From a virus (Duplodnaviria; Caudoviricetes), in the IMG/VR virus record IMGVR_UViG_3300033066_001295, positions 96,001 through 160,000 of that record: DNA of 64,000 nt; one strand, written 5' to 3'. The translations under genes were made by a program, and so were the position numbers. The notes beneath the pieces are model-generated. The model was not told the origin of the DNA, did not search any database, and worked only from the letters and a program-made list of their open reading frames with translations. Of the stretch, positions 1 through 64,000 are shown piece by piece (position 1 is the first letter of the stretch; every line of letters starts with the position of its first letter).

Positions 1-487
1 CGACCGTGTAACCACGGTTGGAAAGTTCAGCGTAGAAGGGAGATTTTGAATTTGGAAAGTCGTAGGCCATGGTAATTAATATATCGAAAGTCAGTGTTTT
101 GTCAATCAATCAATATGTAGAATCGTTTCCAGAGGCACCACTGACTCATTTGAACATTTCTCTGATTCAGCAGATGATCTACTGGTAAACACACGAGCAT
201 TTTGTAGGCTCGAATCATAAGAGCGTTTGCTACCTAATGGAGTCATGAACTTACCATCTTCACGTCTGATAACAAAAAGGTTCATGGTTAGTAATCGAGC
301 CTGAGTTCATCAAACGTCACTGCAAAGGACGGGTAGTTCCTCACCAGAAAACTGCGCAACAGCTTGGCGTTTGCGTTTGAGTTGACCGGTGGCAGAGACA
401 AAAGCTCAGCCGTGTAGGCAGAGAAGGAAGCACGCTCAGCAGCGGCTGATTCACTCTTTGGCTGGTAGCCTTGGTTGTTGAGATCAT

Positions 488-733
488 TCATAGGGCTGCA
501 ACTTGCTGTTCGATTTGCCACTCTTCAAGAGACTGGCCGAAGCGGGTTTCCATGCTGAAGTCAGCCACGAAGTCGGGGGTGAGAAACCCAAGCTCAAGCT
601 GAAGCTTATCGTCAAGGCTCTCCAGCGTGTTGGAACTTGAACTGTCACTGTTGTAACGAGCGACATAGACAGCGTCACGCAGGGCGCGAACTTCGTCGTC
701 AGAGAGGTGGAGGATGATGGTGTTGTTGTTCAT
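488..733 (-). CDS. hypothetical protein
   Basis: 81-aa ORF in the operon downstream of the promoter at 1213-1240. Confidence 0.6.
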   Translation of the reverse strand: MNNNTIILHLSDDEVRALRDAVYVARYNSDSSSSNTLESLDDKLQLELGFLTPDFVADFSMETRFGQSLEEWQIEQQVAAL

Positions 734-755
734 GGTGGTGTAGTGGTGCGAGTTG

Positions 756-1205
756 TTAAGCCAAGACCGGCGCGTTGTTCAGGTAGGCGTCAGGGACGAC
801 AATCTCAGGGTTCTTCTTGAAGAACTCCACGGTCCTCTTGAGGGAGCCGAAGAAGTCGCGGAAGGTGATGTTCTCGACCACCCAGAGGGCGACTTCCTGT
901 GACACCTCGTACCAGCCGAAGCTCTCACAGATGAAGTAGCGACCGTCAACACAAACCACATCTCCACAGGAGAGGGAGCGAAGCTTGAGGCCACAGTGGG
1001 AAGCCCACTCCGTGCCGTCCACATGATTGCACTGACGAAAGATGGTATCAAGAGCTTGCTCTGGAGCCAGACCTTCGATCAGGTTGTCAGGGAAAGCGTA
1101 AGTGAGAGTGACGCCTTCAAGAGCCTCATATGTTGAACCCTTGTGGGCGAGGAGGCAAAGAACTTTAGCGCGAGTGGAACCGGTGGTGGTGTTGGTGGTG
1201 CTCAT
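756..1205 (-). CDS. YodL-like domain protein
   Basis: LDTIFRQCN...RSLSCGDVV...FICESFGW motif; leaderless start 7 nt after the -10 box. Confidence 0.65.
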   Translation of the reverse strand: MSTTNTTTGSTRAKVLCLLAHKGSTYEALEGVTLTYAFPDNLIEGLAPEQALDTIFRQCNHVDGTEWASHCGLKLRSLSCGDVVCVDGRYFICESFGWYEVSQEVALWVVENITFRDFFGSLKRTVEFFKKNPEIVVPDAYLNNAPVLA

Positions 1206-1212
1206 GGAGGTA

Positions 1213-1240
1213 ACTATATCGAGAGTCAGTCAGTTGTCAA
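1213..1240 (-). promoter_or_regulatory. conserved phage promoter TTGACA-N16-TATAGT
   Basis: TTGACAACTGACTGACTCTCGATATAGT, 7 nt before ATG at 1205; motif recurs more than 12 times in the window. Confidence 0.85.
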
Positions 1241-1731
1241 AGAGAAAAGATGTTTTTTGGATAAATTTTCTGTCTCAAATGAAACCCTGACTCTGTGCTG
1301 ACAGTGCGGCGACTCTCTTTGCAGCTTTAATGCTAAAGCCTTCGCCTGTTCCGCGCTCACCTTCGCTCCCCTTGTTGTTGTAAGTGTGCCAGCGGCATGT
1401 ATCAGGGAAAGCCACGGCTGCAATGTGCTTGGTGATGGCATTAACTAATTCCCATCGTTCCGGCAATAATGGCGATGTTGCTGGCTTATGCACCCAGCCA
1501 GTTGTCAACGAGAAAAGATGTTTTTTACTTATTTCGCCCATTAATCCACCCCCATATCTCTTTTCCAAACACGGCCTCTACCGCTGCTTCAAACATCCAA
1601 TGCTCAAAGTCCTCTGTGTGGCCTCTTTTAGCTAAGCAGTCGATATATTCTAAAACTACTGTCTGCAAAGAGCTAAAGTCAGGATTATCAAGGGGCTTAG
1701 GCTTTGTATCAGGTAATTGGTATATTGCGAC

Positions 1732-2031
1732 TCATTCTCCCACCTCCGCAAGTTGGCCTGTGAAACTGCTTCTGCTGATATAGCTGCGACGACCATAGAT
1801 CGAACGCATCTGTGACAGGTGGTTCGGGTGGACTCCGACAAACTCTTCTTCTGGAGCCTCTTCTTCAACCACCTCTGGGAGATTGTCCTCCGGTGTGTCT
1901 TCACCGAAAATGTCATCCTCGTCTTTCACCTTCGGCTCTTCACCGAAAAGGTCCAACTTTCTCTTCCGGCTATCCAGAACTTTAGTGTACTCTTCGAGCC
2001 AATCTTCGTGTGGAATAGTGATTTTGGTCAT
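1732..2031 (-). CDS. acidic hypothetical protein
   Basis: 99-aa ORF directly after the promoter at 2039-2066. Confidence 0.65.
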   Translation of the reverse strand: MTKITIPHEDWLEEYTKVLDSRKRKLDLFGEEPKVKDEDDIFGEDTPEDNLPEVVEEEAPEEEFVGVHPNHLSQMRSIYGRRSYISRSSFTGQLAEVGE

Positions 2032-2038
2032 GGAGCCG

Positions 2039-2066
2039 ACTATATCGAAAGTCGGTCATCTGTCAA
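2039..2066 (-). promoter_or_regulatory. conserved phage promoter
   Basis: TTGACAGATGACCGACTTTCGATATAGT, 7 nt before ATG at 2031. Confidence 0.8.
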
Positions 2067-2075
2067 ACAGAAATA

Positions 2076-2450
2076 TCAAATATCGAGTAAATCTACAACA
2101 CTGCCAGCCAGTTCATGGGAGCAATCATCAAGAAATTGAACTTTCCCGTCGTTCACCCATGTATGGCAAATAATCCAGTCGATGTCCAGAGTCTCGCCTG
2201 CCATTGCCTTGGCATACTCTTCATTTGTCATGTCTCTCACTTTCTTTGTGAGGATGCTCGGTCGAAGTGTTGGCTTCTCTATATCACCATTCCACGTCCA
2301 GCTATTTGTGCCTTCACGTTGACCTTTGAGAATAACAGGAAGTATTCGTTGAGGGATTGGACCGGGCATCTTCAATTCCACAAAGGAGGCCTCTTCTGGA
2401 GGGCACTCAACCCACTCACCATTTTCACGCCTGACTGGTTTAGCTTTCAT
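2076..2450 (-). CDS. DUF6527-like protein
   Basis: WTWNGDIEKPTLRPSIL...CHTWVNDGKVQFLDDCSHELAG. Confidence 0.65.
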   Translation of the reverse strand: MKAKPVRRENGEWVECPPEEASFVELKMPGPIPQRILPVILKGQREGTNSWTWNGDIEKPTLRPSILTKKVRDMTNEEYAKAMAGETLDIDWIICHTWVNDGKVQFLDDCSHELAGSVVDLLDI

Positions 2451-2680
2451 GACTAAAGTTCATATAGAATATCATTCCAGTAGGTCCATCCAATGGTTGA
2501 ACCTTCACCAGTTCTGCTGCTATTAGTTCCGGGTAAACTTCCCTGATAATGCAGGAAAAGTAGCCTCTACGAAGTTTAGTTGCAACCACTTCAGGGCATG
2601 TGGCAATAGCTATCGAGGCTATTAGTGAACCAAAGAATCTTCGAGGCTATTAGTGAACCAAAGAATCTTCGTCTTGTCAT
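2440..2680 (-). pseudogene. Tat-signal + gp23-like segment protein, frameshifted by a 28-bp tandem duplication
   Basis: removing one 28-bp copy restores a 70-aa ORF: MTRRRFFGSLIASIAIATCPEVVATKLRRGYFSCIIREVYPELIAAELVKVQPLDGPTGMIFYMNFSHES. Confidence 0.75.
2613..2668. repeat. 28-bp perfect tandem duplication
   Basis: tcgaggctattagtgaaccaaagaatct x2. Confidence 0.95.
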
Positions 2681-3258
2681 TCTATCAGATGTTGAACAGT
2701 TCCATGGAGTGGTCCAAAAAAACAGGGAACCCAATCGGACAGGCTGTTTGACATGACAGGTCTTCCGCCGCTGTCACGATCTACAATAGCTGTGACGTGA
2801 GGTACTTTATTGGTGCTATCATCAGCACCCTCGACTTTGAAAGCTGCCACAAGGCCATTACTGGAACGTGCTGACACATTGAGGCTTCTCCTCTGACCGG
2901 CAGTGCCTATGTGGTCTCCAAAGGTAAGTGTGCAGTGGTGGCAGACAAGTTCCCCCTTCATTTGAGGGAAGCACTTTGAGGCATATGCCTTCAAAGCCTG
3001 CTGTGAGGCATCATCGAGAACAATGGCTGTCCATTTCTTGCCCTCAAATAACCTTGAAACATCACACCCTCTCTGCTGAAATAGACTTAAAGTTATACCA
3101 CACCAAAGCTACAGGCCAGAAAAGAGTGTTGACGATGGCGTTTAGAGAAACAAAAAACGCTGGCATACGTGTCTTCTGGGCGATGCTCACAATCTCCTTT
3201 GAATGACAGATAAGCCAGATAAGGCCTGTTATAAAGTATGCTTGAGCAAGTACTAATG

Positions 3259-3600
3259 TCATATTTTCAGAGTTTTGAGTGATTTTTCTATAGCGTCAGC
3301 GTAAGGCTTGAACATGACACCACTGTAGAAATGACCGGGGTATCCGATCTTGGCCTTCTTGGTTTCCACGAGTGTGATAAACTCAACAGCCTGACTCTCG
3401 CTGAAATGGTTGAAGTACACCTTGGTCGTGCTGTCGATGTACATCTTGTAGTTCTTGTCAGTTGGAATGATCTCAGAACCGGCCTTGATTTTCTCAAGAG
3501 CTATGGAAGGCTTTAGTCCTCCGCAATGTGAGCAGGTGTCATCGTCACGCCAGTGAGCACCTTCACATCTCCACCAAAAAGTATCTTTTTCTTCAGGCAT
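3259..3600 (-). CDS. hypothetical protein (CSHCG motif)
   Basis: 113-aa ORF with TCSHCGGL...DKNYKMY motifs. Confidence 0.6.
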   Translation of the reverse strand: MPEEKDTFWWRCEGAHWRDDDTCSHCGGLKPSIALEKIKAGSEIIPTDKNYKMYIDSTTKVYFNHFSESQAVEFITLVETKKAKIGYPGHFYSGVMFKPYADAIEKSLKTLKI

Positions 3601-3671
3601 CGGAGCTAAATTACATTGATTTCAATCTGTGCCAAGACAAAGTTATAAAGTCAGCGAAAATAACTACCGAC

Positions 3672-4118
3672 ATGACAACATTTTCACCAGATGTGCTAAA
3701 ATCAGCAGCGTTTTACGCTGGCTTTGTCTTTCCAAAAAACTGTTTCATCCCACTAGACAATGCATACGCCTGTGTCGATGACAGCGAGGCCATGAAGTTT
3801 GCTGCTGAGTGTGCGGCCCAGTCTCAGTTTATTCTCAAGCTATGGACCGAAGAGAGGAAGGACTGTGACAAGTTCTCCCGTCTCACTCAAGCTGTAGCCA
3901 TGATGGCTCATGCTCTTCAGTCAAACAGCAAGGCAGGTCTCGCTGTTGGTGTGCTTGGCTATACCCGCGATGATGGTGAACGTCATTCAGTCAATGCCAT
4001 CTTTGGCAAAGTGAGGGGGAAGACGGAGGTAACCATCCGTGTGTTTGAACCTCAGACCGGAGAAGAGCTTTTCCTCTCCGACAAGGAAAAAGAAAGCTGC
4101 CTTCACCTACTAATCTGA
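3672..4118 (+). CDS. transglutaminase/papain-like cysteine protease-fold protein
   Basis: DCDKFS...HSVN...FEPQTG motif pattern; start assumed at MTTFS. Confidence 0.55.
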   Translation: MTTFSPDVLKSAAFYAGFVFPKNCFIPLDNAYACVDDSEAMKFAAECAAQSQFILKLWTEERKDCDKFSRLTQAVAMMAHALQSNSKAGLAVGVLGYTRDDGERHSVNAIFGKVRGKTEVTIRVFEPQTGEELFLSDKEKESCLHLLI

Positions 4119-4225
4119 ATAGGGCACTGAAGGTAATGTTATAGTGACCTTCTGAGGTGAAGGTTCAGCCTTCTTTGACTGACAAGAAGGCAACGACAGA
4201 AGCAGAGCAATAACAGCGAGGTATT

Positions 4226-4774
4226 TCATGCAAGTGTAAGGTTAGCGTCTGGGAAATAGCTTGGTAGGTCACCCCACAACCCAAATGTCTTCAGGATAGC
4301 CTCGGCTTTTTGGGCGGCAGTGGCAGTAATGAAAACATCAATGTGGTTGTATAGCCCTGTCATGTTACGGAGGTGTATGAAGTACACGTCTCTGTCACTA
4401 GCTCCAACCCTCAGTTGATCTCCAGTGTAAATATCAAACTCAGAGGTAACAATGGGCCTCTCTGAAGACAGAAGTTTTTCAACCTCGGAGATACTATCAA
4501 GACTTGAGGTGTATCTTGGGCCATTATAATGTCTGATTTGATTTTCAGTGAGGAAACCTTCGGCAACGTGCATGTCATCAAGTGATCTGACATAGTTTGG
4601 TATCGGACCCATTCCCGTACCCTCTGTATGCCACGGCTGACCATCAAATAATTCTGGGTGCTCTTTGATGTCAAACATACCAAAGGGCTGCCCGCTGTAC
4701 AAGTTTGGGTTAACGCCCACACTGCTCCAGCCACAGCACTCGGCAATAGCCATGTTTTGTTCAACTTCCGTCAT
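4226..4774 (-). CDS. phage paralog family protein (ABA-sandwich-like), copy 1
   Basis: IAECCGW...PNYVRSLDDMHVAE...ATAAQKAEAILKTFGLW, shared with ORFs at 22380, 22714 and 24648. Confidence 0.6.
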   Translation of the reverse strand: MTEVEQNMAIAECCGWSSVGVNPNLYSGQPFGMFDIKEHPELFDGQPWHTEGTGMGPIPNYVRSLDDMHVAEGFLTENQIRHYNGPRYTSSLDSISEVEKLLSSERPIVTSEFDIYTGDQLRVGASDRDVYFIHLRNMTGLYNHIDVFITATAAQKAEAILKTFGLWGDLPSYFPDANLTLA

Positions 4775-5030
4775 AGTTGTTCTTGTTAGCACCTCTTGAT
4801 CCAGCTATCCAGCCACTTTCCCAAAAGTTGGCCAGTATCATTTCAACATCACCACCGCCCATACCATAATTGAGCATGATGTTACGGCAGCGGTGGTAGT
4901 ATTCTGAATCGGTGAAGGCGAGCCAGTCCTTGTGCCACGGTGATCCGTCACAAGTTGTTCCTGAGAACTCCAGCTTGATAGGTGGAACTGGAACTTGGTT
5001 TTTATCGTTGGAACAGTCACTCATTGACAT

Positions 5031-5945
5031 TCATCGAGGTGCGTTCACCATGACTGGATCAATCCAGATGGTTTTGATACTGACGTTGCCCTTACCATAG
5101 TGCTGTTCTCGATAGTGGCCAATGCGCCAGTGGGTTTCAGGAGAAGCATGGGTGCCTGTCACTTCTGATTGAAGAGCGTACCTTCGTCCCAAAAACCTTG
5201 GTGTCCAGAACTCCCTTTGACCATGTTTACCCTTCACCCTCTTGATGAAGGACGCCTCCTCTACATTCTCGGGTCGCAGGTGAAACAACATCACCAGTTG
5301 TAATAGGAGGGGGATAAGCTGTCCTTGAGTGAACACAGTCACCTTGGCAGGGTCTTCACCAATATCCCATTTTGACTTGTGTGTTTCAATTTTCGATTCG
5401 AGGTCAATAACACCATCCTCAATAGGGATGAAGGCATACCAGTTGGTCTGGCTGGTTACTGATGTGGCAGTGCAGAGAAGACGATCCTCCTTTGAGTGTG
5501 ACTGCAAGCCTATGCCAAGATTGAGCAGGTCTCCGGGTGATACAATGGAGATGGACATCACCGCCACATCTTCACCATCATCACCTTTCAAAACACCTTT
5601 AGGGAGAACGAAATGAATACATGGAAAACCAAGTTTTACTTCATTGCGATCCCAATACTTCGGTGGGGTTGTCTTGAGCAGTGCCTTGAGGATATTGGGT
5701 GAGACAAGATAGAAGGGGTAGTCACACTTCTCCGCCATCATAGTGGAGACATAGGCTGGCAGTGCTTCCTCCTTCAGTGAAGGATCAATCTTCAAGATTT
5801 GTGGCACAGCAAAGCCATCAGCGAACACCTGCCTCAGAGAAGTGAGGGAGTGATACTCAGGAGGGAATTCAAAGGTCTTGTGGCACCATCGGTCGAAAGA
5901 CTTGATAGTCTTGCGTGCTGAGTCAATGAGGGCTTCTGGCTTCAT
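5031..5945 (-). CDS. conserved phage hypothetical protein
   Basis: 304 aa; C-terminal SPETHWRIGHYREQHYG...WIDPVMVN motif. Confidence 0.7.
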   Translation of the reverse strand: MKPEALIDSARKTIKSFDRWCHKTFEFPPEYHSLTSLRQVFADGFAVPQILKIDPSLKEEALPAYVSTMMAEKCDYPFYLVSPNILKALLKTTPPKYWDRNEVKLGFPCIHFVLPKGVLKGDDGEDVAVMSISIVSPGDLLNLGIGLQSHSKEDRLLCTATSVTSQTNWYAFIPIEDGVIDLESKIETHKSKWDIGEDPAKVTVFTQGQLIPLLLQLVMLFHLRPENVEEASFIKRVKGKHGQREFWTPRFLGRRYALQSEVTGTHASPETHWRIGHYREQHYGKGNVSIKTIWIDPVMVNAPR

Positions 5946-5946
5946 G

Positions 5947-6297
5947 TTAGAAGACGTTAGCGCGAAGGTACTCGTTAGTTGCCCTGTAGAGCTTCAGTTC
6001 AACATCAGGTGGCAGCAATCCAGCAGCAACGGCAACATTGATAAACTGAAGCTGGATGCAGACTTTTTGTTCCGTACCGATAAGCCCGCTGAGCTTTTTA
6101 AGGCTCTCTCTCACCTCTGGAGGCACTGGAAGTCCTTCAGTAGGGTCTCCTGAAAAGGCCTCATTCACCATGTTCACGAAGGTGAGACCGGGGTCACTTG
6201 CTACCAGAACCGCAGGCAGGATTTCCTGTAGCATCTTGGCGATGGCAACTTTCTTCAGTCGCCCAATTTTGTTCCTTAGTTCGTCGGGTATTTGCAT
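5947..6297 (-). CDS. hypothetical protein
   Basis: 116-aa ORF abutting the next gene. Confidence 0.6.
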   Translation of the reverse strand: MQIPDELRNKIGRLKKVAIAKMLQEILPAVLVASDPGLTFVNMVNEAFSGDPTEGLPVPPEVRESLKKLSGLIGTEQKVCIQLQFINVAVAAGLLPPDVELKLYRATNEYLRANVF

Positions 6298-6554
6298 TTT
6301 GAAATCTAGGCTATATCAGTTTGTTGTCAATTTTCTTCTGCTTGAAACCCAAAAACTTTGATCCTCCTGAACTTCCTCACTGTGTTGTCTAAAGTCCTGT
6401 CCACAGTTACCACACGCCACTTTTTTACCATTCATGGTTTTGCAAGTAGGGCATCTAGCAGACTGGCTCCAGCCAAAACCTGTAGGCCGGAAAATAAACC
6501 CTTTGCCTTCGCAGTCAGGGCAATCAACCAACTTCCATAGTGGGGTTGAGCACA

Positions 6555-7067
6555 TCAGTAACAAAACCACCCTCCACACTTTTTGCACCTCACGCCACTG
6601 TAGCAAGTCGGGTCGGCCTCATGATCACAGTTGGGGTCGGCGTCATAAAGCTTAGTGTGAGCAAACTGGTTGAATGACTTAGACTTGACCACAGGATCAT
6701 GTGTCAGTTCATTGGCCACTTTGGCTGCGTCGCTGTACTTCTCGTCACACTCATCACAAAGCCACACAAACTGAGTGATACCTAGCAAAGGCCCGACTGG
6801 TAACTTGCTAGTAAATGGGCCTGTAGTAATAACAGGTTTAGGCCCACTGCTACTACTGCTAAACACTCCCGGTAAATCTGCACCTATGTCGTGCCCATCG
6901 GCATCGACACACTTGCCCATCCAGTCCCAAAACTCATCCTTGTCACGAGAGGGGCAGTCACCAACATCAACTACTGGGGTGGCAGCTTTCTGAGCTTCCT
7001 TGGAAGCTTTCAGTTCATTAGCTACAGAGATAGCAGAACTTAGGGGATATGATGAGGAGCAACCCAT
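6555..7067 (-). CDS. Cys-rich hypothetical protein
   Basis: C-terminal LYDADPNCDH...GVRCKKCGGWFCY; PSRDKDEFWDWMG motif shared with ORF 61150-61488. Confidence 0.6.
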   Translation of the reverse strand: MGCSSSYPLSSAISVANELKASKEAQKAATPVVDVGDCPSRDKDEFWDWMGKCVDADGHDIGADLPGVFSSSSSGPKPVITTGPFTSKLPVGPLLGITQFVWLCDECDEKYSDAAKVANELTHDPVVKSKSFNQFAHTKLYDADPNCDHEADPTCYSGVRCKKCGGWFCY

Positions 7068-7068
7068 A

Positions 7069-7458
7069 TCAGGAATCAGTTTTGATTGAGTAGTAAGGCA
7101 TCCCACCGGGTAGCAAACCCCACATGGGTCGAGGCATCAGGCACTCAACTTGACCTGAAGCTGCCCCAAGAACAAAAAGCTCATCCATGTTCTTGTGTTC
7201 ACCCCAATGTGTACCGTCACGTGTGTAACAGGCATTGAGGAAACTCCATCCGCCGCCTTTGTTGGCAAAGAATTTATCAGGCAGGCAACCGAGCATTTCT
7301 TTGATCTCCTGCTTGTGAGATGCAAGCCTCTCCGGGTGGAAGCCGAATCGGCCAAGGATACCATCCACAATGACAGCTTTCGATTTGTCCTCATCCGCCT
7401 TGAACAAGGAATCGAGGAACACTCTGGTTACGTTTTCAATTGTTAGCTCGGTAGGCAT
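7069..7458 (-). CDS. conserved phage hypothetical protein
   Basis: GGGWSFLNAC...WGEH...LPGGMPY motifs. Confidence 0.65.
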   Translation of the reverse strand: MPTELTIENVTRVFLDSLFKADEDKSKAVIVDGILGRFGFHPERLASHKQEIKEMLGCLPDKFFANKGGGWSFLNACYTRDGTHWGEHKNMDELFVLGAASGQVECLMPRPMWGLLPGGMPYYSIKTDS

Positions 7459-7868
7459 ACGTCTTCTTCCCCCATTTTCTCAAGGATGTTCACAGCTATC
7501 TTTTTTGGGCAATCTTTCGTTGGGATAGGTTCGAGCCACAGGCCTTCGACCTTATCAAGCGACTCAGACTTGAAGCCAAAACCCTTCATAAACAGAAGGA
7601 CAATGGTAGGGTCTGGTGCTTCACCGTCATCATTCACACTGACTGACAGGTGCCGACACATTCCGAAAGGCTGCTCCTCAACGGTAAGGACACAACGGAA
7701 GTCACCAACACTCAGTTGATAGCCTTCCATGTCTCCGGGTGGTGGCTTGGTTCCTGCCATCATTTTCTTGAGATCATTCAGGCTGAAAGGATGTTCAGTG
7801 GCGAATGCTACCAGCTTCTTGATCGACTCTCTGGTAGCTTGATTGATGATTAGGGTGCAGAGCTTCAT
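7443..7868 (-). CDS. hypothetical protein (RHLSVS family)
   Basis: 141-aa ORF with RHLSVSV...P motif. Confidence 0.6.
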   Translation of the reverse strand: MKLCTLIINQATRESIKKLVAFATEHPFSLNDLKKMMAGTKPPPGDMEGYQLSVGDFRCVLTVEEQPFGMCRHLSVSVNDDGEAPDPTIVLLFMKGFGFKSESLDKVEGLWLEPIPTKDCPKKIAVNILEKMGEEDVCLPS

Positions 7869-7946
7869 GAATAGCTGATTTGATTGTGTAGGTGATAAGG
7901 TTTACAGCAATGACAACAGCCACGATTATAGCGACTTGTTTTAGTG

Positions 7947-8345
7947 TCATACAAAGAGTTTAGGTGGTGTCGGTATCGGTTGGTTTACAGGCCTCCAAAG
8001 GTGGAGGACATAAGGGTGGTTGTTAACATAATCAGCTTCTTTGGGGTGAAGCTGCATAACACACTCATCCTTCTCAAAAAACAAATCTTTCAGATAGCAC
8101 ATCTCTTCCCACGTCGGACAGCGCATTTGTGTCTTGCCGTCCTTGATAGCTCTGGCATGGACGGAAACATGATCCCACCCTGATAGTGAGCCATCACTGG
8201 CAATGATCACAAAATAGGAGTTGTAGCGTTCACGCTCCCTCTTGTCGAAGTGAGGCACATAGAATATCCCAAAAGGGTCACCCACTTTAGATGGGTATGG
8301 CTCCTGTTTGCGCCACTGTTCGAGATGTGAAAAAGATTTCCTCAC
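7947..8345 (-). CDS. DUF7694-like phage protein
   Basis: GWDHVSV...RCPTWEEMCYLKDLFF...QLHPKEADYVNNHPYVLHLWRP. Confidence 0.7.
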   Translation of the reverse strand: MRKSFSHLEQWRKQEPYPSKVGDPFGIFYVPHFDKRERERYNSYFVIIASDGSLSGWDHVSVHARAIKDGKTQMRCPTWEEMCYLKDLFFEKDECVMQLHPKEADYVNNHPYVLHLWRPVNQPIPTPPKLFV

Positions 8346-8383
8346 GGGTGATAATATATCAAGGGTTGATTGACAGGCAACTG

Positions 8384-8806
8384 TTATTTCCTCATCTGCA
8401 AAAGTTTGAGCAGGATGTCATTTGCCTCTTGAGAACCATCGTGCTTGTCAGGGTGACAGAGCTTGATCAGAATTTTGATTTCTGCTTTGCTGAACTGGTT
8501 GCTGCTACCATTCAAAAAATCCATGCCACCTTTGGCGTTGATCTGCCTGACAAGGTCATTCCATTGTGTGAGAACCTTTTGATAATCAAGCTGAACTTTG
8601 AGCAACTCGCCCCAAGGGCTTCTGTTCACCTTCCTTTGAAGGTCAGAGTTTTCATCCGTGAGCTTGTCACACTTGCTCTGAAGCTTGCTCTTAGCTGCCT
8701 CAGCTTTAACAAGCTTGACAGTCATGAGACAAAGCTCACCATGAAGCTTTACCCTGCTCTTGAAGAGGTTGAGGGCACTAAGGAGATGGGAGAATAATGT
8801 CATCAA
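8384..8806 (-). CDS. coiled-coil protein with C-terminal J-domain-like HPD motif
   Basis: LIKLCHPDKHDGSQEANDIL. Confidence 0.6.
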   Translation of the reverse strand: MMTLFSHLLSALNLFKSRVKLHGELCLMTVKLVKAEAAKSKLQSKCDKLTDENSDLQRKVNRSPWGELLKVQLDYQKVLTQWNDLVRQINAKGGMDFLNGSSNQFSKAEIKILIKLCHPDKHDGSQEANDILLKLLQMRK

Positions 8807-9164
8807 ACCAAAGGCTCATGAGCCACGCTACGGCGGCTTCCTTGTGTTCGTGTGCCGGGTCCCAGCTACTTTGAATTGAAGTGAGGTGGTTTATAGCGTG
8901 ATCGAGTTCAATCCCAGCTTTAGGTTCAAACTCAGCACCCTTCAGCCCTTTGAAGAACCATGTGGATTGAATCTTGTTCCACTTGCCGTTGAAGGTGTTG
9001 TTCTTGAACTCATCAGGGATTTCGTCCCATCCGGGCATGACTGGTCTGTAGTTGTTAGCCCTCTCACCCTCCTTGACTTCTTGAGGTGTAGCTGGCTTGT
9101 TCCAGCGATCTGGGTCACCCACCTTGTAGGTGGTGTTATTTCTGTCTCTTGGGTTTATTGCCAT
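8778..9164 (-). CDS. hypothetical protein
   Basis: 128-aa ORF with WFFKG...SWDPAHEHKEAAVAWL motifs. Confidence 0.6.
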   Translation of the reverse strand: MAINPRDRNNTTYKVGDPDRWNKPATPQEVKEGERANNYRPVMPGWDEIPDEFKNNTFNGKWNKIQSTWFFKGLKGAEFEPKAGIELDHAINHLTSIQSSWDPAHEHKEAAVAWLMSLWFDDIILPSP

Positions 9165-9440
9165 GTTGTTTTTTGAGAAGAAGTGTTGAACGTCTTTCGA
9201 TTTTCTTGAAAGTCTTTAGGGCTTTCACCCACTCTTTACGCGAAATGTTATTTACAAAGTCATGGCCAAGTGCTGACAACAATGTGTCTTCAGGTTTCCC
9301 GTCTTCATCTCTTGGAAGCTTTTTGCATAGCTGACCACAGGCACAAGTAGGCCACTTAGAAGCAAGGTCCAAAAGCCTCTGATACTTCAGTATCGTTATG
9401 CTCTTCGAGACAGCCAGCTTTGCAAGAGTGGTGAGCCAGT

Positions 9441-10079
9441 TCATACAAACTTGAGATTTTTGGTCACGTATTCCTGTGAGTTGCCCCACACTTCGTCCTT
9501 CTTGCCGATGATGACATAGTCAGGGAACTTCGCACCCTTGTTGACCCCTTCGAGCGTGTGAATGTCAACTTCCACACCTTCAGGTATCTGGACGAGTTGA
9601 AACGTCTCTTTCTTGGCATACTCACCTTCAGCCACCTGCTCGTAGGTCTGATCGAAGATGTCCTTCTTGCAGGGGTACTCATAGCCGCCTGACTGGATGA
9701 TGATGTCACTGTCAGGGTTTGACACAAGTTCAGAGTCCTGCCAATCAACCTTGAACCTCTCAACACCATTGCTTGGCCTGATTTTGACCGTGGAAACTTT
9801 TTTTGCCGTAAGGACCTTCCAGTCAGAAGGAATATCACTTTTTGATTTGAGGATCATGTGTTTGATTTTTGGTTTGTTTTTCCCTTGCCACTTCAGAACG
9901 TCATCCCGGACAAGCTCATCAGTGTCGGGGAAATACGTGTAGTCCTCCCCGTTGAACCTGATGCCACCGTAGTGTCTGGCAATGCTGAACTGTGAGGTGC
10001 TCACTGATGTAACACCAAAAGGTGCTTTCCTGCTTAGAGGGCAATCTTCAAGTCCAGAAAGACGGGTTTTAGATGGCAT
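9441..10079 (-). CDS. hypothetical protein (PGDYG-like beta-barrel repeats)
   Basis: YPCKKDIFDQTYE and HTLEG...DYVIIGKKDEVW motifs; promoter-like element just upstream. Confidence 0.55.
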   Translation of the reverse strand: MPSKTRLSGLEDCPLSRKAPFGVTSVSTSQFSIARHYGGIRFNGEDYTYFPDTDELVRDDVLKWQGKNKPKIKHMILKSKSDIPSDWKVLTAKKVSTVKIRPSNGVERFKVDWQDSELVSNPDSDIIIQSGGYEYPCKKDIFDQTYEQVAEGEYAKKETFQLVQIPEGVEVDIHTLEGVNKGAKFPDYVIIGKKDEVWGNSQEYVTKNLKFV

Positions 10080-10115
10080 GTGACACTATAACGAAAGAAG
10101 ACCTGTTGTAAAGTT

Positions 10116-22724: not shown

Positions 22725-23076
22725 CTTCCCAAAGGTTGAATGTTCTGAGGAAGGCTTCTGCTCTTTGTGAAGAGGTGGCGTGAATAGCACGACCAAAACG
22801 ACCCTCCCAGCCAGTTGTGTCCCCGTCTTCATCACGCTGGAACATGCTTCCGATATAGTGTCTGAATGTAGCACGCTGTCCACGATTCATTGTTGCCTCA
22901 GCCTCATGCATAGCGTTGAGGTCCTCTAGGTAGTTGCGAAGGTGCTGCCTATGCTTGCCGTAAATGGAGCCGTCTGGAGGTATTCCAGCGTAAGAGGCAC
23001 AGGCGTTATTACATCGCTCAACGGATGTCCAGCCTTCAAGCTTGGCTATGTTGATGATGATCTGACTGTCTGTCAT
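22714..23076 (-). CDS. phage paralog family protein, copy 3
   Basis: IAKLEGW...NYLEDLNAMHEAE...ATSSQRAEAFLRTFNLW. Confidence 0.65.
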   Translation of the reverse strand: MTDSQIIINIAKLEGWTSVERCNNACASYAGIPPDGSIYGKHRQHLRNYLEDLNAMHEAEATMNRGQRATFRHYIGSMFQRDEDGDTTGWEGRFGRAIHATSSQRAEAFLRTFNLWEDEA

Positions 23077-24647
23077 GATGTTGTCAGTGATCTCTTCTTC
23101 ATCGAAAGGGGTTTGTTCTGACGGGCAAGCCTGTTGGAACACTGAAACTTGGCACAAATCCACTCCTCAGTCCTCCCACACTTCCATGCCACCCTGATCT
23201 TCTCCTTATCAGTAAGGGTGATCCTCTTGTAAGGGTCACGCTTGAAGCCACAGGAACACTGAAAGGCTGCATCGTTATACTTCTTGCCACACTGGCAGGC
23301 ATACCACACTAAAGGGGTTGGGGTTCGGTTACTCATCTTGATATAAACTCAATAACTCCCTTCAGAAACATAAGGGCACTCACCAAGGCTAGTATAACAG
23401 CAATTGGCATAAGCCACAAGCCGCCACCTTCCTCAATTATTTGGTTTGGAGGAAAAACAGGAGGGGGAGGAACGGGTGTCTTCTTGCATGGTGAAGAGGG
23501 GGCACCACAATAGGGACACTTTTCATTCTCCTTGACCTTGTTGTTACAATAGGCGCAGATGTTCATGTGTTTCCTTTAATTGCCTCCTTGGCTGCCTTCA
23601 GTTTTTCCATGGCATCCGTTAAGACTGGACGAACGGTTTCATGCAATGACCTGACACCAGCCTCATAAGGTTTGAGGTAGTGCTTGCCCAAGTGCTCATA
23701 GAACACCTTCAGGAAGTCATCCACATTATAACCGCACATCTCATAAAGAGCGCAGGCTTCGACTTCGCTGAGTTCGAGAGTGACTGATAAGGTTGCCCCG
23801 ACAGAGGCTTTTGCCAGCTTAGCCATTGTAGAATGGGTTTGGGATTACAAACATCAGGTAAGGTATGACAAGATTGAGCAGTTTGCCACTTTCAGACTTA
23901 CCCATGAAGAACAGGATAGCATCATCACTATTTTTGAACCTCCTGCTACAGAAGCACTCAAATGACACGGCCCATGCAAAGAGTATGGTCTCTTTGTACA
24001 TCAAGCAATACACCACACTTTCACGTGTGTCTGTATCGAATGACTGGAAGGAGAAGTTGTTAAGCATGTGGGTTTAACCAGATTTCTTCGAGTTTGGCGA
24101 GGTTGTTGAGAACGATGTTGATGGACTTCTTTGACACCTTGCTGTGATCATGGATGAGGGCTATAAGAGCCTTCCGGGAAAGACGGCTGTTATTGAGGGC
24201 CTTCATCGAATTTGAAATCTGAAGAAGAGCCTTGGTGATCTCATTAGCATCAAAGACAAAGGGTGGTTCAGGTGGTGGTGGTGGCTGTTTCATAGTTGTA
24301 GTACACTGTTAATCAAGCCTAACATGGCTTGTATAGAAGATGTTTTGGCTGTGGGCAAGTCCTTCAGTGCATCACGGACAACAACAAGTGCAGTGGCATA
24401 CCTCCTCCTCTCGTTGAGTGCCTCTGAAAAGCTAGACATGGCAGTTCTCACATCCTTGTGCAATTCTGCAACTTCGTTCCGTGCCTTCTGGAGAAATTGA
24501 ACATTCTTCTCCCTGAGTTCTGTTAGAGTGAAGTCAAGAGTGGACGAGTGGCGTTTCTCATCGGCCAGACGTTCTTCAAGTGTGCTCAGATCATTGAGAA
24601 GGTCTTCTACATCGAGAAGGCCTTCTTTGAACTGCTGTCTGCGCCTG

Positions 24648-25028
24648 TCATATTTTGGGGTGCTCATCGAGGGTCTTGATTAAAGCTTTCACTCTCTGTT
24701 TGGCGGTGGCTGATACCACCTCTCTTGCTGGAATGCTGCGTTGTGTCCGCACCCTCATGTAAGTGACCTCACAGAGGTTATGGAGGTAGGTGTTCCAGAT
24801 GTTCTCACCCTTGCTCCTCAGCACCTTTTCAACCTCATTAATGGCATTGAGGTCGTCGTCATAAACCGGGATATAATACATTTCCTCCCCGATCTCAGGT
24901 TTAGCACAAGGCCTTCCATGACCGCTTATGTGGCGACCGGAGGGGCTGACAATCCACCAGTAATCAGAAAATTCAGCAACCTCGAAGCCGTGAAACTTGG
25001 CTATCCTAACTCTCTCTTTGGCAGTCAT
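24648..25028 (-). CDS. phage paralog family protein, copy 4
   Basis: IAKFHGF...PVYDDDLNAINEVEKVL...ATAKQRVKALIKTL. Confidence 0.6.
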   Translation of the reverse strand: MTAKERVRIAKFHGFEVAEFSDYWWIVSPSGRHISGHGRPCAKPEIGEEMYYIPVYDDDLNAINEVEKVLRSKGENIWNTYLHNLCEVTYMRVRTQRSIPAREVVSATAKQRVKALIKTLDEHPKI

Positions 25029-25262
25029 TTCAGTCTGAGTAGTTTTCCGGTTCCACTGCATTTGGGGCACCAGCCTTTGCTGGATGGGTAGGCAAACTCA
25101 CCGTTCATGCAGCCCACTTGGTCACATTGAATCAGTTTCATGTTTGGAGGGAGAGGCGTGCTGGCTTCAAGCTCTGCTATCCTTGCCTCAAGAGAGCGTG
25201 ACACAAGAGATGGAACAAACAAATGCCTTGCCCCGTCCACCTTGAAAACACGGATATTGGCA

Positions 25263-25562
25263 TCAGTTTTCATCGTGGTTAACCGGACTCGGTTGTGATA
25301 ATACAATGTTGGGCCTCCATCCGCGCATTTGCCCCCACATGCCGTTCCATGTCCATCCGCCGCCATTGTGGGTGATCCATTTTGCGAGCACGATGGATGT
25401 CCATTCGGCTTTCTCGGCCTTTGGCGCGTGGCGTCTGCTACGATGGTAGATCAGCACTTGGATCAGTGTTCCGTCCTTCGGTGCCTCACTCATCCGCCGC
25501 CAAGGCCCAACAATTTGCTGCTCCCGACACGGCGGGCTGATTAGTTTTCCTGAGTCACTCAT
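25263..25562 (-). CDS. APKDGT-motif (DUF551-like) protein, cassette 2
   Basis: WRRMSEAPKDGT...GWRP; start codon lies inside the attC-like loop. Confidence 0.6.
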   Translation of the reverse strand: MSDSGKLISPPCREQQIVGPWRRMSEAPKDGTLIQVLIYHRSRRHAPKAEKAEWTSIVLAKWITHNGGGWTWNGMWGQMRGWRPNIVLSQPSPVNHDEN

Positions 25563-25618
25563 GCTGTTGATTCCTTTCTGGTTGATCTGCCGCCGTGCCG
25601 GAGAGCAAGGCGTTAGGA
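25505..25618 (-). mobile_element. integron attC-like site
   Basis: TCCTAAC ... CTCTCCGGCACGGCGG / CCGCCGTGTCGGGAG ... GTTGGGC: imperfect palindrome with an unpaired base, ending in GTTRRRY. Confidence 0.6.
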
Positions 25619-25875
25619 GTCCCAGATATGTGGTTGTCGTATCGCATCAGCCCCAGCTTTCGCAGAGCCTTACCGAAGGCCATCGCGCAGACTGGTGGGC
25701 CTCCATTATTGGAGTATCGCCATGCCAGCGGATATTCTTCGTATGGAAAGACCGCGTTAATGAGTTCGTGGTAGCCGATTCTCGGTTTCCACGCCGCCCG
25801 GATTCGGTCACACAGCGGACTCCTAACAATTCGCTGATGTGACCGCCGGGTAGTGATTGGTGTCGGATATTTCAT
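25555..25875 (-). CDS. hypothetical protein, cassette 1
   Basis: 106-aa ORF whose core is bounded by the inverted repeat GTTAGGAGTCC/GGACTCCTAAC. Confidence 0.6.
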   Translation of the reverse strand: MKYPTPITTRRSHQRIVRSPLCDRIRAAWKPRIGYHELINAVFPYEEYPLAWRYSNNGGPPVCAMAFGKALRKLGLMRYDNHISGTPNALLSGTAADQPERNQQHE

Positions 25876-27592
25876 ACTTCTTCAATTAGCCCACTTCTGA
25901 CGTACCAGTAGAGTATATCAGCTATTTCGTCAAACGAATAGCCTTCATCATTGAGCTTGGCCAGAGTGTAGTTTATACCATCACAGGAGCCAAGATAGCC
26001 AGACTCACTCTTCAAGCCACCGATCCCTTTTGGTGGGTAAATCAGACAGCCACCGTACCTTATAGAGCCAATTGCTGAAACCCCTTTTAGCCCTTTAATC
26101 CGGCAAAGAACACCAAGGCAACAGTTACTTTCCTCACCTTGCCAAGTAGAGGCTAACCTGCCTGTGCCTTGTATGTACTCACCTGAACGGAGAGCATCAA
26201 TCAATTCGAGTGCATCTGATTTATTCATGGTCCCAACCTATTTCTTTTGATATTTGTGGTGTAAAGCCCCCACAAGCGTGAAGGCGAGAGGCGATGTGAT
26301 CAAGTGTTTTGCACTCACTTTCGAGCTTGGAGCTAAACTCTGGTGTGCCTATGGCTGAAGAGCCGGGAGAAGGAAGAAACCTCCACCATGCACAAAGCTG
26401 TTCTCGGGAGGCTTCTTTGATCTGACCTTCTGTAGGATATATCATGTCTCCATGAAACTTGTCAAACTTATCCTTTGATATGGTAACCACGCTCTTGTCA
26501 TCAAAGTAGCTGATTGTTTTTGGTTCGTGCAATGGCACCATTGGCATCTTGCCCACGGCTGACATGAGAGCCGTAGGGTTACCGTGCTTGTCTTTGACCA
26601 AGTAATAGTTCACTTCTGTGGGATGATGATGGTTGTCTCGTTATGTGATGTCTTACCACTTTGAATGTTCCTGTTAACTGACACAGGATCATCTGTCACC
26701 ACCTTCCCATCATTGATGAAGAGATAAACAAAATGAGCACTAAGCCCACGTGACACATGACCAACTTGAAACCGGTAGAGCTTCCTCCCATCAGATAGGT
26801 TACAAACAAACTCAGGCTGTGTTACATCAGCAACAGTGGTAAACTTTGGGTCATACACTGAGTCACCTGTGCCGGGTTGACGGTCACAAGCAGCCAAGCT
26901 TAGGATGGTGACGAGGGCGATTAGTTCGATGTATTTCATGGTTTTGATGTGTGTGATCCGTCGTTAACAAATGCTGCACAGGTCTCACCGCCCTCACCAC
27001 AAAAGAAAACACGGGCATGTTTCTGGTCTCGGGTGATCCAGCGAATGCAGCTTTCCCTGACACTGCACTCGTCATTGTGACAACGCGCTATGTCGGCTGC
27101 TGGCCAGTTGGTGAATACTCCTGCTTTATTACTCATCTTGGTGCTCCAAAGTCTTTCCACACTTCCCCATTAATTGACCAAGGCAGACTACCTGTCTCCT
27201 CCTTTAGTCTCGAAAACTCATCGGTGGTAAGTCTGGCGAAGAAGGCCATCATTGCCTCCAGTTCTGTTCTACCAGTTCCTACTGTTGGTGATCCGGGGCG
27301 TTTAGGCCACACCAAGTCACAAATAAAACCAGCATCATCACCAACAGGTATTATCTCAAACTTCATCTTTTGGTGTATTTCACCCGGTAACGACCAACAA
27401 CATTGCCATTGGCGTCCTGCAAAGAACGCTGGTCACAACAATTGGTCACATGTTTGGCTGCATCACGCAGAATGGAAGCTATGTGGGTGAGTGCGGTCAA
27501 CTGGCTCACCTCTGGGTCATCGCTTTCACCCTGAAAAGCAGCGTTCTCACAGGTAAGTTCAAGGCTGAATGATTTGACTTTTGACTTCGATG

Positions 27593-28210
27593 TCATGGGG
27601 CAGCAACGTGTTGGTTGGTTTCAACTGAGATAACTGGGTAGGGTGCCTTGCCACCTTCAAACCAGTCATGGCCAAGGCAGTACACTCGTGGGAAACCAGC
27701 CGCTTCAGCATCTCGTGCAAAACTGGTTTCCGGTGTGGAATTGATGATTAGGCCGCGCTTTTGCTGGTTAGGGGCAGCAACATTGACAGGCTGAAAATCG
27801 AATGGACTGTCAAGGTTTCCCGCTCCGGGGACACACGGAGAGCAAAACTGGGCGTACGTGTAGTAAGGCGACTTGGTAACAATGGCATCATTGTCCAGAC
27901 AGTCAGCTATGGCATACCCATCCTTGTTATAGGACCACCCGTTTGATTCGATGAAGTCTGGCATGTCGGCATCAAACTCCTCGCCACATTCTGAGCAGGT
28001 GATTGTGTCACCCCAGTTGTCAGCGTGCTCTTCATGGCCACACTCTGGGCACTCGAAGGCATCCTGTGGTGTTCCGTAGTCTGGATCAACGTCATCCAGT
28101 GCCTCTGGCATGATGGAGTTACAGGAGATAACCCCATAGCTGTAGCCTGTAGCATGGTCGATGTTGGTCCGACCAAGACCGTAGTCAATTCCGGGGTGCG
28201 AAGCTTTCAT
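27593..28210 (-). CDS. zinc-ribbon-containing phage protein
   Basis: CPECG...CSECG and SPYYTYAQFCSPCVPGAGNLD motifs. Confidence 0.6.
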   Translation of the reverse strand: MKASHPGIDYGLGRTNIDHATGYSYGVISCNSIMPEALDDVDPDYGTPQDAFECPECGHEEHADNWGDTITCSECGEEFDADMPDFIESNGWSYNKDGYAIADCLDNDAIVTKSPYYTYAQFCSPCVPGAGNLDSPFDFQPVNVAAPNQQKRGLIINSTPETSFARDAEAAGFPRVYCLGHDWFEGGKAPYPVISVETNQHVAAP

Positions 28211-29516
28211 TTACTTTTTTGATGGATTGGATTACTGCTTCAATTTCTGCCCAATGTGGGGCAGCCTTCAAGTCTGCCAGTTCCTTGTCAGTAGGCTTCC
28301 TGACAGTGAGATCATCGTTGAAGAGCAGCACATGCTGGCACTTCAAACAGAGGGAGACGGAGTCGATGGAATTGGGTTCAGGGGTACCATCACCAGTGGC
28401 ACAGTCAACTTTACACCCACAGTATGGGCAAGCATTCTCTGGTGTTGATATAGGCTCTGAACTCAAGCCTTTGAGGAGGTTTTTAATCGCGTCCATTGTC
28501 GTCGTAAGGTTTGATTTTCTTGAAGCTGATTGGCTGGGTGTCTGAACCGACTTGGCGAACAACATTGTCGGCCAAGGCATCCTTCTGATCTTCAGAAAGG
28601 GCATCATACTTCTTTTGGGCTTTGCCGGTCATCCGCTCATTGATGCGATCACCAATAGAGGTTCCACCAAGACATCCAGTGTTAAGGATGTAGGCTGCTA
28701 AGCCAGTGAAAAGGGACCCGAGAAGCCAGCGAAAATCGCCAGTCAGGAATGTAATGACAACGAGGGCAAAAGCCGTTCCACTCAAAAAAGTGATCACTGT
28801 GTAGCGAATATAGGGCATGGGTTTCATAGATTGTTGTTGTTATAGTTCTGGAATTCTCTCAAGGCCGTGTCGATCTTATGGGCCAAAACTCCCGGATAAC
28901 CGAAGTGAGCAAGCTGTTCTTGAGCGTCACTCAGGGCTGAAACAAGCTTACGCACTGTCTCAACAGGCACTGCTTTTACTTCTGGGATGTCCTTGTTCTT
29001 GCCCATCAGAGCATGAGTGTGGTAGGGCCAGCCACAGTAAGGCTCGACACAGACACCACTTTCTGACATCTTGGATTCTGGGATAACCCCGTCAGTAGCA
29101 CACTCAAGCTCATAGGTACGACGGTTAAGGGCACTGGTAAGCTGAAATACCCGGTAGTTTAGGTTTGCCACCTCAGCCTTTAGACTGGAAAGTTCGTCCA
29201 TTATGCCACCTCCTTTGCATCAAGGCCATAGGACAACTCACCCCACTCCAAGCTGTCACCAACAGCGTTCAGCCATGACTTGAACTGGGACCGGTAGCCT
29301 TCAGACTTTTCGGCAACATCCGTGCCCTGCTTACCACCATCAGGTGGCACAAAAAAGCTCACAAAGCCATTGATTGGAGAGTGACAAATTTCAGAAGGTG
29401 ACAAACTGAGGGCTTCAGCCTGCTTTCTGGCCGCATGGATGTTGGCAAGACCATCTGGGAAGAAGACGGAAGCCGTCACAACAATTGCCTTGTGGATGAT
29501 CTTGCTCATGGAAGAG

Positions 29517-29544
29517 ACTATATCGAGAGTCAGTCACTTGTCAA
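29517..29544 (-). promoter_or_regulatory. conserved phage promoter
   Basis: TTGACAAGTGACTGACTCTCGATATAGT, 7 nt before ATG at 29509. Confidence 0.85.
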
Positions 29545-29858
29545 CAGGAACCAACTCATAATCATAATCGTCCACATAACCGGATTCCTAATCTCGGGAT
29601 TCGTTCACCGTCACCACCCTGTAAAGTCCATCCTTACACGAATCAAAATTTATAATCTTGCTCAGCACAAATTCTGCGCCAATCATCCCAGCATCTTCAC
29701 TCAGCACCTGATAGCCACTGCTAAGCCTCTTTATAAAAGTGAGACTCTTACGCTGGTGTAGGCCGCGCTTATCACGCCACGTTCCAGTGGACAACCTGAC
29801 AACACAAACTGGTGGTGGCTCTTTCTCAGGAAAAACACCAGCCAGTGCTAGCTCTAGC

Positions 29859-30137
29859 TCATTCGATATGCTTGATAACCCCACGATGGTCAGGCTCCCC
29901 CCATACTCGTTGCTTGTTCTTTACAAGCTTCTTCAGTGCTTCATCCATCAAGTCAACACCCTGCATTTCTGCGATCTGGGCGAGGAGGAGCAGGCAATCG
30001 GCCATTTCCTCCCCATCTGTCGGGCATAAGGCAAGCTCTGCCACCTCGTCTGCCAAGTGGGCTATCTTCGCATCGACAGTTTGACCCGGAAACTTCTCAT
30101 TGGAGAAGGCAGCAACTTCTTTCTGAAAGGATAACAT
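29859..30137 (-). CDS. MazG-like dATP/dGTP pyrophosphohydrolase (DUF550-like)
   Basis: HLADEVAEL...EEMADC...KLVKNKQRVWG. Confidence 0.75.
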   Translation of the reverse strand: MLSFQKEVAAFSNEKFPGQTVDAKIAHLADEVAELALCPTDGEEMADCLLLLAQIAEMQGVDLMDEALKKLVKNKQRVWGEPDHRGVIKHIE

Positions 30138-30726
30138 CAGCGTATAAGGTGGCGAATGGCTTTTAGCTTGGCAATGCGGTGTCTTTCAACAGCAACAGCT
30201 AAAGCTTCTGTGGCAGCTTTCAGTTCGGCCATAACAGCTTCCTTGTTACAGCTACCATTAGCTTTAAGCTGGCGAAAGACAGGTGGAACATAAGCTTTCA
30301 CCCTTGGCTTAGAGCCATTCCCATTTGAACTGAAATCAACTTTTTGGATTGTTGGGACAGGTATGACAGGGGCAGAAATAGGCTCGTCCTCACCGGCAAC
30401 GTGGTTGAGTGGCCCAAGTTTGCTCACTTCAGCCTCAGTCTCCTTCAAGTCATCCTCAGAGGGTTCAGGATCATCATCTTCCTCCTCATCTTCATCTTCG
30501 CCATCTTCATCTCTGCTAGCATAAATGCTGCGTTTGGACCTTGGCTGTTCTTCAAACTCATCTTCCTCATCTTCGTCTCTTCTTGAGATAAGGGTCTCCG
30601 TGTCGTCCCACAGGGAGGAAGGGTTATAGTAATGGTTTCTTGACATGGCAGGGAGAACTAAATGTGTGACAAGATTGAGTGTCAAATCAATTTGACACAA
30701 TGACTGTTATTTATTTTCTACACTAA

Positions 30727-31194
30727 CTAGAATGGTATATCATCATCGTCTGGAGGCTCAAACCCATCATCGTCATCATCGAGACCACTGTAGGAATGGA
30801 ACTTGGTAGTTTCAGGTTTTTTGAGCGTCAAACTACCATCAGGCTGGCGCGTCCCCTTGCATGAAGGGAACTTCGAGCATCCAAAGAAGTAGGTTTTGTT
30901 TGTCTTGTTCTGCCTCAAACGCATGGGTGACCCACACTTAGGACACTTCAACTTGGACTCCAACTCGTAAAGCCTTCTCTCTTCCTCTAGGCTTATATCA
31001 GCTTCGCTAACTTCAGCTTTAGGTTGAGGGAACCTACTCTTTTCTGCGTAAAGCCATTCACTCAGCAGTTCATAGCAGTCCTCACACAGATGGAACTTTT
31101 CCACCTTGTAGTCATCTACGGGAGGCCCAAAAACAAGGCCTCCCGGAGCGTTAAGGGTGTTACCACACTTCTGGCAAAGAACGCTGAGACTCAC
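30727..31194 (-). CDS. topoisomerase-type C4 zinc-finger protein with acidic DDIPF tail
   Basis: CPKCGSPMRLR...FFGCSKFPSCKGT; SSB-like DDDDIPF C-terminus. Confidence 0.7.
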   Translation of the reverse strand: MSLSVLCQKCGNTLNAPGGLVFGPPVDDYKVEKFHLCEDCYELLSEWLYAEKSRFPQPKAEVSEADISLEEERRLYELESKLKCPKCGSPMRLRQNKTNKTYFFGCSKFPSCKGTRQPDGSLTLKKPETTKFHSYSGLDDDDDGFEPPDDDDIPF

Positions 31195-31532
31195 GACCCT
31201 ACGTCAACGCGATAAACTTGAGGGTTTTCCTTGTCGATCTCGGCCACTGCTCGGAGAGTTCTTTCGACCTCACCGATGTGACAACCACACCGAGGGCAAA
31301 ACTCAACCACGTTAGTGGGCAGGGACGTTTGTGCTTCTGCCACAGGGGCGACCGGAGCACTCACCACCCTCTTGACCTTTGGCTTGGTGCCTGTGGGCTT
31401 TGAGGATGAATTGCGGCTCCAATGGCGACCTTCGTGGGCACGAAGTTTATGGATGGAAAGGCCAGCTTGGGTCTTGAATGACTTTTCACACTGATCACAC
31501 TTGAATACTTCTACAGCAGTTTCGGTGCTCAT
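31191..31532 (-). CDS. C2H2 zinc-finger protein
   Basis: FKCDQCEKSFKTQAGLSIHKLRAH; FCPRCG. Confidence 0.65.
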   Translation of the reverse strand: MSTETAVEVFKCDQCEKSFKTQAGLSIHKLRAHEGRHWSRNSSSKPTGTKPKVKRVVSAPVAPVAEAQTSLPTNVVEFCPRCGCHIGEVERTLRAVAEIDKENPQVYRVDVGS

Positions 31533-32285
31533 GATTGTTTCTCTTCGTCCTGTTTTGTTTCTCCCTGACCCTGCTCGGACACAGCACACGGCCAGAGGCT
31601 TGGGCTGTCAAGCCAGTTGTCTGACGAGTGCCCCTCACTTGATCTCTTCTGTTTGTCCCATTGTGAGAGGGAAAACTCCTCAGTGGGGACGCCAAACCCA
31701 AAATAGTCGATCTCGCTGAATTCTTTAAGGCCCACCTTGCCTTTAGCCTCGACAGCCATGAGCGCGAGGGTGAAAGCCCACATCACAATCTGACCCGGAG
31801 AGGTGGACAGGTAGGTGCATAGAAACTTCAGCTTTGGGTCAACAAAGTCAGCCATGCCAACGCTGGCAAGTCTGTTTTCGAGTATCTTGGCTAGGAACAG
31901 CTTGCCACTTTCAGAGGTAGCCTCAGCCCAGACAGAGGACACCTTGGTGTCATCAGCCATGAACATTTGAAGGTACATCTTCGTTTCCTCTTCGGTGAGA
32001 GGAGCTTTGTCACCGGGACTTTGGGGTATCAGGCACCTGTAGTTTTCAAGAGCACCTGTAGGTTTTTTGAATGTCATGTTTTAGAGTAGTTCGGACAATT
32101 TCACGCAGACGAGGATAGCACCACCAACGCCACCGATAGAGATAACCGAGATGGCGGCTGCCACAAGAATAACAGCCCCAGCAGCAGCAAACAGCTTGCA
32201 GATGGAAGGCTCACGACGGTGTGAATGGTTATGTGCTTTCATGGCTTAGAATATAACGATCTAGCGACTTCTGTCAACCACTATA

Positions 32286-32930
32286 TCAAATATCGAAAGA
32301 AATTTCTTCTGAATGCAGCACCACGCTACCCTCAGAGGACTTTACAGCCCCTACTTTCTTGCATTTATCACAATAACCACAAGGCTGAAAACCATCACCA
32401 TCAGCCTTGGGTGTAGGCACCTCACAGTACACACAGAGTTCCCTAATCTCATCTGGAAGATCAAGTTTTATCTCAGAACCTTGACGATACAGAGGAAAAG
32501 TGAGAGGTGGAAAGCCATTAGCTGAAAGACGGGACAAACTCTTCCATATCCTCTTAAAATCATCAAGGTATGATATTGCATCATCATTCATGACATAACC
32601 AATAGACACCTCGTTAAATTTTTCGGCTGAAATGGCATAAGCTGCTGGAAGCAGCCACAAGATAGGCTGCTTCAGTATCAATTCACCACCACCACTTTCC
32701 AAACAAACCTTGGCGATCTTCTCAAAAGTGAACTTACCCGGAAAGGTTCTCCTGAAGAAATCGGCCATCTTGTTTATGGCACCTATCTCAGCCAAGGTCT
32801 TTGTTTCGTTATTAGACACCTCGACATAAGCTGCTGTAACACTACCACCTCTTTTCAGGCGATCCCAAACAAGATAGGTGGAGTCCTTGCCACCACTCCA
32901 AAGTATAAAGCTATGAGTATCAGTTTTCAT
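32286..32930 (-). CDS. QueC-like PP-loop ATPase (7-cyano-7-deazaguanine synthase family)
   Basis: LWSGGKDST PP-loop; C-terminal YCE...PCGYCDKC zinc site. Confidence 0.7.
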   Translation of the reverse strand: MKTDTHSFILWSGGKDSTYLVWDRLKRGGSVTAAYVEVSNNETKTLAEIGAINKMADFFRRTFPGKFTFEKIAKVCLESGGGELILKQPILWLLPAAYAISAEKFNEVSIGYVMNDDAISYLDDFKRIWKSLSRLSANGFPPLTFPLYRQGSEIKLDLPDEIRELCVYCEVPTPKADGDGFQPCGYCDKCKKVGAVKSSEGSVVLHSEEISFDI

Positions 32931-33275
32931 TTTCGTTATAATCAACAAAGGAGACAAAGTTGGCGTCATAGCCATCCAGAGGCTCACCAGCTTTAACAAA
33001 TCTGAGTCTCTTGCCACCGGCATAGAGCCTGTCATGGGCCTCGTGGCTCAAAGAGATGCCATATTCCAGAAGGATGTTACTGAGCATTGGAATGATCCAC
33101 CTGATGTCGTCATGCTTCACCACTTCAAGAAGAATGGTGCTCCGGTCACCTGAAAAAATGGTTCCTGCTACGTCATGGCAGGCGGCGAATGTCTTGCCCG
33201 ACCCACGGCCTGTAAGTTCCCCAGCTTTAACCAATTGCAGTCTCTCAAAATCTGTTTGCATGTATGTATCTGTGT

Positions 33276-33572
33276 ATGAACGCAACTATCCAACTCACTT
33301 GGGACGCTCCCCCTGAACCTGTCGATTACTACCTTGTGCGAATCAACGGTAATGACTCGACAACAGGTGGTCCGTCATATCAATTCACAATCTCTGAAAC
33401 CAGCTATGTCTCCGTCGAGGTATTTGCTGTAAACTCAGGTGGAAGCTCAAGCCCTGCTTCATTGCAGTTTAGCGTGCCGCCTTACCAACCGCCGCCCACA
33501 ATGCCACCACCACCACCGCCGCCGCCATCATCACCGACTAATCTCAACTGGTCTGTGGTAGGCTGGTCGTAA
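33276..33572 (+). CDS. fibronectin type III-like, Pro-rich protein
   Basis: IQLTWDAP..VDYYLV..VEVFAVNSGGSS..PSSPTNL. Confidence 0.6.
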   Translation: MNATIQLTWDAPPEPVDYYLVRINGNDSTTGGPSYQFTISETSYVSVEVFAVNSGGSSSPASLQFSVPPYQPPPTMPPPPPPPPSSPTNLNWSVVGWS

Positions 33573-33600
33573 TACCTCCCATTTGTTGTGTGTTCCTGTT

Positions 33601-33637
33601 AACCTCCGCCTCTTCAAAGGGGCGGAGGTTTTCTTTT
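33601..33637 (+). terminator. intrinsic terminator
   Basis: aacctccgcc-tcttcaaagg-ggcggaggtt hairpin followed by ttctttt. Confidence 0.8.
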
Positions 33638-34525
33638 GCCACTGTAGTAAAGAGAAAGTTGAGCAAGGGAACAATCTCACCCCTGCGGTAAGTGCTCTTC
33701 AATGAGCTTGGTAAGATGTGCCATGATCGTCACAAGCCTCAATGTTGATGACTCTATGCGGGCCAGCAGAGTCGCGTGGCTGGTAGGTTCCGGTGATCTT
33801 GACTCCGATAGTCGTGTCACCACGATTCAGGTGCATGTTAGAGGTGAGGGTCATGGCGGAGCTATTCCAAGCGCATTTAGATTCATCCATATGACAATCG
33901 CATCTAAAGCCAGCACATAAAATATCAGAAGAATCGTTTTCATGGATGTGATTGTTCGATTTCTTGAGCTTGTCCTTCGCATGGTTCTTGCCCTGCACTC
34001 CACTTCCGCATGAATCTCATCCAATGCGTTGTAGCGACGATAAAGGAGCTTGTAACAAACCAGCTATTAACAACAGCATACTTAACCTGATCCTTGTCTA
34101 GCTGGTAACTTACCAAGACTACTTGGTCCTTTTCGAGGTTAAGGAGTGGGCTGCCATCAGCAGCCTCAATTTCAGTGAAACCTGTGCCGATTACCTTACC
34201 ATCTGGGGAAAGCTCAGCAAAGAGAAGCCTGCCTTTTAAGCCCCGGAAAGGACGTATAACAAAACCAAAAGAGGAATTACTCATGTGGTGTTATAGTTAG
34301 AACAGGAAAGTCATCAGTCAAGGTATAACCGTTCAACTCACACCATTTTTGAAGCCTTTGCACTGGGGATGGCATCTTCCCAATCATGGAACAAAGGAAA
34401 AACTCAATACTTTGTTCAAACAGTTTAGGCTCGTAGTCCTTCAAAGCAGCACAGCTTATCGACCACACTCTTCTATCAGAAGCTGCCCTTTGAAAAATGC
34501 TGAGAAGTAATGGGTTGTCTTCCAT

Positions 34526-34556
34526 AAAAAATGGGGTGGCATTTCTGCCACCCCAT
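34526..34556 (-). terminator. intrinsic terminator of the Ro60 gene
   Basis: ATGGGGTGGCA-GAAA-TGCCACCCCAT followed by a T-run. Confidence 0.85.
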
Positions 34557-34571
34557 CGGTTAAGGTTGATG

Positions 34572-36077
34572 TTAGAGTTCGACTGCCTCGATCTCCTTGA
34601 GAAGAGCCTTGCTGTCCACCTCTGAGTTCTTCAGGATGCTGAAGATGTTAGGAGAGAAACCAGCAAGTGGCTTGAACCAAGCCTCTGGAAGAGGGTGGGC
34701 TTCATACCCAGCGAGGTTCCAGAGGTACACCAAGGTGCCACACTTGAACCTGCTCTGGTACTCCCTTACTGCATGAACTGGGGCGGTGTAGCCTTCCCAG
34801 TGCATGTTATCAGACAGGATGATGATTCTGCTGTAGGCCTTCTTCAAGATCGGGAAGATCGTGTTGAAGTTGGTGCCACCCATGTCGCTCTTCAACAGAC
34901 GGGCAATCGTGAAGATTGAGTCATCTGGGTTGAGAGAAACATACTCAGCGGCACTACCGAAGCGAACCACGTCACAGTTGAAAGCCTTCACCATGATGGC
35001 AGCGAACACGTCCGCAGCCTCCAAAGCAGAAAGAGACACCTGCTGCTCACCCTTGCTTCCGTCCTTGCCCTTGGCAAAGGCTACGCCGGTTGTCATTGAA
35101 CCAGAGTGGTCCACAACAACGAGGGTTTCGCCTTCGAGTTCAGGGATGTTCTTGCAAGAGATTTCCATGGCCTTGTTCAAAGCCGTCACAATCGTCCTGC
35201 CGTTCTTGTCCGTGGCATCCACGGCCTTTGCGGCGAGCAGGAAGTGATATGGGAACAGCTTCGAGTTGGCAATAGCCTTCTCGTTGGTTAGGAACTCAGC
35301 AAGGGTATCAGCCATGTCAGGAGCTTCCTTGAGGATGTTACGCACGTTGCGAACAGCCGCAAAGTAACCAAGCTTCTTCTCCTTGAGAAGTTCGCGCCAG
35401 TTGTTGGCAAGAGCTTCCACCTTGTCTTCTTCGGACAAGTTTTCAGCCTTGGCAGCCTGACCGGTCTGGGTCCTCTTGACTTCCCACGTTTCAGCAGGAG
35501 CAAGCGTACCCTTCACAAGGGCTGACAATGGAGCACTAGCTGGTGGGTGAAGCAGGTTCACTGCATCAATCAGCTTGAAGTCACCGTTACCCTTGTACTT
35601 GCTGATCTGGTAGTTGTCGAAGCGGGCCAGACGTTCACCGAGACCCTTGCGCATTGCGTTTGTGATGCGCTTCTTACCGAAACGACCAAGAACACAGGAG
35701 GTGATCTCCGTCACGTCATCAGGGCGGTATGCCACCTTGCTGAAGAAGCTCTTTGCCCATGGCTTACCCTGACAAAGCTGTGACACTTCTGCTGCCACGA
35801 GATGACTCGTGGAACGCATGTCAAACTTCATACGGGTGTAAATTGCCGCCTTGGCTGCAAACTCAGGCTTCACCTTGTTCACCAATTCAAGCAGTCTCTT
35901 AGCTGCTTCGTCACCACTCCGGTAAGCCTGATTCTGGAGCTTTGAAGCTGCCAGTAGCTGTACCAGTTCCAGTTCAGGAGAGGACTTGAAGGCCTCGCCA
36001 CCTGCACGGTTTACTGTCTTCTGTGCTTCGAGGGTTGAACCTGAAGCCACTTTTCTGCCTGTTGCGTACTTGCTCAT
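34572..36077 (-). CDS. rsr: Ro60/Rsr TROVE-domain RNA-binding protein with vWA domain
   Basis: VNRAGGEAF, RFDNYQISKY, ETWEV, LGYFAAVRNVRN, MIDAS motif VDHSGSM, GGTNF, ILSDN. Confidence 0.92.
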   Translation of the reverse strand: MSKYATGRKVASGSTLEAQKTVNRAGGEAFKSSPELELVQLLAASKLQNQAYRSGDEAAKRLLELVNKVKPEFAAKAAIYTRMKFDMRSTSHLVAAEVSQLCQGKPWAKSFFSKVAYRPDDVTEITSCVLGRFGKKRITNAMRKGLGERLARFDNYQISKYKGNGDFKLIDAVNLLHPPASAPLSALVKGTLAPAETWEVKRTQTGQAAKAENLSEEDKVEALANNWRELLKEKKLGYFAAVRNVRNILKEAPDMADTLAEFLTNEKAIANSKLFPYHFLLAAKAVDATDKNGRTIVTALNKAMEISCKNIPELEGETLVVVDHSGSMTTGVAFAKGKDGSKGEQQVSLSALEAADVFAAIMVKAFNCDVVRFGSAAEYVSLNPDDSIFTIARLLKSDMGGTNFNTIFPILKKAYSRIIILSDNMHWEGYTAPVHAVREYQSRFKCGTLVYLWNLAGYEAHPLPEAWFKPLAGFSPNIFSILKNSEVDSKALLKEIEAVEL

Positions 36078-38464
36078 TGTAATAGAGGATTGCTGCTATT
36101 GTTTGATTGCCCAACCGTAGTGAATGGGCGAGTGACACTTTAACTGATGTCGGACACGTGTCAAATCAATTCAAGATATTTGACTCAACACCTCTTCGCA
36201 TGGGCTGTGTTAAAGATGTGCTCACAAGAGGGTATTAGAAAGTCGTTGATAGTCATTTCAAAAACCCTTCGAGCTTTGAGATTAGCTTCTCAGTTGGTAT
36301 GATAGTTGGCTTACCCTTGAAGGTGCCGTGTTCAAAGAACCCCTCTTTGAACAGGAAGTCATAAGCTGTGCCATTATCAACAAGACCGTTGCCATGAAAA
36401 CCACGATCACACTTGTCAAAGGAGAAGGCCTCACCATGGTTAGTCAGGTTAATGACACAAGCATGGACAGTCTCGCAGATCATGTACTCCCTCTCTGAAG
36501 CACGACCTCCAAAGGGAGCCATAAACTCACATAGACTCCATGGGTCCTTGATCTTTTTGGCAACAGCTTTTATGCGGTCTTCAAAGCTCATTGCACCACC
36601 CCTTTCTTCATAAGGTCGATGATGCCGGAAGCCAGACGGATAGGGTCCTTCTCACCTTTTGGAAAAGCGGCGGCAGCCCGGATCAAACATGTCACTGCTT
36701 TTTCCAAGTCAGCGAATGAAACCTTGCCAGAGAAAGGAACATAAGCAAAACCGTTGTGGGTTTCACCCCCGATAAGCTCACCTTCAAAGCCAAGCCTGAC
36801 GCCGAGCTTCTGAGCAACCGTGCGGTGGTCACTCTCTGGAGGAGTGGACGTATCAACTTGAAGGGTTGATGTCTTACCACTGGCTGTTTTGGCGACAATG
36901 TACTTTTTGCCGCCCCGTTTGATGACTGATGTTGTAATGGCTTGCATGATTATTGATGTTGTTGGTTAGATTAAGTTCACTTCCACATAGTGTTTGCTGC
37001 CATCAATCAGCACGTCAAAGCAGCAACCTGCTTTTTGGACAGACCTGATATAGCTGGTGAAATGTGTCTTGACTGTCCTACCATCTGGATAAACAGCCAC
37101 AACGGGGAGGGCTGAGCAATCGACAAGACACTTTTGAAAGTCTTCCTTGCGGGCAATGTAGCTGGATGGTGTAACTGGGTTGCTCATATTAGAGTGATGG
37201 TTGTTGTCGTTTGGGATTCAGCTAATGTAACTTTCACAGTCTCGTCGTCTATGATCACTAAGGTCCTGATGGGGCTGTTAAGCTGTGTTCTCACACACAA
37301 GCCATCGCCATAAACGGCTACAACCCTGAGACATTTACCTTTTAGGGCACTTTCAGCCACCTCAGATGAGGCAGCTAGATATGCTATAATTTTACGTTTC
37401 ATGTGTCTTGAGTGCTTTGCGTGCGTCGGCAATGTCTGCCAGTCTAATTTCGTAGCCTTTTCTCATAAGGCCTGATGCTACTACCTTGCTATTGATGTTG
37501 GTTGTCTCCCACTCATTGAGTGCAGTGAGAACAGTACTAATCTGCCTCTCTGTAAGTGTTATCGTTCTTGCATCCATTGTGCGGCTCCTTCGTAGGTTGT
37601 TGGGGCGTTAAAGCGTTGAAGCGTTTTCTTGACTAGAGGTCCGACACTGCCACTCTTGCGACACAAGGCCGCTGTCATCTTGTAGGCGATGTTTGGAATC
37701 TTCTCACGAGGATAAGCGAACGGCTGCCTGTCATAGGCCTCTTCGAGGTCCTTAATGTGGGCATCCAGAAACATGAGTTGTCGTTCAGACAGGGCATCAC
37801 GCCTCACTACAGGGAAGGGACTTTTGTCGATTGGTATGGTGCAAGTGGAAGGTCCTTTGAGTACGTTTGGCATATCAAAACTGTTTTGCTTTCTCGATTG
37901 TTTTCTTGATCTCTTCAATGGTGGCTCCTGCCTCGACATAGCCTACTGTCCCTTCAGCAAAAGAACTTCTCAAAGACGACAGTTGCAAGAGGCTCTGACG
38001 AAGGCACCTCAGCATATCAGGCACAGCCGAAGGGTTGAGGTTGTGACAGCCATTAACACAAGCAACTACGTGCTCAGCGTTGGCATAGTCCCTATCTTCA
38101 GCCTGCTGCTGCTCCGTCTCAGAAAGACCTTTTTGCTCAGCCTGATCACAACAACCAATAAACTCAATAATGTCTCCCCCTTCAGTTCTACAGTCTTCTG
38201 GGACGATCCTGTAAAAGGTTCCTTTGTGGGCAACCCATGGTGCCAATGTTGGTTTCTTAGCCATATCAATCTTCTTCTAGTACCTCACCGGCTCCTTGAT
38301 CATAGCCTTCGTCCCTTTTGCTCGTAGCATAAAGCTCAACAGCCTCAAGCTGCTCTTGAGTAAGAGTGTTGAGTACCTCAACTGCCTTGACAGTTGATGG
38401 CTTATCGGTGTCTCTCCAGTGAAAGTCATGGACAGTTATCTTTCGTGTGAATCCTTTGATCATA

Positions 38465-38956
38465 TCAGTCGTTGTTGATGACTTCGTGTGAGTCGGTGTA
38501 ACTGGAAAGGATGTTGTAGGCTTCCTCGACCATGCCAGCAGCTTCGAGGATCACTTCAGCAGGCACGGTGCGATCACGCTTGGCGTTGCGTGTAAGGGCG
38601 GTTGCCACTGAAACACGGACATAGCAGATGTGAGTGTTGAAGCCAGCGGACTTGGCGTCAGCGATCCAGCGGGCGATCTTTTCGATGTTCTTGCCCGTGG
38701 TGTCGAGGACGTGTGTCACACCGGTAGCGAGGTGAGCAAAGCGGGCACGCTCAAACAACTGGCTGGAGGCTTCATGCACCAACTGGGGAGCCTTTGGGTC
38801 ATAGCCGGGGATGGTCTTTTTCATCTCGTCCATGTCAAGGATGTCAGCGTTGACAAACTTGGTCTTGGCCACAGTGCTCTTGCCTGCTCCGCCCATGCCA
38901 ATCATGATGATGCAGGTAGGGGTGGTAGTGGTGGTGTTGGTGGTGCTGTTGGACAT
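38465..38956 (-). CDS. P-loop kinase (AAA_33 / polynucleotide kinase-like)
   Basis: Walker A GMGGAGKST, D..D, VLDTT, RNAKRDRTVP lid. Confidence 0.8.
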   Translation of the reverse strand: MSNSTTNTTTTTPTCIIMIGMGGAGKSTVAKTKFVNADILDMDEMKKTIPGYDPKAPQLVHEASSQLFERARFAHLATGVTHVLDTTGKNIEKIARWIADAKSAGFNTHICYVRVSVATALTRNAKRDRTVPAEVILEAAGMVEEAYNILSSYTDSHEVINND

Positions 38957-39308
38957 GTTGCTTACTATATCGAGAGTCAGTCACTTGTCAATCAAAACGC
39001 ACAAAAAAATGAATTTATTTTTCAGTAAGGTTTATTCCACGGAGTTCTGCGAGAGTTGGTTTCATGCTTCCGGTCATGGGGTTTTTGTATCCTCTGGTTT
39101 TCCAGTGTCCAGTTGCCGGAGTTCCATTGAACCTTTTACCGGAGCCGAAAGTGAATACTTCGATTTTAAGAATGCCGTCAGACCGTTCCCATGTGCGGCT
39201 AAACGTGCTTTGATGGACAAGTTTCATGGTGCTGTTGGACATGTTGCCCACTATATCGAGAGTCAGTCACTTGTCAATCAAAATGCACAAAAAAATGAAT
39301 TTATTTTT
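38941..39308. repeat. 82-bp direct repeat (38941-39022 and 39227-39308) containing a promoter and the first codons
   Basis: near-identical copies (3 mismatches), each with the promoter and an MSNST start. Confidence 0.9.
39015..39242 (-). CDS. hypothetical protein flanked by the promoter repeats
   Basis: starts MSNST, 7 nt after the -10 box. Confidence 0.6.
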   Translation of the reverse strand: MSNSTMKLVHQSTFSRTWERSDGILKIEVFTFGSGKRFNGTPATGHWKTRGYKNPMTGSMKPTLAELRGINLTEK

Positions 39309-39464
39309 TGTCGTACTTGTCCGGGAACTTTGCCCGTGTCAGTTCTGGAGGCCCTTTAACTGGGTGCCTTGAGTAGTGGGTAGCTTGCCAACGTCCTGAA
39401 TCTCTCTGGGACTTGGCAAGCCTTTGAGCTTTACGCTTGGCCTTTGTTGCTGGTGATCTTGCCT

Positions 39465-40085
39465 TCATGACCTGATTTCCTTGCGTTGGCGAGCCTTCAG
39501 TGAAGCCATCTTGGCTTTCACTTCAGCATAGGTGTAGGGCTTGAAGTTGTGAGTGTCCACACCCACGTCCATCCTGAGACCGACAGAGTTCAAAGGGGTG
39601 CCGTGCATGTGACCGTGGAGGTGCCAAGACCCATAGGACTTCTTCTCCCACACCTCCAGAGGGAAGTGGTCAAGAACAATCTCCTGATAGGAAGACTGAT
39701 TCTTGCGCTGAACATTGCCTTCAGGATCAATCACCGTAACACGACGACGAACACCAGCCCAGACAAACTTGGGAAGAGTGAGAATATCACGAATCTTCAA
39801 ACCGTCGTCGTGGTTGCCCATGATGAAGATGATGTTCCCATTCAACTGGGAAGAGATTTCCTTCCAGAAGTCGAGATCGACCTTGCCAGCACGACCGAAA
39901 GTGAAGTCACCGATGTGGCAAACAAAGCCTCCGGGAGGCACCACTGAGTTCCACTGCTCAATCATGTGAGCGTCACCATCTCTGGAGTTCCTGAAGGTCT
40001 TCCTCATCCCTTTAGTAGGGTGGTAAAGACCATCGTGACCGAAGTGGTTATCCGCAGTGAAGAAAGTGTTATTTGCATCAAGCAT
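39465..40085 (-). CDS. calcineurin-like metallophosphoesterase
   Basis: ADNHFGH, HIGDF, GNHD, HFP, HLHGHMH, MDVGVD. Confidence 0.9.
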   Translation of the reverse strand: MLDANNTFFTADNHFGHDGLYHPTKGMRKTFRNSRDGDAHMIEQWNSVVPPGGFVCHIGDFTFGRAGKVDLDFWKEISSQLNGNIIFIMGNHDDGLKIRDILTLPKFVWAGVRRRVTVIDPEGNVQRKNQSSYQEIVLDHFPLEVWEKKSYGSWHLHGHMHGTPLNSVGLRMDVGVDTHNFKPYTYAEVKAKMASLKARQRKEIRS

Positions 40086-40972
40086 AACACCAATATATCA
40101 AGAGTCAGTCACTTGTCAACACCATCTTCGGTAGTTTGCAGCTTAACCGACTTTCCGAGAGCATAGTCTTCTCCTCGACCTTGTTCACCCTTCTTAGCCT
40201 CTTTACAGGCACCTTGTCTTTGACAGCTTGAAGCCTGTCAGCAGCCCTTGTGCCTTTGACTTCAAAGAAGACTTCAGCAGCGTCAAAAGACGCTTCAGCA
40301 AGGTCATTTGCAAGTTTGTCGTTGAGGTTTTCAGCACCCCATTCGTTGACTTCCATCATGTAAAGCATGGTAGCCATTTCCGGTATATTAGTTGGAATCA
40401 TTTGGAAATTTTAGGTAAGCAGCTTCTCTGCACCCTTGGTTGAGTTTTAATGTTGTAGAGTCTTCTGGTTTCACTCGTGTGACCTTGCCACCGATGGTGA
40501 CATAGGCCTTCTCTTTCCCACTCTTGGTCCGTACAAGGGTTATAGCACCAGCCTTGCCACGTGAGATCATCCCACTTGGCTGACGGTCGAGCAACCGGAT
40601 TTTTTTGGTGCCTACCACCTCCCATCTGGGAAATAGAAATTCTGTGAGTTTACTTAGCATCTTTGGTAGTTTGAAGTGCTTCATATGCAGTGCAAGTTAA
40701 GCACCACTCTTCTGGGTCTTCACTGTTATGGGCTGAACAACCACACCAAACACCATGATCCCAGCACTCACAGGTTGATTTTGATGTGATAAACTCCAAG
40801 GCTTTTCTATGGCTAGCATTCTCAGCTTTTAGCCTGTCGATAAAGCCACCTATAGCTTCGGCAAGGTAATTTCTCTCCCCACTCATTTTTCATCAGTCTC
40901 CCTCCATAATAAAGTTTTCGTGTGTGGTCTTCACGTTATATCCTCTGCGGCACTGTAGTTACCTTCGTACAT

Positions 40973-42007
40973 TTATTTGAAATCTGGTCCGCAAAGCACA
41001 CCTGAAGCCCTGCGGTATGACACCTGACCGGAGCGGGTGACCTCCTTGGAACCAAGCAGAAGGCCATTGGCGTTCCTGTAGGTGGTGATGGTTCTGTCAC
41101 CCAAGTCTTGAGGCTTCTCGATGAAGGTTTGATAGTGACCTGCTGCATCACGGACAACGCCACTTCCATCAGGGCGGCTCTCAATCACACCGAGAAGCCT
41201 GTTGCCACCGTCACGCACTGCTGAAGTTCCCGCTGAAGTTTGGGCTTCCTGAACAGCAATGATGTTGCCTGCTGCATTCCTCACCGTGGTGTTGCCAACG
41301 GCATCTTGGCCGTAGGTTTGCTGAACAAGGCGACCAGCCGGGTCACGGACATTGCCGGGGTAAACAGGAAGTGTGGCAATGTTTGGGGCTGAACTTGAGA
41401 ACTTCGAGCTACCACCTGTAGGGTGGTCATCTTGAGGTGCTGGAGCGTAACGCGGAAGGGTTGAAAGCGGGGAGGAAGCCGAAGTGTTGGTGTAGCTTGA
41501 TCCATACTCCTCGACACCAAACTCATCTGTCTTGGAGACACTACGTCCCCAACCCCTGCTTCCATTGATAATTCTCCCCTCAGAGTCAAATATGTCTCTC
41601 CGGTCAACCTGATAGCCGTACTCCTGAGCAACTCTCTCACGAATACGGGCTTGACGGAACATAGCCGCCTTGCTCATAACAACCATGTTCTCACCAAAGG
41701 CAAACTGCCTGATGAATGAGCCGATGATGAAAGGAGCAAACAGAATGAAAACTCCAACCCCAAAGCTCATACCGATGCTTGGACCAAGGAGGGGAGCGAT
41801 AAGCCCGCTGTAGCAGAACTTTTTGACAAGTGAGTGCCACATGCCGATGAACTTCACACCGAGCCTGTGCTGCCAGATGAGACCTGCGACGGCAAACACC
41901 GCTGTGTAAAAGAGAACCCCGAGAAGGCTTGTCTTTTCAACACCATACAGATACAGCCCGTAGGGCAGACCCGACCATGTTGTGAGCTTTGCAAAGAAGA
42001 GTTTCAT
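40973..42007 (-). CDS. membrane protein with C-terminal beta-repeat region
   Basis: N-terminal hydrophobic helices; repeated VRD/NxxG motifs. Confidence 0.6.
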   Translation of the reverse strand: MKLFFAKLTTWSGLPYGLYLYGVEKTSLLGVLFYTAVFAVAGLIWQHRLGVKFIGMWHSLVKKFCYSGLIAPLLGPSIGMSFGVGVFILFAPFIIGSFIRQFAFGENMVVMSKAAMFRQARIRERVAQEYGYQVDRRDIFDSEGRIINGSRGWGRSVSKTDEFGVEEYGSSYTNTSASSPLSTLPRYAPAPQDDHPTGGSSKFSSSAPNIATLPVYPGNVRDPAGRLVQQTYGQDAVGNTTVRNAAGNIIAVQEAQTSAGTSAVRDGGNRLLGVIESRPDGSGVVRDAAGHYQTFIEKPQDLGDRTITTYRNANGLLLGSKEVTRSGQVSYRRASGVLCGPDFK

Positions 42008-42064
42008 GGCTCCAACTATATCAAGATGAAGCCAAAAGTAAAGCAGAAACTCAAGTTTTATTTA

Positions 42065-42486
42065 TGGTGGAGACGAGCGGAGTTGAACCGCTGTGTTTTG
42101 CGCTTTCCCGGTTTGAGGAATTACAAGCTTGTTCACTATTTCGCCTCGAACCGGCTATCCTGATTACCTCACAGGAATTGGTTTCTGGTTGCTTGCCTGC
42201 ATCCCTCTACCAGCAATTGGGATTCTGTATTGAGATCAAAGGGGCAGCGTCAGGACAGGACAGCCACTACTACCCCTCCTCGGTTAGACCAATACTGCTT
42301 CATCAGCAGTAGCGAACTTTGCGAGCGTTGCGTCAGCGTTGTCCTTGATGGACTCAGCCTCAGCAATGAGAGCTTCGATGTTATCGTTAGCGTTTATGTT
42401 TTGGGTGGACTTGATAACGGAGGAGTTTTCCCAACTCCGGCTTGCCTCAAACAAAGAACACACAAAGTCGAAACCAGTACGTCCCC
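42065..42486 (-). ncRNA. ssrA: tmRNA
   Basis: 5' GGGGACGTACTGGTTTCGAC; 3' CAGCGGTTCAACTCCGCTCGTCTCCACCA with a G3:U pair; tag frame 42391-42284 begins ANDN. Confidence 0.93.
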
Positions 42487-42661
42487 ATTATTGACACCTG
42501 AAGATACGCCTCTGGACCTTTCTGTCAAAAAGAAAATGGCCGGGAGTGTTTTCTCCCGGCCATAACCGAATCACATTGGCGTTTTGTGTTAGCACTTCAT
42601 GGCGTTGTCCTCCTTTGTTGTTGGCGAGATTTCGAGTAGAGACCGATTTGGTCAGGCAGAC

Positions 42662-42689
42662 ACTATATCGAAAGTCAGTCACTTGTCAA
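42662..42689 (-). promoter_or_regulatory. conserved phage promoter driving a short non-coding or minigene transcript
   Basis: TTGACAAGTGACTGACTTTCGATATAGT with no adjacent ATG; terminator hairpin at about 42530-42563. Confidence 0.8.
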
Positions 42690-43273
42690 GACTGGTGAGC
42701 AAGAAATACTTCCCAGTCCTTGATGTTGTACGGGTTCCTGACAGTGATCGAACGAGGTCTTGGCTTTGGTGCCGTAGGCTTCTTCAACAGCTTCAAACCG
42801 GCCTCTTCAGGGGTGCGGTTGTCCTTCTTCGAGTTCACCTTCACATGCGACAAAACCAAGTTGTCGAAGGATGTCTTGCCTCCTCTGGAAGCAGGTATCA
42901 CATGATCAAGATTGGCCTCGTGGAAGTCCACTTTGCGACCGGTGTATTGGCAGGTGCCGCCGTCACGCTCATAGATGGTCTTCTTTGACAGCTTGGGAGT
43001 GCTCAGGATCACCTTGTTGAAAGACGTGCATACCACGACAGTGGGGCAGCGAATGGCACCCCTGACAGTCTTGACACCAATGTCACCCTCCCGCACTGGA
43101 AGGTTCAGCCACTGGTTCCATGGCACTGGATTCATGCTATCCCCGTCAATATCGAGAGCGACCATGCGATCAGTAGCCATCTGAGACAGTGCGTCTTCAG
43201 GTGTGGTAGTGTCATGGACTTGCCAACTCTTGGTCAAGACTAGAACTACTCTTTTGTCGATGCAACTTGTCAT
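42686..43273 (-). CDS. HNH endonuclease (McrA-like)
   Basis: IYERDGGTCQYTG, NLDHVIPASRGG, NLV...NSKKDNRTPEEAG. Confidence 0.9.
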   Translation of the reverse strand: MTSCIDKRVVLVLTKSWQVHDTTTPEDALSQMATDRMVALDIDGDSMNPVPWNQWLNLPVREGDIGVKTVRGAIRCPTVVVCTSFNKVILSTPKLSKKTIYERDGGTCQYTGRKVDFHEANLDHVIPASRGGKTSFDNLVLSHVKVNSKKDNRTPEEAGLKLLKKPTAPKPRPRSITVRNPYNIKDWEVFLAHQS

Positions 43274-43982
43274 ATTTCAAATCACTTAATATATCAAGAT
43301 TCAACAAAAACGCAACTGATTTCTGCTTTGGATTTTCAGGGTCAAAGGACGCCTGCTTTCTACAATTGTCTTTAGCCCACATAGGTTGAAGGTTACGCCA
43401 GTTAAAGCATTTGATCTGAAGGTCTGGACGAGACAGGTCAAAAGCACAGCAAGGAATCACGTGATCAAGGTGTATCTCACCCTGCATAAATTTCTCCAAA
43501 GACATGCCTTCTGTAAACAAGCTTTTGATATGGTCTATAAGGTCTTGAATGGAGCAACCTACTAAATCAAAAACACGATTTGACCTTGTAGCTGATTGAG
43601 ACCGCAGAGCATGATTTACACGTCTCCTTAAATTACTACCTATTTTAGCTGCTAGATTTGACTGTAGATTAGCCCTTCGTGCATTGTTGCATTTAGCTTT
43701 GTTTCTTTGGTAGTATGAGCGTGCGTGCTTCCGTGTTACTTCCTTGTTATCCTCGCTTGATGAACGCCACTTCAGCGTATAGCTAACACACTTTTGCCTG
43801 TTCTTCTCTCTCCACTCTTTGAGATATGACTTTCGATCAGGGCTAGAGTTATGCCTCTTGCTATACTCGGCACCCTTTTCAGGGTTCTTCTCTCTCCACG
43901 CCTTGTCATACGCGGCACGAGTAGGTGTGGGGGAATTCAAACAGAAAGCGGATGGCTTCTTCAAATTCGAGTGCAAGCTCAT
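43212..43982 (-). CDS. HNH-type homing endonuclease
   Basis: basic N-terminal repeats; LVGCS, HLDHVIPC, CFNWRNLQPMWAKDNCRK. Confidence 0.8.
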   Translation of the reverse strand: MSLHSNLKKPSAFCLNSPTPTRAAYDKAWREKNPEKGAEYSKRHNSSPDRKSYLKEWREKNRQKCVSYTLKWRSSSEDNKEVTRKHARSYYQRNKAKCNNARRANLQSNLAAKIGSNLRRRVNHALRSQSATRSNRVFDLVGCSIQDLIDHIKSLFTEGMSLEKFMQGEIHLDHVIPCCAFDLSRPDLQIKCFNWRNLQPMWAKDNCRKQASFDPENPKQKSVAFLLNLDILSDLKYDKLHRQKSSSSLDQELASP

Positions 43983-44364
43983 AGACAGGCACCGGGAGCT
44001 TGTTCATCACATGGGCGAGCCAGCGGTGGTTTCCGTCCAGAATGAAGTCGTCACGTGAGGTGAGGATCGGCTTGGCAAGAACTGCCGGTTCAACGTCACC
44101 CATGTGCTTGGCCTTCAGCTTGTCGATATGCTGGTGAGGGCGAAGCTTTTCAGCGGGGTCAATGGTGGCACTGCGAATGCAGATGCCTCGATCAGAAGCA
44201 AACTTGAAAAGCTCCGGGTAGAACTTCTCATCGACTTGAGGCATGACAGGGCGAGGGACATAAAATGCCTCGCGCTCACCACCCTTGTAAAACTTGCCGT
44301 TGAGCGGGTCAATTTCGCCGCCTTTTGGGGCACGTTCGTGAATTTTGCTGTCGTACCAACTCAT
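43906..44364 (-). CDS. ParB/Srx-like domain protein
   Basis: KPILTSRDDFILDGNHRWLA; promoter at 44373-44400. Confidence 0.7.
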   Translation of the reverse strand: MSWYDSKIHERAPKGGEIDPLNGKFYKGGEREAFYVPRPVMPQVDEKFYPELFKFASDRGICIRSATIDPAEKLRPHQHIDKLKAKHMGDVEPAVLAKPILTSRDDFILDGNHRWLAHVMNKLPVPVYELALEFEEAIRFLFEFPHTYSCRV

Positions 44365-44444
44365 AGGCAGACAGTATATCAAGAGTAGAACTCCTGTCAA
44401 ATTGATAATGATTGACTGTGCCGGTTAAAAGTTGAGAGTACCAA

Positions 44445-45164
44445 ATGTTGATACCATCTGAAGAGGCCATAAACTTGTTCAAAAAGACACCCGGAGCAAT
44501 GTCTGTTTGTGAGATGATTGCAATCCACAATATAACGGCTCAGGCACTCGATGATGGGGTTTTCTGCTCAATGGGTTCACACGCTGGCAAGGACACCATT
44601 GCTGCCGTTTCTGGGATGACGAGGAATGGAAAATACTACCTGATTGACCCCTGCTATGATCTCTCGAACGCCAGAGCGTGGTCTCAAGCAGTCCAGAAAG
44701 AGGCAAAACAGATGCCATGGTCCTATGTCAACGACCCAAACTTCAATGAATTGGTGAAAGGGCGGGTTAAAGAAATCAACCACCTGATTGAACCGGTTCT
44801 GGTTGGTGAAGCCTCGCTTGATGCCCTGCCTTTGATAGTGGCTGAGGATGGATTCAAGGGATTCAGCTATGTCTTCTCTGACTCTGATGACCACAACTAT
44901 GGGCTAATGAAGTCAGAAGATGACTTCTTGGAACCTTATATGTTGAAAGGTGGAATCATCTGCTTTCATGACTATGGCAACTACTCAGCACCAGTTCAAA
45001 TACATAAGGAACTGGTTGAAAGCGGCCTTTATGAGAATGTCACCATACCTTGGAATGAGATACAGCTATATGTGTCTGATAACAACCTTGAAGAAGGCAA
45101 TGATAGCTGGCATTGCTGCCAAGTTAAGCTTCCTTGCTTCTTAGCTGCCGTTAGAAAGCTCTAG
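44445..45164 (+). CDS. class I SAM-dependent methyltransferase (Methyltransf_24-like)
   Basis: SMGSHAGK, VFSDSDDHNY, KGGIICFHDY. Confidence 0.75.
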   Translation: MLIPSEEAINLFKKTPGAMSVCEMIAIHNITAQALDDGVFCSMGSHAGKDTIAAVSGMTRNGKYYLIDPCYDLSNARAWSQAVQKEAKQMPWSYVNDPNFNELVKGRVKEINHLIEPVLVGEASLDALPLIVAEDGFKGFSYVFSDSDDHNYGLMKSEDDFLEPYMLKGGIICFHDYGNYSAPVQIHKELVESGLYENVTIPWNEIQLYVSDNNLEEGNDSWHCCQVKLPCFLAAVRKL

Positions 45165-45767
45165 CAGCACTTGGTTGAGTAGCTCAACACGACGCTCATT
45201 GCTTCTACCGGGCAGGTGAAGAATGAAGTCGCCTTTTCTCCAATGTCCGGGGGTATCCTCACCCATCCCATACTCGGTGTACAGGTAGGAGTTGAATCGG
45301 GCTTGTGGGGCAACATAAACCATCGTCCTGACAACTTCGGAAGAGGCTATCAAGTCTCTCAGGGCGTCTTGGGCGCAATGGACACCAGTTCTGCCAAAAT
45401 CCTGCCACACAGTTGACAGGATCATCCTAGCTTCAGGTGAGTTGCGAACGAACAAGATGCCATCATTGATGCCATTCTGGTCTGCTGACAGCATCAGGTG
45501 ACATTTGGGATGTATCAGGTCCTCCAGCTTCACTTCGAGGTCAGTAACAAGAACATCTGTATCCATATGGACAACCCAGTCATGTTTTTCCATGTTCTCA
45601 AGAAGGCACAAAACCCTGTCCCATATGATGCTTCGTTTTACTGGCTGGTTTGACATGGCTGACAGATGATAGCCATGTTTCGAGCAGTATTCCGACAAGA
45701 CAGGGACAGTGATGTCAGCTATGGGCTTGAAGGCTGAATTATATTGTGTGTAAACTCCGATGTTCAT
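45141..45767 (-). CDS. GT34-like glycosyltransferase
   Basis: YCSKHGY, DWVVHMDTD, INDGILFVRN, QDAL, WRKGDFILHLPG. Confidence 0.8.
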   Translation of the reverse strand: MNIGVYTQYNSAFKPIADITVPVLSEYCSKHGYHLSAMSNQPVKRSIIWDRVLCLLENMEKHDWVVHMDTDVLVTDLEVKLEDLIHPKCHLMLSADQNGINDGILFVRNSPEARMILSTVWQDFGRTGVHCAQDALRDLIASSEVVRTMVYVAPQARFNSYLYTEYGMGEDTPGHWRKGDFILHLPGRSNERRVELLNQVLLELSNGS

Positions 45768-45802
45768 GCTTGTAAAATAAAGAGTACGTTCTAACTTGAA
45801 CA

Positions 45803-46408
45803 ATGCACAGCCACGTCCTTAAAGCCAGCCCGCTCCCATATGTCAAAAGTGCCCTGTCTCCATACATCAGGGAGGACAACACTTTTCTTGAGTTTGACAG
45901 TGTAGCTAACTTCTGCCGTGGTCTTGGCATTGACATTGGATGTGGCACAAACCGCTTCAGTGACACTGTCATGACGGTGGATTCCCACCCGCACATTGAT
46001 GCTGACATGGTCTGGGATTGCCTGAAGGCACCATACCCGTTTCGTGACAGTTCTTTTGACTTCGTCTTTGCCTCCCATGTTATCGAAGACTTCGCCCCGG
46101 ATCAAATTCAGGGTGTTTTTGATGAATGGCTTCGTATCATCAAACCGGGAGGGTACATGGCTCTTCTGGTGCCTGACATTGCCCGCCATCGCTATCCCGG
46201 CATCGAGGAGAAGTGGAGTGAGGCTGATGAACTGGTTCAGAAAGGCGAACGCAACATAGGTGACTTGAAGGGCAACTGCTCTCACCGTATCTGCATGGGG
46301 CTTGACGTATTGCATGACTTGATCAAAGACAGGAAGGTGGAAGTGGTTCAAGAAGACACTCTGCCTCAAGATCAGATGACACTTGATTTTGTCATCAGGA
46401 AACTTTGA
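45803..46408 (+). CDS. class I SAM-dependent methyltransferase (Methyltransf_11-like)
   Basis: GIDIGCG, PFRDSSFDFVFASHVIED, EWLRIIKPGG. Confidence 0.85.
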   Translation: MHSHVLKASPLPYVKSALSPYIREDNTFLEFDSVANFCRGLGIDIGCGTNRFSDTVMTVDSHPHIDADMVWDCLKAPYPFRDSSFDFVFASHVIEDFAPDQIQGVFDEWLRIIKPGGYMALLVPDIARHRYPGIEEKWSEADELVQKGERNIGDLKGNCSHRICMGLDVLHDLIKDRKVEVVQEDTLPQDQMTLDFVIRKL

Positions 46409-47018
46409 TCCATACCTCAAAGTCATCACGTGTAAAAACGTGCTTGATTGGCAACTGGGCGGATGCAGCTTCAATCCCGGCCCTTACCGCTGACTGGTCA
46501 ACATCGTGGAAGATGACAAGACCACCAGCCTTCACTTTGGGGACATAGAGCAGACAGTCCTCAACAACCGCCTCACAGGTGTGGGCAGCATCAACATACA
46601 GCCACTCTATTGGTCCGCTGATGGATGCTGCCATGGTGTCACTTGACCCGATAAGAGGCTCTATGACCTCGTCCAAACCGTGCCTGCTCCTGTTGTCTAA
46701 AAACTCGGGCAAAGTGGATGTCTTGCTATCACAGAATGGCTCGAATGTGTCAACACATCTAAGCTTTGCTGGCCAAGGGCTGTGCTTCATACCCAAGCCA
46801 GCCAGAACTGCTGACAGTCCGCGACAAGTTCCAAGCTCAACAGCATCTCCACGAGTGTGGTAACCAAGCCAGTAGAAAAACTCTTTCTGAGGCTCGCTGC
46901 TCATGTACCCATACACAGGGTAAGAAGCCACCGGAACCCAGCCTATGTCAGAAGTTGGAACCCCTTGGTTGGTCCTTCTCTCCTTGCCTATAAGCTCATC
47001 ATGGGAGAAAAAGTTCAT
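46395..47018 (-). CDS. class I SAM-dependent methyltransferase (Methyltransf_24-like)
   Basis: VELGTCRGLSA, CVDTF, LYVDAAHT, GGLVIFHD. Confidence 0.85.
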   Translation of the reverse strand: MNFFSHDELIGKERRTNQGVPTSDIGWVPVASYPVYGYMSSEPQKEFFYWLGYHTRGDAVELGTCRGLSAVLAGLGMKHSPWPAKLRCVDTFEPFCDSKTSTLPEFLDNRSRHGLDEVIEPLIGSSDTMAASISGPIEWLYVDAAHTCEAVVEDCLLYVPKVKAGGLVIFHDVDQSAVRAGIEAASAQLPIKHVFTRDDFEVWIKVS

Positions 47019-47830
47019 AGTGGTTTGGCAGATACGTCACAAGGATAATGTACTCCACCACAACTGCTGATGTAGGCTGAAACCCACTCAAAGTCCATGG
47101 TGTTAAGCTTGCCCAGAACACCTTTGGTGTACCTATCCCAGCAAAATATAGCTAGGTTGCTCAGGTCCCTTGGAGGGTATATGACACTTGAGTCTGAGAT
47201 GATGCCAAGACAATGTTCAAGCCAAGGACACTTCCTCTTCTTGTGTCCGTACTTGTCCCACATGTAGTCAGAGTTGCGAATGCACTTTTCAAGCTCAGTA
47301 ATATCAAGACTTTCTTTTCGGCACAAAAAGAATCTTGTGCTCACCCACCAGTGATCAAAGGACGTATCAACAACTGGAGTTGGTGAGCAGTCGGACGGGT
47401 ATGACACATACTTGTAGCCATCAAGCAAGCCAATCAGTCCATCAACAACACCTTTGTCCCTAGCAAAGGCGGCACAATCAGAATCAAAATGAGCCACGTA
47501 TTCACCTCTGGCAAGGGAGAGAGCGTTCAAGTAGTTGATGTCGTTGAACATGGTGAAAGGGTCAGCACCCATGAAGTGGCGGCTGTGTTTCCTTATGACA
47601 AGACAGTCAACAAGACGATCAAGCTCAGTCCTGATGCTTGGTGGAATCTCCTGATGCACATCGACATGGAGGATGGTCTCGGTCTCGAAACCTGCAAAGA
47701 ACTTCTGTTTGTTTACAACACCTTCAATGAGGAAATCAAAGTTCCTACACCCATCGTTCATCCCAGTGAACCTAGTCACCTCAGATTCCACTCCGGGGCG
47801 TGTGTCAGTATTGATGACAATGCTTATCAT
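47015..47830 (-). CDS. GT-A fold glycosyltransferase (GT2-like)
   Basis: MISIVI N-terminus; LARGEYVAHFDSD (DxD motif). Confidence 0.65.
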   Translation of the reverse strand: MISIVINTDTRPGVESEVTRFTGMNDGCRNFDFLIEGVVNKQKFFAGFETETILHVDVHQEIPPSIRTELDRLVDCLVIRKHSRHFMGADPFTMFNDINYLNALSLARGEYVAHFDSDCAAFARDKGVVDGLIGLLDGYKYVSYPSDCSPTPVVDTSFDHWWVSTRFFLCRKESLDITELEKCIRNSDYMWDKYGHKKRKCPWLEHCLGIISDSSVIYPPRDLSNLAIFCWDRYTKGVLGKLNTMDFEWVSAYISSCGGVHYPCDVSAKPL

Positions 47831-48558
47831 AGACCCAGTGTACTCAACACAGTGGAAAGAAGCCCGTCAGTTTTGCTGCCACCATTAAAGTGGAAAGCTG
47901 CTGGGAATGAGCCTGTAACCTTGTTCTGGACATATTCTCCTGATGTGAAATCAAACTCGTCCATTTTGCACCCACACATGGTTTGAGCCATGTGACACTC
48001 ATGATCCAGAATCATCTTAACTGGCTGGTCAAGATAGGCCAGCGTTATGTACCCTTGGTCATTAGGGTGGACAACCCTGCCCTCTGAGTCAACATGGTCA
48101 TCACAGTTGAAGCCTTCCGGCACGTTCACTTTATACATGTGCTCAAGCATGGTGACAAAGGCGTCACGATGACCGACAATAAAGCCTGAGTTAAGGTACC
48201 TGAATTCGGTGCCACATTCAGGAAACTTGTCTGCCAGATGGCCCAAAGGGAAACAGTTCTTCTCAGCATTAAGCACAAGGTCTGCACCAGTTGCTAAAAA
48301 AGTGTCATAGATATAGTCTGGGCTTTTGGCGAAGACTAGGTCCCATGAATCGGCCACAATCAACTTTTCAGGAGCATTGCCATCTTTCAGCCACTCCAAC
48401 AATCGCTGTGGCTTTGTCATAAGCCCGCCCCACCTTTGCTGCCAACCAAGTATGGTTGCCTCATGCCCAAACCTCTTCAGGCTGGCAAAGAACTGGTCAA
48501 AGCAGTAATAAGGTTCCCTTGGTCTTCTGTTTGTAATAGTGACAACAGACACACTCAT
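47827..48558 (-). CDS. PLOD-type glycosyltransferase domain protein
   Basis: VADSWDL, NAEKNCFP, YLNSGFIVG, NDQ, HFNGGSK. Confidence 0.8.
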   Translation of the reverse strand: MSVSVVTITNRRPREPYYCFDQFFASLKRFGHEATILGWQQRWGGLMTKPQRLLEWLKDGNAPEKLIVADSWDLVFAKSPDYIYDTFLATGADLVLNAEKNCFPLGHLADKFPECGTEFRYLNSGFIVGHRDAFVTMLEHMYKVNVPEGFNCDDHVDSEGRVVHPNDQGYITLAYLDQPVKMILDHECHMAQTMCGCKMDEFDFTSGEYVQNKVTGSFPAAFHFNGGSKTDGLLSTVLSTLGL

Positions 48559-49577
48559 GAAATAGCCTCCTCAATTTTTGGAATAAGATACTCTCTGGCA
48601 TACCGTGCTCCACGATACCTGTCAATAGTCTCAAGACCTCTGATGTAGATGTCATACAGATCATCCCTCTTCAAAGCCTCATTCATAGCAGGAACCTCCT
48701 CGTCACCTTTCAAGCCACGGATTATGTCAAAGTCTGTCTGGTCCTTCTCAACCACGATGCTATTAACACCATGAATCCAAGGGAATGACCATGCCAGAGC
48801 ATCTGATTGTTTCACCATCACAGCGTTTACAGGGGCCTCAGCGTGCCTGAAACACTTGATACCCGCACCGGGCAGAGACAAGGAAAGTTTACTTCTGCCC
48901 TGACAGAGCAGCACTTTCTTAATGTCAATGCGGGTGAAGAAAGGTGAGTATATGGCAGCCCACACATGACTTTTACTGTTAGGGTCTGTGTGCTTGAAAT
49001 GAGGGTCAAACTGGTCCCATGCTGAAATCAGATCATACCCAAGGTGTGATGACTGCTTGAATATCTCACCATGAACACGTCTGCGACCCTCGTGACTATG
49101 ACCCCAGCTATAAAATACCTCAAGAGGTCTCCCATTAAAAGCCTCTCTGCTGTCTGCTGGTATGGGTCCTATGTAACAACCATAGTCGATAGGTTGCAAA
49201 GTTGGAGATACATCCTTGGCTAAAAGTTCTCTTTTGAAGACCAAAGCAGGTGGGCAGTCAGCCACCCACTTGTCAAACTTGCGCCACTCGTCAATTTTGA
49301 TACCCCAGTCCTTAAAGGTGCCGAAGTTATCAAGGGTATTCGTGCCCCATATGTGAGTGTCCTTACGATCCCACTCATTGGCACCGTACTCAACGAAGTC
49401 AACAATCACAATGGGCTTTCGTATCTTGTACAACTCCTCATTGAATTGAAAATGCCCAAACCTTGATATTGGCACAATGACAACATCGTCACCTTTTGGA
49501 AGATAGCTGAGTATGTTGGAGTTTATAGCACCCTCAACAGTGCCACCCTTGTCAGGGCTTACAATGGTGAAATTCAT
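48555..49577 (-). CDS. putative GT-B glycosyltransferase
   Basis: VFKREL, SKLSLSLPGAGIKCFRHAEA; lies within the GT cluster. Confidence 0.6.
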   Translation of the reverse strand: MNFTIVSPDKGGTVEGAINSNILSYLPKGDDVVIVPISRFGHFQFNEELYKIRKPIVIVDFVEYGANEWDRKDTHIWGTNTLDNFGTFKDWGIKIDEWRKFDKWVADCPPALVFKRELLAKDVSPTLQPIDYGCYIGPIPADSREAFNGRPLEVFYSWGHSHEGRRRVHGEIFKQSSHLGYDLISAWDQFDPHFKHTDPNSKSHVWAAIYSPFFTRIDIKKVLLCQGRSKLSLSLPGAGIKCFRHAEAPVNAVMVKQSDALAWSFPWIHGVNSIVVEKDQTDFDIIRGLKGDEEVPAMNEALKRDDLYDIYIRGLETIDRYRGARYAREYLIPKIEEAIS

Positions 49578-49858
49578 TTAGACCTTTCGCACTTATTACA
49601 AAAAGGTTCAATCACTTTTTTGCAAGTTTCTTCCTGATTACAGGCTTCTTGATTGGCAAACCAATTGTGGCCTTATTAGCCTTGACTGCTTTTACAAGCA
49701 GCTTATGTATGTTATCAGCCATGACTTCTCAAATATCTAAGTTGGTAGTGAAAGCTCTCAAAAAATGTGACACCGACGATGATATAGACCGGTATGTCAG
49801 CAAGACAGGGCTGTCAAGAAGAGCCAGAAGTCAGATGATGAAAAAGATCGCCAAAAAG

Positions 49859-51028
49859 TCAGACTTCAAAGAGGCTAGTGAAAGTGCCCCTGTCACTGCT
49901 CTCCCCCTTGATAAGACGCGAGTGGTCCGCTGATATTTCAGCACCACCAGCTTCGTCATCTTTCGGCAACCTTTTTGTTATAGCTGCGAGATGATGTGGT
50001 GATGAGCCTTTGTAGCTCCTCACACGGCTAACCCCTGATTGGCTTGGAAGCTGGACATCAATAGGCTTGCCGCCAAAATGCTTGATCTTCTGATATATGA
50101 TGCTGCACCAAATGTTCCAGAGTACCTCACTTGTAGTACCTTTGGCTTCAAGATCGGCCAAGTAGTCTGCATATCCACGGAGCACCTCATAGCTCTTTTT
50201 GGTCAACTCACCATACAGGAACTTCAGCAACTCCTTCTTGTCGTCCTTCAAGACTTTGGATAGCATGGCATACTCATGAGAGGTGATAACACCCTGACCA
50301 CTGGTCGGCACACTAACCTGAGAAGCATTCTGGAAACCTCCAGACGGGTTCATGATGCCCGTAGGCTTGTTGACACCCAGAACATTCAAGTTCACAGAGT
50401 CAATGCACCCAACCTTGCCTATCAAAAGCTGAACGGCAAAGCCAGCCTTCGGAACTCCGAGACCGGGCACCATTATCATCTTCCGGTAAACCAGAAAGCC
50501 TGTGTCACCGTTCTTTGAGTCGAGGTCAACAGCACGCATCAGCCCGGAATAAAGCTGGTTCCTGTTGTGCCAGATAATGTCAATCTGCTTCCTTCTACCG
50601 GCCCACCAACTAACACCTGCATTCAACTCACTTGGGGCAACAGGATCACCATTGAGCGGAGGAAACTCACTCTTCCCCTGTTTAGGGAAGCCATCACTAG
50701 CAACAAGAGCTTCCCAGAAAGGAGGGAACAGGGCATTGAAACGAGGCCACTCGGTCTGCTGTGAGCAAATGACAAAAATGAGCAGTTTGGCCATGTTCTC
50801 AGGTGATGACTGGGCATAGCTGCCTATCTCAGGCTGGTCCTTCTTAAACATCGGGTACTTCATGATGTCGAAGTCAGCCCTCACTGTGGCTACAGCGGGC
50901 TTTGGCTCGAACTCAGTGTCACCAAAAAGGTCATCACCTTCTGTTAGAGCCTCAAGAAGAGGTTTCCAGTTTTCCCTGCTGATGTCAAACTCAGCAATAA
51001 ATTTTTCGATCAAGCTGAATTGTGTCAT
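49859..51028 (-). CDS. HhH DNA glycosylase-like protein
   Basis: VPGLGVPKAGFAVQLLIGKVGCIDSVNL helix-hairpin-helix followed by Asp. Confidence 0.55.
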   Translation of the reverse strand: MTQFSLIEKFIAEFDISRENWKPLLEALTEGDDLFGDTEFEPKPAVATVRADFDIMKYPMFKKDQPEIGSYAQSSPENMAKLLIFVICSQQTEWPRFNALFPPFWEALVASDGFPKQGKSEFPPLNGDPVAPSELNAGVSWWAGRRKQIDIIWHNRNQLYSGLMRAVDLDSKNGDTGFLVYRKMIMVPGLGVPKAGFAVQLLIGKVGCIDSVNLNVLGVNKPTGIMNPSGGFQNASQVSVPTSGQGVITSHEYAMLSKVLKDDKKELLKFLYGELTKKSYEVLRGYADYLADLEAKGTTSEVLWNIWCSIIYQKIKHFGGKPIDVQLPSQSGVSRVRSYKGSSPHHLAAITKRLPKDDEAGGAEISADHSRLIKGESSDRGTFTSLFEV

Positions 51029-51054
51029 GGCTTTGAGAATAGATACTCGCTATC

Positions 51055-51690
51055 TCATTCGCCATACTTGCCAATAGGCCTGATGTTAAACCACTGGGTC
51101 ACCAAATCGAGATTCTCCTTCTGAGTCTGAGTGAGCTTGCCAAGCTCCTTGGCACTCGGCACAGCCTTCATCTTCCTGATGAGCGCAATACTGTCTGACA
51201 GGTCTTTTGCCCTCATTGAGTTGAGCTTCATTTTGAGAAGATCAAGCCAGTGGGCAACCGGGTAATCTGTCTCTGCTGAAGCTTGGTCGTAAGTGATTGA
51301 CTTGGGGTTTTGTGTGCCACCGGGAAACTCGTGTCCCGGAGTCATGAAGTCAACATACCCACCACTTGGGGAAATCCATGATTCAACACCAACGCTCTCG
51401 TGGTCACGAGACCAGCCCTGCGGAGGTGATGGAACCTTGGTCACCCACACGTCGAGGTCAACGGTAGGACGGAACCCATCGGCACTGCCGATATGACGTA
51501 GAATGCCAACTGAGCCTACAATGGCAGGCTTCAGGCCAAGGTCACGAAGGTACTTGATCAGGAACTTTGTCTCCTCCGCTGTAGGCGGAACATGGGTGCC
51601 CTCCTCGCTCTCTACCAGCCTGTTTTTGACACGGCACTGGTTGAGGTAGGACTCGATGTTATTTTCAAAAAGCAAGGTAAATGGTTTCAT
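51055..51690 (-). CDS. Pol-beta-superfamily nucleotidyltransferase
   Basis: IVGSVG...RPTVDLDVWV...VDFM...LLKMKL..RAKDLSD. Confidence 0.75.
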   Translation of the reverse strand: MKPFTLLFENNIESYLNQCRVKNRLVESEEGTHVPPTAEETKFLIKYLRDLGLKPAIVGSVGILRHIGSADGFRPTVDLDVWVTKVPSPPQGWSRDHESVGVESWISPSGGYVDFMTPGHEFPGGTQNPKSITYDQASAETDYPVAHWLDLLKMKLNSMRAKDLSDSIALIRKMKAVPSAKELGKLTQTQKENLDLVTQWFNIRPIGKYGE

Positions 51691-52491
51691 TTCAAATAGG
51701 TAGAACTTCCTCAATTTCACTCCGGTCAAGATGGACAATATCACCATCCTTCAAGTCGGTACACCAGATAGGGTCATTGTTAAGACGACCACAAAGTTCT
51801 TTGGAACCACAAAGCTCTTCAATACTCGGACCAACGATGCTCACCCACATGTGCTCGGTAAGGTCATCCTTGTGGAAGGCAATTTTGCAGTTCCTGCCCG
51901 CAAACCACTCCAGAGGTTTTTCTTGAAATTCTGGCTTGGGCTGTAGCCTGCTTTTAGCACAGCTTGGGCAAACAAGGCCCATATTTGAAAAAGGTTCGGT
52001 CATACCTACCAATATATTGAAATTGAGGCTTTTGTCAATTCAATTCTGGGGTATCTTGAGGTCACCGATATACTTTACCCTCTTTTCACCACCGACCCGG
52101 AGTGTTTTTAACAGGTCTAGTTCTTTTCGTGATTCTGTTTTCTCAGTTCCAGTATCCCCACTGTACCTGAAGAACTTGGCAAGCTTCTCCTTCCCTTCTG
52201 GAGAGTCGGCATCAACCCAGTCGGTGTTGATCTCAGCCTTCATGCCGGAGAAGACAAAGTTTGCCACCCCGCTGTCACGGGCACACTTCAGCCACCCTTT
52301 GACCATAGTGAAATTCTCATCAGTCAGTTCAATGTTGAAGTGCTGCATCAGCCCAGTCGCATAGAGACTTTCCATCAAATCGCACTGGCCCTCAAACAGC
52401 TTGGTCTGAGCCTCTGTTGTGTGAAATTTCACTTTCATGGTTGAAAGCTAAGTGAGTTAAGGCTTCTGTCAAACCGATAGCATGGCTCAAA

Positions 52492-52581
52492 TGGTCACCT
52501 AGCTCAGATTTCCACTGAGACGAAGATTTTACCTCCGGGACGTTTTAAGTGTCCTGCGTCTGGTTGTTCCGCCACTAGGTG
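52492..52581 (-). tRNA. tRNA-Leu(TAA)
   Basis: acceptor CACCTAG/CTAGGTG-A-CCA, anticodon loop CTTAAAA, long variable arm. Confidence 0.8.
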
Positions 52582-52646
52582 TTGATGATTTATCCGGTAG
52601 GGGTCTGCGATGACCCCACCTATCTTTATCTTATACGTGTCACCTG

Positions 52647-53063
52647 TCATGTGATGTCTTTAATGAAAGGGAAGGAGAACTTGTCAAACACAACTGGCAT
52701 GTGCAGTTTGTCCTCCATTTTAGGAAGCACCTCAAGTTCTTCTGGTGTTATAGCCCTCCAGCACTGCTGCCCATGGTCCCACACTCTTTTCCAAAAATAA
52801 GAAGTTCTGCCAATGTAGCCATCTGGGAGGTTGTCCGTGTCGAATTTGGAATCCCACTCATACACGTCTTTGCTAGGGCTGAAAACATGCCATTGCCTCT
52901 CACCACCCATGCCTCCCCACTTGCCGTCACAGATTGAGTAAGGGTTAGCCATGTCAAGCTCATCTGATTCCTCCTTTGAGAGGAACTTGAACTTGAAGGT
53001 TAGGTCCGTAGGACCGTCCATAGGCTGGACGGTTACAAGGTCATGTGCGCTTAGAGTGCTCAT
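52647..53063 (-). CDS. protein with gp23-like segments
   Basis: N-terminal LSAHDLVTVQPMDGPT; C-terminal FDKFSFPFIK. Confidence 0.6.
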   Translation of the reverse strand: MSTLSAHDLVTVQPMDGPTDLTFKFKFLSKEESDELDMANPYSICDGKWGGMGGERQWHVFSPSKDVYEWDSKFDTDNLPDGYIGRTSYFWKRVWDHGQQCWRAITPEELEVLPKMEDKLHMPVVFDKFSFPFIKDIT

Positions 53064-53696
53064 CTTCCTGCTTCTTGATGTCTTTCTTGGTGGCAATACG
53101 CTCTTTGCTCCAAAACACCTTTTTGAAGTCACGAAGATGTTTCCACCATTGAGGGGGTTTGGTCAACAGTCCTTTCTTTACAGTGGCCATATGATCTTGA
53201 GACGTGGAAATTCATCTGCTGAAGGGGATGGCTTGTAATCAGCCTTCATTTGGTCTTCAGACGGGAAGTAGATCGAACAGGTAGTTGGGTCATATCCGGC
53301 GGCAGGATCTTGATGGCCACCGTGCGCCCCAGTGTCTTCTGCACACCTGATGGAACCTTATAGGTCACATGAGTGCTCATTCTTAGCTTCTTAGCAATGT
53401 CAGCCCAAGAAACCTTTTGTTCACGAAGAGAGATGATCTGATTGATATAGCGTGATGCTGGTTTTTTCATATCAGAAAACTATGACAGCATGGCTTCAAC
53501 CTGTCAAACATTTTGTTATTCCACCAAGCGGTAACTCTCCAAACTGCGAAGATTGATAAAACAGAGTCTCCAAAGAATTTGGAATACCTCATCATCTGGG
53601 GCTTCTTTGGTGATAGCAGTGGCAGCCTGAAGAACAGCCGTCTTGGCCTTCTCAAGCTCTACCTTGGCTTGGGGGGAGTTTGACATGTGCATAGAA

Positions 53697-53770
53697 TGGA
53701 GCCTCTTAACGGATTCGCACCGTTCTATCTGCGCTACGAGGGCAGAACATCGCTTCTATGTTTAAGAGGC
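53697..53770 (-). tRNA. tRNA-Thr(CGT)
   Basis: GCCTCTT/AAGAGGC-T-CCA; loop CTCGTAG. Confidence 0.75.
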
Positions 53771-54264
53771 ATTACTTTTTCTTTTTTGCATAACTGCTCG
53801 CACCGGATGGTGATAGCTGCTTGCAGTTTGCTCTGGGGCGACCGTAAGAATCCCTAGACTTGTCCGGTGTTACAAGCCTTCTACGCTCCTCTTTTGTAAG
53901 GGTAGCACCTTTTCGAGAGTAACTTACTAGCTCATGAATTGATCTCATAGTGTGTCAGGCGTAATACTCACGCCAAATAACTGGTTGTTTTTGACCGTAG
54001 ATCATAGCCATAGCCTGTCGCAAAAGATTCTCACGGTCTGTATCTGACAAGGCATTGCACTCAGCCCTGTTACAACGTGCTATCTCATTCTCTGCTAGCC
54101 TCCTCAGTCTCCTCTGGTGCTTGAACCAAGCAGCCTGAGCAGCCAAAACAGTGAAGTCGATACCTGAGTTGTGGAACCATTCCACAACTTCCTTCCACGT
54201 CATACCCTCTTCCCTGAGAGTTTGAATACGTGGTATGTGATTTGAAGCTAAGTCATATGACATA

Positions 54265-54339
54265 TGGTACGCCCGGTTGGTTCTGCCCCAACTACCAAGG
54301 AATTATGAGTTCCCTGCTCTACTATTGAGCTACAAGCGC
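54265..54339 (-). tRNA. tRNA-Ile2/Met(CAT)
   Basis: GCGCTTG/CGGGCGT-A-CCA; loop CTCATAA. Confidence 0.8.
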
Positions 54340-54343
54340 AAAT

Positions 54344-54468
54344 GCAAAAGGAGAAAATCGGAGAGAGTAATTACCGTGCTGCCGTTACACTAAAGGCTTT
54401 CACCTTTGGGAGTCGAACCCATCCGGTCGATAATCAGTCGAAGTAACTCTGTTCCTCGCTGCCTATGC
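54344..54468 (-). ncRNA. Y RNA (YrlA-like) 1
   Basis: 5' GCAGCGAGGAACAGAGTTACTTC pairs with the 3' end; internal permuted tRNA module (T arm GGGTTCGACTCCC, GAAA-capped stem, D arm GTGTAACGGCAGCAC). Confidence 0.75.
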
Positions 54469-54545
54469 TGGTCAGGTTAATGGGATTCGCACCCATGGTC
54501 TCTTCGTCCCGAACGAAGCGTGATACTAGGCTTCACTATAACCTG
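54469..54545 (-). tRNA. tRNA-Pro(CGG)
   Basis: CAGGTTA/TAACCTG-A-CCA; CTTCG-TTCGGGA-CGAAG. Confidence 0.85.
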
Positions 54546-54552
54546 TTAAATA

Positions 54553-54706
54553 TGTCAGAGAAAATTGAAGAGCGGTATTTTTCGGTGCTCTACTATTAAG
54601 CTATAGTGGAATTGAAATCTCGATCATGAGACTTCAATTCCACCAAGGGGAATTGCACACCCTACACCCGTCTTGAATGAAGTAACGCTTTTTCTCGCTG
54701 CTGACA
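54553..54706 (-). ncRNA. Y RNA (YrlA-like) 2
   Basis: 5' TGTCAGCAGCGAGAAAAAGCGTTACTTC / 3' CGCTCTTCAATTTTCTCTGACA; T-arm-like, long hairpin, D arm GCTTAATAGTAGAGC. Confidence 0.75.
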
Positions 54707-54707
54707 C

Positions 54708-54784
54708 TGGCGTTCCTGAGAGGAATTGCACCCCCATCTTTCGCGTTCGATGCGCGAAGCTCTAGTCTGTTAAGCTACAGGAAC
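54708..54784 (-). tRNA. tRNA-Arg(TCG)
   Basis: GTTCCTG/CAGGAAC-G-CCA; TCGCG-CATCGAA-CGCGA (A33). Confidence 0.75.
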
Positions 54785-54785
54785 A

Positions 54786-55241
54786 TTAACTTTCACCGAC
54801 GTATGTCACGCCACAGGCGTTACACACATATTTTGAAGAATCGCCATTCGGTGGATGACGAAAAACATTGCAGCCACAGTCACACCGGAATGACTGTCCG
54901 CCAGAAAGCCTCACCATTCTGTCCACGTCAGGATCAGCCCAGTTGGCTACCTTCTCAGGCACAGAACGCTGGGTTCTCAGTTCAAACAAGCCTTTGAGGT
55001 CAGACTCCTGTTCCATGATCAATCGAGCATAAAAGGCACGATGGTTATTGCAGAGTTTGAAGTCAGGATCAGTTGTGCTGAGTCCTACCTCCCATCTAAC
55101 AAGCTCATAGATCATGCTAATACCAAGCTTGGTCTTGCCACCCTTGGCTTTCACCCAGTCACGGGCAAAACCAACAAGAAGCTCATAGACCTTTGGGTTC
55201 TCTTTGTGGAACTTCTGGAACTCTTTTTCAAGCTTTGACAT
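54786..55241 (-). CDS. conserved phage hypothetical protein
   Basis: FHKENPKVY...FKLCNNHRAFYARL; C-terminal FRCDCGCNVF...CNACG. Confidence 0.65.
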   Translation of the reverse strand: MSKLEKEFQKFHKENPKVYELLVGFARDWVKAKGGKTKLGISMIYELVRWEVGLSTTDPDFKLCNNHRAFYARLIMEQESDLKGLFELRTQRSVPEKVANWADPDVDRMVRLSGGQSFRCDCGCNVFRHPPNGDSSKYVCNACGVTYVGES

Positions 55242-55312
55242 TAGTTGACTATAACTAATACAAAACTCCTGTCAAATTGTTTTGAAAAGTCCGTTGAGTG
55301 TATGTATTTCTT

Positions 55313-55864
55313 ATGGAAGACTTAACGGGAAACATCTTCGGACTACTTACTGTTATAGGTCCAGCGAGCAAAGCTAACAAACAACGTGGCAGACGTTGGG
55401 AATGCCGCTGCTTGTGTGGTAAGCTAACCTCTGTACAAGGCTACAACCTAAAAAGAGGAAACACAAAATCGTGTGGATGTTTAGTCGGTGAAAAAATGAG
55501 GGGAAAATGTAACCCAAGATTCAAAGGTTATGAGGAAATCAGTGGGTCAAAATTATATGAGTACAAGAAAAATGCAAAACTTAGGGGGTTAAATTTTGAA
55601 GTCACTATTCAAGACCTTTGGGAGCAATTTCTAGCACAAAATCGAAAGTGTGCTCTAACTGGAGTAGAACTCACATTTCAAAAAACCATTTTAGACCGAG
55701 CATCAACAGCCTCTTTAGACAGAGTTGACAGCACACTAGGGTACACTAAAGGCAATATTCAATGGCTTCACAAAGATGTTAATTATATGAAATCAGACCT
55801 TCCACAGGAAGTATTCATACAAATCTGTAAACAAGTAGCATCTCAGCACGAAGGAAAACCATGA
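55313..55864 (+). CDS. HNH homing endonuclease inserted in the tRNA region
   Basis: DLTGNIFGLLTV, WECRCLCG, KSCGC, KCALTG, SLDRVDSTLGY..NIQWLHKDVNYMK; AT-rich and on the opposite strand. Confidence 0.85.
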   Translation: MEDLTGNIFGLLTVIGPASKANKQRGRRWECRCLCGKLTSVQGYNLKRGNTKSCGCLVGEKMRGKCNPRFKGYEEISGSKLYEYKKNAKLRGLNFEVTIQDLWEQFLAQNRKCALTGVELTFQKTILDRASTASLDRVDSTLGYTKGNIQWLHKDVNYMKSDLPQEVFIQICKQVASQHEGKP

Positions 55865-55960
55865 GGGGAGGGAGCCACTTTCACATCCTGTAGCTCCAAC
55901 CCATGTGCAGGCCGACAACGGCAATTCGCTGCTCCCCCCACTCATGGTTCAAAAAAAGTG

Positions 55961-56162
55961 TTTCCCATGCCAATGATTTTACGGCGGGTCTGGTTACCCG
56001 CTTTCACCTTCACGTCATTACCTCTTTCAGGCGGATTGTGACTGGCCTAGTCACTCTCTGACGGAGACAACCTCTCATAGGATTTGATAGGTATATGGGG
56101 GTGAAGCGCATCAATCAAACGAAGGGTACATTGCTGTCCCTAATTCGTCACTGACTGGGAAA
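55961..56162 (-). ncRNA. unassigned structured RNA
   Basis: no ORF; TTTCCCA/TGGGAAA closing stem and internal hairpins (GTGACTAGGCCAGTCAC, GCGGGT..ACCCGC). Confidence 0.5.
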
Positions 56163-56163
56163 T

Positions 56164-56286
56164 TGGTCGAACAGGAGGATTTTCACCACCGTCTCTGAGG
56201 AGCTATTAGAGCCAACCTTTTTGCACTCATTGCTTGTTGGTCATCTGTCTAGCCGTCTCCATCTCGCGTATGGGCACGCTGTTCGA
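56164..56286 (-). ncRNA. tRNA-like RNA with enlarged core and CCA end
   Basis: TCGAACAG/CTGTTCGA-CCA; T-arm-like GGTGG-TGAAAAT-CCTCC; no normal anticodon arm. Confidence 0.55.
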
Positions 56287-57770
56287 TAAAAGGAGTGTAT
56301 ATCACTCCGAGAAAATTGTCAACCACTACTTTGTGGTAGGCTCTGGCTGAGGTTTTGCCTTCAACATATCAGTCAAGAAGCTGAGAGTCTTGTCATGGGC
56401 TTGATCAGCCCCGTAGGAGCGGTTTATCTCAGCCCTGATGTCACCTTTAACTGTCTCTATGTCAGCCTTCATGTTAGAGATAGACGAGGCATAGACAGCA
56501 CTCTCATCAACGAGGTGCTTCACCCTTTCGATGGTAGCAGACTCAGTAGCTTTGGCCACTGCCCAAGATGATATACCATCCTTGAACTGAGTGAAGACAG
56601 CCCATATACCCAGAAAAAGCATTATCTGGTTGTTTGAGATGTTGATCCTCGGCTCCTCAGCAGGCATACCAAATAGGTAGGTGTGTGATGGTATTCCCAA
56701 GTGGAATTGCACCACTTCGAGCACCTTCGGAGAGTGCCATGCCTCTATTACATCATGGGAACTGGTGCTCACGACTGGAGTTGCACCAGCACTGCCACGC
56801 TTCTGAGACGTGTGCCTCCTGCTATTGGGCTACGTGAGCTTAATGATACAAAGCCGCAGATGCTCTGTGACGAGAGTATGGTTCAGGCTCGTCATCACCA
56901 TCATCAAGAAATTCAATCTTTGTCACTGTATGCGAGGTCTCATCAGCTTTCTCAAAGGGCTTGCCCATGTAATAGGCATATGCTTCATCCCGAGAGGCAT
57001 TGATGGTGGTGTAAAGGTAGTCACCGTCATCAAATGTCACCTTCAAAGCGTGTTTTTCAGGTTTGACCTTACCATAACGCAAGTCATCAGGCAACTCAGG
57101 AAGACCTCTTTGCTGCCTAATTTTAACCATTTCATCATGGTCCATACCTAGAGGTGACTCGTTCATCGAGCTAATGAAACTGTTCATGTCAATATCTACC
57201 CTGTTGAAGCAGTAAACTTGATTTTTGACTTCGGTATGTCGTGAGGTGTCTTGTATGAAGCCGACCTGAAACGGTGTGTATAGACGAAGAAGCCGTTGGC
57301 ATCCTTGCCCAAGCTCACCTCTTTCATGATCTCCTTCAGATCATCGGGCTTGGGGACGTTCTCCATTTCAGATTCAAACAGGTTGAGAAAGGTCATGTGT
57401 TGTCAAATACCTATAAGTAGGCTTATACCTGTCAAATAACAAGCTTTGTTGAGTTACCTGACTGAACGCCCTCATTTCAGCAGCCAAAACTTCAGCATCT
57501 TTTTGGCTAAATCCGCCACCATCAAGTGCTCTTAGCTCAAGGATGTAATGACTGTCACGTAAAAAAGTTGAGTACTTGTAAGCTGGATGGACAATGTGAC
57601 AATTAACCCACACAACCACCTTATCAGAATCGGCCAGTCGAACAATATCAACAGGCCTATCTTTGAAAAAGCTTAGTAGTGGGAAAACCTCACCCACCAC
57701 ATTGAACTTGATGCCATTGAACTCGTACATCGGGTAATTACATCAGGTACACCTTGAATGTCAAATATTT

Positions 57771-57845
57771 TGGACGCCAGTAAGGGGATCGCACCCTTCT
57801 AGTTCGTTTTGCAGACGACTCCGCACTCTAGCCCGGTCACTGGCG
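57771..57845 (-). tRNA. tRNA-Cys(GCA)
   Basis: CGCCAGT/ACTGGCG-T-CCA; loop CTGCAAA. Confidence 0.8.
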
Positions 57846-57853
57846 ATTATAAA

Positions 57854-57928
57854 TGGAGCCACCAATGGGATTCGCGCCCATCTCTTCCGAATACCAATCG
57901 GATACATCGCTGTCTATGCTTTGGCGGC
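57854..57928 (-). tRNA. tRNA-Thr(GGT)
   Basis: GCCGCCA/TGGTGGC-T-CCA; TCCGA-TTGGTAT-TCGGA. Confidence 0.85.
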
Positions 57929-58360
57929 AAAAGTTATATTTCTCGGCTCGATGACACCGTCATAGAGCACTGTGCCAACACTACTGAGGGAGGCTTGGTA
58001 GTAGCTTGAGGGTATTGATAGGTACCCATCAACAACCCACTCGGGGTGATTTTCGGTAAGTTTGGCAAACATTTCTTCAACCCTGTCTTCCAACTCTTTG
58101 GAAGTGGTACTGCCATACCCAACAGGTTCACTCAATGATGGCCTGTCAACCCGGAGGAGAGTTGTATCAACTAGGCAGCTAAGAACTACAGGTTCCCCAC
58201 CACCATCTGCTGCTTCAGCATAGTAGTAGGCAAGCTCAAACTTGTCTGATAAGCAAGGATTCTTCAGCCCATGAATTTTGATCGAAGAAACCCACTCGCT
58301 ATTTGTCCCGTGGTACAAGGTTACTGAGCTTTCAAACAGGCTGACAAAACTAGCTGACAT
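57914..58360 (-). CDS. ADP-ribosyltransferase-fold protein (HYE/Tpt1-like)
   Basis: TLYHGT..SIKIHGL..CLSD..LAYYYAE..PVVL...YDGVIEP. Confidence 0.55.
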   Translation of the reverse strand: MSASFVSLFESSVTLYHGTNSEWVSSIKIHGLKNPCLSDKFELAYYYAEAADGGGEPVVLSCLVDTTLLRVDRPSLSEPVGYGSTTSKELEDRVEEMFAKLTENHPEWVVDGYLSIPSSYYQASLSSVGTVLYDGVIEPRNITFAAKA

Positions 58361-58761
58361 ACTGATATGTAGCTATCAAAAAAATTTCAGTGTTCATGTG
58401 GGGAGAGGTCTCTTTCCTACCTTCAAAGTCAGCTTTCGCTTCTCATATCATCACATGAACTCCTGTTTGAGCAGACACCAAGTTAGTCCTTAGACCTTCC
58501 AGTGATGCTCGCCGGATAGCCCCCGGCTCTCAAATTGTTATGGTCTTTTATCACAATGGATCATATAGACCGGTCTCGTTGGAAGAAATCTTTCTTCTGG
58601 GTAGAAGCTGTTACAGACAAAAATGCCATCTGTCCTGCCCATGCTCTTCATTTCAAGCTCTTCCTGTGACCTCACCTCAATCACGATCTCATTCAGTGAG
58701 TAGCCTAGAGCCTTGGCTGTGCCTGTCTTACCAGACCCCATTGAGCCATAAATCAGAGTGA

Positions 58762-59154
58762 TCATTTCTTAGTGCCACTGGCAACGTAGGTTTTCAGTTG
58801 CTCCTTCAGTGCTTCCACAGCCAGATTGTAAATCTCAGGAACATCACGTTTTACAACCTCTGAATTGGCAATCTCAGGGAGAACGTACATCAGAGCTACG
58901 GTCTTACTGGAGGGAAGAACAGAGGATAGTGTGCCCAGCAAAAGGATAGCAGGCAGTGAAAATAGAAGCGACCACTTTGAGATAGAAGAAAATACTGGTT
59001 TGAGTTCCTTATCCACCCCTTTGTCATTGGATAAGAACAAAAACACAACTCCGAGAATGGCTAGGAGCACAGAGGCAAAGACTACCCCTCCACAGGTACT
59101 ACGTACCTCGTCGGCCATCTGCCACAGATATACATTGAATGGTGTTATTGACAT
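58762..59154 (-). CDS. two-TM membrane protein
   Basis: YLWQMAD..TM..TM..LPSSKTVALMYVLP. Confidence 0.65.
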   Translation of the reverse strand: MSITPFNVYLWQMADEVRSTCGGVVFASVLLAILGVVFLFLSNDKGVDKELKPVFSSISKWSLLFSLPAILLLGTLSSVLPSSKTVALMYVLPEIANSEVVKRDVPEIYNLAVEALKEQLKTYVASGTKK

Positions 59155-59195
59155 ACAGAGACTATATCAAGAGTTGACTTGAGGTCAAATGAAAA

Positions 59196-59270
59196 TGGAA
59201 GCCCATGTTGGTAACGCTCCAATCTTACTCCGGGTCAAAGCCGGATGCATTGCTTCTATGCTAATGGGCT
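59196..59270 (-). tRNA. tRNA-Gln(TTG)
   Basis: AGCCCAT/ATGGGCT-T-CCA; TCCGG-CTTTGAC-CCGGA. Confidence 0.85.
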
Positions 59271-59417
59271 AAAAAGGTAAATAGCCGGTTACTATTCCGG
59301 CGTCCCTGAACCCGCTTGCTACAGGCTGGACAGTACTCCTTTTGGGCAAGCAGCCCCCGCAACTTCCCTGCGGACGGTATGGTGAGAAACCCTCTTTGCA
59401 AAAGGAGAGCGATAACA

Positions 59418-59467
59418 CCCATGACACACCTTCGTGTGTTTCGTCCTTTTTGGACTCATCAGATGGG
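59418..59467 (-). ncRNA. type I hammerhead ribozyme
   Basis: CCCAT-CTGATGA-GTCC(AAAAA)GGAC-GAAA-CACAC(GAAG)GTGTG-TC^ATGGG: complete core with all three stems paired. Confidence 0.9.
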
Positions 59468-59469
59468 AG

Positions 59470-59610
59470 TCAAAGAAGTGGAATCACACATTTGCACAGC
59501 ACATGTTGCACCACTCACGCTGGGTAGGACAGTCTTCACATCCAGCAGGCTCACCAAGGGGGACTGACTCTCCCATAGGTGGCACCTCGCGTCTTATTCC
59601 GCCACTTTGA
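59470..59610 (-). ncRNA. unassigned multi-arm tRNA-like RNA
   Basis: TCAAAG/CTTTGA closing stem, Leu-type D-arm GTGGCGGAATAAGACGC, three further hairpins. Confidence 0.5.
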
Positions 59611-59612
59611 TT

Positions 59613-59687
59613 TGGCAGCCATGGTAGGATTTGCACCCACTTAAAACACCTTCAGAGGGTGTCGCATATCTATTCTGCCACATGGCT
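59613..59687 (-). tRNA. tRNA-Gln(CTG)
   Basis: AGCCATG/CATGGCT-G-CCA; ACACC-CTCTGAA-GGTGT. Confidence 0.85.
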
Positions 59688-59706
59688 ATAACACTTTAAC
59701 TCACAC

Positions 59707-60414
59707 TCATGCTGCTGCCCCCATTGCTTCGGCCATGGCGCGGGTTTCTTCGAGGTCAGGAACAACCACAGCCTTGGGCTTGGCACCCCAAGGCAAACCG
59801 AACCGCTTGGCGCAGATGGGGCCGTAGCCAACATCAGTGGAACGCTCATCATCCAAGCCACGGCTGCAAAAGCAGCAACAACCGGTGCGGTGACCATACT
59901 CAGCAGCAACCTTGGCAGGATCAGCGGCGAAGTTCTTCAGGAGGTCAACCACAGTGGAGTCATTGTCACGGCCAGCGAAGAACTCGCCTGACTCAGTGAC
60001 ACGGCCATAATAGGCACCACCGAAAGTAGGGCTGGAAACCATCAAGTTGCCGACATACTTGGACCGCTCACCGGCAAAGGAAATCTTCACCTTGTTGCCG
60101 GAGGCGGCGGAGAGGATGACGGCTGGACGCTTGAGGGCTGAGGCAGCCTTGATGAAGAGGTTCTTGATGCCACTCAAGTCGATCTGGGCGGCTGGAGTTG
60201 GAGCCACCTTGGGCGTTGCCAGCTTGTGAAACCAGAACAAACGGGCTGGAGTGAGGTTGTTTGGGTATGCCTCGACCAGAGACCGGGCGAAGGAGGGGTC
60301 ATTGAACTCCCCATTGGCGATTTTGGCAACCAGAGCTTCCTTTGCTTCTGCATCGGAATTGAACGGGCTGGTGATGACTTCGTTGTTCTTCGGATTGGTA
60401 AGTGTCGTGCTCAT
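59707..60414 (-). CDS. DUF6011-like zinc-binding domain protein
   Basis: YGHRTGCCCFCSRGLDDERSTDVGYGPICAKRFG; leaderless start after the promoter at 60422-60449. Confidence 0.75.
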   Translation of the reverse strand: MSTTLTNPKNNEVITSPFNSDAEAKEALVAKIANGEFNDPSFARSLVEAYPNNLTPARLFWFHKLATPKVAPTPAAQIDLSGIKNLFIKAASALKRPAVILSAASGNKVKISFAGERSKYVGNLMVSSPTFGGAYYGRVTESGEFFAGRDNDSTVVDLLKNFAADPAKVAAEYGHRTGCCCFCSRGLDDERSTDVGYGPICAKRFGLPWGAKPKAVVVPDLEETRAMAEAMGAAA

Positions 60415-60421
60415 GGTGGAC

Positions 60422-60449
60422 ACTATATCGAAAGTCGGTCACTCGTCAA
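60422..60449 (-). promoter_or_regulatory. conserved phage promoter
   Basis: TTGACGAGTGACCGACTTTCGATATAGT, 7 nt before ATG at 60414. Confidence 0.8.
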
Positions 60450-60738
60450 CCAGAAAATGAGTTTTTCAGTTAATTTTTTCTTCACCCCGGTACGCCATGA
60501 GCCATGAAGAGCAAGTTGGCGAGCACATCCGATTGCCACTGATTGAGCTTTTTGGGTGTTTCACATCGTCTTCGGTCAATCGAGGGTCTTCCCACTCCTT
60601 TTCGAGCATTCTCACCCCACACTTCGGACATCTACGCCAGACGTGTATTGAAGGTGGAAAGTCATCTTCGTATTTGGAAAACATTGGTACCAGTGAGTGG
60701 ACCCGCCCCACAGTGCAAAGGCTTATGAAACCCCGCCC

Positions 60739-61149
60739 CTACTTCAGGACACTGGCATTGATTCTTTGCATTCTGGCTGGCGCAGCAGCGAGAACTCTCG
60801 GGCTGATGTGCTTTTCACAGGACTGCCTCAAAGCACCTTTTTGCTCAAGAGAGAGCAAACTCACAGATGGCCCAAGGTGTTTTAGCTGAGGAAAGCTAAT
60901 GTCTTCTGAAAGGACATAACCAGCCTCCCTGAGAACCTCTTCAGCAGGCTTGTAAGGTGTCCCCATTCCAGCAATTCGCCTGATGTCACGGATGACCTCC
61001 CAGTCGATCTCTGTTTGGAGCAAAAGGGCAAGCCACTCAGAGAAGTCGGTGATGATGATCTTCTTGGGAACAGGTGCTACAGCCGGAAGAGGCACGACAG
61101 CAGCTACTGCCACGCCCATGAGTCTCTTGAAAAAATCGCGCCTGTCCAT
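60739..61149 (-). CDS. Tat-signal protein with gp23-like segment
   Basis: MDRRDFFKRL signal; LALLLQTEIDWEVIRDIR. Confidence 0.6.
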   Translation of the reverse strand: MDRRDFFKRLMGVAVAAVVPLPAVAPVPKKIIITDFSEWLALLLQTEIDWEVIRDIRRIAGMGTPYKPAEEVLREAGYVLSEDISFPQLKHLGPSVSLLSLEQKGALRQSCEKHISPRVLAAAPARMQRINASVLK

Positions 61150-61491
61150 TCAAGAATATGTCACAAGAGGTGGACACTTCAAGATTTTACTTTCTGGAAT
61201 TATAACCAGACTAGGGTAGGCAAACTTGTTGAAGTACTCTGGAAGGGCTGCTGCGTACATCTGCCCAAACAGTGAGTCTATAGAGTCCTTCGTCCCGTCC
61301 CCACCTAGATGGGTACAGTGTGTCTTGCCACAAATGGAGCAGGTGTCATATGCAGCACTGGAAGCAAAGTCTGACAACCAGTTACTAACAGCAGAAACAA
61401 CTGCTATGGCTGAAGGAACATCGAGAGTGGACATCTGACTGCCCATCCATCCCCAGAACTCGTCACTTTCTCTTGAAGGAACATCCATAAT

Positions 61492-61568
61492 TGGTCAGGC
61501 TAGAGGGATTCGCACCCTCGGTCTCTTGCACCCCATGCAAGCGTGATACTAAGCTTCACCATAGCCTG
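61492..61568 (-). tRNA. tRNA-Pro(GGG)
   Basis: CAGGCTA/TAGCCTG-A-CCA; CTTGC-ATGGGGT-GCAAG. Confidence 0.85.
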
Positions 61569-61574
61569 TTAAAT

Positions 61575-61704
61575 GATCAAAGGAAACTGAAGAGGGCAAA
61601 ATAGCTTTCGCTACTTCCCCATTAATCAACCATACCAATGTTATGGCTGATGGTGGGGAAGGCTGCCTTTCGGCAACGAAGTAGCCTGTTTCTCGCTGTT
61701 GATC
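61575..61704 (-). ncRNA. Y RNA-like 3 (Ro-binding-type stem with non-tRNA effector module)
   Basis: 5' GATCAACAGCGAGAAACAGGCTACTTC / 3' CCCTCTTCAGTTTCCTTTGATC; two GAAA hairpins flanking a long stem. Confidence 0.65.
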
Positions 61705-61778
61705 TGGTGGAACCGGACGGTAACCCTCCGTCGTTTGAGACATGCCATGCCCCCGTTCTAGTTTTGAACTACGATCCC
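61705..61778 (-). tRNA. tRNA-Ala(GGC)
   Basis: GGGATCG/CGGTTCC-A-CCA with G3:U70; loop ATGGCAT. Confidence 0.85.
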
Positions 61779-62163
61779 ATAAAGTACCCGTTCTGGTGCG
61801 CTTCTTTGAGAGGCGTAACGGGTTTTTGGAGGACGCACTCGGCGTTTAGCCGATTCTCATGAACATGCGCCCATAAATGCAGGCCGGTTTTACCCGGCTG
61901 GTACTTCAAGTAAGAGGGTAGATGCCTCATCCTCTATTTTCGGGCAGCCCCGTCCTTAATGGAGCGTTGTACCTACCCCTCCCCACCGCTTGGTTTAGCT
62001 ACGCCATTCGGTGCCTGTTTACTGTGCGTGCCTAGCACGCTGTCTGCAAAATTTTAGCTTCATCACCCCTCACGTTCTCTTACTCTTGGAGTGACATACC
62101 ACGTTGACAAGCCCCGAATAACGATCCGAACTTATCTAGGCTGGGAATATCTTCCTGAAGCTA

Positions 62164-62256
62164 TGGCGGATAATCGAGGACTTGCACCCCAAGCTCACTT
62201 TCGTGGCTCAATCCGATTTCGAGTCGGCACCGGCTCGCTTGTCCGGTTGATCATCC
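62164..62256 (-). tRNA. tRNA-Ser(CGA)
   Basis: GGATGAT/ATTATCC-G-CCA; loop CTCGAAA; long variable arm. Confidence 0.8.
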
Positions 62257-62468
62257 AAAACTGAATCTGGGTCTTTCCAAGTAATCTCAAGGGTCCCATC
62301 TTCCAAAAACTTGCACTTGCAGTCAACGCTCAGCTTTCGCTGAGCGACTATTGGCATTGACACAATCTCAAGATCAAAGCTTGGAAGGTCTTCAGGTAGG
62401 ACCCCTTCAGGCACTACTGAGACTACAGCCGAAGCGGCAGCAGACTTGAAAAGTGTTCGTCTATCCAT
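62208..62468 (-). CDS. Tat-signal protein with gp23-like segment
   Basis: MDRRTLFKSAAASA signal; LPSFDLEIVSMPIVAQRKL; 3' end overlaps tRNA-Ser. Confidence 0.5.
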   Translation of the reverse strand: MDRRTLFKSAAASAVVSVVPEGVLPEDLPSFDLEIVSMPIVAQRKLSVDCKCKFLEDGTLEITWKDPDSVLDDQPDKRAGADSKSD

Positions 62469-62675
62469 GACGCCTTGCCTCCTCTCTTGTTACCTCTAGG
62501 AGAGGGCCATATCTAACGTGAACAGCCGTGTCAAATTCAGGCTCGTCAGAAATGCATGAAATAGTGAGAGCATCACTGCCATCACCACATGCTGCTACTT
62601 CAGAGCATTCAAATTTACCATTCCAGAATGATATGCTGAGAAACCCCCTATAGGGTTTCATAAATCTGTAATACC

Positions 62676-63116
62676 CTACTGGCATGATTCACAAGGACCA
62701 TCAACTGAACAGGAAGGTTGACCGAGTTTGGTGTCACCAAAGTCGAGGTCATCTTTCTGTGCAACTTCATCTGCTGCCTGCCATATTCTGGCTTTCACCT
62801 CTGTACGAGGCTCTATTTTGAACTCCCCATCAACACGAAGCGTGCGACGATCCTCTGAAATGAAGTTTGGGTCTGACAAGCTCTGCTGAATAGCCTCACA
62901 AAGAATCTCAACAACCTCATCATCAATGCTAAGACCATGACGCTGAAACACGGTATCAACAACGTCATTATTCCAACGAACTTTGATGGTACGGCCATCC
63001 ACAGCAATACCCCTCCTTAGCACGATGTCATCAGGCCCAAGTGGTGCATCTGGGAAGGTGATTGTGTGACCGGGAAATCGCTCCTGAACCTTTACCATAA
63101 AGTCTTGATCAGTCAT
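62676..63116 (-). CDS. protein with gp23-like segment
   Basis: AVDGRTIKVRWNNDVVDTVFQRHGLSIDDEVVEILCEAIQQSL. Confidence 0.6.
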   Translation of the reverse strand: MTDQDFMVKVQERFPGHTITFPDAPLGPDDIVLRRGIAVDGRTIKVRWNNDVVDTVFQRHGLSIDDEVVEILCEAIQQSLSDPNFISEDRRTLRVDGEFKIEPRTEVKARIWQAADEVAQKDDLDFGDTKLGQPSCSVDGPCESCQ

Positions 63117-63138
63117 AACTCAAGCTAGGCTACATTTC

Positions 63139-63230
63139 TGGCGGGTCAAGGAGGACTTGCACCCCAAACCACTTTCGTGGCTCCAATTGCTTTCCAAGCA
63201 ACGCTGACTCGCTTGTTCAGTTCTTGACCC
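63139..63230 (-). tRNA. tRNA-Ser(GGA)
   Basis: GGGTCAA/TTGACCC-G-CCA; loop TTGGAAA; long variable arm. Confidence 0.85.
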
Positions 63231-63234
63231 AAAA

Positions 63235-63309
63235 TGGTGGAGAATAACGGTTCCGCCCCGTTGACTTCGCGTTGCAAGCGCAATGTGTTACTATTAGCAC
63301 CAATCCCCC
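63235..63309 (-). tRNA. tRNA-Ala(TGC)
   Basis: GGGGGAT/ATTCTCC-A-CCA with G3:U70; loop CTTGCAA. Confidence 0.85.
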
Positions 63310-63449
63310 TTAAAGCCGGTTCTCTCACACCGGAAAGTCACACAACTTTCGTCATCGCAAGAAATAGCTCGGTGCCTCCATCGAGGTCGTCACTACAACT
63401 GCTCCGGGACATGTGTCGTCTTTATCTGCATATCTCCCGATCTGCAAAA

Positions 63450-63524
63450 TGGCCGCTTGAACTGGTAACGCTCCAGTCTTCTCTCCTTTTCAGGGAGGCA
63501 CCCATCTATCTAGGTCATCAAGCG
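63450..63524 (-). tRNA. tRNA-Phe(GAA)
   Basis: CGCTTGA/TCAAGCG-G-CCA; loop CTGAAAA. Confidence 0.75.
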
Positions 63525-63540
63525 AAAATGGTGGCTGTAA

Positions 63541-63614
63541 TGGAGGGCCATGTCGGTAACGCTCCGACTTAGTCTGCTTGGAAGGCAGTTGCACTACTTT
63601 TGTGCTAATGACCC
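63541..63614 (-). tRNA. tRNA-Gly(TCC)
   Basis: GGGTCAT/ATGGCCC-T-CCA; loop CTTCCAA. Confidence 0.85.
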
Positions 63615-64000
63615 ATAATTTGTTGTTGCTCTCTAGCTGCCCGCCTGTCGGCTGCCCGCTTATAGTCCAGACCACAACATCCTGATAAAATCAGAAGGAG
63701 CAAACAAAGACTTCTCCTCATATTACAAAGGACCGTTGGTTATCTCACCATAAAACTCGCCTGCGTACCCATTAATCGCAAACCGCTCTTCTGGCATGGA
63801 CTCGTCCAAAATTACACTCTTACTCTTGAACACTCGTTTGGCTGGGTCGTAATCTGGCAGTGTTTCCAAAATAGCAAACACTTCTGATCCAGCAGTAATT
63901 TCATCGCCCTCAAGTTGACTTAGCAAGGTTCCAAACGAGAGCTTATGCTCAAGAAATGAGATTCTAGGCCACAGATTTAGAGGCAATGTATGCTTATAGC

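Follow-up and report, generated by a model that had tools for sequence, protein, structure and literature searches.

Capsid proteins are now known to be among the major triggers of bacterial immune systems (PMC9712102, PMC13581612). The N-terminal region of the T4 capsid protein is in contact with the scaffold core at the prohead stage and subsequently clamps adjoining subunits, and the gp31-bypass mutations, which concern folding, map to the spine helix and a strand of the P-domain (PMC9958956, PMC9546572). A stand-alone Gol peptide is reported to activate Lit rather than titrate it (PMC9712102), so that a simple decoy is not the obvious expectation for Lit. For the gene fusions of Bodo saltans virus, a decoy role against host defenses has been proposed by the authors (PMC5871332). 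Here, we describe a set of small phage genes that each carry a piece of the phage's own capsid protein. We found no published description of such capsid-fragment mini-genes in phages in the literature.

The stretch analyzed (the window; 64,000 nucleotides) comprises bases 96001 to 160000 of a 207.8-kb IMG/VR contig from a T4-related phage, whose own Gp23-type major capsid protein (MCP; 471 amino acids) is encoded outside the window. According to the original prediction, six open reading frames (ORFs) in the window carry capsid-like segments. All six are present on the minus strand, but that at 2440-2680 (ORF1) is not one open frame. Capsid likeness is well above chance for ORF1, 52647-53132 (P0001), and 60739-61149 (P0005), each of which is significant on its own. 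The other three are not: 62208-62468 (P0003) is suggestive, whereas 61150-61488 (P0002) and 62676-63116 (P0004) are unsupported when taken alone, both falling within the same 3.5-kb cluster as supported ORFs. A further ORF, at 63723-64202 and absent from the original list, also matches the MCP well above chance.

When a profile of the MCP lineage was compared with all 3791 six-frame ORFs, ORF1, P0001, 63723-64202, and P0005 ranked right behind the MCP itself, and the same four were far separated from noise in position-matrix scans. In a control with 195 large ORFs, dispersed small-ORF look-alikes were found for the MCP alone. The mini-genes encode 70 to 160 amino acids and each spans about 30 to 75 residues of the MCP; the HK97-fold domain of the Pfam Gp23 family (PF07068) has 376 profile positions. 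Judged by their sequences, they are fragments of the capsid protein and not capsid proteins, and they cannot form the HK97 fold. ORF1 exceeds the curated PF07068 cutoff of 24.4 bits (profile positions 11-43), P0001 stays below it with 19.5 bits (positions 14-61), and the other mini-ORFs have no match to this model. On the lineage profile, about 28 positions are matched by P0005 and about 60 by 63723-64202. Short MCP-like proteins retrieved in a word-based search were set aside, being truncated or frameshifted capsid genes rather than mini-genes.

ORF1 (2440-2680, minus strand) contains a 28-bp tandem duplication (2613-2668), the two copies of which (2613-2640 and 2641-2668) are identical; once this is collapsed, ORF1 becomes a gene of 70 amino acids. 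Its product then starts with an RR-containing hydrophobic leader and continues with a segment that copies the N-arm and first E-loop strand of the MCP, and the start and stop of the gene overlap both adjoining genes. As assembled, the duplication shifts the frame and splits the gene into a 29-residue leader peptide (2591-2680) and a frame that lacks the leader (2440-2646) and may start with a GTG at 2589. The N-arm-like segment (2452-2550, minus strand) corresponds to MCP residues 85-117. These residues of ORF1 (33-65) are 60.6% identical to the phage's own MCP over 33 amino acids, score 31.4 bits against PF07068 (31.9 in a second search), and match the lineage profile with an E value of 2e-11. 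At codon positions 1/2/3, the segment is 76/76/21% identical to the MCP gene. The alignment with the Gol region of T4 gp23, originally drawn by eye, is borne out by the lineage profile, which places the segment on gp23 residues 96-133; residues 33-65 fall on profile positions 86-118 and thereby on gp23 residues of about 98-130, which indicates homology to the Gol-containing segment. No relatives of ORF1 were found in IMG/VR or JGI metagenomes, and two candidate loci (L020 and L021) were rejected as off-frame chance matches in high-GC bacterial contigs.

P0001 (52647-53063, minus strand) has 138 amino acids when read from its ATG, with a possible GTG start at 53132, and belongs to a family of five; the four homologues (45 to 82% identity) occur in other uncultured phages. 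Its N terminus is a copy of the N-arm (52968-53054, minus strand; MCP 93-121), with 48% identity over 29 amino acids and a lineage-profile E value of 2.4e-4. The C-terminal third resembles MCP 34-88, that is, the propeptide end and the FDKF motif; the latter, FDKFSFP (52659-52688, minus strand; MCP 78-87), is invariant across the family. Between these parts lies a core of roughly 60 amino acids of no assigned likeness, and compared with the homologue P0009, the pieces of P0001 are arranged in circular permutation. Profile-profile comparison relates the family to MCP 34-108 (94% probability; E = 9e-8), and codon positions 1/2/3 of P0001 agree with the MCP gene at 69/76/31%. All 11 of the weak P0001 matches in GenBank phages fell on capsid genes. 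When the genome was searched with the family profiles of P0001 and P0005, the best other match was the MCP in each case. An AlphaFold2 model of P0001 from the five-sequence alignment had a pLDDT of 42, too low for use, and a predicted complex of P0001 with two N-arm-less MCP copies scored 0.03, which lends no support and is not evidence either way.

In P0005 (60739-61149, minus strand; 136 amino acids, family of seven), an RR leader precedes a short strand, which is followed by a long helix copied from the spine helix of the MCP and by a GYVL strand. The helix segment (60961-61041, minus strand; MCP 281-307) is 55.6% identical to the spine helix over 27 amino acids and contains an EID triplet that is invariant in the family. 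The lineage-profile E value is 0.033, the position-matrix score is 29.7 versus -1.3 for the next site (147,195 positions), and the family aligns with MCP 279-307 in profile-profile comparison (88% probability; E = 3e-6). P0005 and the MCP gene are 48/70/30% identical at codon positions 1/2/3. Relatives of P0005 include five cluster representatives (50% clustering) and a copy adjoining the MCP gene of the related phage G001; a search of IMG/VR found none. The AlphaFold2 model of the core (residues 30-83; pLDDT of about 80) shows a strand, a long helix, a second helix, and a strand. No fold family emerged for this model: Foldseek gave no match at an E value of 0.001 or below, and the best VIA Z was 3.7; look-alikes in the ESM Atlas were all below 0.9. 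A match of the A3 profile at contig position 34735-34878 was spurious, lying in an off-frame ORF inside the protease-scaffold gene.

The ORF at 63723-64202 (minus strand; 63723-64000 within the window) is a 159-codon frame that runs past the window end. Its residues 69-122, with HKLSF and ETLP motifs, match MCP 316-376 with a profile E value of 0.031 and a matrix score of 20.0 versus 8.7. P0003 (62208-62468, minus strand; 86 amino acids) starts with an RR leader that is a paralogue of the P0005 leader, followed by a segment (62334-62396) like the second MCP E-loop strand (about 239-259). With a lineage-profile E value of 2.9 (rank 14 of 3791 ORFs) and 12 of 15 identities to some clade MCPs, its resemblance to the MCP is suggestive only; no relatives were found in JGI metagenomes. 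P0004 (62676-63116, minus strand; 146 amino acids) has a good coding signal and resembles MCP 254-295 (62883-63008), but its profile E value of 5 is not separable from chance by itself, and no relatives were found in IMG/VR. In P0002 (61150-61488, minus strand; 112 amino acids), the FNKFAYP motif (61189-61236) ranks third of 185,105 matrix positions, which is within noise, and there is no profile match; P0002 is a mosaic, and its N terminus is paralogous to the ORF at 6555-7136.

Taken together, the alignments show at least three separate lineages, the P0001 family, the P0005 family, and the orphan ORF1. By homology, the P0001 family derives from the propeptide end, N-fist, and N-arm of the MCP, the P0005 family from the spine helix and probably also the P-domain strand, and ORF1 from the N-arm. 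The ORF at 63723-64202 contains a further MCP piece, and P0003 probably another.

Could these be neutral debris, that is, capsid-gene pieces scattered by recombination or homing endonucleases in a plastic tRNA island, with the ORFs merely incidental? Such an origin would suit the frameshift of ORF1 by the 28-bp duplication, the lack of detectable relatives of ORF1, P0003, and P0004, and the scrambled order of the pieces within the cluster, which does not follow that in the MCP. The MCP gene is followed by an HNH-like ORF, and in relatives endonuclease genes interrupt the capsid genes. However, third codon positions are at random-level identity, whereas positions 1 and 2 are at 70 to 76%; this combination of randomized third positions and kept residues argues for selected genes. 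Recent capture from a diverged capsid gene was likewise rejected, as no donor closer than the phage's own MCP exists among the 113 MCPs sampled. Among the six frames, the one used by each ORF scores highest for coding, and the start and stop overlaps of ORF1 with its neighbors also speak against incidental frames. The original prediction had set against itself the case of segments that lack alignment to gp23 or drift as capsid-gene debris absent from relatives. The P0001 and P0005 families are not of that kind, since they are conserved in other uncultured phages under purifying selection, as at least two families are: their members keep 35 to 61% protein identity with synonymous sites saturated. 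For these two families, the comparisons refute the debris reading; for the set as a whole, we regard it as very unlikely.

The position of the genes bears on a second possibility, that they encode head-assembly or head-loaded accessory proteins, with the copy of the MCP N terminus serving as a handle into the prohead, as a lattice dock, or as an assembly tuner. We consider this unlikely. The P0001 family does copy MCP 34-108 (propeptide end, N-fist, and N-arm), and the equivalent T4 region is thought to face the scaffold core before it clamps adjoining subunits (PMC9546572, PMC9958956). In addition, T4 prohead assembly begins at the inner membrane (PMC9958956), where an anchored leader could place proteins, and in G001 about 430 bp separate the MCP gene from the P0005-like gene downstream of it. 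This last arrangement would fit an assembly role and is also a point against the explanation that we prefer (below). In this genome and three relatives, however, the mini-genes are distant from the head module and are surrounded by accessory or nucleotide-metabolism genes. The cluster here sits among tRNA genes, and relatives' copies adjoin QueD and ribonucleotide reductase, DNA ligase, or ThyX. A patchy distribution and one broken copy are unusual for assembly components, and the expected topology of the RR leaders places the passenger outside the cytoplasm. The T4 late promoter TATAAATA occurs in 5 copies in 208 kb, none of them upstream of the mini-genes or the MCP; this motif is not used in this phage.

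The leaders themselves had been read as Tat-type signals. Three ORFs (ORF1, P0003, and P0005) indeed start with RRxFF/RRxLF, a basic N terminus followed by an Ala/Gly/Val-rich stretch, but only P0005 just passes a curated model (TIGR01409; 17.3 bits, cutoff 16.7), as the single one of seven family members to match it. P0003 reaches 13.8 bits against the Pfam Tat model (PF10518; cutoff 22.7), and ORF1 matches neither model. The RR pair occurs in P0005, P0130, P0003, ORF1, and the G001 copy, but P0128 has RA and P0129 has RK in its place; two P0005-family members have truncated gene calls. The idea that the leaders are diverged copies of the MCP N-arm was discarded: the MCP lineage has no RR there, profile comparison aligns the helix alone, and a 216-amino-acid ORF without capsid likeness (16873-17523) has a similar KR leader. 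Genome-wide, four to five ORFs bear such leaders, three of them capsid-like.

Three mini-genes encode an export-like or membrane-anchor-like leader, so some of the products may work at the membrane. Possibly, these are envelope proteins with vestigial capsid ancestry, in which the motifs serve folding and the actual job is unrelated, for example, superinfection exclusion or lysis control. The three leaders, the narrow TIGR01409 match of P0005, the KR leader of the non-capsid ORF, and the motif that the mosaic P0002 has in common with another ORF are in line with this. We nevertheless find it improbable, given that the residues kept by the mini-genes are exactly those positions most conserved across the whole MCP clade. 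Moreover, conservation of the MCP-like block equals or exceeds that of the remainder in both families, and in the P0005 family this block contains the sole invariant triplet. Neither P0001 nor 63723-64202 has a leader, and the capsid likeness of three of the four to five leader ORFs points to a linked function.

We therefore prefer, at roughly even odds (about 0.5), a reading in which the mini-genes are domesticated fragments of the MCP gene that are under selection and act as molecular mimics, most plausibly in a conflict. Partial copies of the MCP gene would have become small accessory genes and then been retained by selection. Their products may present an isolated capsid element to whatever recognizes that element in the full-length MCP, and thereby block a capsid-reading host factor or disturb the assembly of a competing phage. 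We favor conflict over housekeeping assembly because of the accessory location, fast evolution, patchy distribution, and the one copy that has been knocked out. Against the mimic reading it counts that three of the seven ORFs are not significant singly, that ORF1, P0003, and P0004 lack detectable relatives, and that ORF1 is frameshifted. Moreover, leader-bearing mini-proteins, if really exported, could not meet capsids, EF-Tu, or cytoplasmic sensors.

Because capsid proteins trigger immunity, selected copies of capsid elements suggest a counterstrategy of self-mimicry or, alternatively, interference with rival capsid assembly. A specific version would have the mini-proteins antagonize capsid-sensing immunity, as part of a widespread, undescribed class of own-protein mimics in counterdefense of giant T4-like phages. 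Isolated and partly membrane-tethered copies of the capsid elements recognized by host sensors, namely, the Gol-type N-arm and the helix of the P-domain, would then occupy the sensor, or a cofactor such as EF-Tu, without triggering it. This version seems to us quite unlikely. More generally, the mini-genes would illustrate a route of gene birth in phages, by partial duplication of an essential structural gene with retention of one interface element and, in one family, circular permutation. Their peptides would be ready-made probes for binders of the capsid N-arm and the P-domain helix.

Compared with described systems, the Gol/Lit-EF-Tu interplay is close in that ORF1 and the P0001 N terminus are homologous to the Gp23 stretch that holds Gol, a region from which a short stand-alone peptide is biologically active (PMC9712102). 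Gol, however, is part of the capsid protein, whereas the mini-genes are separate genes, and as the Gol peptide activates Lit, a copy would need an antagonist action to help the phage. The T4 vertex protein gp24 is likewise a gp23 paralogue kept for a new role, in the same Pfam family, but it is a full-length shell protein with the HK97 fold, which the mini-ORFs of 70 to 160 amino acids cannot form. T4 internal proteins with a capsid-targeting sequence are small accessory proteins too, with a short N-terminal handle possibly reaching the scaffold core (PMC9958956); that handle has roughly 10 residues, is cleaved by the prohead protease, and is not a copy of the capsid protein. Similar in design are the ankyrin-repeat ORFs of Bodo saltans virus, where several accessory genes join a fragment of one of the virus's own essential genes to another module (PMC5871332). 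Four significant ORFs and up to three more fit such a decoy-fusion design here, the partner being the leader (three ORFs) or the roughly 60-amino-acid core of P0001. Bodo saltans virus is a eukaryotic giant virus that combines fragments of catalytic domains with ankyrin repeats; the genes described here belong to a phage, have the MCP as their only source, and use an export-like leader or a small domain as partner, and in both systems the decoy role is putative.

The phage (an IMG/VR virus record of 207,816 bp, estimated to be 94% complete, with the window at 96001-160000) encodes a single full-length major capsid protein of the Gp23 type (MCP), with 471 aa, at contig positions 31729-33144 (-), outside the window. 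Its gene lies between a protease-scaffold gene upstream (a fusion of ~680 aa, contig 33194-35245 (-), whose homologue in a relative has Peptidase_S77) and a Cys-rich, HNH-like ORF of 343 aa directly 3' of it (contig 30614-31657 (-)). The nearest GenBank relatives of this MCP are only 26 to 35% identical (e.g., Bacillus phage HSE3, SP-15, Listeria LIS04, and T4-like cyanophages), and metagenomes contain over 100 MCPs from its clade. One relative's capsid gene (JGI contig Ga0642623_08840, L006 9980-11448) is split into at least five reading-frame pieces within its insertion domain, which may reflect frameshift errors or gene decay; its N-terminal piece surfaced in a word-based search as a "short capsid-like protein."

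All six small ORFs that the original prediction described as carrying gp23-like segments are present. When a lineage profile, A2, built from an alignment of 64 metagenomic MCPs of the clade, was searched against the complete six-frame set of 3791 genome ORFs, the MCP was followed by ORF1 (2440-2680 (-); E 2e-11), P0001 (52647-53132 (-); 2.4e-4), a further frame at 63723-64202 (-) (0.031), and P0005 (60739-61149 (-); 0.033). P0003 (62208-62468 (-)) and P0004 (62676-63116 (-)) ranked 14 and 16 (E 2.9 and 5), and P0002 (61150-61488 (-)) was absent from the matches. Ungapped position matrices derived from A2 gave N-arm scores of 69.7 for ORF1 and 42.5 for P0001 (best noise site, -2.2), a spine-helix score of 29.7 for P0005 (versus -1.3), and an HKLSF score of 20.0 for 63723-64202 (versus 8.7); P0002, P0003, and P0004 each placed among the best five sites of its own scan, yet without separation from noise. 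On a 65-kb contig of phage G001, a relative whose MCP is 66% identical to that studied here, the MCP gene was the best match of ORF1, P0001, and 63723-64202 and the second match of P0005, after its own homologue. In a control with 195 ORFs of at least 150 aa as sources, several dispersed small-ORF look-alikes were found for the MCP only. MCP likeness thus stands for ORF1, P0001, and P0005, is suggestive for P0003, and is unproven individually for P0002 and P0004, which share one 3.5-kb cluster with supported ORFs; the frame at 63723-64202, which the prediction had not included, is a fourth supported ORF. Spanning only 30 to 75 of 376 profile positions, the ORFs do not themselves qualify as capsid proteins. 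A PSR..DEFW.WMG motif at the P0002 N terminus (61438-61494 (-)) recurs in a Cys-rich ORF of 193 codons at 6555-7136 (-) (62% over 21 aa, E 4e-4). An ORF at contig 70065-70469 (+) shares it more weakly, and P0002 is therefore either a mosaic or part of a small paralogue family.

These ORFs probably originated as partial copies of the capsid gene that were retained as small genes, a reading that is well supported. For each candidate, codon usage scores best in the ORF's own frame among all six. Identity to the MCP gene at codon positions 1, 2, and 3 is 76, 76, and 21% for ORF1, 69, 76, and 31% for P0001, and 48, 70, and 30% for P0005, and therefore synonymous sites have been fully randomized while residues were kept. 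Likewise, dS is saturated within the P0001 and P0005 families, with protein identity still at 35 to 61%, and clade consensus residues are retained in the fragments. None of 113 sampled MCPs was a closer donor than the phage's own MCP for any fragment, so that the data do not support a recent acquisition from a diverged capsid gene. No relatives of ORF1, P0003, or P0004 were detected; hence, it is the codon pattern by itself that suggests selection on ORF1. The original description of ORF1 holds for its MCP likeness and fails for the open frame as printed, which is disrupted by a perfect tandem duplication of 28 nt at 2613-2668. With the duplication collapsed, ORF1 becomes a gene of 70 aa that overlaps both neighbors, its ATG with the stop of the gene upstream and its stop with the ATG of the gene downstream, the usual packing in real phage genes.

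P0001 has four homologues in other metagenomic phage contigs (45 to 82% identity), which adjoin QueD and ribonucleotide reductase or NAD-dependent DNA ligase. The family matches MCP residues 34 to 108 in profile-profile comparison (probability 94%, E 9e-8). FDKFSFP is invariant, at the extreme C terminus, and the VQPM part of P0001 is N-terminal, whereas in the most distant homologue (P0009) FDKF and VQPM-type motifs are both C-terminal, in MCP order. This difference implies a circular permutation within the family, of the kind that would be expected from tandem duplication followed by truncation. A PLOD-type glycosyltransferase gene (243 aa, 47827-48558 (-); domain E 1e-25) is a conserved neighbor of a P0001 homologue in another phage contig.

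For P0005, an exhaustive HMMER search yielded five cluster representatives; the family has seven members, including an 83-aa ORF that lies ~430 bp 3' of the G001 MCP gene. One member belongs to a compact operon of small genes close to ThyX; its contig was found in several samples. The family matches MCP residues 279 to 307 (88%, E 3e-6), and its sole invariant triplet, EID, falls within the MCP-like helix. An AlphaFold2 model (pLDDT, ~80) gives the core of P0005 (residues 30 to 83) as a strand, a long helix, a short helix, and a strand, preceded by an N-terminal helix. When the P0001- and P0005-family profiles were run against the genome, the MCP was the best other match for each.

The N termini of P0003, P0005, and repaired ORF1 read MDRR, then F/L-F-K, and then a stretch rich in Ala and Val. 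This leader is a genuine module common to the three and resembles an export or anchor signal. Tat-type leaders had been proposed and are indeed present on three ORFs, but the evidence for Tat dependence is mixed: P0005 just passes the TIGR01409 Tat model (17.3 bits; cutoff, 16.7) as the one match among seven family members, RR is replaced by RA or RK in two homologues, and P0003 falls under the Pfam Tat cutoff. In a relaxed scan, only four to five ORFs genome-wide have such leaders, three of them capsid-like; a 216-aa ORF without capsid likeness (16873-17523 (-)) carries a KR-type leader akin to those of the P0005 family, and an envelope function unrelated to the capsid is a serious rival explanation. 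Elsewhere, a 236-aa protein (20273-20983 (-)) has a lipoprotein-like signal ending in Cys, and a 194-aa ORF near the G001 capsid gene (L008 372-956 (-)) begins with what looks like a cleavable signal peptide and ends in ...RLTF, as is typical of outer-membrane beta-barrel proteins.

Almost all genes of the window are on the minus strand, and its 54- to 64-kb part forms a tRNA island, with 12 tRNA genes by Rfam and 7 by ARAGORN at 54268-63614 (-); those found by Rfam in addition are at 54268-54339, 57857-57928, 61708-61778, 63238-63309, and 63544-63614, all (-). Just upstream of P0004, the sequence at ~63120-63200 resembles a long-arm tRNA's 3' half and was called by neither program. Within the capsid-fragment cluster, between two tRNA genes, a match to the Rfam abiF RNA motif (RF03085; 61786-61822 (-)) scores just above the gathering score (37.9 versus 37 bits). 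A sequence like a hammerhead type I ribozyme at 59417-59468 (-) scores below its own gathering score (31.1 versus 34 bits; E 1.9e-4 in a 12-kb search). A 501-aa protein with TROVE (Ro60) and Ro60 vWA domains (34572-36077 (-); E 1.3e-18) is, by its domains, a predicted phage-encoded Ro60 homologue.

The alignment of A2 to T4 gp23, which starts at residue 96, places ORF1 and the P0001 N terminus at T4 residues ~98 to 130. This segment includes the Gol region, whose T4 sequence was given correctly in the original prediction. In the T4 prohead, the N-terminal part of mature gp23 is believed to point toward the scaffold core; after expansion, it becomes the N-fist and N-arm that clamp neighboring subunits (PMC9546572, PMC9958956). 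The P0005 segment is the counterpart of the P-domain spine helix, its EVI residues aligning with T4 V306/V307; in a second, weaker but collinear alignment (E 0.027, low probability), its GYVL strand falls on the P-domain strand containing A455. V306/V307 and A455 are sites of gp31-bypass mutations (PMC9546572), with which the P0005 segments thus appear to coincide. A role in assembly or head loading is a serious rival explanation. In their accessory location, fast evolution, patchy distribution, and one broken copy, the mini-genes look more like accessory genes of an arms race than like parts of an assembly pathway. We favor mimicry as the mode of action, in which each mini-protein would offer a single conserved element of the capsid to the partner by which that element is normally recognized. 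Since free Gol peptide has been reported to activate Lit (PMC9712102), the proposed decoy would have to act as an antagonist, and a plain copy would not suffice.

In a limited literature search, we found no published description of capsid-fragment mini-genes in phages. T4 gp24 is a full-length paralogue and differs in kind from the small ORFs described here. The nearest published analogue that we found is in Bodo saltans virus, where ankyrin-repeat ORFs carry fragments of essential genes and have been proposed to act as decoys (PMC5871332).

Follow-up and report, generated by a model that had tools for sequence, protein, structure and literature searches.

The 208-kb genome of a sewage and river phage contains ~45 intact tRNA genes, 19 of which lie within the window, i.e. 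the whole 64,000-nt stretch of DNA that was analysed (Table 1). All 19 are on the minus strand and the island continues past the window end to ~45 genes; the genome-wide counts given below take in 45 tRNAs. The sequence-only reading had counted 16 tRNAs in the window, to which we added tRNA-Thr(CGU), tRNA-Ser(CGA) and a weak CAU tRNA. ARAGORN with default settings and Rfam at its gathering threshold each found 7 of the 19 window genes, and sensitive-mode Rfam brought 12 of the 19 to at least the 29-bit gathering score; tRNA-Ser(CGA) was overlooked by ARAGORN, Rfam and model R1.

Table 1. Features of the tRNA island found in the window, with their elbow sequences.
Feature	Position	Strand	Characteristics
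tRNA-Leu(UAA), long variable arm	52492..52581	-	T-loop UGGAAAU (G55, G56), D-loop AACAACCAG (A18-C19), 19-56 swap
tRNA-Thr(CGU)	53697..53770	-	D-loop AGAAGCG, T-loop UGCGAAU; model R1 48 bits
tRNA-Met or Ile2 (CAU)	54265..54339	-	D-loop AAUAGUA, T-loop GGCAGAA (G54/G58 type); Rfam 47.4 bits
tRNA-Pro(CGG)	54469..54545	-	D-loop AGCCUAGUA, T-loop UGCGAAU
tRNA-Arg(UCG)	54708..54784	-	D-loop AACAGACUA (A18 G19 A20), T-loop UGCAAUU; anticodon-loop A33
HNH-type homing endonuclease gene within tRNA island	55298..55861	+	PHROG 3322 and 374; homologues adjoin tRNA arrays of unrelated viral contigs
tRNA-Arg(CCG)	56689..56762	-	D-loop AAUAGAG, T-loop UGCAAUU
tRNA-Leu(CAG), short 5-nt variable region	56763..56839	-	D-loop AAUAGCAGG, T-loop UGCAACU
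tRNA-Cys(GCA)	57771..57845	-	D-loop GCUAGAGU, T-loop UGCGAUC; U73
tRNA-Thr(GGU)	57854..57928	-	D-loop AGACAGCG, T-loop CGCGAAU (CGNRA type)
tRNA-Gln(UUG)	59196..59270	-	D-loop AGAAGCA, T-loop AGCGUUA (A54/U58 type)
tRNA-Gln(CUG)	59613..59687	-	D-loop AAUAGAU, T-loop UGCAAAU
Weak CAU tRNA or tRNA-like gene, least certain member	60685..60756	-	short D-arm, T-loop GGCGGGU, CCA end; R1 24.2 bits
tRNA-Pro(GGG)	61492..61568	-	D-loop AGCUUAGUA, T-loop UGCGAAU
tRNA-Ala(GGC), G3:U70	61705..61778	-	D-loop AAAACUA (A18-C19), T-loop AGGGUUA (G55-G56), 19-56 swap
tRNA-Ser(CGA), long variable arm	62164..62256	-	D-loop ACAAGCGAG, T-loop UGCAAGU; stem-plus-CCA scan, cloverleaf MFE
tRNA-Ser(GGA), long variable arm	63139..63230	-	T-loop UGCAAGU
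tRNA-Ala(UGC), G3:U70	63235..63309	-	D-loop UAAUAGUA, T-loop GGCGGAA
tRNA-Phe(GAA)	63450..63524	-	D-loop AGAUAGAU, T-loop AGCGUUA
tRNA-Gly(UCC)	63541..63614	-	D-loop AAAAGUA, T-loop AGCGUUA; U73

With 45 tRNAs on a single strand in ~22 kb, the island is a long same-strand array with homing endonucleases, as expected of a mobile tRNA array. It contains at least five HNH genes, one in the window and the others past its end, and a GIY-YIG gene located elsewhere in the phage genome has homologues that adjoin tRNA arrays of other contigs. HNH and GIY-YIG genes are thus common to this phage and to the tRNA islands of unrelated contigs, and the tRNA genes may travel as cassettes within such an endonuclease-rich island. 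The 41 distinct anticodons of the phage set serve all 20 amino acids and can read 58 of the 61 codons, corresponding to 95.8% of codon usage. A phage tRNA is absent for the Ser AGY codons (2.9% of codons), so that host tRNA-Ser(GCU) is still needed.

The G18-U55 contact at the tRNA corner is near-universal elsewhere. Here, the T-loop carries G55 in 44 of the 45 tRNAs, and A18 is readable in 43 of these 44. In the window, G55 is present in 19/19 tRNAs, while a T-loop TTC and a GG at positions 18-19 are each found in 0/19, exactly as the sequence-only reading had proposed from fewer genes; A18 could be called in 18/19, the exception being the weak CAU gene. The T-loop strings first reported were also correct. 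TTC is retained by one tRNA alone, tRNA-Ser(UGA) (window coordinate 73914-74007, beyond the window end), which reads UCA, the most-used Ser codon. The phage set therefore lacks the conserved G18 and U54-U55 (T-Psi) of the RF00005 family: positions 54-58 read N-G-C-R-N (canonical U-U-C-R-A) and the D-loop has A18-G19 (canonical G18-G19), with Rfam aligning the phage T-arm GGGUGCGAAUCCC to the consensus GGUUCgAaUCC and the phage D-loop AAUAGUA to AaUGGUA. The 44 G55 loops fall into the classes UGNRA (29), AGNRU (9), GGNRG (4), CGCGA (1) and AGCAA (1). Base 54 varies freely over the 45 tRNAs (U 30, A 10, G 4, C 1), pointing to no TrmA constraint.

These changes are compensated. A Watson-Crick 19-56 tertiary pair is kept, as G19-C56 in most phage tRNAs, as C19-G56 three times (Leu(UAA), Ala(GGC) and the second Glu(UUC)) and apparently as U19-A56 once, in a CAU tRNA; the 54-58 pair is likewise swapped in compensated fashion. 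The two swaps noticed earlier, in Ala(GGC) (AAAACTA/AGGGTTA) and in Leu(UAA) (T-loop TGGAAAT), are both real. The phage tmRNA holds GGTTCAACTCC, i.e. it keeps TTC, and so does a Y-RNA-like element of the phage, as previously read; a genome-wide mutational bias is therefore not at work.

We then considered whether such genes are intact. CCA is encoded in 45/45 tRNAs, 6-7 of 7 acceptor pairs are formed and T-stem pairs are mostly 5/5 (3-4/5 in five genes), and the genes share the RF00005 cloverleaf (7-bp acceptor, 3-4-bp D stem, 5-bp anticodon and T stems, 7-nt anticodon and T loops). Paired stem cells amount to 96.6%, compared to 54% when shuffled and ~40% with slid partners, a difference that chance does not explain, and 384 double-sided stem changes were counted. 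Together with the compensated 19-56 and 54-58 pairs and the TTC kept by the tmRNA and the Y-RNA-like element, the intact stems and encoded CCA indicate selection rather than decay, as the sequence-only reading had argued. Besides the 3' CCA and discriminator base, synthetase identity elements of the RF00005 type are present: G3:U70 in both Ala tRNAs, G-1:C73 in His, A20 in 5/5 Arg tRNAs, U73 in Gly and Cys, and long variable arms in Ser, Tyr and two Leu tRNAs. Since these elements are of the host type and since no synthetase was found in the phage genome, host enzymes must charge the phage tRNAs, which does not fit with their initial description as an "orthogonal" set. A search of the phage genes for a modification enzyme was likewise negative. 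Altogether, these look like working translation tRNAs, whose expression, processing, charging and ribosome use are predicted from sequence.

The covariation proposed as a check for positions 18/55 and 19/56 was found again in other phages. Among 206 tRNAs from independent viral contigs, the 18/55 states were G/U in 132, A/G in 73, G/G in 1 and A/U in 0, so that the two positions match in 205/206 (Fisher p ~1e-55, relatedness between sequences ignored), and compensated 19-56 swaps recur. The near absence of intermediates speaks for the pair being under strong selection, which would still be compatible with neutrality between the two states. In unrelated contigs, nearly all anticodons are represented among the A18/G55 tRNAs, and the two classes are found together on one contig in 24/37 loci, compared to which the near-pure set described here (44/45) is unusual. 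The elbow is not exclusive to phages either: in two SAR11 genomes (G003 and G004), the sole detected tRNA-Phe(GAA), as well as tRNA-Val(GAC), has A18/G55, the remaining tRNAs being canonical. Since the only detected tRNA-Phe of these bacteria uses it, the design is probably compatible with ordinary bacterial machinery, again speaking against orthogonality.

How such an elbow may fold is suggested by other RNAs. Riboswitch T-loops follow a YGNRA consensus, in which a near-invariant intercalating A is joined by two hydrogen bonds to the G of position 2, whereas tRNA T-loops are set apart by a U at that position, and riboswitch screens rank UGNRA with its A first among T-loop solutions (10.1101/2022.12.26.521914). 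This consensus is matched by 30/45 phage tRNAs (29 UGNRA and 1 CGNRA; 12/19 in the window), while the other 14 G55 loops (AGNRU, AGCAA and GGNRG) fall outside it. As riboswitches use UGNRA with an intercalated adenosine for their standard T-loop module, the proposed fold is plausible: A18 would insert between bases 57 and 58 and be hydrogen-bonded to the sugar edge of G55, the basis for this stacking in tRNA consisting of the strict A18/G55 covariation and published riboswitch geometry. The matched changes would keep the outer 19-56 and 54-58 pairs, so that the L-shape and its flat stacking face may survive, in which case the tRNAs should still be accepted by what recognises tRNA shape (RNase P, 3' trimming, EF-Tu and the ribosome) and by host synthetases. 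A18/G55 would thus seem to be a second, functional way of building the tRNA elbow.

Parts of this picture have precedents. The module of FMN/cobalamin riboswitches and rRNA (UGNRA/CGNRA, with an adenosine between positions 4 and 5 bonded to G2) corresponds to U/C54-G55-N56-R57-A58 plus A18 in 30/45 phage tRNAs, and the GGNRG loops resemble the GGAAG T-loop of rRNA (10.1101/2022.12.26.521914); however, the module is undescribed in tRNAs, the AGNRU form of nine phage tRNAs lies outside its consensus, and equivalence in three dimensions is presumed. Jumbo and T4-like phage arrays and bacterial L-arrays (Santamaria-Gomez et al., PMC8421152) are similar in their dozens of co-oriented tRNAs, interspersed HNH/GIY-YIG genes, mobility and coverage of most codons, but their elbow is canonical or uncommented, the L-array paper being silent on T-loop, G18 and U55, whereas G55 is found here in 44/45 tRNAs with a readable A18 in 43. 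Staphylococcal non-proteogenic tRNAGly (NP1-3) are also natural, charged and hypomodified tRNAs without the conserved G18-G19 and U55 (PMC13443448). Yet these are three Gly(UCC) species that weak EF-Tu determinants bar from translation and that serve the cell wall, while the phage set keeps G19 and, with 41 anticodons for 20 amino acids, is not restricted to Gly(UCC) and probably takes part in translation. In the searchable literature, we found no description of an A18-G55 second elbow design.

Why is the change kept? Two T-loop nucleases have been published: CbCash, which cleaves on the 5' side of U55 and is blocked by a single mutation of either U54 or U55 (PMC13462974), and CdiA-CT E479, whose cleavage site separates T from Psi (PMC9086364). 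Having lost the U54-U55 dinucleotide, the phage tRNAs would not be TruB substrates, nor TrmA substrates when U54 is missing, and A18/G55 tRNAs should resist nucleases that require U54-U55. The account that we moderately favour is that these are working translation tRNAs on an alternative elbow kept mainly for immunity to T-loop nucleases: the phage would own a near self-sufficient tRNA pool protected from T-loop-cutting nucleases of defence or competition, with independence from host T-loop modification as a side benefit. Phage tRNAs that evade tRNA-cutting defences are known as anticodon-loop variants (PMC10264068) and as the T5 tRNALys against PARIS (PMC11464382). The proposed logic, a recognition site differing from that of the host, is the same, but those cases concern a few tRNAs altered in the anticodon arm, whereas here the putative resistance would involve the elbow of the whole set and a compensating D-loop change. 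The earlier suggestion of an escape from an elbow-reading nuclease is thus plausible in view of the U54-U55 requirement, but apparently essential SAR11 chromosomal tRNAs share the elbow, which shows that this design is not bound to phage counter-defence. Moreover, most phages mix elbow types, which would be odd if canonical tRNAs were destroyed, UCA decoding depends on the one canonical T-loop, and the A18-G55 geometry is presumably that of riboswitches, from which it was borrowed.

A less probable, nuclease-free explanation is self-sufficient folding: an A18-G55 elbow would fold without m5U54, Psi55, Gm18 or TruB/TrmA chaperoning, so that a late flood of phage tRNAs would not be limited by host modification. 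G55 is no possible TruB substrate, base 54 is free, UGNRA plus A tops the riboswitch T-loop screens, the staphylococcal tRNAs remain stable and charged despite being hypomodified (PMC13443448), and SAR11 housekeeping tRNAs with A18/G55 fit a structural rather than a defence-related reason. Against it, canonical tRNAs are plentiful in phages, often in the same arrays, and evidently function, modification shows no sign of being limiting, and the conversion of nearly the whole set in this phage is left unexplained. With comparably low likelihood, A18/G55 may be the self/non-self mark of a parallel, horizontally mobile tRNA lineage with which the phage translates while canonical U54-U55 tRNAs are destroyed, either by a host abortive-infection nuclease (Schlafen/Cash type) or by an unrecognised phage shut-off nuclease, both of which could be the destroyer. 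If true, this would be a counter-defence through tRNA tertiary architecture, with no involvement of the anticodon loop.

We consider it rather unlikely that the elbow is a neutral founder effect, in which an equally good A18/G55 arose once and hitch-hikes in endonuclease-driven mobile cassettes, its dominance reflecting ancestry and no advantage. The interspersed homing endonucleases shared with other islands, the spread over nearly every anticodon in unrelated contigs and the presence in cellular genomes would all fit, but the strict covariation without intermediates and the near-pure set would not. Still less likely is the specific case in which the phage itself encodes the nuclease that cuts host tRNAs at U54-U55 for host shut-off, its A18/G55 set then taking over. 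The near-complete coverage of codons and amino acids is what wholesale replacement requires, only 1/45 tRNAs is canonical, and most ORFs belong to no recognisable family, leaving room for an unrecognised nuclease. However, the phage enzyme destroying host tRNAs that the sequence-only reading had imagined is not recognisable among the 301 ORFs, in which Pfam detected no Schlafen, PD-(D/E)XK tRNase, PIN, HEPN or colicin-like domain; the phage's own tmRNA, Y-RNA-like element and tRNA-Ser(UGA) would be cut too, and host tRNA-Ser(GCU) is still required. Finally, it is very improbable that the genes are decoys, primers, Ro60/Y-RNA-related substrates or decaying pseudogenes: although standard finders overlook many of them, Ro60 and Y-RNA-like elements are among their genomic neighbours and the comparable S. 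aureus tRNAs are non-proteogenic, their near-perfect stems, encoded CCA, identity elements, coverage of 20 amino acids with sensible wobble and compensated tertiary pairs are those of translation tRNAs.

G18-Psi55 is generally regarded as nearly invariant in tRNAs and as a handle for TruB, TrmA and TrmH. The sequence-only reading had reported that the phage tRNAs replace this elbow pair by A18/G55, and the observation is confirmed: all 19 tRNA genes of the window carry G55, a T-loop TTC and a GG at 18-19 are absent throughout, and the D-loop can be read as A18-G19 or A18-C19 in each of them bar a weak CAU gene. Genome-wide, 44 of 45 tRNAs carry G55, the exception being tRNA-Ser(UGA), and the window is among the purest examples of the A18/G55 elbow. 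Nucleotides 54-58 of the T-loop read UGNRA in 29 tRNAs, A54...U58 in nine (AGCGU, AGCAU or AGGGU), G54...G58 in four (GGCAG or GGCGG), and CGCGA and AGCAA in one each. The swaps of the 19-56 pair noticed in tRNA-Ala(GGC) (AAAACUA / AGGGUUA) and tRNA-Leu(UAA) (T-loop UGGAAAU) are real, and beyond the window we found a third in the second tRNA-Glu(UUC), where A18-C19 goes with UGGGACU, and a fourth in one CAU tRNA, where A56 goes with an apparent U19. As had also been read, the tmRNA keeps a canonical T-loop (GGTTCAACTCC), and GG / TTCGATT is likewise retained by a Y-RNA-like element of tRNA shape that lies just beyond the window, showing that the elbow change is tRNA-specific rather than a compositional quirk of the genome. 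Among 40 listed of 189 microdiversity differences, a single one falls in a tRNA gene (52522, in the variable arm of tRNA-Leu(UAA)) when about five would be expected by length, a deficit that, coming from a shortened and biased list, hints at most at purifying selection.

The tRNA genes form an island on the minus strand that runs from 52492 past the window end to window-coordinate 74356. We obtained the gene set by combining relaxed ARAGORN, a covariance model trained on 34 tRNAs from this phage (R1) and a direct search for a T-arm with acceptor and CCA. With default settings, ARAGORN recovers only 7/19 tRNAs in the window and 22/45 in the genome, while Rfam finds seven in the window at the gathering threshold and 12 in sensitive mode; standard tools miss more than half of these genes, so that phage tRNA content is systematically under-counted. 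The sequence-only reading had listed 16 tRNAs; the three further genes are marked as added in the table below. We also considered whether the antisense strand had been misread, and rejected this: the genes are encoded by the minus strand, which is how they had been read.

Coordinates of the features discussed (window positions unless prefixed; L002, stretch beyond the window end; L004 and L005, other parts of the phage genome; L231, Ochrobactrum phage vB_OspM_OC)
Feature	Coordinates	Strand	Remark
Ro60 (TROVE)	34572-36077	-	
tmRNA	42065-42486	-	Rfam
tRNA-Thr(CGU)	53697-53770	-	added to the 16
tRNA-Arg(UCG)	54708-54784		anticodon loop CAUCGAA (A33)
HNH homing endonuclease	55298-55861	+	in island
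tRNA-Leu(CAG)	56763-56839	-	
Hammerhead type I match	59417-59468	-	31.1 bits; gathering score 34
Weak CAU gene	60685-60756	-	added to the 16
abiF RNA motif (RF03085)	61786-61822	-	37.9 bits; gathering score 37
tRNA-Ser(CGA)	62164-62256	-	added to the 16
Y-RNA-like element	64110-64266 (L002:110-266)	-	
HNH homing endonuclease	L002:2549-3010	+	in island
Second abiF copy	L002:4054-4091	-	26.7 bits, sub-threshold
HNH homing endonuclease	L002:4382-4894	+	in island
HNH homing endonuclease	L002:4986-5663	+	in island
tRNA-Leu(AAG)	70838-70914 (L002:6838-6914)	-	
HNH homing endonuclease	L002:8310-8822	-	in island
tRNA-Ile(GAU)	L002:10281-10356		anticodon loop CCGAUAA (C33)
tRNA-Ser(UGA)	73914-74007 (L002:13914-14007)	-	
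tRNA-like gene	genome 27613-27688 (L004:7613-7688)	+	AATGGCA / TTCGATT
2H phosphoesterase	L005:8144-8680	-	LigT/Acb1-like
tRNA-Ala(UGC), G55	L231:12001-12073		T-loop GGCGGAA

tRNA-Ser(UGA), whose T-loop (TTCGATT) is the sole canonical one of the 45, has an odd 6-bp D-stem and a small loop without GG; it scores 34 bits as a tRNA-Sec, below the 47-bit threshold, and decodes UCA, the phage's most-used Ser codon. The Y-RNA-like element bears large insertions in both its anticodon region and its variable region, lacks CCA and is followed by a T-run; it is probably a Y-RNA-like partner of the phage Ro60. Well away from the island, the other strand carries a lone tRNA-like gene with a canonical elbow, a CCA end and an irregular anticodon arm.

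The phage tRNAs look functional. All 45 have an encoded CCA end, acceptor stems are paired at 7/7 positions (6/7 in one tRNA) and T stems mostly at 5/5. On a model-based alignment, 96.6% of stem cells are in standard pairs, compared to 54% when shuffled and about 40% with slid partners, and 384 stem changes are double-sided. Judged from the genes, bacterial identity elements are in place: G3:U70 in both Ala tRNAs, an encoded G-1 opposite C73 in the His tRNA, U73 in the Gly and Cys tRNAs, long variable arms in the Ser, Tyr and two Leu tRNAs, and A20 in 5/5 Arg tRNAs, where its position directly 3' of A18-G19 fixes the numbering register. The 41 different anticodons read 58/61 sense codons, corresponding to 95.8% of phage codon usage; AUA and Ser AGY are the sole codons that lack a matching phage anticodon, and one of the four CAU tRNAs probably reads AUA. 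Since Pfam detected no synthetase among 301 ORFs, charging must come from host enzymes, and "orthogonal", as the set had been called, is the wrong word. Leu tRNAs with a short arm are unusual in bacterial systems; here, the variable region of tRNA-Leu(CAG) and tRNA-Leu(AAG) is only 5 nt long, and their Leu-type D-loop, AAYAGCAGG, is also that of the long-arm tRNA-Leu(UAG). tRNA-Arg(UCG) and tRNA-Ile(GAU) lack U33, which may be a change at anticodon-nuclease cut sites.

Covariation at 18/55, which had been proposed as a check, was found in other viral contigs. An exact 15-mer from the AGCGTTA T-arm matched 117 viral contig loci, a raw count near chance expectation, and these loci have no likeness to this phage beyond tRNA-sized matches; in at least 31 of 80 fetched loci, the match lies inside a tRNA. 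Model R1 detected 353 tRNAs on 80 of the loci and, once duplicates were removed and loops parsed, the 18/55 combinations were G/U 132, A/G 73, G/G 1 and A/U 0, with a few ambiguous "AGG" loops on top (Fisher p ~1e-55, a figure that ignores relatedness between sequences). Both elbow classes occur on one contig at 24/37 loci and G55 alone at six, making the near-pure A18/G55 set of this phage an extreme case. The rewired elbow comes with almost every anticodon, and the outer 19-56 pair changes independently of 18-55 in both classes (A19-U56, U19-A56, C19-G56). A third class combines A54-U55...U58 with G18, showing that the 54-58 swap is separable too. A possible experimental entry point is Ochrobactrum phage vB_OspM_OC (MT028491), a jumbo phage from sewage that is in culture and whose host is Ochrobactrum sp. 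POC9; it has one G55 tRNA, with D-loop AAATAGGTA, and three further tRNAs with U56 and a matching A19, the remainder being canonical.

When bacterial genomes were scanned with a 17-mer, 46 matches came up, roughly as many as chance would give; just four were inside tRNAs, in three Pelagibacteraceae (SAR11) assemblies and one Chloroflexota tRNA array. For the three SAR11 genomes (G002-G004) we compiled every tRNA; the assemblies are incomplete, so that "only" means only detected. The only detected tRNA-Phe(GAA) of G003 and G004 has A18/G55 (AGUAGUA / UGCGAUU; loci L181 and L182), as does tRNA-Val(GAC) in all three (AAAAGUA / AGCGUUA; L183, L186 and L187). These genes are scattered over the chromosome among 20-27 tRNAs that are otherwise canonical, showing that the elbow also occurs outside phages; this suggests that standard RNase P, synthetases, EF-Tu and ribosomes accept it.

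A structural precedent exists outside tRNA. In a large survey and genetic screen of FMN and cobalamin riboswitches, non-tRNA T-loops were YGNRA (88.7% UGNRA, 10.9% CGNRA); a near-invariant adenosine inserts between their positions 4 and 5 and contacts the sugar edge of the position-2 G through two hydrogen bonds. The authors describe tRNA, with U at position 2, as the exception, and mention an rRNA GGAAG T-loop (10.1101/2022.12.26.521914). If position 2 is mapped to nucleotide 55 and the intercalating base to nucleotide 18, the phage tRNAs would use this mainstream riboswitch-type solution, and the CGCGA and GGCRG variants would also have their counterparts there.

As to why the elbow might be kept, we favour resistance to T-loop-directed nucleases, as the A18/G55 change takes away the U54-U55 dinucleotide needed by two published enzymes. 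The CRISPR-associated Schlafen nuclease CbCash cuts T-loops broadly, 5' of U55 at a UUC motif, and a single U54 or U55 substitution abolishes cleavage (PMC13462974). The cut made by CdiA-CT E479 falls between the T and Psi that tRNAs conserve (PMC9086364). Independence from modification may be a side benefit of such resistance, or else its main rival: G55 cannot serve as a TruB substrate, and position 54 varies freely in the phage tRNAs, indicating that TrmA imposes no constraint. The suggestion that the phage itself destroys host tRNAs is weakened, since Pfam revealed no phage tRNase in the 301 ORFs and the phage's own tmRNA and tRNA-Ser(UGA) stay canonical. The interpretation first attached to the elbow is partly supported. 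The same Pfam search found no CCA-adding enzyme, TruB, TrmA or TrmH, nor RtcB, T4 RNA ligase, Schlafen, PIN or HEPN; a 2H phosphoesterase, whose homologues adjoin tRNA arrays on other viral contigs, was the sole match among the tRNA-enzyme families sought.

In the full-text literature, we found no description of A18 + G55 tRNAs or of G55 phage tRNAs, and the paper on bacterial L-arrays does not comment on the elbow (PMC8421152). The nearest precedent in tRNA biology is the staphylococcal non-proteogenic tRNAGly, three cell-wall-dedicated species without G18-G19 and U55 (PMC13443448). A complete, evidently selected A18-G55 set shows that nature has a second way of building the elbow, one that matches the riboswitch-type T-loop and recurs across unrelated phages as well as in SAR11 tRNAs that appear essential; it raises the question of why cells settled on U55/G18. 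It would also give phages a concrete means of resisting the Schlafen nucleases recently described as cutting T-loops, and such elbows might serve synthetic biology as modification-independent or nuclease-resistant tRNA scaffolds.

The virus record is a single contig of 207,816 bp (the window being bases 96001-160000), and its T4-type major capsid protein, portal, prohead protease and tail sheath identify the phage as a jumbo myophage; it also encodes a family A DNA polymerase. One study's activated-sludge runs contain near-identical sequence (word shares 0.58-0.90), and river metagenomes from other studies show lower shares. Viral contigs searched with one island-internal protein gave no relative, a major capsid protein search gave one 65-kb fragment (66% identity) carrying no tRNAs, and megablast against GenBank phages gave only a 39-nt tRNA match. 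The structural and replication half of the genome (1-69 kb, L003-L006) encodes an adenylosuccinate synthetase family protein (Pfam E 5e-55), a NADAR domain protein and a protein kinase domain.

Homologues of the island HNH genes adjoin tRNA arrays on unrelated contigs, as do the homologues of a GIY-YIG endonuclease that the phage encodes at another site, which fits a cassette-like spread of the island of the kind described for T4 SegB and bacterial L-arrays (PMC8421152). Other RNA motifs also match within the island. The abiF RNA is linked to an abortive-infection system; one copy lies between tRNA genes, directly 5' of tRNA-Ala(GGC), and could be a decoy or antitoxin mimic freed from a tRNA precursor, and a second lies between tRNA-Arg(GCG) and a tRNA-Met. 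Finally, a sub-threshold hammerhead ribozyme match is located between the two tRNA-Gln genes.
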